A DNA stretch of 64,000 nucleotides from Geosiphon pyriformis uo1 (lineage: Eukaryota; Fungi; Glomeromycota). Each line of letters begins with the position of its first letter. Within the stretch, counting starts at the first letter, position 1. Where the stretch lies: NCBI GenBank assembly GCA_016748015.1, contig JAAOMT010000602.1, forward strand, positions 1,563,696 to 1,627,695, given 5' to 3'. The translations under genes and the position numbers were made by a program. The notes beneath the pieces were generated by a model. The model was not told the origin of the DNA and did no database searches. It was given only the letters and a program-made list of their open reading frames with translations. This document shows positions 1 to 64,000 of the stretch, one piece after another.

Positions 1-3000
1 GCCCAAAAAGTCAATTTTTTACCATTTAATTGTTTTTCAAAAAATTGAGTCGACCATTTCCCACTGAAAGAAGTTTAAGCTAGTTTTGTTTTATAAAAAT
101 TTTTGTCATACAATTAATAACGTTGAATTCATTATTAGAATTTCTTGGAGGAAGTGAATATGCAGTAGTGTCTTACTTGAAAAGTTACACAACGTGATGA
201 AAATAATATTTGATCAACTTTTGATATTCACAATTATACCATATCGAGAGGTTGTTGGGTTTTATAAAAAAAAAATTTGATGAATTAAAATAAAGTAAAA
301 AAAAAGATTGTTCTTGCTTGATTGATTGATTGATTGATTGATTGATTAATATATCAATAAACTATTTCTAAACACAATGAAAGCTAATCTGAATTTTTGA
401 TGGCCCATGAGATTCAAGAAGTGCGAAACAAACAAATTAATCTTTCATGAGATTGTTATCGTTGTTGCTTTCACACTATCAATATTTTTGTCATTTAAAG
501 ACCAATGAGAAGAATTTCATTTCGGCGTTTACCAAGATAGACTAAAACTGGATCAACAGTAGTTAATATTTAATTCTAATTTGAAGAGCATCACACTTAG
601 TTATTCGGAAAGCTCAATTTGTGTAATGATGAATTTCAAAATTTTCAAAGTAATATTCGCAATCTCAGCCAGCCCAAAAAAAGTAATCAAGGATTTCTAA
701 GGAATATTTATCGTTTTGAACCAGCTCAAAACAAGTAAAACGAGTAACTTCTATAACTTGCTCCCAGATCTTGAAATACTATTACGAGTTCATCAGGTGG
801 CTTGACAATGAAAGGTTACATCTGATATTATTAATATTATTTTAGATAATTTCCGTTTAATTATTGAACTTTTGAGTCTTATAATGACTTTTAGTTCTGT
901 TCATCTGGAAAGTAAATCTATACTCGTTTATTTTTTTCCCTAGAGATGCTACTAGAGTTGTGAAAACGTTTCTTCTTTTGAAAACCTCCTCCATTCCAAA
1001 TATTTTGTCTCACATACTCCTGTGAAAAAATGGATGAATCGATCACTGAATTCCGGTCATTCATTCTCTTGAAATTACATTCATGATAGTGATGAGAGAC
1101 GAAACATGTGCTTCTGCTCTTCCTGTAATTTTGGTAACCCAAGAAGATGGTGTTCTTGCTAAAAATTGGCGATGCACGCACAAATAGAATACCATTTGTA
1201 CTTTAATGATTGAGAATATTCCGAATGGTAGTCTTCCTCTTACAGTTGTCCAGTGACCATAGCACTACAACCTGATAATTTTGTTAAATACAAGACTTGT
1301 ATTCGAATAAAGGAAGGGTTTATCTTCAAAGAAAGATTATCACAAATTTTGTGATACTTTAAAAAGTTAAATAATTTTAAAAACCGAAAATGCGAATGAT
1401 TTTGTTCGTTTTCCAAATATTTTGTCTACTATTCATATTTGAGTTATTGTTTTTAAAGAAAAAAAGCTTATAATATTAAAAAAAAAATTACATAGCTACA
1501 TCAATTATTACAATTAAAGATAATGAAATGCTGACATAATTCTATTCAAAATAAATCATTAAATCTATAATTGATGAAATAATAAATATATTTTTTCATT
1601 GTTTAAGTTTTAAAAGATGATTAGTTTTGTGTTTTAAAAAATGAATTTCTATCAAAATACCATAATCTGAAAAAAGAATGAGATCTTTGAAATTTTATCG
1701 TATACACCGAAATAAAAGACCCGATGCTGGAAAGTACGCAATAGGAATTGTTTACGTAAATGTGTTTTATTTTCCAGAACGCCAACGTACTTGATAACAT
1801 GCATCAAAATGACGATATTCTAAATTCGAAAATCCCCAGTTAATTATAGAAATTTCAATGCTATTTAAAATATAAAAACAAATTTATTTTTGGAATTTTT
1901 ATATCTGTCAGCATTTTTCATAAATACCCCTTAATTACTTTTTCCTCATCGAATTCAAACCTGATTTTTGATTAGATAATTGTCGTAGATCTTTTAGGAG
2001 ATAGTTAGATTGAAAATGAAATTGAAAAATGATGACTTTTGTTTCTCGGTAGAAAATTTATATCTATTTTTATCAAACATTTTATATATATTAATTATAT
2101 TTTTCGGCTCTAATTCCTTATTACCAAAAGCTTTTTTTCGCAACAGTGGGACCTTTAACTAGGATTTAAATTGACATTAGTGTGTTCAATAAACCAAGTT
2201 TTAAACTAAAATTCGTCTTTGTAATTAAAATTTTAAAATAATAAGGTTTTAAGATCAAAGTTCATACAACAGAGTCTCAATTTTTGAGTCTTTTTAACAT
2301 TAGAAACGTCTCTTAGTTTTTGGGTGCGAATTCATCATAAATTCCCATTTTATAATTCGGGAATTTTTTATACCAGATAAATTTTTCACATATCATCATT
2401 ATTCTTTTTTCTAAAAACCTTTACTATTTTATGAAATAAAAATTCATTAGACAATACCTTTTATTTTTTACAAAACAATTTAAAGTATTATTTAAAAATA
2501 ACAACCAAAAAATTATATTAATTATCAATTTTATGAAATTAATAAAAAGATTTCAATTTAAAAAATATTTTTGAGCTCAAAAGTTAATTCATTTATTGAA
2601 ATAAATTTTACATTTTAACAAATATTATAATCAAAAATACAATTTTAATATCTATAAAACAAAAAAAAATTACAATTAATAGTTTTTTTTACCAAAAAAA
2701 ACAAAAATTGTTAATAAAAAAATTATTTTATCAAAAAATAAAGACACTATCAAGTTAATTAAAATTTTAATCTTGAAAAATTGTTATTATATTTCAAATA
2801 TATACTATTTAAATAGTTTAAAATTTAAGAAAATGTAAATATTCTGTTTATTATTAATAAATAATATAAAATTGTATCATGTTTAAATAAGATAAAATAA
2901 AATAAAATAATTGTTAATCTTTTTAACAAGTTTATTATGTACTATTTCTGAAATAGATTTTTCTGTTTTTTTATAATTTACAAATTTTTATTATTAAAAT

Positions 3001-5098
3001 TATTGTTTTATTGTTTAATATAAAAAAAACTGTATTATTTTTTGCTAATAATAAAAACATATTAAAAATTTGTTAAAATTGGTTATTAAAATTTTTTACT
3101 TAATTATGAGTTTTCTATTATTTTTTATGGTATAGTCCAATCTCTTAAAACTAGGTCATCATACATTAGACTATTAAATTTTTTAATTAAATTAATATTG
3201 TATTTTTTAAATTCAATTTATAATATAATGTAAAATAACTTAATAAAAAATAAGTTATTTTATTACATTTTAATATTTGTTTTAATAATTTAATTATTTT
3301 TTTATTAACAAATATAATAAACTTATTTTTAAATCTTTTCAAAAAGATTAGTAATGGTAATTTTAAAACAAATTTACATTATTTGAATACTTTATAAATT
3401 CAATTTGCTTTTTTATTTTTATTTATTTTAATAAAATTTTTTAATTTTAACCAAAACTCTGACAATTTTTTTTAATAATACTTTTTACTTATAAAATGAA
3501 TATCAATAAATATCAATAAATTACAAAAATTTATTAATTTTTTGATTAAATGTTTCAAAATTTATTTAGTAATTCTATTAAAGTATTTAAATTAATTTTA
3601 AAAAAGTATTAATTTTAAGTAAGATTAATATTTTAATATTTATTTATTTAAATAATTACTTGGACCTTAAATTTCAAAAGCGAATTAGAATAACAATAAT
3701 AAATTTACCTCGAGTAATATAAATTTATTTGTATTATTATATTAAAGTCATAAAACCTTAAATAAATTTATTATTAAAATTTTAATTTAAAAACAATAAT
3801 AAAAATAAGTTCTTAATTAAATTAAAAAAAGATTATTTTTTAGACATTACAATTTTTTTAATTATATAATAATTTTTTAAATATAAAAAAAGAACAATAT
3901 TTTGTACATAAATAGTCAGGTAAACTAAGTAATAACAAATTGAGCAAATAAAAATCAGAAATAATTTTGCTATCTTTTTAAATATTTGTAAATTTTTTTT
4001 AAAATATTTACATTAATTTTAGCACTTTCCAAATTCCGCTTTTATGTTACGAGCTTTATTAATATTTTTAAAAATATAGATTTAAATATTCAAATTAAAT
4101 AATCAAATAAATAAATAAAATATTGACTAAATAGACAATTGAGGCAATAACTTTTTATAAAATAAAAAATAAGAATAAAAAAGTTTAATATAATATATTT
4201 ACAATATTTAATCATATATTTAAATTAATATATACTCAATAATTAATATATCTTTTTTTGCTAATTCAGGAAAAGATAAAAGCCACATATTGTAAATTTC
4301 TTAAGCAATAATGAATACAATTTATATTTTTATAATGTTTATTACATATTTTTTATTCAATATGTTAAATTAATAAAAATATTGTTATATTTTATGTGAA
4401 TTGCTTTTTGATAAAACTTTTGAATCATAAATTACAATATTTCAAATATTTTTTGAGAAAATGTAAGCTTGTATATTCGAAATTATTAATAATTTAAAAA
4501 TTTTCAAGTATTTAGATGGCTTCATTCTAAAATTTAATGTAAAAAACATTTATTTTTTTAATTTTAATTGAGAATTAATATTTTGTTTATTTTAAAATTC
4601 TTTTATTGTACTAAATATTTAAGTAATTTCTACTTATTTTACTTTTAAATTGCTTAGTAACCTATAAATTTGAATTTCAAACAATTATTACCAATCATTT
4701 GATATTTATTTATTGAGTATTGTATTTTACTAAAAGATTTCATTTTGAGATTCTTGTAAAAGCATTAAAAATTTTTGATGACTGAAATTTGTCTAAGTAT
4801 ATAATACCTCCTGAGTATTCATTGTGTTTTATATTTTAGAAATAACCTTAATCCAATATGGCTTTCGTTTACCCTCAACCACATATATTCCCATAGTTTA
4901 TTGAGTTTGGTAATAAATTAGCTTGTTTTTTCTATACTCCTGATAAAATGTAAGCTTAGAAAGATCGGTCTGTATTAAATTTAATGTAAGCAATTTTTAT
5001 TTATTTCCAAATAATGGTTCATAGGGTAAACCTATTCAGAATGTACTGCGTTTAAAATATAAAAAATTCTGTAGGTACAAATTTCGAATTTTGGGATC

Positions 5099-6439
5099 CT
5101 ACTTAGCCGAAGCTTTAGAAAATATATAGTTTTTCGTGATTTGAAAAACTTCATAATCATCAAATAAAAATTCTACCGCTCTTTTTTCGGACCCAGGCAT
5201 TATAATGTGCTCATAATTTGCTTCCTTTAGACAAATGCATGGAATAGATTGAAAATTAAAACTATATGTTCGAATACTACCACAGCCAAATTGNNNNNNN
5301 NNNNNNNNNNNNNNNNNNNNNNNNNNNNNNNNNNNNNNNNNNNNNNNNNNNNNNNNNNNNNNNNNNNNNNNNNNNNNNNNNNNNNNNNNNNNNNNNNNNN
5401 NNNNNNNNNNNNNNNNNNNNNNNNNNNNNNNNNNNNNNNNNNNNNNNNNNNNNNNNNNNNNNNNNNNNNNNNNNNNNNNNNNNNNNNNNNNNNNNNNNNN
5501 AAACCGTAATGACTGAGCGTCAAGAGATGTTTGATGACTCCCCGGTACTAGATAATGGTGTAAAAGATCTTCATATAAGGTTCCAGGTAAAATTCTAGCA
5601 AATGGCTTTACTTTATAATAAAAGTCAACTGAAGATATATTGAAGAACCGGATTAAAGGTAGAAATTCTCCAATAGATTCCTTAAAAGCTTCAAAGTTTT
5701 CATCTGTCCAATTAAGAACTTTATCCAATTGAATCCCATTGCTTAATTTAGCTGCTCCCCATTCTAAAATCTTTTTCCATATTTCAATTTCTTCCATATT
5801 TAAGTCATCCCGAGATAAAATTGAGCAAAGAGCATTTTTATTAAGAGAGGTAAAATCTTGAGAGTTAAAGACTGTAGCTGGATTGTTGACAGCTATTTCG
5901 GTGCAGAACTTTTGTAGCTTATTGAACGAATGATGGTTGAAGGATGTTTCATTAAAAGTGGTAAAATTTTTTTCCAAATCTGTTGCATGGTGTTCAATTA
6001 GATAATCTTCAAGGAGATCAATAAGGTTTTCTAGAATAAGTTCATCAGCGACAATAAGCAATTCTAAGATTGTAAGTGCTCCGTGTTCATTAAGAGATAT
6101 TTCACCACTATAAATGTATCTAGATAAAATAAAAAAATTAAATACTCATGAATAGAAATATTAAGCCAACAAAATTACTCACCGAAGAATCACCTCAAAA
6201 ATATCGGGCGATATATTAGGCTTAGAAAAGACGATAGTGTTATTTTCTCTTTTAACCAAATCACTAGAGAGCGCTACAGCAAAATACAAGGATCTTGCTA
6301 CTAAAATTTGTGAATGAACATGAAAAATTCTAATATTAGGCGCTTCGCCAACAGCAATCCTAACATCAGAAAAATTCTGACTATTCAATAAGCTCTTAAA
6401 ATCGTGAGATAAAGTGTGAAAGAGTTGTTGGGGTGCCAT
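5099..6439 (-). CDS. BTB/POZ-BACK-TLDc domain protein, copy 1 (exons 6439-6183, 6119-5099; N-gap 5294-5500)
   Basis: BTB start FSDVRIAVGE..FHVHSQILVARSLYF. A 63-nt GTGAGT..CTAG intron (6182-6120) joins EVILR to YIYSGEISL in frame. BACK motif SRDDLNMEEIEIWKKILEWG; TLDc C-terminus DDYEVFQI. Confidence 0.88.
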
Positions 6440-8083
6440 TGATAAGATATAAGAAGTTTAAAATAATATGTTTTAAAAAGAAGGGTATTTAAATTATTAA
6501 TATGCATTGGTTACCATAAATGATCAACCTGCTGCAGGAAATTTTATAAAAAGGTAATAATTCCCTTATCATTTAAGTTCTTTTAGCAGAAAACTTTTAT
6601 ATACCCCAAGTCCATTAAAACTAATTTTATTTCGAAGTTTCAAGAAATTCCCACTGTAAGTTAAATTGCATTTTTGAGGAACAAGGATAATATCCCAAAA
6701 ACACTTATCATACAACAACATATTAGTATTTTTTAGAAGTTTTCTTTATTTAAATCAAAATCCACCAAAAATAACCTACATTCCTTTAAAAATAAGATTA
6801 TAAAAGCTGTGCTAAATACTATACACAAATAAAATTTAATCAAAGAAACTTTCGATGTGAATAAACAAATAAATTCATTATATTGATTAAATATATCATG
6901 CTTAATAATTTATTATTCATTATTTTTATTACTATAAATAAAAAATATTTTTTAAATTTCATACAATAATTATTAAATTGTGATTAATAAATTTTGAATT
7001 TAAATATTCGTAATGACTACTTTAAATTTTTATAATAATAATTAAAATTTCTAATAAAAAAAACCAATGTGAAATAATATATAAATATTTATTTTAAATT
7101 CTAATTTATATTGCCTATTAATTTTCAAATTAAATATTGATTTAGAATTTATGTAAAATGATAAGCTAAAGTACAGCTGATATAGCAATATGTTTGAATC
7201 GGCATTATTAAAATTCAATATTAAATGTTATTCTTTATGTTTTCAGTTTTAATATTCATGTCTATTATTTATTTGAATTTTTTTGAACACATTTTTTTCA
7301 TTATTTCATTTCTTGTTTTTTTGTTTGTTTTACAATAATATTTTTAAACTAGTTTTTATTTTTTTATTTTTTTATTAATAAAAAAAACTTAGAAAAAACT
7401 TGAAAACATTATTTTTAAATAAATTTATTGAATATATTATTGTAATAAGTAGAATTAAAAAGCAAATATATATATATTACTATAAAAAACTAATATATAA
7501 TACATAAAATACAGTTGCTTAATTTTAATAAGATTAAAATAGCCTATTTGAATAACAATTAATAATATTTTAAACTTTTATTTATCTTAGTTCTTAATTA
7601 TTATAACCGGCTCAATTTATAGATTAAAAAGTTTAGTTAATAAAAGAGATAATAACAAAATATTTAAATTCTTCTAACAGGAATATGTGTGTTAATATAG
7701 CTTTTATTGTTTTTTTTTTAAACTAAAAATTTTGATTTAATCAACAAAAAATGATTTTTGAACATAGAAAATGAAATTTTTTGTTATTTTGCATTTTGAT
7801 GCAAAAAATAGTTTACTATTAAGTTAAAATCTTAGATTTAAATCATGAAAAATAAAAAAATTTATGAATTAAATAGCTTAAGAGGTTTTTTGAATTTATA
7901 AAGTTCTTGGCAAAACACAATAATATTGACATTTATAAATGTCAATTCATCTTTTTTACATTTATAAATATTAAATTTGTCTTATTTATATTCACAATTA
8001 GTTTCAAACTTTATCTAAATTTTTATTCTATTAAATGCTCTTCTGTAATTTTAAAAGAAAAATGAGATGTATATAAAATAGTA

Positions 8084-9485
8084 CAGTCAAACCTAAAATA
8101 ACTCATACTGAAATAACTCATAACCTGTGATAAGCCATAACATTTTGAATCTACCAATTTGGTAGTTAAAAAATTCCTATGTTTATAACCCATACCTGTG
8201 ATACTCAATAACCCATAACTTTTTACTATTAGTATGGGTTATCTCAGATGCTAGATTTAGTTTAAATTCTGCTAATTTTGGTAAAATTGCAGTAAAGCAA
8301 ACCAATATTTCTGTGACTAAAAATGCTATATGATAATGTAACATCACTTATTCAACAGAATGATCATTGATTATATAAGTTATCAAGTCGGAGTTTCGAA
8401 TTGTCCCAAGTTCTAAATTATCATTGATTGTATGAGCAATCAAGTCGGAGTTTCGAATTGTTCTAAGTTTTAAATTATTATTGACTTTGTGAATAATCAA
8501 GTTGGAGTTTTAAATTGTCCCAAGTTCTAAATTATTATCAATTGTGTGAGTAATCAAATTAGAGTTTCGAATTGTTCCAAGTTTTAAATTATTATCAATT
8601 GTGTGAGTAATTAAGTCAGATTTTTGGATCAGCCCTATCTGATCAGAGTCTTAATCATACTTTTCCTTTGCCTTTTGATTCCACCATGTCTAATACCAAA
8701 AAGCATACTATCTCTTTAGCTTGTGTTTCACAAAGTTGTGAGAATGCTACACTACATGATAAGCTTATAGTGCTTGATTGATATCATGCAAATGATAAAA
8801 ACCAATTAAAAACTGCAAGGCACTGCAAGGAAAACGGTTTTCCATATATGAAACAGCCTCTAGTTTCGGCTTGGGTCAAAGATGAACCAAATCTTCATCC
8901 ATGACCAAATACAATGCGTGACTTGACTAGCAAGCATATATGCACAGTATGTAATCCTGACTTTGATAAAGCACTTATTATTTTTGTTCAAGAGGCAGAA
9001 TCGCATGGAATAATACTTACTGGAGATGTAATTCGAGCTGCTGGCATAAAATTCTATGATCAATTAGATATTCCAAAAAATAAGCACCAAAAAATATCTA
9101 ATGACTGGCTTGAAAGCTTTAAAGACCGTATTGGCTTGCATTCGCTTCACTTTTATGGTAATGCATCATTAGCTAATATTGAGCATATTGAAGATAAGTA
9201 AGTGCATGTAATGACACTTCTTGCTAATTAGAAGTTATGCGAGATTTTTAATATAGATGAAACTGCACTATTTTATGCCATATTACCAAATTAAGATCTT
9301 GTTACAATACTATGTCATAGCACCAAACAATTAAAAGTGCAATTAACACTTGCCTTTACAACCAATACTGATAGAACTGAGTGTTTGCCACCACTTATTA
9401 TTGGTCATGCTAAATGTCCATGCTGTTTTCAAAAAAAAACAGGAGAGCAACTTGGTTTCTAGTATTATTTAAACACTTGTGCTTA
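8084..9485 (+). mobile_element. pogo/Tigger-like (CENP-B HTH + DDE_1) DNA transposon, 5' part, decayed
   Basis: TA|CAGTCAAACCT terminus at 8082-8094. ATG near 8686. CENP-B/Tc5 HTH (LTGDVIRAAG..ISNDWLESFKDR), first catalytic motif IFNIDETALFY (9244-9276), then LTLAFTTNTD..LPPLIIGHAK..KKTGEQLGF. Several stops; truncated near 9485. Confidence 0.85.
8363..8625. repeat. 57-bp tandem repeat, about 4.5-5 units, in the pogo 5' UTR
   Basis: TCAAGTCGGAGTTTCGAATTG-like core recurs at 8383, 8440, 8497, 8554 and 8611 (period 57). Confidence 0.9.
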
Positions 9486-9519
9486 ATAGATCTTCTATAT
9501 CAGGTATTTTATAATCATC

Positions 9520-10170
9520 AAGTTCTATGACGCAAAATTTCTCTTCCAATACACAAGGGATAAAAAATCGTTTTTTCAAATAAATATCCTAAAGGCCCCA
9601 AAACTTGGATTTGTAGCTGCAACAAAGTATATCCATTGCTGTAAGTCTACAGCACCTCATTGGGTTAAAAGGTAAGGGAAACAAAAGACCTAAGTGATCA
9701 ACCAAAAGCTGGTCGAAATCGAATCATGGCCCTTAAACATTGTATAACTTATAAAAAAAAATTCATCTAATCACCACTAATATACAATAGAAAATGAAAA
9801 ACAAAAGTTTAACTTTAGTATAGACCCTATTCAACAACGTTTATGTGAAGGTAAAGCTAAATATAGCTAAGCTTTCCAAACCTTTACTCACTGACAAACA
9901 TAAAAAAATTGCTTGCAGTGGGCTAAAAATTAAAAAAGTTTTGACTGGAATCGAGTTGTATTTTTAGACAACAGAACATTTCATCTAAACCACCCAACAT
10001 TAAAAGTTTGACAGTTTTCTGGACGAAAAAAATTATTTCGGCCTATGAAATACTATTAAAGATCAACGTATGAAACTATTTTACAGCTTTGGGTTTGTAC
10101 TCTGGCTAGCTTTTAACACAATCTCAATGATAACTTTTTCATTACAATATACAAACAACATATGTCTCTT
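9520..10170 (+). mobile_element. Tc1/mariner transposase remnant
   Basis: Across frameshifts it reads KYIHCCKST..KDLSDQPKAGRNR, then KPLLTDKH..CLQWAKN*KSFDWNRVVFLD..TFHLN (Tc1 'W..V.FSDE' motif). Confidence 0.75.
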
Positions 10171-10361
10171 ATAAACGAATTTAAATTTACAAAAATTTAT
10201 TTATTAGTTAAATTAAGATTTTATTTAGAGTTTTATTATTAGTTATTATTAAATTACAAGTTTTATTATTTAGTTCTACATAATAAAACATTACACAAAT
10301 AAAGAAGGGCTAAAAACTTTTCAAAATTACTTTAATTGCTTTCAAGGTTTCAAGGACTTTT

Positions 10362-12621
10362 GTCATCTATAAAAAAAATGTATATATGAGTATTGTTACA
10401 TGATCAAGTTTGTATTTGCGATTAATCAAGAAGAAAAATGCGCATGCAATAGACCTTTAATAATCTGGTGTGCCATAAGGAGTTTGTTGAAAACATTCCT
10501 CTTTTATCATTAAGAAGACCATGGCCAACTTCATTGAACACCTGATAAACCTTCAATCATCTGGTGTGTGGCAAGAAGTTTGTTAGAAACATTCCTTTTC
10601 TATTGTTAAAAAGACCACGGCCGACTTTCCAGTGAAACTCACCTTGAAAAAGATACATAAAAACAAAGAGAGAGAGAAAAAAGGCAGGAAGGAAGGACAA
10701 AGGCTTTTTGCTGTAAATAAGTTATCTATAAAAAACATGTATATATGAGTATTGTCACATGATCAAGTTTGTATTTGCGATTAATCAAGAAGAAAAATGT
10801 GCACGCGATAGTCCTTCAATCATCTGGTGTGCTGTAAGAGGTTTGTTGGAAACATTCCTCTTCTATTATTAAGAAGACCACAGCAACTTTCATTGAACAC
10901 CTGATAGACCTTCAAGTGAAACTCACCTTGAAAAAGTTACATAAGAACAAAGAAAGAGAGAAGAAGAGCAGAAAGGGAGGACAAAAGTCTTTTGGTGTAA
11001 ATAAGTCATCTATAAAAAACATGTATATATGAGTATTGTCACATGATCAAGTTTGTATTTGTGATTAATCAAGAAGAAAAATGTGCATGCGATAGTTTTT
11101 CAATCATCTGGTGTGCTGTATGGGTTTGTTAGAAACATCCCTCTTCTATTGTTAAGGAGACCACGGCCGACTCTCATTGAACACCTGATAGACCTTCAAT
11201 CATTTGGTGTGGCGCAAGGGGCTTGTAGAAACATTTCTCTTCCATCGTTAAGAAAACCACGGCCAACTTTCGCTGATTATCTAATAGATTTTCAATTATC
11301 TGGTGTGCTGCAAGGGGTTTGTTGGAAACATTCCTCCCTTATCATTAAGAAGACCATGGCTAACTTTTGCTGATCACCCAATAGATCTTCGACCTTCTGG
11401 TGTGCCACAAGGGGTTTGTTGTAAACATTCATCTTCAATCAATAAGAAGACCATGGCCAACTTTCGCTGATCACCCGATAGATTTAAATCATCTGGCGTG
11501 CTGCAAGGGATTTGTTAGAAACATTCCTCTTCTATCGCTAAGAAGACCATGGCCAACTTTCGCTGATCACCCAATAGATCTTCAATCTTCTGGTGTGCCA
11601 CAAGGGGTTTGTTGTAAACATTCCTCTTCAATCGATAAGAAGACCACAGCCAACTTTCACTGATCACCTGATAAATTTCAATCATCTGGCATGCCGCAAA
11701 GAGTTTGTTAGAAACATTCCTCTTCTATCGCTAAAAAGACCACGGCCAACTTTCGCTGATCACTTGATAGATTTCAATCATTTGGCGTGCTGCAAGGGGT
11801 TTGTTAAAAACATTCCTCTTCTATCGCTAAGAAGACCACAGCCAACTTTCGCTGATCACCCGATAGATTTAAATCATCTGGCGTGCTGCAAGGGGTTTGT
11901 TAGAAACATTCTTTTTCTATCACTAAGAAGACTACGGCCAACTTTTGCTGATTACCTGATAGGTTTAAATCATCTGGCGTGCCACAAGGGGTTTGTTAGA
12001 AACATTTCTTTTCTATCGCTAAGAAGACCACGGCCAACTTTCGCTGATTACCTAATAGGTTTAAATCATCTGGCGTGCCACAAGGAGTTTGTTGGAAACA
12101 TTCCTCTTCTATCGCTAAGAAGACCATGGCCAACTTTCACTGATCACCCAATAGATCTTCGATCTTCTGGTGTGCCGCAAGGGGTTTGTTGTAAACATTC
12201 CTCTTCAATCAATAAGAAAACCACGGCCAACTTTCGCTGATTACCTGATAGATTTAAATTATCTGGTGTGCCACAAGGGGTTTGTTGGAAACATTCCTCT
12301 TCAATCGATAAGAAGACCACGGCCAACTTCATTGATCACCTGATAGACCTTCAATTATCTGGTGTGCCACAAGGGACTTGTTAGAAACATTCCTTTTCTA
12401 TTGTTAAAAAGACCATGGCCAACTTTCATTGAACACCTGATAGCTCTTCCAGCGAAACTCACCTTGAAAAAGTTACATAACAAAGAGAGAGAGAAAGGAC
12501 AGGAAGGGAGGACAAATGGCTTTTGTTGTAAATAAGTCATCTATAAAAAAGATGCATATGAGTATTGTCACATGATCAAGTTTGTATTTGTGATTAATCA
12601 AAAAGAAAAATGTGCACGCGA
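10362..12621. repeat. Composite tandem array: about 17 units of 96/97 bp, interrupted or flanked by 4 copies of a ~180-bp module
   Basis: CCACGGCC-type core recurs at 11161, 11257, 11354, 11451, 11547, 11644, 11740, 11836, 11932, 12028, 12124, 12221, 12317 and 12413. The module (GAAACTCACCTTGAAAAAG...GATCAAGTTTGTATTTG) occurs near 10362 (partial), 10630, 10915 and 12449. Confidence 0.93.
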
Positions 12622-12764
12622 CAAGTCCAAGATAATTGTAGAGGACAATTATCTTAAAAAATTGCCTGAAAAAATCTTTTTTTTCATTTTTTTATTTTTT
12701 TATTTTTTAACGCTTAAACTATTTAACAAGCACAATACCCAGCGAAATTCACCTTATATAGGAA

Positions 12765-13165
12765 TGAAGAGAGAGAAAAGAACAGGAAGGGAGAACAAAA
12801 AAAAAAAAAAAAANNNNNNNNNNNNNNNNNNNNGAAAAAAAAAAAAAAAAAAAAAAAGAGAGAATGGAAGAAATGAGGGACAAAAAAAAGGAAGGGAAAA
12901 AATGAAGGAAAAGAAGTGATAAAGAAAGGAAAAAAAGAAAGGGAAGTGATAAAGAAGAGAAGAAGTGAAGCGATAAAGAAAGGAAAAAGTGATAAAGAAA
13001 GGAAGAAGCGATAAAGAAAGGAAGAAAAGGAAAGGAAGTGATAAAGAAAAGAAGAGAAGAAAGAGAGGTAATAAAGGAAGGAAAGGAACGAAGGGAAGCG
13101 AAGTGATAAATAAATGAAGAGAGGTAATAAGGGGAAGGAATGGAACGATAAAGGAAGCAAGGACT
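12765..13165 (+). repeat. Polypurine low-complexity tract (GAAGTGATAAAGAA-like units) with a 20-N gap
   Basis: Almost purely A/G on the + strand. Confidence 0.85.
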
Positions 13166-13303
13166 GTTTTTATATAAAAAATTTTTTGAATTATTAAGTC
13201 ATTCGTTATAAATATAGCCCTGCCTTCGAAATAATGTGATTTTAGAACAGCAGCTCATCTTAACCAAAAAAGAATTTGTTGTTTTGATCAAAAATATTTT
13301 TAA

Positions 13304-13730
13304 TCACTATTTTTTTTATGAGCGAAGATAAAGTGGAAGATAGAAAATGTCTATCAATATCTATCTCATGTTAGCTGTTCCAGGTTCACACAAAACTACA
13401 TGGGCATAAAGCACGAACTCCGAACCCTTAAAAGTTTTCTAAGTACTAATTTTTTTTATGAGTGAAGATAAAGTAGAAGATAGAAAATGTCTATCAATAT
13501 CTATCTCATGTTAGCTGTTCCAGGTTCACACAAAACTACATGGGTGTAAAGTATGAACTCTGAACTCTTAAAAGTTTTCTAAGCACTAATTTTTTTTATG
13601 AGCAAAGATAAAGTGGAAGATAGAAAATGTCTATCAATATCTATCTCATGTTAACTGTTCCAGGTTCACACAAAACTACATGGGCGTAAAACACAAACTC
13701 CGAACCTTTAAAATTTTCCTAAGCGAAGAA
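13304..13730. repeat. 140-bp tandem repeat x3
   Basis: AG(C/T)(G/A)AAGATAAAGT starts at 13321, 13461 and 13601. Confidence 0.93.
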
Positions 13731-14149
13731 TTTTTTTTGTCATCTGCCTGCCATATCCATGTTATCATCATTATTGTTTCGTGTCAATATTTGTAAATAT
13801 GGAGAGTACTATAGGAGGGAGATACTATAGGCAGTGCTCGTAAAGATGACTGGTGTTATAGTTCTTTTTTTTTAAAGCTGAAAATTTTAGCAATTTTTAT
13901 TGGCTAGCAAAGGTTTTAGGAGTTTCGAATTGATTTTAAATTTGGACTTATAATAATAATTAAATACTGTAACTATTACTTTAAAATCTTTACTAAAAGA
14001 AGAAATTTTTGAAAAAAGAAAGAAAAATGGTAAAAATCTGATTTTTATGTAGTTTGAAATATCAAAGAGTAGATTTTCTCACAAAATCAAATTCTTGAAG
14101 GTGTTTTTAAACTTGTCTCCAAGAAAATTTATCAGCCAAAATTCGCTCG

Positions 14150-14467
14150 TCTGCTTAGGTATCTTAATAACTATGGATTGGGCACAATATGTGATAATAG
14201 CAAGCCTTTAATTTCTAACAAAAAAGCACTGAAACTGGTTATTCATTAGGTCAAGCTCGATATGGGTATTGTTATATTGCCTTGGTTGGAACCAGTCAAG
14301 ATAAGCACCAAGCTTTTGTCTGGTTCAAAAAAGCAGCCAAGACTTGTAATATTGTAGTTCATATTAATTTTGTCAGTTGCTATAAACAGTGACGAGGAAT
14401 TAATGCAAATAGTCTTAAGGCATTCTATTGGTATCAGAAGGCAGCCGCAGTTGGGGATCTACCATGG
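14150..14467 (+). pseudogene. Sel1-like repeat protein remnant
   Basis: Frame from 14204: AFNF*QKSTETGYSLGQARYGYCYIALVGTSQDKHQAFVWFKKAAKT..SCYKQ*RGINANSLKAFYWYQKAAAVGD. This matches the Sel1 consensus and has in-frame stops. Confidence 0.8.
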
Positions 14468-14644
14468 CATTTCTAAACTTAAAATGGGATTTGTTTACAT
14501 TAACACTCGAAGTTCGTATTTCTATCAAACTATCATTGTTAAATTATAAGTAATTCAATACTAAACTTTAAATTTTACAAAAGTAATTTATTAAGCTAGG
14601 AAATAAAAATATTAGTTTCAAATATTTCAATAAAGCCTTAAAGC

Positions 14645-14850
14645 TCTCTCTTTCCAATTGAATGCCATTGCTTGATTTAGTGACACCTCATTCTACAATT
14701 TTCTCCATATTTTACTTCCGTTCACATTTAAGTCATCTCGGGATAAAAGCAAGGAAAAAGCATTTTATTAAAGGAGGTAAAATCTCGAGAGTTAAAGACT
14801 ATAGCTGCATTGTTAAAAGCTATTTCATTGCAGAAATTTTATGGCAATAC
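14645..14850 (-). pseudogene. BACK-domain fragment of the BTB-TLDc family
   Basis: Clear DNA similarity to 5725-5910 (GCATTTTATTAAAGGAGGTAAAATCTCGAGAGTTAAAGACT), with indels. Confidence 0.75.
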
Positions 14851-15592
14851 ATCATCAAGGCCTAGTATATATAAGTTGTCTTTTAACTGCTTAAATCATT
14901 TATTTTTCAACTAGTTATTTTTGTAATTTATGTATGTAGAATTTGTAATTGAATTATTCGATCCATTAATAAAGTAAACGCTTCAAAATGTATTTCTAAT
15001 TTATATTTTCTTAAAGAAAAAATTAATAAAGTTAATAAAGTCAGAATATAATTTTATGCACAAATTTAAAACTTAAATTTATATTAAATCTGCTACAGTA
15101 TATTTCAAATTGATGTGGTATATTATTAATTATCAATTTATAGACCAAATTTAAATGAAAATTAAATCAATTTCTCAAAAATCAAAATTAACAAATTTTG
15201 TAATTCTAAACATAATTTTTTTTGAAACATAATTTAGATTTTTGCATTTATTAAACTTTCTTGAAAATTTCTTTACTTTAATGTAATATAAAAATTATTA
15301 TTAAATTTTAAAATTAAATTGTAAAAATCACTTTTAAGTATATATGTAAATTATTTTAAAATATATAGAAATGAATATAAATATGGAACAGTCAATATAA
15401 TTTAGAAAAAATATATATCTTATGAAAAGATTGCTATTAAATTTATTAAGAGTCATTTAAATAATAATCATAAATAATTATATTTAATTATATTCTCAAT
15501 TTTATTAAATTCTTGCTGTCAAGGAGATACACAAGTTCTTTGAAATCTATAAATTAGAATTTATAGAGTAAATTAAGATTAGATAATAAGTG

Positions 15593-15697
<105 letters not shown>

Positions 15698-16566
15698 TAC
15701 ATTGGGTAATGACAGTTTTACACTAAATGGCTCATTCGGTAATTGAAAACGGTTGTACTTATCATATGTACAATCCCAATAGATATCCTAGCATACGTTA
15801 TTTTACATTTCCACGACTCTACTCCACATATTATTGATCATTTCTGAAAAAAAAAATTTAAAATGATTTTTAAGCTATGCTTCGGATTGTTATACTATTG
15901 GAATCGCCATTCATTACAAACATTTGTTTTTCTTTGGATATAATTGGAAATTATATTACCTGAATTTTATGCAAACACAGTAATAATAAAAATTATAAAT
16001 ATCTGGCTTTTGAAAAGATTGATGGTTTGGGTTTATTAAAATTAAGGTCTATTTATCAAAAATTGAAAAATAGATTGAAATAAAAATTAATAACTATTTG
16101 ATATTTATAAAATATATGAAATGAATCACTGATTTTTATAAATATAACATGTCTTACAAGTTCCATCATAGCTTATACTTTATAAATAGTTTGCTTTTTC
16201 TAGGAAAAACTTATACTGGTTGCGTATATTTAAACTTTTATCCAAATTTATCAATTTCTATTGCTATTTATTCTCGACTTTTTATTTTGATAACGTATTG
16301 TTTATTGAGTTTGACTTATGCCTAAACTTCGAAAGATTGCTCTATATTAAAATTTAATGTGGGTAATTCTTATGTTTTTATTTAAAAAGTAAGAAAGTGT
16401 TCTCTAAAAAAAGATTCATTAGTAATCCTATTCAGAATGTACCGCGTTTAAAATAAGATTTTATTTGTGAATTTGGCTTTCTTGGAAGGGGGACAAGAGC
16501 GATAGACTATAAAAGATTTTATAAGTACAAATTTCAAAATTGTGAGAAAATATCTTATGCAGTGAT

Positions 16567-18046
16567 TTAATTTTTGATAATTAAAAAAACTTCATACTCA
16601 TCAAAAAAAATTCTACCATTGTGTTTTCTGACCCAGGCATTATAACGTGCTCATAATTTGTTTACTTTATACAACTGCATGGAATAGATTGAAAATTAAG
16701 ACTATATGTTCGAATACTATCACAGCCAAATTGGGGTCCGAACTCTTTATGACAAAAAGGTCCAAATCCACTAATAAACTTGCTAAGTTTGGCATTTTGA
16801 GCTTTGCCATCTCCAAGGGTAAAAATAAAACTTCCCTCTCCATTTAAATAATAATCTAAAGAGTTCCAAGCTTCTGGGCTATAGCCACCAATCAATTGAC
16901 CAGTTCCTTTGACTTTGGTTACAGCAATTGTTGCTCCTTTGTTATCACACAACCGATGAAAATTATTTGGTGAGAATCCGTCTCGACTGCCTCGAAGTAG
17001 TAATTTAAAATCATTTTCAAGTTGATCTTCCAAAGGAGTATTTTGGTCTTTGCCTTGAATCCAATGATCAAGCTGTTTTATATTATGTGATTGGAGAAGC
17101 TTTGAATCATTTAAGCAGGAAACACGTAATGGCTGAGCATCCACAGACTCTTGATGACTACCCGGTACTAGATAATGCTGTAAAAGATCTTCATATAAGG
17201 TTCCAGGTAAAATCCTCGCAAATGGCTTTACTTATGATAAAAGTCAACTGAAGAGATGTTAAAGAACCGGATTAAAGGTAGAAGTTCTCCAATAGATTCC
17301 TTAAAAGCTTCAAAGTTTTCATCTGTCCAATTAAGAACTTTTTCCAATTGAATGTCATTGCTTAATTTAGCGACTCCCCATTCTATAATCTTTTCCCATA
17401 TTTTACTTTCTTCAATATTTAGGTCATCCTGGGATAAAATTGAGCAAAGAGCATTTTTATTAAGGGAGATAAAATCTTGAGAGTTAAAGACTGCAGCCGG
17501 ATTGTTGACAGCTATTTCGGTGCAGAACTTTTGTAGCTTTTTGAACGAATTATGGATGAAGGATGTTTCATGAAAGGTGGCAAAAGTTTCTTCCAACTCT
17601 TTTGCATAATGTTCGATTAAATAATCTTTAAGGTGATCAATAAGTTTTTTTAGAATAAGCTCGTCAGCGGCAATAAGCAATTCTAAGATTGTAAGTGGTC
17701 AGTGTTCATTAAGAGATATTTCACCACTATAAATGTATCTAGATAAAATAAAAAAAGTAAATAGTCATGAATAGAAATATTAAGCAAAAAAGTTACTCAC
17801 CGAACAATCACCTCAAAAATATCTGGCGATATATTAGGTTTAGAAAAGACGATAGTGTTATTTTCTCTTTTAACCCAATCACCAGAGAGTGCCATAGCAA
17901 AATACGAGGATCTTGCTGCTAAAATTTGTGAATGAACATGAAAAGTTCTAGTATTAGGCGCTTCGCCAACAATAATCCTAACATCAGAAAAATTCTGACT
18001 ATTCAATAAGCTCTCGAAATCGTGAGATAAAGCGTGAAAGAGTCAT
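16567..18046 (-). pseudogene. BTB-BACK-TLDc copy 2, pseudogene (intron 17800-17739)
   Basis: 11-nt deletion right after the ATG (ATG[GCACCCCAACA]ACTC), a 1-nt deletion near 17232, GAA>TAA at 16662-16664, and a 1-nt deletion near 16605 relative to the paralogs. Confidence 0.88.
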
Positions 18047-18769
18047 TGATAAGATATGAAAAGTTGATTTTAAAAAGAATTTTAATTTTATATTAATATT
18101 AATATGCATTGATTACCATAAATGATAAACCTGCTGCATTTAATATCGTTTAAAGTTGTTTTGACAGAAATTCTCATTGTGAGTTAAAATTGCATTTTTG
18201 AAGAGCAAGGATAGCATTCGAAAACACTTTTCATAAAAAATGGTATTTTTTTAGAAGTTTTCTTTATTTAAATCAAAAATTCACTAGAAATAACTTAAAT
18301 TTTTTTGAAAATAAGATTATAAAAGCTGTGCTAAATATTATATACAAGTAAAATTTAATTAAAGAAATTTTGGTGTGAATAAATAAAATGAATTCATTAA
18401 ATTTATTATAACATAAAATGTTGAAAAAACTTTGTCTAAACGTAAATGTTCGTATTTATGCTTCATTTAATAGCTTACAGCTTTATATGTCTTCTTATAA
18501 CTTATTCATTATAGATTTCGATTAAAATATATAATATTATTAATTATTCATGATGACTATACTAAATCTTTATAATAACAAAATTGAATTTATTTAAAAA
18601 AAATTTAAAATCTCCTAATGTGAAATAATGCAATATATAATATGTAATTATTTATTTTAAAATTCTAATTTTAATTTTTGAATCAAAATTAATTTAATGA
18701 TAGGTATAAGTACAACTGATATAACAACATGCCTCACTCGGCATTATTAAAATTCAATAATAGTCAAAG

Positions 18770-19362
18770 GATGTAGCAAGCAAATCCTAATCTTTGTTCT
18801 AAAATTAAGTAAAATCACTAAACTACCTACTATAGAATGTCAAAAAGTTGAAAAAATAAGAAAAATTGAGCACAAAGACAGTAATAGTCTTCGTAGAAAA
18901 ACTATAAACAAATATTGAGAAAAGTAGGTCAATATGTTTATAAAAATTCTTTGTCTCTGCAATCACACACTTAGCAGACATTAAAATCACTTGGATATAT
19001 GAAAACCTACCAATTACTACAGAAATGCTCATGCAAATTTAAAAGCATAAACGTGTTAAATGAACCAAATTTCATCTTAATGATATCAGGAAAAAACCTT
19101 ATTTTCTGATAAAACAGCGTCTCAACTGTTCCCAAACACAATTCAACATGGGGTATAAGGGAAAACAGCCAATTTGTCCAAGAGCAAAAGATTGTACAAA
19201 ATTTGTTGTATGGAATAGTTCTTGTATAAGGAGAAAATCTAATTTATTTTGTTTTTGGCGTATTATGGATGATTAGTTTTTATATTGAAATTTTGCAACA
19301 ACATATTGGAAAAGTTAATGGAATACTTGGGAAGAAGTGGTGCTTTGAACAAGATAATAGTT
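18770..19362 (+). mobile_element. Tc1/mariner transposase remnant (same family as the 31-kb copy)
   Basis: KTLFSDKTASQLFPNTIQHGYKG..FVVW..IMDD*FYIEILQQHI..KKWCFEQDN; homologous to 31040-31630. Confidence 0.78.
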
Positions 19363-20132
19363 GAAATTCATACTTAATTATCTTAATTAATTGTATAATA
19401 ATAATTACATGATGTAATAATAGCTTTTACACTAAATCACTCGTTTGCTATTTTATATGTTGAATCACAATTTTTATTAGTAGTTATTTAAAATATCATG
19501 CAAAATACCTTCTCGCTCTTTCATTACAAAATACTCCAATTCTAATAGAGATTCTAGGATCTGTTTTTTACATTTCCCCAACTATACTCCACATATTTTT
19601 GATAGAATTTAAATTAGAATTATTTGGCTATATAGCAAATGTGTTTCGGATTGTTATACTATTGAATCGCCATTCACTACTAACATTTTTTTTTCTTTGA
19701 TATATGTTTCCCAATAATTACTATTTAAATTATATGGATATAACTGGAAGAATAAAATTATAAATATTACAAGTTCCATCATAGCTTATTCTTTACAAAT
19801 AACTATATATATATATATTCCTTTTTTATTGACTTTTTGTTTTGTTAACTTATTGTTTATTGAGTTTGACTTATTCCTAAACTTCGAAAGATCGCTCTAT
19901 ATTAAAACTCGATGTGGGCAATTCTTATGTTTTTATTCAAAAATTAATAAAATGTTCTCTAAAAAAAAGGTTCATTAGGGTAAACCTATTCAGAATGTAC
20001 TGCGTTTAAAATAAGATTTTATTTAGGAATTTGGCTTTCTTGGAATGGATAGATTCTCTAAGTGCAAATATCAAAATTAGAAGTCCTATTTAGCCTAACC
20101 TTTAGAAAAATATCTAATCCAGTGATTAAATT

Positions 20133-21623
20133 TTAGAGGATTTGAAAAACTTCATACTCATCAAACAAGAATTCTACCGTTGTATTTTCTGATCCAGGCA
20201 TTATGGCGTGCTCATAATTTGTTTCCTTTCGACAACTGCATGGAATAGATTGAGAATTACTACTATAGGTTCGAATACTCCACCAGCCAAATTGGGCCAC
20301 GCAATCTTTATGACCAAAAGGTCCATATCCACTAACGAATTTGCTAAGCTTAGCATTTTGAGGTTTGCCATCTCCAAGAGAAAAAATAAAACTTCCCTCT
20401 CCATTTAAATGTGAACCTAAAGAGTGCCAAGATTCCGGGGTATAGCCGCCGATCAATTGACCAGTCCCTTTGACTTTGATTACAGTAACTGTTGCTCCTT
20501 TTTTATCACATAACCGATGGAAATCATTTGGTGAGAATCCGTCTCGACTGCCTCGAAGTAGTAATTTAAAAGCATTTACTGGTTTGTTTTGAAAAGGAGT
20601 GTTTTCGTTTTTGCCTTCAATCCAGTGATTAAGCTGCTTTATATTGTGTAGTTGAAGAAGCTCTGATTCAATTTTTGATTGTGAAAACCGTAATGACTGA
20701 GCGTCAAGAGATGTTTGATGACTCCCCGGTACTAGATAATGGTGTAAAAGATCTTCATATAAGGTTCCAGGTAAAATTCTAGCAAATGGCTTTACTTTAT
20801 AATAAAAGTCAACTGAAGATATATTGAAGAACCGGATTAAAGGTAGAAATTCTCCAATAGATTCCTTAAAAGCTTCAAAGTTTTCATCTGTCCAATTAAG
20901 AACTTTATCCAATTGAATCCCATTGCTTAATTTAGCTGCTCCCCATTCTAAAATCTTTTTCCATATTTCAATTTCTTCCATATTTAAGTCATCCCGAGAT
21001 AAAATTGAGCAAAGAGCATTTTTATTAAGAGAGGTAAAATCTTGAGAGTTAAAGACTGTAGCTGGATTGTTGACAGCTATTTCGGTGCAGAACTTTTGTA
21101 GCTTATTGAACGAATGATGGTTGAAGGATGTTTCATTAAAAGTGGTAAAATTTTTTTCCAAATCTGTTGCATGGTGTTCAATTAGATAATCTTCAAGGAG
21201 ATCAATAAGGTTTTCTAGAATAAGTTCATCAGCGACAATAAGCAATTCTAAGATTGTAAGTGCTCCGTGTTCATTAAGAGATATTTCACCACTATAAATG
21301 TATCTAGATAAAATAAAAAAATTAAATACTCATGAATAGAAATATTAAGCCAACAAAATTACTCACCGAAGAATCACCTCAAAAATGTGGGGTGATATAT
21401 TAGGTTTAGAAAAGACGATGGTTTTATTTTCTCTTTTAAAATCACCACTAGACAGCGCTACAGCAAAATACGAGGATCTTGCTGCTAAAATTTGTGAATG
21501 GACATTAAAACTTCTAATATTAGGCGCTTTGCCAACAGCAATCCTAACATCAAAAAAATTCTGACTATTCAATAAACTCCCAAAATCGTGAGATAAAGCG
21601 TGAAAAAGTTGTTGGGGTGCCAT
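20133..21623 (-). CDS. BTB/POZ-BACK-TLDc protein, copy 3, intact (exons 21623-21367, 21303-20133)
   Basis: 63-nt intron 21366-21304. TLDc motifs FKLLLRGSRDGF..FHRLCDKKGATVTVIKVKGTGQLIGGY..SFIFS..EYEVFQI. Confidence 0.92.
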
Positions 21624-22717
21624 TAATAAGATATCTTAAAAAGAAAGGGATTCAAATTTTATATCTGGAAAGATGATAAACCCGCTGCAGAAAAATGATC
21701 TATTAGAAGTAAACTTTTATACAGTACATCACGAGTCTAATTACTGCATATTAAATAAATTCTAAATTTAAAGATTCGAGATTTTTTAGCATATAGCTTA
21801 TATTTTATTATGTTTATAAAAACATTCTGCTTTAAACTAATTTTAAGAAGTGTTATGTCATGAGATTTGTTTAAATTATCAATACATTTGAAAACAGCAG
21901 CATTTAGTGTTGAATAATATAATTAAAAGTGCTTTTTTAAGAAATTAATTTTCTTGCAAGGTATATTTATTCATTTCTATAAAATAAAGCTGCAAGCTTT
22001 TCAAAGTATCTGAAATAAAAAACATAATATTTAAAGCATAACTGTCTTAAAAGTAAAAATATTGTAAAAAGATTTATATCTTGACAAAACAATGGTCTGT
22101 CTCCATTAGTAAACCAAATTTTAAATTTTTTTTTTAAAAGTAATTGAGATTTTGCATGATTAAGAAAATATAAATAGCTAAATATTATTATTTAAAATCA
22201 TCAATGAAAACAAAATTTTTTATAAATATATACAATATAAAAAGAAATTTTCTCTTTTAATATGAAATTGTGTGTATGTATATTTTTCCTAAAAAGGGAT
22301 TATCATACACCATGATATTAGTATTTTTCTTTATTTAAATCAAAATTCCTGAAAAATAAGATATAAAATCTGTGCTAAATATTATACACAAGTCAAATTC
22401 GATTAAATAATTTTTCATGTGAATAATAAAATGAATACATTCATGTAAAATGTGAAAAAAAGCTTTTAAATAAACACAAAAGAAATCTTCAGATTTTTAT
22501 TTTATTAAATAGCTTATAGCTTTGTAAGTCTTCTTAAATGTTTTATAATTATTTAATAATATTATATAAAACTATTTTTAAATTAATTATTATTTATAAA
22601 AAATTTCTAAACCTAATTTTAACACAATAATTAATAAATTGGCAAAAACTTGATAGTAATATTAAAAACATTAAATTTAAAGATATATTATAAATATTGT
22701 CAAATTTTTATCCAACA

Positions 22718-22815
22718 TTTTTTTTATTGCTTACACATATGTTGTCTATCTAAATACATCCATGTTCCACATTAGACGCAGCTCATGCTTTTTTCTACAC
22801 GTGATCAGCCACTCC
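22718..22815 (-). mobile_element. Short A-tailed dispersed element (CACGTG-containing), copy 1
   Basis: Reverse complement GTGGCTGATCACGTGTAGAAAAAAGCATGAGCTGCGTC...TAAGCAATAAAAAAAAA matches 25955-26068 and 60420-60557. Confidence 0.65.
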
Positions 22816-23479
22816 TTATTTATCAGACTAGTTTAAGGGTTTCATCAATTCCATACTTACAAACCAACATGAAATAATAGAAATTAATTAAAAATATTTA
22901 TTTACGATTTAAATTTATATTCAATATTAAATATTGCAACTAAATATTAAAAGTAGAAAATTTCTTTAAATTCTATTTTATAGCGATACCAATTTTATAT
23001 TAAAATTATACTTAACAAGAAATTTCCAATTTATATCAAATCTGCAAATTCATTTTTTGATAAGTTTTCTGTTTTATAATCAACCTAAATTAAAACAATG
23101 TTGGAAATACTGGTTTTTAAAAAATTCACTAACTGAAATATCAGATAACCATCAACCCGTTCTTAGAATCACGAATAGGGAAGTTCTACACTGGAATTGA
23201 AATACCAAAAAATTCCTATTAAAAAATTGTCAAGGTTAGTAGTAAAAATCCAAATTCAAATTGTGTAATGGATATAGAATACTAAAATTTGAAAATGCAC
23301 AAAAATTCTAAATTCTTTTTTCTCTTTTTTTATATAGAAAACGTTTCATTTACATGAACTCATATGATTCTTTTTAGAGCATTCCTCAATCAATAAAACT
23401 ACCTTTTTCAAGAAAGAATAAAACGAGTTTTAATAAAACTGCCTCTTTATTTTCTCTATTTCTATTTCTATTTCTTTTC

Positions 23480-23960
23480 TTAACATGGAGAACTTTAACA
23501 AAACATTAAAATATTATTCTAAAGCTAACCCTCGATAATAAGTGATGACAAAAATCTAATAATTTCTTACAAGCTAAATACGATATACTCATTGAACATA
23601 GCATTGTAACCAGTAGAATTGAAAGGAATAAATACATATACTATTAACTCCAATGCTCCTTTACTACAATAAGGGTGAAATATAACAGTTTCCCATTCCT
23701 AAGGATATTTTTGGAGGGACTTGGGCGATTGTCTTTCTTGAGATATACACAGTGAGAAGTGGTAGACAGTAAATGGCAATAAAAAAAATGTTCAGCATGA
23801 ATTTCCATTTGAATTTCAAGTCCTGGCTAAAATGCTCTATAACATTTATTTCAACAATTACAGTAACTAGAGTAGTGTACACAAAGAAATCTGCACCCGA
23901 CTAATACTTCAAACTTTTGTTTACATTGGTCTTTGTTTATCGTAACCAGGAAAAGTTGTA
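23480..23960 (-). pseudogene. Decayed multi-TM (possibly GPCR-like) gene fragment
   Basis: Hydrophobic segments FMLNIFFIAIYCLPLLTV, loop GNCYISP, then (frameshifted) FLSILLVTMLCSMSISYLACKKL and RVSFRIIF; contains stops. Confidence 0.3.
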
Positions 23961-24414
23961 GATCAAATATTTCAACAGGAATATGTGTGTCAATATAAAT
24001 CTATTCTTACCTTTATTAAGCTACAAGTATTGATTTAATCAACGTGAAATGTTTTTTGAACAATAGAAGACGGAATTTTTCTGATTTTGTATTTTAGGAG
24101 TAACAACAGAGGCATTGATTGCTTTCAGAAGTGGCTGAGCAGGCTTTTTGAATTTATTATGTTCTTGGTAAAATGCCACAACCACTATGTATAACATAAT
24201 AATTTAGAGACTGTTCTGATAAATGCGATGGTTACTATTAAATTTCTAAACTTCAAAACCCTAAATTTGCAATTCTATGAAACTTGGTTATGGTCAATTA
24301 TGAATAATTTAACAAAAGTTTAAATTTGCAAAAGTAATTTTTAAAGCAGGGAAATAAAAATATTAGTTGCAGAAAAAACCAATAAATTTTTTAAAAGCTT
24401 TAAGGTTTTTGTCT

Positions 24415-24600
24415 GCCAATTGAAGAACTTTTCCAACTAAATGCTATTACTTAATTTAGCAACTTCCCATTCTACAATCTTTCTCCATATCTTACTTAAG
24501 TCATCTGGGATAAAAGTGAAGAAAGAATATTTTATTAAGGGAGGTAAAATTTTGAGAGTTAAAGACTATAGCTGCATTGTTCGGTGTTGAGCTTTTATAG
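24415..24600 (-). pseudogene. Second BACK-domain fragment
   Basis: Similar to 14645-14850 and to the BACK region of the intact copies; the neighbouring 24240-24410 matches 14470-14640. Confidence 0.72.
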
Positions 24601-25954
24601 CTTTCGAATGATTAATTTTAATGTATTTTGTTATATTTTTCTTTAAAATAGGCTAATAGCATTATACTAATGTCTTTTTTATTGTTTGTTTTTTCAAAGT
24701 GTTTTTGCTAATAGACTTGTATACATATTATATATATAATTTTTTCAAATCAGATAATTTTTGAAAGCATTTAATTTTTGTAATATAATTGGTTGATTGT
24801 TTTGCAAAAATTTTTTTTGTCAATCATATTTTGGTAATTATTGTTTTTTATCCAAAATTTGATGAATGTTGAATAATTTTCCGAAATCATTGTTAGTGTT
24901 GTTTAAAGTAATTATATTAATAATTAAATAGTTTGTTTAGTTTTGGCTTTTTTATTATTGAATTATTAAATAAAAGAAAACCAACATTTTAATAACTTAT
25001 TTTTTGACATTTAATTTCAGAATTGTATTTATTTACATAAAGAATTTAACAAACTATTTAACAATATTTAAACTTGTTTTATAACCAAATAGTTTTTCTT
25101 AATTAAAAATTTCAAACATTAGTGTAATAAATAAATAGTTTTTTTAAATGAGATTGTTTTAAAATTGGTTTAAAGATAATTTTTTTTAATAGCTTTTAAA
25201 GCTTTTTGTTGGTTTGTACTCTATTAATAAAGGCAATGGTATTTTTTTGTAATATTAACAGAGACACTTCTATATTTTTTAAAACTAAATGGAATGTTTT
25301 ACTAATAATATTGTAATTGTATAAATGGCTCTAAATATTTGTAATTATACTTTAAGCAAAGTAAACTTTTTACAGAAATTTTCTATTTGTAAGCTATTCA
25401 AAATGTGTGTGCATATATTTTTTTTTTGGTATTTAGAAAGCAAATCTCTTTAATGTTATGCGTTAAAGTTAATTTTTAAATGATTATAATCAGGTTAAAC
25501 TAATTAAAGTGAATTTATTTTAACAATTCGGTGTGTCATTTTACAGAAACTTTGACTGAAAAAAGTCCTGCCAAAAAAGAGAGAGATGCTTTCAACACAA
25601 CCAAAGGCTGCTTTGTATCAGTAGTACTTAAGGGAAATGCTTTCACAATGTTTTGCTTAGTTGCTTTTACTATTGAAAGAGCTTTTTTGGGTAGTTGTTT
25701 TCTTATTTACTATAGGGAAAATACAGTTTCTTCTATTTTGCTTTTTGCTCTGTGTCATGGTCATAAAATTAGAAAAGAGAAAGAATTTTGTTGTATACAA
25801 TTTTTTATTTTAATTCTTGATTATTTTAGTTATTATTTTTAAGCCCAAAATTTTATTAATATTTGAAATAAAATTTAAGCAAATTATTTTTTAAACTTAA
25901 ATAATTAAAACAAAACAAAAATCCATCATGTATGTTTATTAATTATTTTAAGCT

Positions 25955-26068
25955 CTCGGGTGGCGGGTCACGTGCTGACAAAGCATGAGCTGCGCCTATT
26001 ATAGAATGTTTTTATTTTTATGTCTGTAGATAGTGGTTGGGACACACTTCGTTAAGCAATAAAAAAAA
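25955..26068 (+). mobile_element. Short A-tailed dispersed element, copy 2
   Basis: GGTGGCGGGTCACGTGCTGACAAAGCATGAGCTGCGCC...GTTAAGCAATAAAAAAAA. Confidence 0.65.
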
Positions 26069-26654
26069 TTTTAAACTTATTTTTTGTGTACTATTTTATT
26101 TTGTTTTATTTATCTATTTCTAACCTAACATATTTATTATCAAGATATTTTCTATGAAAATAAGAAAAGCTATGATTAATAAAGAGTTTGTTTGATTATA
26201 ATGTAGGTAGTTGAACCATTCTATTTATAATTTCTTTATTTACAATTAGTCCTGTAATTAAAATCTTTAATTGATTATTCCGTTATAATTGCTTTTGATC
26301 GAAATAAGAATTGGAGTTTGCTCGTACTAATCAATGAATTCAGACGTTTCTAATTATTATATTTCCCCAAAACTCGTTACCATTTTTAATAAAGCAATCG
26401 TTATATTTAGTTATGCTAAAGATCTCAAATATTAAAATAGCTTAGATCAATTCCTAATCTGAGATGGGTACTCTATTTAGACAAAAAGATTTTTATATAC
26501 TTGGAAAAGAAGGCCCAAAAATTGACCTATATTTACATGGACACTATAATAAAACTAGGTTGATTCTGAAAACAGGGAGAACTATCTTATATTGTAAATG
26601 TTCCGTTGGATGAAAGATACAATTTTTTCAACGTATCAAAAACTTTTTCTTGAA

Positions 26655-28478
26655 TTAATTGGATGGATCTGAAATTGTTTCTTCTTTTCCAGATTCAGTT
26701 TCATGATGGGAGGTGATGAACAAACCAATTATGGTAGCAATACAAGAGGAAATCATTGCCATGAAAAAAACTTTTTTCAATGCTTCTGTATAAGCCTCAA
26801 GATCTTTGTCACTCTCACTCTGGGATTTATAAATATTAAATGATTCATTCTCATGCGATATGGCCAATTCTCTTGAATTCATCTCAAAATTGTACACAGC
26901 TCCAGCGATAACAATCCCAAGACAACTGCCTATTGTTCGGAAAAGCACAATTACTGAAGTAATCAATGGAATGTCCTTTGAGTTAATAGCAGCATTATGA
27001 GCTGTTATAAGAGAGGTTTGTAACGAACATCCGAGCCCAGCTCCAGCAAGAAATTGAAATCCGAATATAGCTGCTGTACTTGAATGCTGGTTAAATCTAG
27101 AGAATGAATCGGCTGCAAAGGCAATCATGGCAAACCCAATAGTAGCCATCCAGGGTCGAAAATAACGAGTTCTTGATGTTGTAAATCCTATAAGGGAGAG
27201 AGGAATGTATCCAAGTAATAATGGATAAATCTGTAATCCGGCTCTCACAATACTGTACCCTTTCACAAATTCAAAGTAAATTGGCAAGTAAAATATAAAA
27301 ACAATTAAGTTTAAACCTAATAAAAGGTTGAAGATGAAAATAACGAGATAATTTCGGATTTTAAATAAATGTAAAGGGATAATTGGTTCACTTGCAAAAA
27401 ATGATTCGACCAGAATGAATCCCAAAAGTAAAACTACACCAGTGCAAAATAGCATAATTACAAAAACAGAGTCCCATTCGTATTTATTTCCACCCCAAAT
27501 AAGAGGAAAGACGATCGCTAGTATCCCCAAAAATAATATGGTGATACCCAAAAAATCAATGTTTTTTAATTTACCACTGACCGAATCTTGAATTTTGGAA
27601 AGATACCAAAGAGCAAAGATAAGAGAAGTGGTCAAGCTGCCAATCAAAATGTTTAAATAGAATTCCCATCTCCATGATGTGTATTCGAGAAATATTCCAC
27701 CAATAAATGGTCCAATAACTGTGCCAAGAACATAAACACCTTGAATTATTCCATGATATTTGCCATGAGATTGAACTTGAACAATATCTGATGTGATCAG
27801 TATATACAAAGAAAGGATTCCACCGCTTCCAAATCCAGATATACCACGACTCAAAATTAGCATTATCGTATTCTGTGAAGCGCCACATAAACTGGATCCA
27901 ATTAGAAATATCAACATGGCTAAAAGAAACATATATTTTCGTCCAAGTATAGCTGAAATCTTTCCAAAAAGCGGTTGGGATGCTACTGACATTAGCAAGT
28001 ATATGGTGTTAATCCAGACCAAGTTTGATGATGAATTAGAAAATAAATTTATTTTTGAAATAGAGGTAGCAAGTATTGTTTGATCCAGAGAAACGACAAA
28101 TATTATAAGCGAGAGCGAGCAAAAGACAATGATTCTTGATGAAATTGGCAGTTTTGTTTTAGGGTCAAAATGAAATTCTTCGTATTGGTTTCCTATTTGA
28201 GTATCAGATAAACTTGGCTCCATGACTTCTACCAGTGTTTCTTCTATATCATTACTTAATGTTAAAGTGGGATAATTGGGTTCTTGGGTGATTGTCAAAT
28301 CGTTGTCTGAATCATTCCAACGTTCGTTGTTGTTGATGTTGATCATTGTGAACTGCGATGATAGTCTTGGAATTGTGTGATATTTTCCTTTAGAATGTAA
28401 ATCAGAAGGATCTATATTCGTACTGGAACTCTGAAAATTCTCGCTCTCAATTGATTTTACTAAATTATGAGCTGCCAT
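26655..28478 (-). CDS. MFS transporter, DHA2 (14-TMS drug:H+ antiporter) type, 607 aa, intronless
   Basis: Motif D1 LDQTILATSI, motif A-like FGKISAILGRK, GPFIGG..SWRWEFYLN, EPIIPLHLF, YLPIYFEFVKG; many TM segments. Confidence 0.93.
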   Translation of the reverse strand: MAAHNLVKSIESENFQSSSTNIDPSDLHSKGKYHTIPRLSSQFTMININNNERWNDSDNDLTITQEPNYPTLTLSNDIEETLVEVMEPSLSDTQIGNQYEEFHFDPKTKLPISSRIIVFCSLSLIIFVVSLDQTILATSISKINLFSNSSSNLVWINTIYLLMSVASQPLFGKISAILGRKYMFLLAMLIFLIGSSLCGASQNTIMLILSRGISGFGSGGILSLYILITSDIVQVQSHGKYHGIIQGVYVLGTVIGPFIGGIFLEYTSWRWEFYLNILIGSLTTSLIFALWYLSKIQDSVSGKLKNIDFLGITILFLGILAIVFPLIWGGNKYEWDSVFVIMLFCTGVVLLLGFILVESFFASEPIIPLHLFKIRNYLVIFIFNLLLGLNLIVFIFYLPIYFEFVKGYSIVRAGLQIYPLLLGYIPLSLIGFTTSRTRYFRPWMATIGFAMIAFAADSFSRFNQHSSTAAIFGFQFLAGAGLGCSLQTSLITAHNAAINSKDIPLITSVIVLFRTIGSCLGIVIAGAVYNFEMNSRELAISHENESFNIYKSQSESDKDLEAYTEALKKVFFMAMISSCIATIIGLFITSHHETESGKEETISDPSN

Positions 28479-29099
28479 TTTAGACGTTTAATATTTAAAG
28501 TAAGATTTGAGGTAATTTTTTAGGTTTTAAAACGGAGTTTTTCTCGGTGGTTTATGAGAAGATTTCAAAACTGAGGTCTTCTCAGTGATCTCTCAGGAAA
28601 TTTCCAATGTCTGAAAGTAGAGGAATTTATAATTTTTCAGATATTTATCGATCACATTATTTCAAAAAAATCTTTTCCTTAAATAAAAACGGAAAACACG
28701 AAAGCGGGCCAATTAAAATCTTTTTGAGCTAACAAATACTTATACGAATATATATATTATTCTTATTTAACCGATAAGCTTAAATGTAATAGTTATGTAA
28801 TCTTGTTTAAAAGTTACTTTGAAACTCTTTCAAAATTTTCCCTCAATTTATTTTTCCAAATAATACTTTTTTACTATTTGTTTTTATATTTTTAGAATCT
28901 GCGCACTTTTTCTTGGCAAAAAAGTTTGAAATCGATTTTTCCGATATTTTATTAATTGCTGAAAATGGTTAAAGTCTATAATATTCCCGAAAAATTCTTT
29001 AAATAGTTTAGAAACTTTTATTTATCAGTTTCTCGACAAAGATCTTATATAGCATTTTAGTTTAATTTTAAATTTAGAAAAAATGTATTGATTGAAGAA

Positions 29100-29164
29100 G
29101 CCATGAGAGATTTGAACCTTTGACCTTTCCTATGACTAAGAATATTTATCATTTTTGCTGTGGC
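29100..29164 (-). pseudogene. Degenerate tRNA-like sequence
   Basis: GCCA...TGGC ends, B-box-like GGTTCAAATC, and a possible TTCT/AGGA stem around GTC. Only about 65 nt, with a poor D-arm. Confidence 0.3.
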
Positions 29165-31039
29165 ACAGCACATAAAAAAGATATATTTTTAAGATGTTAT
29201 AAATGTAACAGTCAAATTTCTACCCATATATTATAGGGAGCGGTTAGAAATTATTACCGCCTAATAAAAAATAGCGCTTTGTTTGGTTATTATTTTTTTT
29301 GCGGATTATCATCCTCTGACTTTATTCTTACAATCAATCAAGAGAATTTTTTAACAAGAAAAAAGTTTTTTCAATGTTTTATAATTTAATAAAATAATTG
29401 TTTCCTTTAACGCAAAACAAGCCATTATCTGTTTTTAGTTTCAATTTATTCTATTTTTTTAATGGCCTAACTTTATATTTCAAAATAATTAGAACGGCAT
29501 ACAGTATATTTTTCTTTAAAATAGCCGAAATAAGTCAAAAAAATATATATATATTATTTAATGCGATATATTCGATTTCCTTCACTAAATTTCAAAACTT
29601 ATTATTATTATTATTATTAGAAAATGCAAGTATTAAAAAAAATACAATTTAATACTAAAATTTATATTTCGATAAAAACATATCATCATCAAGTAAACAA
29701 AATCTTGGATTAAATTTTATATATTACAATAATATTTTGTAAACTCAAAACTATTTTTATACATAGTATTTTTTATTTTAAAGCAAACTAGAATGCAAAT
29801 AGGTTTTTTAAAATTACAAAGATTATCGGTGCTTTTCCATTTTTTGGAAAACTTAATAGCGTCTCAAAAAATAGTAGTTCTTTACCTCTTATTTGAGTGT
29901 ACAAAAGCAATAAAATTAACTTTTTAGTAAAATATTAATCTCTAGAAAGTCAATAATTATTTAGTGCCAAGAATAAACCAAAAAAATCTCCGACGAGAAA
30001 TTTTCACTATTATTGTTACTGAATGGCATCAGTGTTAACCAATTGTTTTCTATAGTTGACATCATCGTGTAAATAATGATCATACACGGCATTTGGCACC
30101 CCGAAATCCCAAAATAAAACTTTGTTTCGTGTGAACTTGTAATCATTCATAATAGAAATTTCAGGTCAGATAGCTGTCGTATTTCATAATTTTTCCCTTT
30201 CCCTGAATTTCTGCGCATCGTTAATAAACCTTAGATAAATAAGTCTTACACAAAAAATATCTTCTATCGCTATATAAATCTCCGGTAACTCCTTTTCAAA
30301 ATACGGGTTTTTTATTTAACAATAGCTACCCAATTTATATGGTGCTGTGTCTACTAATTACCAATTTAAATAGTGTTATGGTGTTATCGCTATTCAAATA
30401 GAAATCAAATGATTTACATATATCTTTTCAATTTTTCTAAAGAGATACATTAATATTAGGTATTATAGATTTTAAAAATAGTAATCAAATTATGTCGTTT
30501 TTAGATAGTTTAATTGAGTGAGAAAAATCAGAGATTCTTATTATTTGCATTAGATAAAACTTGTCAAAAATTAAATTATCATTCTATCGTTTTTCATCGT
30601 TTAATAATTTTGGGAACAAAACCAAAGTAGCCGTGTATGCAAAACCTGCACGTTTCTCAAGTACAATATATATACTGTCTCTTATACACATCTCAGGAAT
30701 AAAATATTCCGGGAATAAAGGTATTAAGTCATTCAAATTGCTATTTTAAAAAGTTGTTTTTCATCAATATTATTTTCTATAAAATTTCTTTTTCAGGCAA
30801 TATTTTGAAGAATCTCACATCTGATCCTTTCCACGTGTTGATTATTATTTTTGAGGCAAATGTTTCGTGTGACAAAAAAACTAAAAGATCAATAAAACTT
30901 TTTTCATTTTTTTATCCGATCCGAATCAAAAAAAAAGTTCTAAATGAACCCCTCCCACCAATGTGATAGATTTCATTTCTACTGTTTTCAAAGTGGAAAT
31001 CAATTTGTATAATTCACATTAGAAATGAATTTGTCTGTC

Positions 31040-31630
31040 AAGGAACATAACATGCCAAAGCTATTATATGACTGGAATGAGGGTGAACCCTCCGTCTCAA
31101 AATTAAAGTAAAAGTCACTATACTACCCATCTCAACTTTATGATACAATGTCAAAAAAAAACAAGAAAAATTGAGCACATAGACGGTAATGGTCGTCGCA
31201 AGAAGATTACGGGACATTTATTGAGAAAAGTAGGTCAATATTTTAGTAGAATTCTTCTTTTGCCTCTGCAAAAATACTGCATTAAACTAGATACAGAGGG
31301 AGTATACATTTTATATCGCACAATTGACAGGCATTTGAAATTATTTTCAATACTTACGAAATTTCAAAAGCAGAAACGTATTAAATAGCCCAAGTTTCAT
31401 CTTAATAATGGCTGAAAAAAACTTTATTTTTTGATGAAACAACATTTCAACTGTTCCCAAACACAATTCAACATTGGTACAAGGAAGAAGTAGCGCTTTT
31501 AACAAGATAACGATCCCAAGCATGCCAGTTGAGTAGCTAAGGGATTTCTTGCAAAAAATATATCCCAAAATTAATGACTGGCCGTTCTGCAGTCTAGATC
31601 TAAATCCTATTAAAAATCCGTTGGCCGCCT
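31040..31630 (+). mobile_element. Tc1/mariner transposase remnant, internally deleted
   Basis: IEHIDGNGRRKKIT, LFFDETTFQLFPNTIQHWYK, QDNDPKHAS, and DWPFCSLDLNPIKNPL (= WPSxSPDLNPIENxW). Confidence 0.82.
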
Positions 31631-32672
31631 AAATATTGATGATTCGGAACGATATATAATTTAAGTAACGGCGTTGCGAGTTGATTATCGAGATATATTT
31701 ATTTAAATTGATTGTAGGGCCTGAAATCTCAAAAAAAGAACCCAATTTGAACTTTCAAAAATCAGTATTATAAGGTTGAAAAATGAAAGTGGCAGGTTCG
31801 TCACGTAAATTTTATTCACCAATTTTTCCTTATAAAAAGGAAGAAAAAAAGAAATATTTATTTTCTATTCAAATATATATATATATATACATATATCTTT
31901 TACGAATAAAAGAAATCTAAGTCTATTCTTTTTTCCTTTTTCCTTTTTCCTTCCCTACTTATTTGGACTGAAAAATCCATTCGCGTCTTAATGTATTTTT
32001 CCTTTTTTCAAGATCCACGATAGAGTGAACAGATAAATAATTAGGACATGATTTTTTTTTTAAACTAAAAAAATTTTCAATTAGTAATTAGCACAACTAA
32101 AATCAAAGTTATTTTTGAACTCCAATTCAATTTCAAATTATTATTAAGAATCTTTGAAATCGTTTGATGTTTGACACAAGAAAAACTTTTTTTTATCAAA
32201 CGAAACTTTTTTTTTCTAAATTAGAAAAGATTTCACAAACAATTTAGTGCATTACGAATTTACATATTAGAATTTTTAACTTATTTACATATTAAAATCT
32301 TCCTTAGGGTGGTAATATAATTTAAGAAACGAAATTATTTTTCAAAAAATAGAATGTACGAAAATGGGTGATTGTAATCGAAATTTTTAAAAATCATGCA
32401 AGGAATAGAACGCGAAAACGAAAAAAAAAGAACGTTAGATAGACAGAACAGAACAGAACAGAATAGGAATTAAAAAGGTTAGAATAAAGAAAGGGATTTT
32501 GAATAAAAAAACTTAAAAAACTTTTTAAAGCTTATGGGATATTTACAAGTGGCTTTATATCTTAATTACTTAGATTATCTACAAAGTTCCTATGGTTGAT
32601 ATTAAAAAGGGTGTTTGGAAGGGGCTGAGAACCATGTTTTGACCGATTAAACGGGTATATCTTGGGATTTAA

Positions 32673-32709
<37 letters not shown>

Positions 32710-34380
32710 CACATTGGAATGATTAATGCCCCAATTCCAACCGCACACAAATATTTAAAAATAGCCACGATACATTTAAGTGATTTATTTGTCTCCGTTT
32801 TTCGTGTAGCAAACCCATTGGCTGTTACAGAAATCGTAATAGAAAACTGTTCTTAGGCTTGAGATAAAAAATAAACTAATTAATTTACTGAAATTGACAG
32901 TTAAAAAATTTATTAAGATTGCAGCTAACTGATTTTGGAGTTATTGGTTATAGTAAAAATGATTTTTGAAAGAACAATTAATTGCTTTAAATTGTGTTTA
33001 TAAAAAATAGGAATTTATTAATTTGTATTATAACTAATTTTATGCTATAAATTATTTTAACTAAAATACATTTTTCAAAAAAAGAAGCTTTTATTTTATA
33101 TATATTTAAATGATACTATTTCAAGCTCTAGCACTATTTTTTTTGTTAATATTTCGGTTACTAAAGGTTGAATATATATTTCAATAAACTACGAAATATT
33201 TCAGTAAACTATTGAATATTTTAGCAAATTTCTGAATATTTCAGCAAATTTTTGAATTAAATAGTTTGGAATGTTGTTTACCTTTAGTTATGCTTGAATA
33301 TTATACAAATTAGATGATCAATTAAATAATAAAATATTAGTAATTTGGTTAAGTAATAATTGAATAATTAATAATAAAGATAATTCATATTAATTTTGGT
33401 TTAAATTTCAACTAATAAGAACTTTAATAATAATTAAAAAATTTTACAAATTTATAATAACATAAAACTAGTTCAAAAAAAAAATTACAATTTGTGAATT
33501 GTTTAAACTTTAGTACTTTTTTATTTTAACAAATCAAAAATGATTTGATCTTTTATAATGAAATAATCTAAAAAAAAGATTTGATTAGATTAATTTAAAG
33601 ATTATTCTTAAATTTTAATTATTTAAATTATCAAAACCAACCAGCCTTTAGTAAGATCAATCAAAAAAATTTTAAGAATAAATAATATAATTTTAATTTT
33701 CGTAGAATCTAACAATACTAATTTCGAGAAATTTTCTTTCAGTAATTAAATATTTATAATTTTTATTATAGTATGATTTTATTTTCTAAAAAATAAATGA
33801 TATTATCTACAAAAATAAATTAATATATGAATAAAAATAATTTTTTATGTTTATTTTTTAATGATTGATTTTTTCTGTCAGAGTTTTGAAATTCTAAACT
33901 AGTTGTAAAAAGTTGTAGCTTTTTAAAATAAAAAAAACAGTTCCAATGACCACTTTTAATTCAGAGCAACTCAAGTGGTTTTTTTAAAAAAATTAATAAC
34001 AGAAAACTTATTAATTTCAATGTGGGTCAATCAAATATGGTTTGGTTTTATTTGAAAAAGTGAATATTAATGTTCTGTTGTAATTTATTGTATTGAAAAT
34101 AAATATATATTCTGCTTCAAACAATAATATTTCCAGTTAAATTTTAATTAATAAAAATCTCAATGCTCAAAATTTGTTGGCTACTTAGCTGGCTGAATCA
34201 AAAAGTTAAATACAATTTGAGAATTTTGCTTTGAATAATTATTACTATCATCTTCAGAAGTTTTGGCCATTGTCACGGTCATCGTTATATTTGGGTTTGG
34301 GTGAATTGTTTGCCCTTACTCTTTTTTCGCTAAGTGTCATCAAAAACAAGAAACAGGGTCCTATGCCAATTTAATCAAGA

Positions 34381-34739
34381 TTAAAGACCCATAATTATCA
34401 TACCTCCATCTTCCTTTTTTCTAATTTTGAGCAATAATATTGGGCATGACACCAACCTGGGCAATCGTTACATTCCCAAACAATTGATCTAATTCTTCGT
34501 AGCTAATTGTAAATGCCGTGGAATGATCCGACCTTTTTTATTATAATTTGCAATCCGATCTGCATATCGGGCTTTACGCAACTGGAAAAATGAGGTCAAT
34601 GATTAGATGCCTTAAAGCAAAATCATCATTTCCCAATAAATAATACGTTGAATGAACGTGATACTGCAGTAGATTTGCGTCAAATCTAGTTAAATTCAAG
34701 GCTAACGCACTTTTTACCTTTACTCTTTCCTGTAGACAT
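34381..34739 (-). pseudogene. Histone H2A-like pseudogene with multiple deletions
   Basis: MSTGKSKGKK.., AVSRSFN, intron, DLIFPV / RKARYADRI / [14 protein letters not shown] / EELDQLFGNVTIAQVGVMPNI in shifting frames. The 3' flank matches that of the 55.6-kb copy. Confidence 0.85.
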
Positions 34740-35798
34740 TTATTTTTTTTTTAAAAGTTTTGTTCAAGAAAAACTTTGGTTTAAAATTCTAGTTAAGCAT
34801 AAAATTCGATTCCTATTTTTTTGGAGCCTAAATGATGGTCCTCCACAGACTTCTTACAAGTTATGAAACGGTTTAATCGTCATATTATATATCTTTATTA
34901 TTCCTCAATCACTTCCCGAAATAATGATTATTATAGGATCGAATCCTTAAAGATTCCCAATTTCAAGAATGAGACAGAAAGAATTATGTTAGTATGAGAC
35001 TTTTGATACTAATTTCAAGGTCATTTATCAAAAAACTTGGTCATTTAAAATTTCTTATCACATTAACATGTTACACTACTTTTCAATCAACAAAGGTTTA
35101 TTATGAGGAATTCTAAAAGCTCGAGAATATTTAAAGATTTTAAATTAACCATCTAGCTTAGACTTATCTTTTTAATGCTGACACATTTTAATCTTTGTTG
35201 GAAAAGTCAAAGTTACTGTGAGAAACTTGAACTACTATCATTTTGAAAGAAAGGTTTGGAGTTATTTCGCTAAATTTCGAGGGCTTCATATAAGGCAATA
35301 TTATCTATTCAGAAAGTAACATGATATTAAAGAGATTGAATACTGAAATTCAAAAGGGCAGTTTTTTATAATTATCAGAGGATATTTAATACTCTTTCCA
35401 AGTTTCTGTGCTGTGACATGAATTATTATCTAGAGAAAATTTTTATCCTAATTTGCTTTTTAATCTTTTGATGTAACTTTTTCGTTAAGATATCAACACA
35501 ATATGTGGAAGTCTGATTTATTTTTAAGCTTTGACACAAAGTTAAATTGTTAGGACAAACATGGACTTATGAGTTTTGATTGATTGATTGATAGATTGAT
35601 CACAATTCACATTAATGAAAGGTATAAAGTAGGTTACGAGGGGATAATATTTCGTATCGATATAAAATTTTCAATGCAATTTTGTTTTCAAAAATCCAGG
35701 CATTCTCTAATAGGCCTAACAATAGATCGCTCTACTTGAAACTTTTTGTTTCCACTATCACAAAAGAGATATCAAATTTGCTACCGATATATTAAATA

Positions 35799-36471
35799 AT
35801 GTCGAATAGCACGGATAAAATTGTAGAGACAGTAAAAGGTGTGGGTCTTGGAAAAGGAAAAAATTTATTGGCTGTGTCAGGGGGAAAGCGTATTGTGGTT
35901 TCTCGTTCAACCAAGGTATTTCTTAAACAAAAGGGGTGATAAAATGAAAAACTCTTATTTAAAATGGTAATCCTTCATTGTTCATAAGGCCGACCTAATA
36001 TTTCCAGTCGGTAGGATCGGACGTCATCTACGTAAAGGTCGATACGCTGATCGAATTGGTAGCGCGGCTCCAGTTTATATGGCCGCTGTTATTGAATATC
36101 TCACCGCCGAAATCCTTGAACTGGCCGGTAACGCAGCAATTGATCACAATAAAGTTCGAATTATCCCACGACACTTACAATTGGCCATCAAAAATGATGA
36201 AGAGTTAAACAAATTGCTTGGAAACGTCACAATCGCTCAGGGAGGTGTTTTACCTCACATTCATAAAGAGTTGTTGCCGCAAAAGTCGAGGTCGGGAGAT
36301 GGCGGTAAAAACGATTCTGGCTATTTAAATTTTTTTTTCCGAATTTCCAAATATACTTTTGGTTGTTAAAAATATTCGTTTTTCTTACTAGTCGGAAAGG
36401 GAGGTTCACGCAAGAAAAATCTTGACAGTAGCGACGACGATCAATCTCCGGACAATGTGGAAGATTGCTAA
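35799..36471 (+). CDS. H2A: Divergent histone H2A variant, about 170 aa (exons 35799-35915, 35989-36304, probable 36392-36471)
   Basis: SRSTK|[86 protein letters not shown] introns keep the frame; the third exon is predicted. Confidence 0.9.
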
Positions 36472-37174
36472 AAACGTTTTTGAATATCCAAAATATATAA
36501 AACACAGTAAATATTTTTGTTTCTCCTCAAATTTTAATACATTCCCAAAGCTATTTAATCTTTTTAGAGTATTGTTAGGTTTACGAAAATTAAACTTACT
36601 ATTATTAATCTTTAGTGCTTTATAGAGTTAATTTTTAATTTTTTCAAACTGGGGATTGTGGTTTCTTGAAAACCAAGATCATTTGAATCCCAAGTTTTTT
36701 TATTTTCTTCCTCGAAAATTAAGATCCAATCGTCTTCATTAAAAGAATGTAGTTCAACAAACTTCAATTGATAATAGACATGTTAAACTGGGGACAGTTT
36801 TTTTTATGTATAGCGAGTACTAACAAGAAAGCCTTGTTAATAATATTTTTTATTTGAAATTCAAAATTTCATGTGTTATTGCTAATAGCTAGTAAAACTC
36901 AAATAAGTCAAATATTTTTTAAAAAGACTATGCTCATATTAGTATAGGTTCGTCTTTAATCTGTATGACTCTCAAAGAATTTTTATGAAGAAATTAATTG
37001 ATAGTAAAGTAATTCTGATAATAAATTTATTAATCCGGGAAAGGGATAATTTTTAGCCTTACAAACAGAACAATGATCAATCTCCTGAACCTATTCCGAT
37101 AATTTGCTGAAAGAATTAGGGCAATAAACTTTTTAAAACAATTCAGGAGTTTTATTTTACAAGGATTTGTATAA

Positions 37175-37184
37175 GCAATAATAA

Positions 37185-37223
<39 letters not shown>

Positions 37224-37231
37224 GCATAATC

Positions 37232-37271
<40 letters not shown>
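37175..37271. repeat. Interrupted (ATA)n microsatellite
   Basis: Visible run. Confidence 0.9.
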
Positions 37272-37273
<2 letters not shown>

Positions 37274-38924
37274 TTTCAATCGATTTTAAAGTTTTTAAAA
37301 AAAAGAAAAAGGTTTTAAAGACTACTGGTTAATTAATATAACATTTAAAATAGTATTAATTGATACATTGGTGGAATTTAATTCTGAATAAAGTACCATT
37401 AAGTTTCATGTCATTTGAAGCCAAAATAAAGTGAAAAAGGTTGAAGGGGGAATACTTTCTGTAAAAGATGTTGAAATTCATTAATTAATTACTTAGAGCA
37501 TGTAACCCTTTCATCATAGATTTCGTATCACCAGGATTTGAAATTTGTTTAAAGAATGATAAGGCTCAGAGTTAAAAAATTTAAATATTGAATGAATATA
37601 TATTTAGAAAGAAAGAGGATCAACGTTTCTCCAAAAATATTGTTGAAATTAATTTTAAAAACTTAAACGAATTGATGCTTTGGACTTTAATTTTTACCAA
37701 ATAACTTAATTTTGTGAGCATATTTAAATACTTATTTTTAGAACATAATCATTTTCACGACAATATTCATGGGGGGGGGGAGGAGGGGGGGTTTACGATA
37801 TAACCATAATTTAAAAGATTTTTTTAGATATTTCTTTCATACACTCGGAGAATAAAGTCTGAAAAGAAGTATGATAACCACATAATTATTGAAGTGAAAA
37901 GTTGATCCTTCGTTGCTATATAAAATTTCTAATTTTGTATTATAAAATAAAAAAGAAGATAATTTTTTTTCTCATTATCACATATGAATTCGATGACAAT
38001 TTTTTAAGGTTACGCGACTTGTGATACAATACCTAATAGAGTATTTTATTCTATTAAGTATTAACTAAATTTGATTTGAAATTAATTGTTTAAATTATGC
38101 ATTTTTAAAATTTTCAAGAGAAAATTGTGCCAATATAATGATTACTGAAATTATAACTAATATTGTACTAGAAAATTTGCTAAAAAGTCATAATGTGGCC
38201 GCCATTTAAATAGCTAGGCTCATATCGCCATATTTCAAAATTAATCGAAATAGAAACGTATGACTAATTTTAAATATTCCTCTAACTATCCCCAGTATGT
38301 GAGCGTGTGAAAAACTCGTAAAATATACAAAGAATTGTCTAGATAATTTTCGGCTAGCGTTTAAAACAGAATATTTTTACGCCGAGATTAACCGAGTCTT
38401 TTCCAGTTGTACGCTATCTTTTAACGTCTTTAGTGATGTAAAGTGAACAATTTAAAAAAGAATTAATTAATTAATTAATTTTGTAAAGAAAAAGGTTCCT
38501 TTTTTATTTGCAGATTTAGTTTCCTAACTATAATATAACAGGTAATAGGAAAATTAAATGAAAAGAGCTTTGATGTTACATCGGTTACTAACAGTTAAAA
38601 TGCTCGTTTTTGAAAAAATTGATTGAAATCTATCAGGAATGAAAAAATTGTGAAAGGTAAAGAAAATGAATTATAAATTGAATGAGGTAAATAATGAAAT
38701 GAATTTGACTAGCCTTCAGTGTACCAAAATTTTTACTAAAGTTTCTATACAAACAAAAAGGGATTTGCAGTTTATAATGGATGAATTTGAAAGAGAATAA
38801 GTGAATAAAATTATACATTTTTGATATATCCCTATAAAACCTCGGCTCAAATATTTACAGTCCCAAATATGAGATATCTTATCATCATCATCATTCTTCT
38901 CCATCTAGAAATGTTAAACTACAT

Positions 38925-39212
38925 TTATCCTCTAACTTTCAATCCACCCATTCTCTTCTTGATCCTTCCCAGAAAACTTCTTGTGCCAGCCGTTTCATCA
39001 GAATTTCGTAATTGGCTCTTCATCACGTGATTACGTGATATTGGAGATGGCATTTGAAGTAACGCTTCCAACAAGATTTGACTTTCGTCTACAGTCCAAG
39101 AACGATTATATGACGCGTTAGAGGCGATTCCGGACGAGCGAGAAGATAAGATATCGCTAGAGTGTTTGGAAGATGATTTTGATGGTGAGACGACTGAAAA
39201 TCTGTTTAATTG
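38925..39212 (-). CDS. Candidate terminal exon or small ORF (Ser-rich, then SWTVDESQILLEALLQ, basic C-terminus), not in the ORF track
   Basis: About 95 open codons with raised GC, ending ..GRIKKRMGGLKVRG*. Possible acceptors (AAACAG, AATAG) at the 5' end; start unresolved. Confidence 0.4.
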   Translation of the reverse strand, partial: QLNRFSVVSPSKSSSKHSSDILSSRSSGIASNASYNRSWTVDESQILLEALLQMPSPISRNHVMKSQLRNSDETAGTRSFLGRIKKRMGGLKVRG

Positions 39213-39623
39213 CTATTTGACCAAAAAACGTTGAGTGGAACAGTTTTTATTAGTATTTGTATTATCGTTTGTTTGATATTGGTTGATATCAGAAATAGTT
39301 AAAAAACAATAGAAAATGATTTGGCTTTCAAATATCATACCGAAAACGTAGCAAAAGAATCCATTAAGAAAATAATAATTGTGAAGATAACTAGTTTTTT
39401 GTTTATAAACTCTTGAAAACAAGGTCTAAATATAATAAAACTCGTTGTTTTAAACTTAAGCAATATTTAAAAAATCCTTATTCGTTTTTTTAACAAACTA
39501 TCGTTTTAATATTTCAAAAGCAGGAGAATACAAAATTAAAATCAAAAGAGCAGCAACTTGACAAGGTACAAAAAAATTCACAAGTTATAAAGTTTTTCTT
39601 TTAAAAATAATTAAATAGGAGCT

Positions 39624-39712
39624 GATGATGATGATGATGATGATGATGAGGATGATGATGATGATGCCTGGTCAATTTCCCAAGTCTTTGTTGTTGTTGT
39701 TGTTGTTGTTGT
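39624..39712. repeat. (GAT)n and (TTG)n microsatellites
   Basis: Visible runs. Confidence 0.85.
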
Positions 39713-40761
39713 TTTAAGTTTATGCAAAAAAGAAACGGTGTTGGCTGTGATGGTCGACATAGAATGCTGACAGGGATAAAAAATAAATGGGGAAATCGAG
39801 CAACGTATTCACCCTCTTGAATTGGTTGACCAGGTATTCTTTTCTCCTTTGAGAAACATTTATTGCTTTTCATTCAGTCAAGGGGAAAGTTCGAGGTTTT
39901 CCCTTTTCGGCGAATTCTGAAACGTTTGAATTAATTAGAATGAGATCTACGGGTTGATGTGTACATTGTCTTACAAAGCGAACAATCGATTAAGTTTAAG
40001 TTTTAGTAATGAGTGTTGTTAACCCCCCTGTGAAAACTTTAATATGAAAAAGTTATCATTAAACTATTTTACAAATAAAAATATTGTCAATATACAAAGT
40101 TTTTGTGTTCCAAATTAATTTTTTTTTTGCTTAAACCATTCTCGAAATAAACTTTTTAACGTTTAAGTATGGCATAATTATGTGCTACCAAAGAAAAATA
40201 TTTGAAACTTTTTATCAAACAATTTTTCGACAAGATTAGATCCAAATGTTAACATATTTGTTTTGACATACACCCATTTTTCAACTTAAAAAAGATGAAT
40301 TTAAAAATAAGAATAGTCTATAATTCTAGGGAAAGATATTCAATTTATTTATTTATTTTTTATTTCACTTAATTAATTTTCTCAAGAAAAATATTAAAAA
40401 CTTTTAAAAACCCTTATTTTTTTTGGTTTCGATTTAAGATTTGTATCATAAAAAAAGTTTTATCTAATATAATAAGCCTGATTCCCAACAAGTTTATTAT
40501 TGGTTTCAAAAGAAGAATTTTTTTTTTTTTGCACTTTGTTACTTATACTCATCCACTAAATCTTTTTGTCCATCTTACCATTTTCATTTGAATTCATCAG
40601 ATTTACATACAGATAACGCCATTGTTCTGTTGAAGCAATTAAAATCTATGGATGCAGCAAAAATGAAGTTTTGTCAAAAAAAAAAAAAATCTCAAACATT
40701 TATTATAAAGAAACAGCTATATTTTACTTTTTTTTTCGCGTTCCAAAATATTTTACATGCA

Positions 40762-40794
<33 letters not shown>

Positions 40795-40812
40795 CATACA
40801 TACATACATACA

Positions 40813-40846
<34 letters not shown>

Positions 40847-40850
40847 CATA
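40762..40850. repeat. (TACA)n microsatellite
   Basis: Visible run. Confidence 0.92.
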
Positions 40851-42007
40851 TCTTTGCAAACCGAAGAAAAAATTTTTTCACTGTTTGAAATTTATCTCTC
40901 AAAATATGTGAAAAACAAAAGTTTAACATAACAGTGTGTGTGTAGGTGATCGAGAAAATTGTGACCTTTTGAGCTCTTTAAATTTTCATTCGCAAAAAAT
41001 TTTCCTTTCACTCATGCACGATTCATTTATAGTAAGAGAGATATTTTCATGCACATTAATTACCCTCATAATCATTCTTGGAAGGGAAATCGTTAATCTT
41101 TTTATTTTCCCAGGATCAACCAGTAGTAGTACACAAAAATAGTTCCCATTGTTCTTAATCCTATTTCAAAAGAGGGTTTTTAACCTTAAACAATATCATT
41201 CAGACTTTGCATAGTACGCAAGATTTCAGTTATTCATGATCATGTGTTGATATCAACCTGGGAAAACTCTTAAAGAAAAATTAATCGTTCCTGTCGTACA
41301 TGTTCATTGACCGTTTAGTTTGTATCGGGGATTTCGGCCTGACTCGTATTCCTCCAATCAATTTACCAACTTTTTAATTTAATACAGAAAAAGATCTAGT
41401 GTATTTCGAAAAAGGGAATAAATTTGTCATAGGATAAACATTTATCGATTTCTCGTTTGTTTAACTATTTTCTTTTTACACCCCTATTTGATACACTACA
41501 CAAAAATCGATATCGGTATTTTTTACTTATGTATCATCGACGCTTCGTTTCAAAAAGATAAATTTTCCGCGATTAACCAATTTTTCAAATAGACAATGCT
41601 ACAACAGGTAGACAGATTTTTGAAATTTCAACTACCCAATAAACATATTTTGAGTTTTGAATGTTCGGACAAAGTATCTTTTATATTTGCATTTGATTCA
41701 CACCTCACCATTTACATGAATTAAAAAGTATTTTAACGGTTAGGAGAAAGTCCAAACATTCAAGTTTTTTTTTTCTTCAATTTATATCAAGTGATAGATA
41801 CAATAAAATATTTTCACCGAAAAACTGGGATTTAATCAAGATATAAATACGTCCCATATTTTTGCAATCTCTTTTCAATTAAAAAAAGGAGGAAGAAATC
41901 CTTGACTAAAAACCATATTCATTCGATTCAAAAAAAAAATCTCCCCTTGACTTCATATATATTTGACTGATTTCTCTCGATCTTGATTCAAAACACTTTT
42001 CTGAATT

Positions 42008-43993
42008 ATGACGACACCAAAGAGTTTAGGATTCTGGGATGTGTTCAAGTATCGAAAGCCAGTGATTTTTTATGCTGGTCGATTACACTACGTCGAAAGG
42101 AATCCGGCCGAAGAAATTCAAGAGGCAAGAAGGTATGCGTTGTTTCGAGTCTATTATTTAAAGGTATTTATTTATTGTCATTGTGATTTTATCATTCTTA
42201 ATTCTATAAAAATAATTGCTTGGATTTTGATCTTTTATGAAGGGCACATTGTCTCAATTACGAAAAGAAATCATATTGGCTTTGGGCCTGTCTACTAAGA
42301 TCTCATTTTCGAATGGTTCTACATACGTGCGACGACCAATTGATTCGTCAACGGATAATGATGTTGGTATTGCTAAACCTGACATCGTTAAGGTATATTT
42401 TTAGTGTTATTGAAAATGAATTTAACTTTTTTTATAAAAACAACGGAATTTTCAATTTTTCTAACCCATCTTGAACACTCTTAAGATTCAAATCTCATTC
42501 AAGCATTTGAGCCATCTTACATTAATCAATCGATTAAGGAATTCAAAGTTGATCTCCAAGATAACGCAAAATGGCTTCTTGGATTGGATCCCTCTTGATA
42601 GATCATCTTATAATGCACTTAAAACGACCTGGAATCTCATCGTAGTTTCCCAAGATCCCTATCCATCAAGAAATGTTATTGTCAAGCAAAAACGTCTCCT
42701 GGCCGGTATCTACGATCTTTCTCATCAAAAAAGAGCATACCAAGGTCTAGCTGAACTTTTTCATGGACAAGTGTATAAAGTTGTACGAGAAGGAACTGGG
42801 GAAGAGATCGTGGTTGTTGAGACAAAGACATATAGTGCTAATATTGTTTTTATTGAAATTTTAAATTGGATTTTTGAATACGTGACTTTAAATCAGGTTT
42901 GTATAAATCATTGGAAAGATTTGTTTGATATTAGAAAATCTATTCTTTTTCTGAGCTTTTTGAAATTCCTTTCAACTTTACTTTGGAGAATGTCGACACC
43001 CCATTTATTTCATTATTAGTGAGTGCTTTAAATATGTATGCAACATTATTCTGCCTAAATGATATCTACCAGAATCTAGCGGCACATGGCTGGGGTTCCT
43101 ATGGCACCAATAAAAAAGGGGATAATGCAAATACTATATTGGCTCGTCGATTAATTTCCTTAGAAGATGTACTTACAGAAATTCAATGGGATAATTTTAC
43201 AAGTAGGAAAAGTTCTATTTTTACTTTGGATCTCTTTAAACTAGAAGGTTTTCGTAATCCATTTGAGAATTTGTAGGTCAAACAAAAAAATTGCGCGAAG
43301 CGATTGAACGAATATCCTGTTTATTTCAAAAAGATGGTAAAGATTTAGAAATTAGGACAAGAGTATACGTTTTGAAGAGATTAAGATTTTTGGTGGGCTT
43401 TTTTATCATGTGAGTTTCATCGTTGATATTTTTGGTCACTTCCTGATATGGGAAAAGAACTAATTAAAATTGTTTCGGATACAGTATCGCAATATATAGT
43501 ATAGTAATTTTCTATCATTATTGGAATTTGCAAGATAATTTACTCTCTATGAGTGAGGTGGGTTATTCTGGAATACATCTTATTCTTCAAAACTTCTTTG
43601 TTTTTCCTTTGATTTCCCATAATTTTTTCCTTGCAGATGGTATTGCTTGCCACAATAGTTTCAATATCAACCTTGATGTTTCTCTACATCAGGAGAGGAA
43701 TAAAAAATTATGCTCGATTTTCAGCCTGGTTTATGAAAGCTGCAAGTTTACATCGTGATACGGTGAAAGAAATTTTTTGGGAGTTTGGTGACAATTTAAA
43801 CAAAACTTCTCAAGAAGGGATTTTGCAACAAAGCAAAAATATTGCTGCTTCTGGGAAAGAAAGTCATATGAGCAATAGTATTGGTGAGTTTGGAGATAAT
43901 AGCAGAGAGGAAGTTCTAAGGCATGTGATGAATTGTACGATAGACGTTTGTGGAGATTTGAGGGATACTATTATCATGTTTGGTGAAAGTTAA
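42008..43993 (+). CDS. 7-exon hypothetical membrane protein with 2 C-terminal TM helices
   Basis: Exons 42008-42163, 42243-42392, 42486-42896, about 42935/42956-43202, 43277-43409, 43485-43557 and 43637-43993 splice in frame. The exon-4 acceptor is ambiguous. Hydrophobic segments LRFLVGFFIIIAIYSIVIFY and MVLLATIVSISTLMFLYI. Confidence 0.78.
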
Positions 43994-45759
43994 AAAAAAG
44001 ATCGGGATAAAAATAGAAGAAACCTAATTTATTGAAATATGAAAATTTGTTTCGTACTTTGAATTGCGAGTTTCATCAAAATTAAAATTTTTTAAATGTC
44101 AGAGGATTATTTCATTTTCATCTATAATCGAAATTGATTGGAAGATTATTTCGAGGGTTTTAATAAAAACTAGAGGTCACAAAGACTTTTTTTAAAATGT
44201 GGATATTTTAGTAATTCAAGAATTTAAGAAACCCCAAAGTAAATTGAACTTTGGAAATGCGATCGACTTTTTTTTCGATCATGTTCATTCGCTTTACCAC
44301 GTTCTTAATATTAATGTTAGTTTGATTAAAAATATAATTTTCTTACAAATAATAATAATTTTATTATAAAAATATTATTCCCATTTCGATGTTTTTTAAA
44401 AGTTACTTACCTTGTACCGGAAGGCCACAAAACGATGACATCCATGATATCTATGTTATCATGAATTATTTTATCTAATGAATCCTTTATTTCATTCACA
44501 ATTTTACCATGTCATTTAATAAGCCTTTTGCCATAATGTTTTGATGACTTTACTTTTGTCACTAGCACATACTCTTTTTTATACTTGATTGAAATGGATA
44601 CCATAAAAAGTCTGGCATTTTTTCTTTCTTAAGAAGAGGAGCAAAAAATTTTATTTGCAATGAACAAATACATTAAGTTCATTAGTACACTTAGCAATAA
44701 TAAAAATTCATTAATTTATTTTAATACCTAATACATTTAATTGGTATACATAGTTCACATACCATTCACAAGTCAAAAGCTCATTAACAAAAAAAGAGAT
44801 TCTAAAATTTTATGAATAAAGTATTCTCAGTGGGAATAAATGAGCTCCACAATGATGATCTTTAAAGTCTATAAGAAAAATAAGTGCAAAAAAAAAGAAG
44901 CCAAGAAAATAATGCTGCTTAAAAAAATAATAAATAAAAATTAAGTCAAGTAACAATAATCAACACAATATTAACATAAATAATTTGTCAGTTTAAGAAG
45001 TAACAAAAATATATATTAAATAATATTTAAAAAAATTTATTTTAAAATTAAGTTTATTTTGCACTAAATTATTGAAAATATGAGTATATATAAATATTAT
45101 TATTTATTTATTTATTTATAAAATAGCTAAAATAATATTAATGGACTTTTTTAAATAGATATGTTAAAATATTTTTTTCATGTTGCAAAAAGAATTATAA
45201 ACTTTTTTTTAAACTTAAAATTAATTAATTTTATTAAGTTTATTAACAAACTTGAAATGTCTTTAAAAAAAAAAGTATTAAATTTATCTTTTTCGAAATT
45301 ACAATAATTCTGACATATTTTAAAAAGCTATAAAAGTCTTAATACAAACAAAAATTAGCATTTATTGCATAATTACTTTAAAATTTTACATTATAGTCTA
45401 TTAATTGCTGTAGTTTTGCAAAAAAAAGTATGCACTTTTATATTACATCTTATTCAAAGTTTTATTTAATAGAAATATAATATTAAATTTAAAATTAAAA
45501 TTAATTATTTAGAATATTGGGTATAGTGTTTTAAATAGGTTGAATCAGATTAAATTAAATTAAATCTTAATTTTTTTATAAAAAAAAACTAAATAAATAA
45601 AAAATACTAGTTTAAACTTATTACTTTATAATTAAATAATAAAAATAATTAAAACATATTTAACAAATAATATTAAAAAAAAAAAACAATTTTTTTTTAT
45701 TTTAAATTAAAATTTGAGTCAAAATTTAATATAAAATTATTAGTATAATTATTGTTTAC

Positions 45760-45790
<31 letters not shown>

Positions 45791-48700
45791 TAATTATTAT
45801 TTAGTTAAATTTTCAATAATTATTACTTAATTTATAATCTAATTTGTAATTAGAAAAATTCTGTCAAAAATTTTGTTAAACCATATTTTTTTGCTTATAA
45901 TAAGTTTAATATGCTTTATGAAAACAACTTTTTAGTACTTAAAAACATTTTTATGCAAATTTCAGTTTTTGTAGTAGACTCTATTATTAAAGATACTTTA
46001 GAAAAAAAAATTTAATTGGTTTTGTAAAATATGTATAAAGCTTATAATTCTATTAATTAATTTAGCTAAAACTAAGCTTAAAGTAAATATAAATATATAA
46101 TAAGTTTATCAAATTTTTTGCAATTTATATAAAAATAGAATTAATAAGGTGATAACTAATTTTAGACTCTTAAATAAGTACAAAATACATAATAACTTGA
46201 ACTAAAATAAAGTCTTTTTTTCTTTTCTTTGAAAAATATTCTATGATCTTTTGTTGTATAAAATTAAAAAACATAAGCATTTGTGTAGATACTGTATAAA
46301 TACTAAGTTTGTTGTAAAGACAAAAAATGTAGAAACCAGTTTAAACAAAACTTTGTTTTTTGTAGTAAGTGTTTTCATTAATAATACAATATAAATAAAG
46401 AATAGTCATATATCTATATAATATATCTTGAATATTATCAGTTAATTTTTTTCTATTAATGATCTTTTAATTAACAATAAAAAAACAATAATTATTCTTA
46501 TTAAGTAGAAAATTAAAATTGTTTTTTGTTCATTAGTAAACTGTTAATTATGATAGCAAAAAAAATAAGCTTTACAAATACCTGAAAATTTTTTGTTGTT
46601 TAAAGATATATTTAAGCCAAGTTTAACTAAAATGTATTTGGATATCAGGATTTTTTTAATTTGGTCTTAAGAAAAACTTTGTTAAATAAGCAGTTTTTTA
46701 TTGGGTGTTAACTGTTTTGTAACTAATTTTTAAGTATAAAATTTAATTCAGTTTTATTTCAAAAAGTATGTATAACAAATAAAATACTCTTATAAGAAAA
46801 AAACTCAAAGTCAAAACTGATCTGCCAAAAAATTTTCCAGTAAATTATTGTATTACTTTTCTTTGTATGGTTTAAAAACTTTTATGCAAATATAGACAAA
46901 GGACAAAATGGCTTCAGTAGTTGTTTTTCTAATAGTGCTAAGATTTTTGAATAGTTGTTTGATTATTGTTTTTGAATTTGCAGATATTGGGTTAGACACT
47001 ATTACTAGAGGTTTTTGGTTTTTTTTTTGTATGTTATTAATATCTGTTTGCTATTAATTCACATTTTTTGGAAGCAGTTAAACCTCCAATAACTGATTTT
47101 ATTTTCAAATTATCTTTTATAATTTAAACTGCTGGGCTTATAAGTGGAATGGTCAATTCTATACCAATTACTTTGTATAGTTACGTTGTAGTAAATATCA
47201 ACTTTTTCCCAAAAATTGCTTGTCTGGAAGCTCACTAAAAATGTGTAGTTACTTTATAGTAAAAGTTAACTTTTTTACAGGAATCTCATCTGTAGGCTAC
47301 CTAAATAATTATAATAAGAAAAAAAAAGAAAATAAAAGCAATATAAAAGAAATATGATTTTGTCAATAGAATTGTTTTCTATCCAGACCTGGAGTTGCTA
47401 ATAAATTACTAAAATTGGTAATTAGTCAATTTCAAAATGTTAGTTGGGTTTTAGAGAATGTTAAGTGTAATTATTTTATGAATTGGTTTTCGAAATATAT
47501 CTTTATTTTGAATTGTACTTAATGAGAATAAATCTAAAGTAAAATATCTATGATAAGATACATTTTTCGAAAAGAGAAACTCTTCTTTTATACAATTTGT
47601 TATAGTACTAGTCTATGAACTTGAACTTTTCTCTTTTGTTATAATTTAGACAAACTAAAAATACATTTTGATAAGCTACAAGTTATTTCGACAAACTATT
47701 AATTATTTTGGTGAACTATCTATTATTTTGGCAAATTCGGCAAAATTCGGCAAATTTTTGAATATTACATAGTTCAGAATATTGTGTAATTTGATCATCC
47801 TAATTTTTATTGTATAAATTGGATTATTAATTAAATAGTAATATTCGATAATTTGATTGAGTAATAAGTAATAATTAAAACAATATTAATATATGCTAAT
47901 TAATGATAGGAATTATAAGGGTAATTTTATGCTAATTAATAGCTAATATTTTACTAGTAACAGCACTTATAATTTCATTGCAATTTTTTGTAAATCTAAA
48001 TGTTAGCTCAGTAAACAATTTTTTTGTAAGCATAGTTAAAATTTTTTTGGACAATAAAATCTCATTGGTAATAATATGCTCAGTGCTTTTTATAATTCTG
48101 ACAAGTTTCTAATATTAGTTATTTTGAAAGCTTCTTATTACTATGGTGTAATCAATTTTTTGAAGCATTTTGGTATGGTTTTTGGTAATAAACTGTCGAA
48201 TAAGTATAGTATAATTGTGAATTGAAAAATATTTCGTTATTAAAAAAGATTAGATCTAAGAGATTTAGTATTTTACTGATTTAATTTGGCTTATAAATTT
48301 ATAATAAACTTTGATTTTAAACTGTCGAATGAATTTCTGACTGGTAATATCTTCAATGTTTTGAATTCTGGTGAATTTTTATCTGTTTGAAAACATTTAG
48401 ATAAGATTTGGTCTGAATTTTTTGTTATTTATATTGATAAATTTTTGAAAAATAAGAGTTCTGTATTCATAACTTGTGGAATAGTAGCTTAATTTTTAAA
48501 TATTGTGATAAGTATTAGAGTAAAAATTCAGAGTTTTATGTTTTTAACAATGACAAACTGCAGATAATTGCTTTAATTCTGGAGTATGTATCTTTTTTTT
48601 GTTCTATAATTCTATATTTAAACAGTTAAGCTGCAATTAATATGTGTTTCTTAGATTTAAATTTATGTTGTTCTGATTTTTATGCCAGTAATTAATTAAA

Positions 48701-51700
48701 ATAGAGACATGTTGCTAATTTAATTAGAAATAAGAATATTCAGGTAAAATGAATAAAGATTAAGAATTATTTAAATAATAAAAGCAATAATTAAACAGAT
48801 GTATTTGTTAATATTGCTGTTTATTCTTACATGTTTTTTCTTTATTGTATTTTAAAAAAATTTATTGGGGCTAATAGTTAAATAATATCTAATAATATTC
48901 ATTATTTTATGTATAATTTTACAGATTAGTTTGTTGTATCTGATAGAAAGTGGATTTAATATAGATATTATAACTAATTTGCTTGTTTATAGTATTAATT
49001 GAATTCACATTATTGTAATTTGGCATCCAAATTCTTACATATAATTTAAGTTTATTAGCAGAACATTTTTAGATCTGTGCATTTATATGATAATGACTAT
49101 TTATAAAAAATTGCCAGTTGTTATTATAAAAAAACTTTATAACAAATGCTATTTTGGTGTATTGTGTTTATTGTACAGTAAAGTAAAATTTTTTGATTAT
49201 ATTTTTATCTGTTTGAAGAATATTATTTTGCATAAAAAAGTGGCTTTAGTAATAATAAAATTTGCTTATAAGATTGTAAATATTATAGAATAATAGTGTG
49301 AATTTTTAGATCTAAATTTAAGGCAAACATAGAGATTAGTAGTTTAATTAATAATATGAGTATAATTTTTGGACTGTTATATTCTTTGTTATTTTACTTT
49401 TTAGATAATATAGTTTATATGCTTGGTATTTATAAAATTTTTGCTATTTGTTTTGGTTTTATAAGTTTTGTTTATTTTTTTTGGATTGGATGATAATGTA
49501 AAGTACAAATAGATATATAATGTGGTTTTAATTAATTCAAGTGGCTGATTATATAAGTTGTATTTAATTAGAATTTTTTAATTTTATTCTTTGTACTAGA
49601 TAGCAATTAAGCTACACTTATTAAATAAATTTTTTTTTAATGCTTAAAAATTTTTAAGCTGTTATATAATTATTTTATTAAAAATAATTGTACTTTTTTT
49701 ATATTATTAAATAATATTAAATTTTTAAATGTTTTGCTATTAATATTAACAAATATTGTAATTGTAAAAATAACCAATTTTTTTTAATTTATTATAGTTA
49801 AACTATATTTTTAATAATAAAACAAAAACAAATAGTAATATTTTGCAAAAATTTTAGTAAATTTTTAAAAACAAAATATATATTTTAGCAAACTATAAAA
49901 TATTTTAATAAACTATTGAATATTTTGAAAAATTAATATTTTAACAAATTTTTTAATATTACATAATTTAGAATATTATATAATCTAAATATATTATTTT
50001 AGTTGTATTTTTTTGTTGTTGAAATTGGATTAATAATAATAAAATTTTAAGAAAATAATTTTTAACTAGTAATACTGTGTACAATTTATTTAACAAAAAC
50101 TTTAATAGCAAAATATATTGAAAAATTTGTTTTATTTTTTGTTTTTTTAATTTGTTTATGTAATTTATATTTATTTTGTAGTTTCAAAATTGTTTATCAT
50201 ATTAAATTTTTTAAAACAATAAATTATACAAAATATGTTACAACAATAAAAAAAAATTTATTTCAATTTAAGCAATTGTATACTTTCCTTTTTAGTTAAC
50301 TTAAAATTTATTATTCACAAAATATATAAAACTTTTTTTCTAATGTGGCCAACCAACCTAATTGTAAGCTTTATTTATGTTTTGTAATATTATTTAAAAG
50401 TTTTTTTCTTAAAAAATAAAAAATTGTTACTTTTAAAGCATTATTAATTGTTTGCAAACTGTAAATATAGAATTTACTAATATTTTGAATAAAATTTATT
50501 TTTGTTATTTTAATTAAAATTAATAATTTAATATTTGTAATTATTTATTTTTATTTACATAACTTAGAAATTATAAACAATCTGATTTTTTAATTATTAA
50601 TCACATTTTTAGTTTTTAAGAAAAAATTAAAAAACATACTTAATTGGTTACATTATTTTTAAAACTTATTAAAAATTTTAAATAAGCCAAAAATCTTATT
50701 ATTTAGTAATTTAACATTATATCCACTAGTTTATTATTAAAATTATGTTATTTTCTACATATAATAATAAATTATATTGGTTTTATAACTATACATATAA
50801 TTAAATATGGAATGTTGCATTGATAATTCTGGTAGCCGGCTGCATATCAATCAAAAGCAAATAGGTGAGGCGGTGTTACAGCTAAAATTTTTGACAAATA
50901 GAGTGGCTTCAATATTGGTTGCACTTTAACTATTTATCAGATCTTAATTGTAAGATATCTCTTAATTTAGTTAATTCAAAAGTCTTTTTATACTAGTTTG
51001 AGTTCCAATCACAAGGGGAGGTAGCGAAATAGAATTTTGGGATTGAAGACCCTAATTCATTGTTAAATAATATATGATTCGAAAGTTTGAGGTTCTGTCA
51101 TTTTATTGTGCTAAAACACAGTTTTTAATTAACAAAATAGCAGCCAGCTGAAGAACTAGAGCAATTTATTTTTTTATCATGTTTCCAATCTTTTTTTCAG
51201 GTTCTCAAAAATATTTTTGGAGCATTTATCTCAGCTTTCAGAATTTGGAATTTGATATATATGTAATTTTTTAAAATTTTATTCCATGTATCATTTGGGC
51301 AAATTTTTTTTGAAATTCGAAAAGATTAAAATGTAATTAGTTTATGTGTCATTTTTTGTTTCAACGATATCTGGCCAAACATTAATTATCAGTAATATAC
51401 TGAGATATTGGTTATAGATACAGAAAAGCCTTTTAAACGTTTGAAAATTAATGAAACTGGAGGTGAATTTTTTCCGAACAAAAAATTATTATTAACACTA
51501 ATTACATGGATCAATTTAAAGCTTCATACTTAATCCAGTTGAATAAATTATAAATCTAAAAACTATCAATGTTTTTAAATTTCTCATATATCTCCCAATG
51601 ACCTCTTTTGAATAGCGAAAATACCACTAATGTTTGAATTATTATCTTACCAAACCCACCATATTGCCTAGAATTTTAAGGTCTCTCATATATATTTTTT

Positions 51701-52749
51701 TTGAGTTTGCTTAAAAATTGTTTGACCAAAACAAATTAATGTTTTTTATTTTTCTAGATAGATATATTTATATTAGGAAAACTTCTCTTGATGAAAACGA
51801 AATACCTTAATTCTTAAAAATACTAACAGCTTATTCCAGTTTTCTCACATATCTTTAGTTGGATTGCTCTAAGAACTAGAATAAAATAAGTGTTGTTTAT
51901 AATCACTTTTTCTCTGGAGTCTGCGAATAAATGACTAGTTGAATAACAAATCGATGAAATCGATCGGCAATGAATATACATGTCATTAATATTTTTGTGG
52001 TGAAGAAAAACCAAGCCCTGTTCAAAAAAGGTCTTTTACTGTTGTATTTCCAATTTTTATTATAGTTCACCTATAAAAACACACGTTTTATCTTTAAATT
52101 TGACCTCAAGTTGGAATAAAACACATCTATTAAAACAAATAAGCTGAGGATTTGAAAAATTAGAAAACTCACCTCCCTCGAAAATACTAGTCACCGATGT
52201 CCTAATTGATTTTTTAACAAAATGGCTGAAGTAGTAATTGTTTTCCGCGAAATAGTTAAAATGATAAATAATAGGTTATTATGAATGAAATTTTTATTTT
52301 CGAAAGAAACTTTACAAAGTTGCCGCTTTTTTTAAATATTTTCCCTCTAAATTTTATATGAAGTGTTCTTTGATGAAAAAAGGAGATTAGACATGTTTCA
52401 AATTTGTTTTCAATTCTGAATTCAAGAATTTCAATCTTCTATTATTTTTAAATAATTTTCATACGCCCCACGATGACAAGATTTCAATAAAAACTTTGTG
52501 AATCAAAAAGTAAATATAAATAATAAATTATCAATATATGGTATATTGCAATATAAAAGACACAAAATTGACAAATGAGCTAACTGTACCAAAGTTTCAA
52601 TTAAATACTAGAATTTTGGCTGTTGAGTTTTTCAAAGAGGTACTGATAAAGTGCCCGGATAAGGATCAGACACGTGCCAATGGTATACATATTCATATGT
52701 GGGAAAAGAAAGATAGGTAGATTAAAATAAGACTACTCATATTTTACCA

Positions 52750-54246
52750 ATGTCACCCCAACAACACTTCCAAGCTTTATCTAATGATTTCGGGAATTTA
52801 TTTAACACTCAGAAGTTCTCTGATGTTAAAATTATAGTTGGCGAAGCGCCCAATATCCAAACTTTTCATGCCCATTCGCAAATTTTAGCAGCAAGATCAC
52901 CATATTTTGCTGTCGCACTCTCTAGCAATTGGATTAAAAGGGAAAAAAATATCATTATATTCCCTAAACCTAATATTTCACCAAAGATTTTTGAAATAAT
53001 TCTCAGGTAAGGGTTTTCATTTGCTTCAAATATTTTGGCCAACATAAGACTCACTGTTTTGTTTCCTGTAGATACATTTATAATGGCGAAATTTCTCTTG
53101 ATAAACATGGAGTACCTACCATTTTAGAATTCCTTGTTACAGCTGACGAGCTTATTCTAGAAGACATGATTGACCACCTTGAAGACTATTTGATCGAACA
53201 CCGTGCAAAAGAGCTAAAAGAAAATTTCACCACTTTGCAGAAAACTTCATTTATGCATGATTGTTTCAAAAAGTTACAAAAATTCTGCATCGAAATAGTT
53301 GCTGAAAATCCAGCAATAGTCTTCAACTCGCAAGATTTCACTTCCCTTAGTGAAAATGCACTTTTCTCAATTTTAACCCGGGATGAACTAAATATAGAAG
53401 GAAATATGGGAAAAGATTGTAGAATGGGGAGTTGCTAAATTGGATAAAAATATTCAGACGAAAAAAGTTCTTTACTGGACAGATGAAAACTTTAACGCCT
53501 TTAAGGAATCCATCGAAAGGCTTCTACCTTTAATCCGCTTCTTTAACATATCTTCAGTTGACTTCTATCACAAAGTAAAACCATTTGCGAGAATCTTACC
53601 TGGAACTTTATATGAAGATCTTTTACATCATTATCTCGTACCGGGTAGTCATCAAAAATCTGTAGACGCTCAGCCATCACGTTTTCCACAATTAAGTATT
53701 AAATCGGAGCTTCTTCAACCCCACAATATAAAACAGCTTGATCACTGGATTCAAGGCAAAGACGAAAGCACCCCTTTTCAAAACCGACATGGAAATGATT
53801 TTAAATTGTTACTTCGAGGCAGTCGAGACGGATTCACTCCAGCCGATTTTCATCGATTATGTGATAATAAAGAAGCATCAGTAAGCGTAATAAAAGTGAA
53901 AGGAACTGGTCAGCTAATTGGCGGCTATAACCCGCAGTCTTGGCACTCTAGGAATAGTTGGTTGGAGGGAAAACGAAGTTTTATATTTTCCCTTGGAGAT
54001 GGCAAACTTGGAAAGGCTAAACTTAGCAAATTTGTTATGGAATTTGGACCTTTTGGTGGGCCATATAATGGACCCTCTTTTGGAAATGGCAATATTGGAT
54101 TGTATGGCAAGGATTTTAAAAATAGTCCAGGGGCCTATTGTAAAAAGACAATAGATTATGAGCATGCTATAATGCCTGGGTCAGAAAATCAACAGGTGAA
54201 TTTCTTTGTCGAGGAGTATGAAGTTTTTCAAATTATAAAAAGATAG
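52750..54246 (+). pseudogene. BTB-BACK-TLDc copy 4 (most divergent, inverted), single frameshift
   Basis: Intron 53007-53071. At about 53400, GAA G|GAA ATA TGG lacks 5 nt relative to GAA GAA ATT GAA ATA TGG. Otherwise the frame is open. Confidence 0.82.
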
Positions 54247-55578
54247 GTTTGCTTTTATTTGATTTAATTATTCATTTTCTGTAAGTTATGCTGCTTATCT
54301 TAAAAGTTGTCATTAGCAGAATATTCTATAGTCTACTATTTTAAGCCCTAAAATAAAGTTAAAGAATAAAAATTTTTATTTTAAACATCAAAAAAACTTT
54401 AGAAATTATAAGTTGTTTGACAAAAAGTGATCTTTGAAGTTTAGGTTTTTATCACAGGCTAAAATTATAAAACGCTCTTTTAGCTGAATAACATTAGAAA
54501 TATAATATATTTGTATTTCCTCTCTAATTAAAATTATAAACTTTGGATGGCGTTTTAATTTTTACTGTGCGATAATATAAAAAAATACTTTAACGAAATA
54601 TTCAATACGGAAGTTTTGAGATATTCGAAAAGAGTAAAAGTTTTCAAACAAAACATATCCTCAGCTTTCTTTTTTTATTGACTGTACTTTGAAATTCCGA
54701 TTATTCAAAAGAAATGCAATTGAAAATGCCTTTCAACTATTAGTAACATTATATTTTTTGCTTTATTCCTTTATTTTTGCATTTTAGAAAAATAAATTTA
54801 GTTAACTGATAAAAGTAATGAAGATTATATTAATTATGATATCGATTAGAACCAACATAAAAAAACAAATGCAAAACAATTACCTTAAAGTGAATAAAAG
54901 TTATTAAATATTAAATTCATTTAAAACTTTAAATAATAATTATCTGCAAAAAAACAAATGCCTTAGGATACTTTTCTTATAAAAATATAGAGCTATTAAT
55001 ATCATTGCAATAATAAAAATTTCAATTAGATAAAATTTATATTCTTCCCAAAAATGTGCTGAAGAAAACCATTCATTAAAAAAGTCTCATTTGAGATACA
55101 ATTTGAAAGAAATCAAATCTTGAAGATTACTTAATGTTTATTCATATTAACTTAGAATCCATATGGGAATGATGCTAATTTAAGTCATGGCCTGACAATC
55201 CTAATTTCGATTAAAACTAAAGGTCTCAAAAAAATTGGGTATTGATTTTCTGTTGTAACTTATTGTATTAAGGTCAAGGTTTAAGAATAATACTTTTGTT
55301 GAAAAATGTATAGTAATGAATAATATTTCCAGTTAAATTTTAATTATGAAAATCTCAATGCGCTAAATTTATTGGCTATTTAGCTGGCTGACATATTTAA
55401 AAATTAAATCAAATTAAATACAATTTGAGACTTTTCTCTGAATCATTATTACTCTCATCTTCAGAAGTTTGGCCATCGTTATCTTTGGTTGAATTGTTTG
55501 CCATTGCTCTTTTTTCGCTAGCTATCATCAAAAACAAGAATCAGGATCCTATATCGAAATAACTCAATCTAATCAAGA

Positions 55579-56071
55579 TTAAAAACCCATAATTATCAGA
55601 CCTTCATCTTCCTCTTTTATAAGTTTGGGCAACAATTTTTTCGTCACATTCTCAAACAATTGATTCAACTCTTCGTCTTTATGAATAGCTAATTTCAAAT
55701 GCCCTGGTCTGATCCGAGCTTTTTTATTATCACGTGCAGTATTACTAGCCAATTCCAAAATTTCTGCAGCAAGGTATTCGAGGATAGCGGCCATGTATAT
55801 AGAAGCACAATCACTAATCTGATCTGCATATCGGCCTTTACGCAAACGTCGACGAATTCGACCAACTGGAAAAATGGGACCCGCCTTGAAGAAATTACTG
55901 CTCAGCGGATTATCATGATGTTGGATAGGTCGACCTTTCTCTGTCGCCTCTGTCTCCGTTTGCGTCCCTTCAATATGATAAATTTATTTAAATATAAGAA
56001 AAATAAAGGAAACAATTTATAAATATACCACAAAGAGTCCAGCGAGGTAACGTAAACGAAATTCTTTTCAT
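55579..56071 (-). CDS. Divergent H2A-like locus with a foreign N-terminus and an 11-aa docking-domain deletion (possible pseudogene)
   Basis: [70 protein letters not shown]. Possible exon 56071-56029 plus a 61-nt intron 56028-55968, in frame. Confidence 0.7.
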
Positions 56072-56213
56072 CTCCCTAGTTAGCCAGAGTTTGTCCTCCT
56101 CTCCTAGTTTGCGTTTAAGATTTGCAGAACCAGCAGAAGTTAGTCAATGTCGCAAACATTATATACCAAACATTCTCTCAAATATGGATATTTCTTCCAA
56201 AAAACGCTTAATA

Positions 56214-56648
56214 TTACAAGATGAAAAAATAATAATATAGATAGTATGGATAGAAAGGTAAATTTACAAAATTGTTACCTGTCTTTTTTATTTCTGTTAT
56301 CGCATTGTGTAACTTTTCCACCTCCACCTTCAACTCGTTCTTGTCTACGAAGCTGTTACCTGTTTTACTTGTTTCTGTCAACGCATCTTGGAGTTTTCGC
56401 ACCTGCAACGCCCATATATTTTTATTCGTTTTTAGCTCGTTCACCTCTTCTTCCAGCTCTTCTTTTTCTTCTATCCATGCCTCCTTTTCATCAGTGTCCG
56501 TCCACTTTTTTCCTCTCAACTTGTTCTTTAATTCACTTAACCTATTTCCCTCCTCACTCTTCCTAAACTCCTTTAGCTCCTCCACGCATCTCTTATATTC
56601 GGTTATAGTGTCTCCTAATCCACGTTCGATCTTGTCCACACTAGCCAT
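56214..56648 (-). CDS. E/K-rich coiled-coil ORF, likely the first exon of a truncated gene
   Basis: 144-aa ORF with heptad-like E/K/L content, a duplicated LQDALTETSKTGN/LHNAITEIKKTGN segment, and an ACAG|GTAACA donor. Confidence 0.55.
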   Translation of the reverse strand: MASVDKIERGLGDTITEYKRCVEELKEFRKSEEGNRLSELKNKLRGKKWTDTDEKEAWIEEKEELEEEVNELKTNKNIWALQVRKLQDALTETSKTGNSFVDKNELKVEVEKLHNAITEIKKTGNNFVNLPFYPYYLYYYFFIL

Positions 56649-57724
56649 GATGTTATGTGCGTTTGTTATGGTTCGGGAAGATAGGGCCCTAACATATGTT
56701 TGGTTCGTGTCGATGACGTTTCAGATCTTTAATCTATCAGTATAAATTACAATTTTATGGTAATAATTATTGTATTGTGTAATAATTATTAATATTATTA
56801 TTAACTATTTTTTGAATATATTAAAATAATTTTAAAGTTATTATTGCATTGTATATTTTTAGCATTTTAATTTAATTTAATTTAAAAACTTTTTTCTTTT
56901 GCATTTTTATGAGTTTACTTAAAACAAAGAGCAGTATTACAGATCGGAATAACATGCTAACTGATAGCAAGGTGGAACAAATATTTTCTATTTTTTCATA
57001 GTTTTTTATAAGTTAATAATAAAATATACACTAATTTTATATTCTATTATAATTTGTTTTTTAATAATAAACAAAGTATTTGGTAATTTTTTATCTAATA
57101 TTTATCAAAAATTAAAAAAATATTTTGTATATTTAATCAAAAAAATATTTTCTATGTTAAATAAAATATATATGTTTTAAAATTATAATAATTCTACTTA
57201 TACTTGTTTTAATGTTTTATTAATCAATACTATAATTATTATAAACTAGTAACCAATTAGTTTTTTTCTGATATTTTTTGATTTTTGTATTATAAACAGA
57301 TTAATTATTAAATATTGTTTATATTAATTTTATAAAATATAAAATCTGTTGTTTAATACTTTTTTAATAATAAATGATCTTTTTTATTAACTTGAAAATT
57401 TGTTACTAAAAATACTGTTTCTATCTGGTTTGTATTTAAAAACTAAGTTATTAAAAGATTTTATGAGTTTTTTTTTTTTAAGTCTTTCTTAAAACTATTT
57501 ATGTTTTTACTAAAGAATTTAAAATTGTTTCAAGTTTTTATTGTAAAATATTTTGGGTATTTAAGTTTTGTTATTTTTTTAAAAGATATTGTCTTAATAT
57601 TAGTTTTAATAAATAATATTGCTATATGTTTATACAATTAGTAAAAAAGTTTATAATTAAATATATTATAATATTATGATTAAATTTTTTACTTTTTAGC
57701 TTTTATTTATTTACTTAGCCAAAA

Positions 57725-60700
57725 TTATTTATATGTATTAGTCATTAATGTCATTAATTAGCCATCTTATTTTTAGAATTAATTATTAATATAATTATTA
57801 ACATAATCAATAACTTAATTATTAACTTAGTTATTAATTGGGTTATTAATCTAATCATTGACTTGATTACTAATCTAATTATTAATTTTTTTTGAAAGTA
57901 TATAAATGAACTTTTTAAAGCTATAAAAAGACATTTACACTTGACTTATACTCAAATTAATATAATAATATTAACTTTTTTTAATTTTTTATTATTATTT
58001 GTATAATTATTAGTTTTTGTAAAGTATATTGAAGAAATATTTACTGAAAAATACAATTAATATCTAATATTAAATTCTAAAAGCATTAATATAAGACATA
58101 GAATTATATTAATGTATTATTTTTTGTTAACAATACAGACTATTTTTTTATTTTTGAATTTTTTTGTTATCTTTTAAAAAAAATAACAACTAAAATATTT
58201 ATAAGACTAATCTTACACATTAAATTTTTACTAATTTAATTTACTTATTAAAGTTGAATTATTTTTTTGATTGTTTTATTATTATACAAAGTTATTTTTT
58301 CTTGCTATTTATTAGTTTGTTAATTCGACTGTAATATTATAGTTGAATTTCTTATTTATTTAACCATAATTAATCATATGTATTAGTTATTAATATTATT
58401 AATTAACTATTCTATTTTTAGAATTAGTTATTAATATGATTATTAACTTGATTAATAGCTTGATTATTAACTTAATTATTAACTTGATTATTAATTTAGC
58501 TATTAATTTAATTATTGATTTAATTATTGATTTAATTATTAACCAAATTATTAATGTAATTATTGCTCTAATTATTAATTCTTTTATAAAACTATATAAA
58601 TAAAAACTCTTTAAATTTTAAAAAAAGTATTTATATTTAAATTATATTTAAATTAATATAATAATATCAACTTTTTATTTTTTTTTACTTTTTTTTACTT
58701 TTTTTCTTGATTTGTATAATTATTAGTTTTTGTAAAATATATTAAATAAAAATTTACTGAAAAATACAATTAATATCTAATATTAAATTTTAAAAATACT
58801 GATGTAAAACATAAAATTATACTAGTGTGTTATTTTTTGTTGACAATATAAATTATTTTTTTACTTTCAAATTTTTTTGTATTTTTAAAAAGAATAATAA
58901 CTAAAATATTTATAAAACTAATCTTGTATATTAAATTTTTATAAATTTAATTTGTTTATTAAATTTAAATTATTTTTTTAATTATTTTATTGTTATACAA
59001 TACTGTTTTTTTTTGTTATTTATTAACTTGTTAATTAGAATATACAATAATTTACTATTTAATAAACAAAAAATATTAAAGACAAAACTTTGTTTTATAA
59101 GTTTTTTGTTTTTTGGTTTTTATTAAAGTTTTACAAAGTATTTAATTAAAATACTTTATCAATTTATTTGTTTGAAAATATTAAAAAAAAGATTTGTAAT
59201 ATAATTTAAGTTTTTTTGCTAATAAATTAACAAAACTTTTTTTCTATTTAAAAGTAAATTTTAAGATATTTATAATAATTTATAATTTTTTTATATATAT
59301 TATTAACAATTAAAATAGCTATTTAATTTGATATTTTATTTATTTTTTTAAGTAATTATTGCTGTAATAATATATTTGTTTTTATTAAAAATTACTGTTA
59401 AGAATTTAACTATATTGATTTTAATTTTTTTAAAAAGTTGATTAACAAATATTTAATAAATGTTTTCTTTTTAATTAAATTTTTTTATTAATAAATAATT
59501 TAAAGATTAATAATAATATTATATTAGTGTTTTTTAAATTGTTTTATTAATAAATTTATATACATATTATATATTTCAATTTTTTTTTGATATTTTTGAT
59601 ACAATTAATTCTAATAAATCAAATAGAAATTTAAATATTTTTACAAATATTTTTTTTGGAGATGATTATAATTTGATAAATATTATTTTTATTTAAAATT
59701 TAATAAAAGCTAAATTATTTTCTAAGTCTATTATTATGTTTGATTTTAAATAATACAAATAATTAATTTGTGAAATTTTTACTAAAATTTTTTATTGCTA
59801 AATTGTTAATTAAAATAAAGTATTTGTATTTTGATTATTTTTTTTGATATTTAATTTTATAATTATAATTATATAATTGAGAATTTAATAAATAATTTGT
59901 TTATATATCAATATTTTTTTGTTTTATAATTAGACTAAGGTTTAATAATTAATATATATTATAAAATAAATACTTAAAAAATATTGATTTTAATAGTTAA
60001 TTGTTTAAACTATTATTAAGCATTTTTTTTTAATAATAATATAATTCTGTTTGATTAAAAACATTATTCTATTTATATAAACTATAATATATTCATTTTT
60101 GTATTGGCTGGATTAAGAAAAATTTTATTTTTTAAAATAAAATAACTTAAAAAACAAATAAATTGATATTTAAAAAATAATTTAATAGGATTTATTTTGA
60201 AATTTGTATTAAAAGTTTGTTAAAAATAAGTTAAATGCTTTTAAATATATAATTATATTATTATATTTGGAACTTTTACTTTTTAGTTTTATTTATTTAT
60301 TTATTTAGTTATATATATTAGCATTAATAATATTATTAATTATTTTATTTTTAGAATTAGTTATTAATGTGATTATTAACTTAATTAATAACTTTATCAA
60401 TAACTTGATTATTGAATTATTTAGTGTTGTCCTGACTGGTTCGAGTGGCTGGTCACGTGTAGAAAGTGCATGATTCGCGCTTAGTTTAGATCATTTCTTT
60501 GATGTATAGTTCTAAGTAGCGTTTGGACTTCACTCGTTAAATGTTAAAAAAAAAAAATTAGTTATTAATTTAATCATTAACTCAATTATTAACCAAATTA
60601 TTAATATAATTACTAATTTGATCATTAATTTTTTTTATTAGTATATAAACGAAATTTTTCAAAGCGATAAAAATTTATTTACACTTCGATTAATTTATTT

Positions 60701-61080
60701 AAAGCAATAATTAATACAATAATATTGACTTTTTTATTTTTTTTAACTATTTTTTGACTATTTCTTTCTTAATTTGTATAATTGTTAGTTTTTGTAATGT
60801 ATATTGAATAATTATTTACTAAAAAGTACAATTAATATTTGATATTGAATTTTAAGAGTATTAATATAAGATATACAATTATACCCGTGTATTAATTTAT
60901 ATTAATGATATAACTATCTTTTTATTTTTTTATTTTCTTGTACTTTTAAAAAAAATAATAACTGAGATATTTATAAAACTGATTTTACTAATTCAATTTG
61001 CTTATTAAAAGTTGAATTACCTTTTTATTATTTTTATTTTTATACAATACTGTTCGCTTTTGCTATTTATTAGTGTATTA
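57725..61080. repeat. Triplicated ~600-700-bp AT-rich unit (about 57725-58330, 58370-59040, 60315-61080) with 12-bp ATTATTAACTT(A/G) subrepeats
   Basis: Shared strings such as TTTGTATAATT(A/G)TTAGTTTTTGTAA and TACAATTAATAT at about 57998, 58711 and 60773. Confidence 0.85.
60420..60557 (+). mobile_element. Short A-tailed dispersed element, copy 3, inserted into the triplicated unit
   Basis: GAGTGGCTGGTCACGTGTAGAAAGTGCATGATTCGCGC...CTCGTTAAATGTT followed by a run of about 12 A; absent from the two sister units. Confidence 0.7.
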
Positions 61081-61639
61081 TACCTAATTATAACATAAAA
61101 GTGATGCTTTTTGTAAAATTGTCAAACTATTGAATTCATTTATTATTGTATGGACAATTACTTTTTTTTATAGCACAAAAAATCTAAAATAATTTTACAG
61201 CCCATAATTAAAATGATTTAGTTTATATTAAATTTAATCTTCTTTCATTTTATCTTATTTGTTTTCCAGTTGAAAAAAAATCTAGTTAACAGTTTCAAAA
61301 TTTTTTGATCAATTATATAGTAGAAATTTATTTAGCATACACAGTTTACTTTTTTAATAAGAAAAAATTTGAAGCAAAAAACAATTATATTAATTACTTT
61401 TAGTCAACTTTTCCTCGAGTTTGAAATCTTAATTAACAAATTCACAATTGAATTACTGCTCATTAATTGACTGAAACTTTTTAAGAAACCAAAAACAAAA
61501 AAGCTATTCAACAACTCCTAGTTTTAAACTTTTTTTAAGCAATTTAGACTTCTTATCTCGAACTTCAACATTTGTTATGGCTCTTGTTAAAGCATATATA
61601 TTACTTACTCTTCAAGATATTTAAACTGTTCTAAGTTGT

Positions 61640-62520
61640 TAAAATATAAGTCTTTTATCTTTGTTTTGAGAAGATTCTCAAGATCCAATAGATTGGCTTG
61701 AAAAATTTAAAAAAACTACTACTGCAAATTAGTATAATAATAATTACAAGTTTCAAATAATTAAAGGATATCTTTAAGGGTTTTCTGTTATATAGCTCAT
61801 CCAGAAAATAACTAGTGGAGCTGTTTAACAAATTGTTTAATAATTTTCTAAGAATACTGGTCAAAATAATTACTGAATATGCCAAAGCAATTCAGAAATT
61901 AATAAAATAGGTAGATTCAAGAAGAAACTGGATGGAAAAAAAAGATTCACTTTTTTACTAGAGATTTATAAACATATTTATTATATGTTCTATGGCCTTT
62001 TCTTACGATAAAAAATAATTTCACATTAGATACTACAGTAGAATTGGAGTGCATAGAAGACAATTAACAGATTCACTTAAGAAACATTCTTCCACTGCTG
62101 ACAACTGCTTCAACCTTTGCTCCTGCTCTCTAAATGACTGTTATATTATTTACTGTCTATGTTCAAGACCCAAATAAACAATTAATAAATAGACTGATGG
62201 CAAATTTGGCCAGACTTTTAGAACAATTAGCAAGAACTGTTCAAGAAAATCAGAGATCCCCAAAACCTCAATATCAGTCTTGTTATAATCAGCAGCAACA
62301 ACCCCAATATAATCCAAGGCCTAAAGAGCAAAGTCATTCAGTTTGTTATTGATGTAGAAATACTAACCACAAGGCACAACACTGTAAAATCCTCCTATGC
62401 CTCTGCCAAATTTGAGAAATAAAAATCAATAGAATAATGGAAACAACAACAACCGTGCTCCTAATCAAGAAGCTAATCAGGCCTATGTAAACTTCTTTGG
62501 AGAAAATCCTTTACTCAAAG
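61640..62520 (+). mobile_element. LTR-retrotransposon gag remnant with CCHC zinc knuckle
   Basis: QDPIDWLEKFKK..AN..KFQIIKGYL, a Q/N/P-rich linker, and C-Y-*-C-R-N-T-N-H-K-A-Q-H-C (62344-62385) = CX2CX4HX4C. Confidence 0.75.
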
Positions 62521-62758
62521 CAACAGAATAAGAGTTTTTAAGCCAGCGGGCACATCTTTCGAGGTTAAGAGTGCAAGCCGAGAGGAAAAAAACTCCTTGT
62601 TTAGTTTCAATTTAATTGATAAGAATATGGAGTTACAAGAGATTTTATGCCTTTCTTGGAAGGCTTAGAGCAATAGGCTATATAAAACTATGTGTGTACG
62701 AATTTCAAATTAGGAGCCTTATTTAGCCTAACCTTTAGAAAATATCTAATCCAGGGAA

Positions 62759-64000
62759 TTAATTTTTCTGGATTTGAAAAACTTCATAATCATCAAATAA
62801 AAATTCTACCGCTCTTTTTTCGGACCCAGGCATTATAACGTGCTCATAATTTGCTTCATTTAGACAAATGCATGGAATAGATTGAAAATTAAGACTATAT
62901 GTTCGAATACTACCATAGCCAAATTGGGGTCCGAACTCTTTATGACCAAAAGGTCCATATCCACTAACGAATTTGCTAAGTTTAGCATTTTGAGGTTTGC
63001 CATCTCCAAGGGAAAAAATAAAACTTCCCTCTCCGTTAAAATGTGAACCTAAAGAGTGCCAAGATTCCGGGGTATAGCCGCCAATCAATTGACCAGTCTC
63101 TTTAACTTTGATTACAGTAATTGTTGCTCCTTTGTTATCACATAATCGATGAAAATCATTTGGTGAGAATCCGTCTCGACTGCCTCGAAGTAGTAATTTA
63201 AAAGCATTTCCTGGTTTGTTTTGAAAAGGAGTGTTTTCGTTTTTGCCTTCAATCCAGTGATCAAGTTGCTTTATATTGTGTGGTTGAAGAAGCTCTGATT
63301 CAATTTTTGATTGTGAAAACCGTAATGACTGAGCGTCAAGAGATGTTTGATGACTCCCCGGTACTAGATAATGGTGTAAAAGATCTTCATATAAGGTTCC
63401 AGGTAAAATTCTCGCAAATGGCTTTACTTTATAATAGAAGTCAACTGAAGATATGTTAAAGAACCGGATTAAAGGTAGAAATTCTCCAATAGATTCCTTA
63501 AAAGCTTCAAAGTTTTCATCTGTCCAATTAAGAACTTTATCCAATTGAATCTCATTGCTTAATTTAGCTGCTCCCCATTCTAAAATCTTTTTCCATATTT
63601 CAATTTCTTCCATATTTAAGTCATCCCGAGATAAAATTGAGCAAAGAGCATTTTTATTAAGAGAGGTAAAATCTTGAGAGTTAAAGACTGTAGCTGGATT
63701 GTTGACAGCTATTTCGGTGCAGAACTTTTGTAGCTTATTGAACGAATGATGGTTGAAGGATGTTTCATTAAAAGTGGTAAAATTTTTTTCCAAATCTGTT
63801 GCATGGTGTTCAATTAGATAATCTTCAAGGTGATCAATAAGTTTTTCTAGAATGAGTTCATCAGCGGCAATAAGCAATTCTAAGATTGTAAGTGCTCCGT
63901 GTTCATTAGGAGATATTTCACCACTATAAATGTATCTAGATAAAATAAAAAAATTAAATAGTCATGAATAGAAATATTAAGCCAACAAAATTACTCACCC
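62759..64000 (-). CDS. BTB-BACK-TLDc copy 5 (exon 2 63935-62759; intron 63998-63936; exon 1 outside the window)
   Basis: Open 372-aa ORF with BACK and TLDc motifs and the same 63-nt intron. Confidence 0.88.

Follow-up and report, generated by a model that had tools for sequence, protein, structure and literature searches.

Cullin-3 adaptors of the KLHL/KBTBD type (KLHL11-Cul3, 4AP2; KBTBD2-CUL3, 8H36) carry an N-terminal BTB domain, then a helical BACK domain, and a Kelch propeller in the substrate-receptor position. Adaptors of two other kinds, MATH-BTB (BATH) and F-box proteins of nematodes and grasses, were reportedly the subject of [quoted passage not shown] (Thomas, 2006; cited in PMC1866355 and PMC4334554). 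The TLDc domain is known from NCOA7, mEAK-7, Oxr1, Rtc5p, and TBC1D24, all of which are V-ATPase partners (PMC9263379, PMC8804929), and strict conservation between yeast and animals is reported for the residues that contact the V-ATPase (PMC8804929). In Glomeromycotina, TLD (PF07534) reaches up to 400 copies and BTB/POZ is among the high-copy "signalling" genes, for which ROS protection or environmental sensing has been proposed in domain-count studies (PMC8647823; PMC10079182).

The BTB-BACK-TLDc family of Geosiphon pyriformis belongs to the same gene set as these expansions; its fused architecture, hypervariable loops, selection signal, and paralog recombination were not found described in the literature searched. 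BTB and BACK match KLHL/KBTBD proteins in order and fold, and the C-terminal domain again occupies the substrate-receptor position. However, that domain is a TLDc beta-sandwich, and the family is thus of the same design without being a strict KLHL/KBTBD member; Cul3 binding is putative here. With the MATH-BTB and F-box families it shares large, clustered, lineage-specific expansions, birth-and-death turnover with pseudogenes, a conserved cullin/Skp1-docking domain (docking being putative in this case), positive selection limited to a few sites of a (here putative) substrate-binding domain, and a proposed innate-immunity-like role. It differs from them in using TLDc rather than MATH or FTH/FBA as the recognition domain, and in having BACK, a fungal host, and prominent recombination between paralogs.

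Five BTB-BACK-TLDc genes in the analysed window

The window, which is the whole 64-kb stretch of G. pyriformis DNA that was analysed, contains five BTB-BACK-TLDc genes at the positions first assigned to them:

5099-6439, minus strand: copy 1 (G9A89_010461), with exon 1 at 6182-6439, an intron at 6119-6181, and exon 2 at 5099-6118
About 16572-18050, minus strand: copy 2 (G9A89_010463), a pseudogene
20133-21623, minus strand: copy 3 (G9A89_010464 = P0001, 475 aa), intact, with exon 1 at 21366-21623, an intron at 21303-21365 (63 nt), and exon 2 at 20133-21302
52750-54246, plus strand: copy 4 (G9A89_010469), a likely pseudogene, with an intron at 53008-53072
62759-63934, minus strand: exon 2 of copy 5 (G9A89_010471 = P0122, 477 aa), intact, coding for the end of BTB, BACK, and TLDc
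About 63935-63997, minus strand: intron of copy 5, whose exon 1 lies past the window end (seen in L001)

The original prediction had called these genes an array. All five copies are present, and so are the five peptides quoted from them, but they form a loose 59-kb cluster rather than a tight one, with an MFS transporter, histone H2A, and other ORFs in between. Of the five genes, copies 3 and 5 alone are intact in the window, and two (copies 2 and 4) are broken. Copy 2 has lost its ATG, its exon 2 soon meets an in-frame stop, the frame shifts past ...FYHK, and ...CSCIK is followed by a premature stop; in the public annotation (P0029), artificial introns span these lesions. Copy 4, a more distant branch that is about 70% identical to copy 5, has its frame shifted within BACK by a 5-nt deletion near 53401. 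Copy 1 is interrupted by an N gap (5294-5500), and most of its TLDc is unread, including half of the variable stretch. The sequence on the two sides of the gap corresponds to residues 1-187 and 318-372 of a paralog, which means that approximately 390 nt are absent; as only 207 N are written, frame continuity across this gap is meaningless. A further gap (12814-12833) lies in A/T low-complexity DNA and touches no copy.

Domain architecture and predicted fold

The proposed BTB, BACK, and TLDc architecture is borne out by both Pfam and predicted folds. PF00651 (BTB; E 2.6e-18, P0001 residues 15-129) is directly followed by PF07707 (BACK; E 8.6e-10), and TLD (PF07534) is matched at E 2.1e-12, with 47.7-53.3 bits against a gathering cut-off of 24.5. 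The PF07534 alignment spans profile positions 3-169 in copy 4, but for copies 3 and 5 it is limited to the N-terminal half (positions 4-95). In the AF2 model (pLDDT 85.8), the BTB part folds like that of SPOP, KEAP1, and KLHL11, and Foldseek matches to KLHL11 BTB-BACK and KBTBD2-CUL3 complexes have E values of 1e-9 to 1e-8 (for KLHL11 BTB-BACK 3i3n, 1.4e-9 with a target TM of 0.62). A TLDc-only model (pLDDT 88.8) matches solved TLDc proteins with Z 13.5-19.5 and rmsd 2.4-3.0 Å over 148-164 residues (Z 19.5 for NCOA7-AS, 18.2 for mEAK-7, and 15.7 for Oxr1); for 7obp, Z is 19.5 and rmsd 2.4 Å over 156 residues, compared to Z 4.7 for the next unrelated fold. The TLDc core motifs GSRDGF, GG[YF], W, and SFIFS are invariant. 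At the putative Cul3-contact loop (BTB alpha3-beta4) the family keeps [F/I/V]-K-R-E; for the phi-x-E Cul3-contact motif, HMMER sets G-L-S-E of KBTBD2 against G-D-F-K-R-E with a one-residue gap, an ambiguous alignment. The G. pyriformis genome has four cullin loci, and the BTB-BACK-TLDc architecture is common to all sampled Glomeromycotina.

Hypervariable patches in the TLDc domain

A short hypervariable TLDc region on a conserved scaffold had been predicted from a few copies, and comparison of 45 intact paralogs agrees with this, resolving three hypervariable loop patches (V1, V2, and V3):

20211-20339, minus strand: V2 of copy 3, P0001 residues 408-450, FVSGYGPFGHKDCVAQFGWWSIRTYSSNSQSIPCSCRKETNYE
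62843-62971, minus strand: V2 of copy 5, exon-2 residues 303-345
62882-62944, minus strand: the stretch originally singled out in copy 5, HKEFGPQFGYGSIRTYSLNFQ, inside V2
63029-63055, minus strand: V1 of copy 5 (SLGSHFNGE), a beta-hairpin tip
62804-62818, minus strand: V3 of copy 5 (KRAVE)

Most positively selected sites are in V2, around an invariant G-P-x-F-G motif, and V3 contains exon-2 residue A356 of copy 5, one of the four strongest. DSSP on the predicted models assigns 7 of 11 selected sites to loops and 4 to the edges of strands. Because the patches also contain invariant residues (G-P-x-F-G, C, and Y-E), this region is not free of constraint. In homologs from Rhizophagus, Diversispora, and Acaulospora, variability is again highest in these loops. 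In an 11-gene tandem array of R. irregularis, pN/pS is 1.18 in the patches versus 0.27 in the scaffold.

Turnover and recombination among paralogs

Genome-wide, the family comprises at least 115 matches among 433 candidates, many per contig and about 30% with in-frame stops; TLD matches number at least 151. The duplicated unit is about 1.8 kb, consisting of a short promoter, two exons, and a short 3' end, and outside it the flanks of the copies cannot be aligned. The near-identity noted for copies 1, 3, and 5 across BACK is confirmed at the nucleotide level, with 0/561 differences between copies 1 and 3, 16/744 between 5 and 3, and 9/561 between 5 and 1. However, copy 1 has a mosaic structure, being identical to copy 3 in the 5' part of exon 2 and near copy 5 at its 3' end (7/165 differences, compared to 26/165 against copy 3). 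When tested on the other half of the gene, the trees of the 5' and 3' halves are each rejected (p-AU 2.5e-40 and 7e-56). The scaffold near-identity of copies 1, 3, and 5 is thus partly due to recent gene conversion and not to constraint alone. The family turns over by three routes, namely unit duplication, frequent decay into pseudogenes, and exchange among paralogs through recombination or gene conversion.

The mosaic structure of copy 1, the conflicting trees, and the unalignable flanks are all consistent with another account, in which conversion homogenises the 5' two thirds of each gene and stops before the 3' end, so that the tip merely retains older divergence. Over independent paralog pairs, however, scaffold and patches are less than twofold apart in synonymous divergence (0.11 vs 0.19) but 4.6-fold apart in nonsynonymous divergence (0.046 vs 0.21). 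Similarly, copies 3 and 5 show equal dS in the two parts (0.095 vs 0.106) and an 8-fold difference in dN, and BACK protein keeps an omega of 0.33 even across paralogs that are only 62-70% identical. This account is therefore very improbable as the whole explanation; judged from these sequence comparisons, conversion adds to the contrast between scaffold and tip without explaining it.

Tests of selection on individual loop sites

Positive selection had been proposed from a comparison of copies 3 and 5, and recounting the quoted stretch reproduces the reported figures exactly, with 8 codons differing nonsynonymously and 1 synonymously, including TAT/TGG, GGT/TGG, and CTT/AGT. However, omega for this pair is about 0.95 in that stretch (1.4 over all patches), and the stretch has a value of 0.84 when 12 independent paralog pairs are combined; the 8:1 count alone is thus no proof of positive selection. 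The proposal stands instead on family-wide site models, which place dN > dS at approximately 8-12 loop positions.

These models were applied to the 45 intact paralogs using FUBAR/FEL-like tests of our own implementation rather than PAML or HyPhy. BTB/BACK and the TLDc core are conserved across the paralogs (dN/dS 0.33-0.43); parsimony dN/dS is 0.33 in BACK, 0.43 in the TLDc core, and 1.30 in V2, and 92 sites are under purifying selection, which indicates that the genes are constrained. Averaged whole, the patches are about neutral (dN/dS 0.8-1.3), and because the patch-wide omega is near 1, the case for selection rests on heterogeneity among sites and on this implementation. V1 and the quoted stretch also have elevated synonymous change. 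Adding classes with beta > alpha gives 2ΔlnL = 67, compared to 1.4-10.6 in 14 null simulations; the value is 54 with a tree from the 3' region alone, and 69.5 and 50.4 when the model allows two-nucleotide changes. The FEL-like test marks 13 sites, 11 of them in patches, and four (P0001 412, 418, 426, and 461) pass BH q < 0.1. Site posteriors are poorly calibrated (0-31 false sites in null simulations). On the tree, the 11 patch sites have accumulated 282 nonsynonymous versus 18 synonymous changes, and the top sites 20-35 versus 0-5 each. Of the loop positions with dN > dS, five fall in the originally quoted 21-codon stretch (Fisher p = 3e-4). By these models, a few TLDc loops change faster than neutral on a constant frame.

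Relaxed constraint could produce this picture if unconstrained surface loops drift neutrally in a redundant, decaying family and if recombination, alignment, or multi-nucleotide mutation has created the apparent dN > dS sites. The near-neutral patch average and the share of broken copies, in the window and in the family, are compatible with such drift. Recombination is rife among the paralogs and can inflate selection tests of this kind, and the two-hit model fits much better (ΔlnL 268). Two smaller sets with few sequences also gave no significant selection test, namely a second Geosiphon subfamily (2ΔlnL 6.6) and the R. irregularis array (2ΔlnL 13.1 and 8.1). Against this, the likelihood gain for omega > 1 is 6 times the largest null-simulation value and persists with the region-specific tree and the two-hit model, the top sites are strongly skewed towards nonsynonymous change, invariant residues persist within the patches, and families that expanded independently in other genera vary in these loops too. 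Relaxed constraint as the only cause is hence considered unlikely.

Variable loops and the V-ATPase contact face

Compared with mEAK-7, 6 of 8 contact residues (PMC9263379) fall in V1 and V2, as judged from a weak alignment (E 1.1) with a positional offset, and V1 aligns with the loop (Pro316/Gln317) that contacts V-ATPase subunit A. The variable loops would coincide roughly with the mEAK-7 loops that touch the V-ATPase.

One reading of this overlap is that the TLDc domain still binds the pump, with BTB-BACK oligomerising or recruiting Cul3 and the loops tuning affinity or specificity for isoform, state, or compartment. Every solved TLDc protein that matches the model is a V-ATPase partner, and the core motifs shared with those proteins are invariant here. 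However, the loops that would match the contacts, whose residues are reported as conserved in known TLDc proteins (PMC8804929), are hypervariable in this family, and a single conserved pump gives no reason for more than 100 diverging paralogs. In copies 3 and 5, moreover, the C-terminal half stays outside the alignment to the Pfam TLD profile. Known TLDc proteins further differ in lacking the fusion to BTB-BACK and such large paralog numbers. A role in V-ATPase regulation seems improbable on this balance, somewhat more so than relaxed constraint.

A candidate repertoire of target-recognition adaptors

The preferred reading, to which a probability of roughly 60% is assigned, is that these genes encode lineage-expanded adaptors in which the TLDc binding face has become a variable target-recognition surface, each paralog bringing its own partner to CRL3. 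BTB-BACK, held constant, would most likely dimerise and dock on Cullin-3 as in KLHL/KBTBD proteins, as suggested by fold and domain order, and the TLDc beta-sandwich core is kept constant as well. In the codon models, approximately ten loop positions in the C-terminal half of TLDc, flanking the invariant G-P-x-F-G, change in amino acid several times faster than synonymously, most likely because the canonical binding face was turned to target recognition. Each paralog could then deliver a different partner to the CRL3 ubiquitin ligase, and candidate partners may be non-self or fast-evolving proteins, such as viral, endobacterial, or transposon proteins, or partners in allorecognition.

Overall, a constant frame with fast loops is what would be expected of a family that recognises many changing targets. 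More tentatively, and as a possibility that is less probable than the adaptor role itself, the BTB-BACK-TLDc proteins of Glomeromycotina may form an intracellular repertoire against mycoviruses, endobacteria, or transposons, or for hyphal allorecognition, in which a former V-ATPase face would serve as a hypervariable paratope feeding targets to a Cul3 ligase and would owe its diversity to positive selection and to the exchange of tips among paralogs.

Genes and neighbouring features in the window

The window consists of AT-rich, eukaryotic DNA, within which lie five paralogous BTB-BACK-TLDc genes. All five copies follow one plan: a first exon of ~86 codons (most of BTB), an intron of 63-65 nt, and a second exon of ~390 codons that encodes the end of BTB, BACK, and TLDc. 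P0001, the public product of copy 3 (G9A89_010464, 475 aa), matches the Pfam profiles for BTB (E 2.6e-18), BACK (8.6e-10), and TLD (2.1e-12). This annotated product was the protein used for folding; exon 2 was searched directly, and exons were not joined by hand. When the exact product P0001 was looked up on other contigs, none was on record.

Features of the window
Copy 1: interrupted by an N gap at 5294-5500; flanks correspond to paralog residues 1-187 and 318-372
8914-9201: transposon fragment between copies 1 and 2; 95-aa ORF matching the Tc5/pogo transposase DNA-binding domain (PF03221, E 5.6e-9)
11100-12400: tandem array of a 96-97-bp unit repeated at least 13 times, the repeats 60-92% alike
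12814-12833: second N gap, in A/T low-complexity DNA outside genes
16572-18050: copy 2, with pseudogene lesions (ATG lost, stop, frameshift, premature stop)
20133-21623: copy 3, intact
26655-28478: MFS transporter (PF07690, E 2.3e-32) mid-cluster; intact, single exon, 607 aa
36079-36369: partial histone H2A gene (Histone_H2A_C, E 1.2e-19)
52750-54246: copy 4, with a 5-nt deletion near 53401, judged against three paralogs
62759-63934: copy 5, exon 2, intact; exon 1 lies past the window end

In copy 1, ~390 nt are absent where 207 N are written, and thus its in-frame appearance is uninformative. Two pseudogenes become proteins in the public annotation (G9A89_010463 and G9A89_010469; P0029 and P0048), where artificial introns span frameshifts and stops. 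The 96-97-bp tandem array can be read through in one frame, giving 32-residue repeats, and its 215-aa ORF (11593-12240) is without a Pfam match.

Variable TLDc patches across the gene family

A six-frame search of the 128-Mb assembly returned at least 115 family matches from 433 candidates, ~30% of them with in-frame stops, and many contigs carry several copies; a search with the TLD profile gave at least 151 matches. Proteins of this architecture, 35-44% identical, are also present in Rhizophagus, Diversispora, Acaulospora, and Glomus. Variability and selection were assessed on 45 aligned intact exon-2 paralogs, in which entropy is near zero across BACK and the N-terminal half of TLDc and peaks in three patches.

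Variable patches of the TLDc domain
V1: SLGSHFNGE
V2: FVSG...NYE, 43 residues surrounding an invariant G-P-x-F-G motif
V3: KRAVE

The original prediction had singled out a 21-codon segment within V2 from the window alone, and this observation is confirmed: all five peptides quoted are present, and copies 3 and 5 do differ there by exactly eight nonsynonymous codons and one synonymous codon, multi-nucleotide codons included. Across exon 2 as a whole, the same two copies differ by 16 nonsynonymous and 3 synonymous codons in the patches, and by 13 and 15 in the remainder (Fisher p = 0.014). As proof of positive selection, however, the pairwise count does not hold, the omega of this segment being only ~0.84-1.0. 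When NG86 counts are combined from 12 independent sister pairs, leaving out the window pair, omega is 0.84 for the segment, 1.09 across all patches, and 0.42 in the scaffold. Tree parsimony gives 0.33 for BACK, 0.43 for the TLDc core, 1.30 for V2, 1.02 for the segment, and 0.77 for V1, where dS is raised. Averaged over whole blocks, the evolution of the patches is thus close to neutral, which leaves the pairwise argument insufficient.

The evidence for positive selection comes from individual sites. Across the 45 paralogs, a self-written FUBAR/FEL-like grid (MG94 x GTR, F3x4, IQ-TREE tree length 4.24) fitted better when classes with beta > alpha were added (2ΔlnL = 67), against 1.4-10.6 in 14 null simulations drawn from the best-fitting mixture restricted to beta ≤ alpha. 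Because the same simulations exposed site posteriors as unreliable (0-31 false sites), per-site likelihood ratios were adopted. By these, beta exceeds alpha at 13 sites (p < 0.05), and 11 of them fall within the patches, which make up 58 of 370 columns (p = 4e-8); five of the 13 lie in the 21 codons chosen a priori (p = 3e-4). Four sites pass BH q < 0.1 (residues 412, 418, 426, and 461 of P0001), and 92 sites are under purifying selection. Summed over the 11 patch sites, 282 changes are nonsynonymous versus 18 synonymous. The signal is kept on a tree from the 3' region alone (2ΔlnL 54), and under a model allowing two-nucleotide changes, which fits much better (delta 0.14), 2ΔlnL is still 69.5 and 50.4, with the sites unchanged.

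Gene conversion and the duplication unit

A constant scaffold could also arise if paralogs were recently homogenized. Copies 1, 3, and 5 have flanks that are unalignable beyond a unit of ~1.8 kb, inside which they are 97-100% identical up to the end of TLDc. Copy 1 is a mosaic. In exon 2, its 5' part has 0/561 differences from copy 3, and its 3' end has 7/165 differences from copy 5 versus 26/165 from copy 3; blocks alternate in its exon 1 too. Family-wide, the 5' and 3' gene halves each reject the other's tree (p-AU 2.5e-40 and 7e-56). Together, the mosaic copy, the unit-limited identity, and the tree conflict indicate that the constant scaffold seen in the window is partly the product of recent conversion. 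Conversion nevertheless fails to explain the pattern, because between copies 3 and 5 dS is alike in scaffold and patches (0.095 versus 0.106) and yet dN is eightfold apart.

Elsewhere in the Geosiphon genome (G000), locus L029 (C562:24832-28944) looks chimeric, its first ~100 exon-2 residues resembling the L030/L035 group and the remainder L023. The gene unit retains its intron and is thus not a retrocopy. Carriage by a transposon was rejected as well: no terminal inverted repeats were visible where homology ends. Upstream of the ATG, copies 1, 3, and 5 share ~150-200 bp (~6470-6620, ~21650-21800, and, for copy 5, in locus L001, which holds its exon 1) before homology stops. A AATTGGACTTGTGATATACAGTATAAAA-like motif is conserved in this stretch, which may be a shared promoter travelling with the duplication unit.

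Replication in other gene sets

In homologs from outside Geosiphon, variability is highest in the same patches. A tight array in R. irregularis (L091:1-18500; GCA_903189775.1, CAEVNN010000660.1) holds 11-12 head-to-tail BTB-BACK-TLDc genes at ~1.75-kb spacing, with near-identical scaffolds and four variable patches, the extra one (V0) preceding the first TLDc strand. In this array pN/pS is 0.27 for the scaffold, 1.18 for the patches, and ~1.4 for V2. The site test on 11 of its genes is borderline, its 2ΔlnL of 13.1 (8.1 with two-hit changes) lying around the limit of the null values, and zero sites survive under the two-hit model. A second Geosiphon subfamily (nine genes, contigs C702 and C612) gave a non-significant 2ΔlnL of 6.6; its V1 varies in length, with Tyr/Asn-rich inserts. 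At two loci, L084 and L088 (G000 C702:1018300-1020100 and 1025000-1026700), inserts of the form YNYNYN... at the V1 hairpin tip reach ~35 residues. The pattern of constant scaffold and variable loops is general, and formal significance is so far limited to the 45-gene set.

Predicted structure and projection of the V-ATPase face

The AF2 model of P0001 (pLDDT 85.8) has BTB and BACK helices up to residue 276, then a low-confidence linker, and a TLDc beta-sandwich from residue 304. Foldseek matched it to KLHL11 BTB-BACK and KBTBD2-CUL3 complexes (E ~1e-9), as well as to NCOA7/Oxr2 TLDc. A TLDc-only model (pLDDT 88.8) gave Z scores of 19.5 with NCOA7-AS, 18.2 with mEAK-7, and 15.7 with Oxr1, the next unrelated fold scoring 4.7. 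By sequence profile, the family had zero matches among solved TLDc chains at E ≤ 1, the best being a 55-residue match to mEAK-7 (E 1.1). In the predicted secondary structure, the selected sites map to loops or to the edges of strands in consecutive hairpins.

Pro316 and Gln317 of mEAK-7 touch subunit A of the V-ATPase (PMC9263379). A weak alignment, with the invariant W, GG, and SFIFS motifs as anchors, projects these residues into V1. Tyr341, Thr354, Tyr367, and Lys384 of mEAK-7 would project into V2 by positional offset, accurate to a few residues. The contact residues of canonical TLDc are reported to be strictly conserved (PMC8804929), whereas the equivalent loops of the Geosiphon family, by this approximate projection, are its most variable part.

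A candidate recognition system

The interpretation offered in the original prediction is supported in part: the family likely comprises CRL3-type adaptors that diversify in a variable module, TLDc; their Cul3 docking is putative and the Cul3-contact motif ambiguous. BTB/POZ expansions are already known in mycorrhizal fungi (PMC8647823), and TLD reaches up to 400 copies in Glomeromycotina, interpreted as protection from ROS (PMC10079182). Protection from reactive oxygen was the sole published reading of BTB/TLD expansions found in the literature searched. No account of the BTB-BACK-TLDc fusion, of its loop variability, of selection on it, or of shuffling among the paralogs was found there. The closest precedent is provided by expanded MATH-BTB and F-box adaptor families, in which Thomas reportedly described, in 2006, adaptive evolution of the substrate-binding domain (work cited in PMC1866355).

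BTB and TLD domains are hugely expanded in arbuscular mycorrhizal fungi. If BTB and TLDc form one protein with diversifying TLDc loops, this expansion would amount to a testable recognition system, similar to what has been proposed for the MATH-BTB and F-box families of nematodes and grasses. To our knowledge, TLDc is known only as a V-ATPase-binding module; serving as a variable binding scaffold would be a second role for it. Fungi of the arbuscular mycorrhizal type are coenocytic and largely clonal and host endobacteria, and Geosiphon also hosts cyanobacteria. If the reading is true, ~10 loop positions, together with the arrays of several genera, would give a concrete handle on self/non-self discrimination in such fungi.
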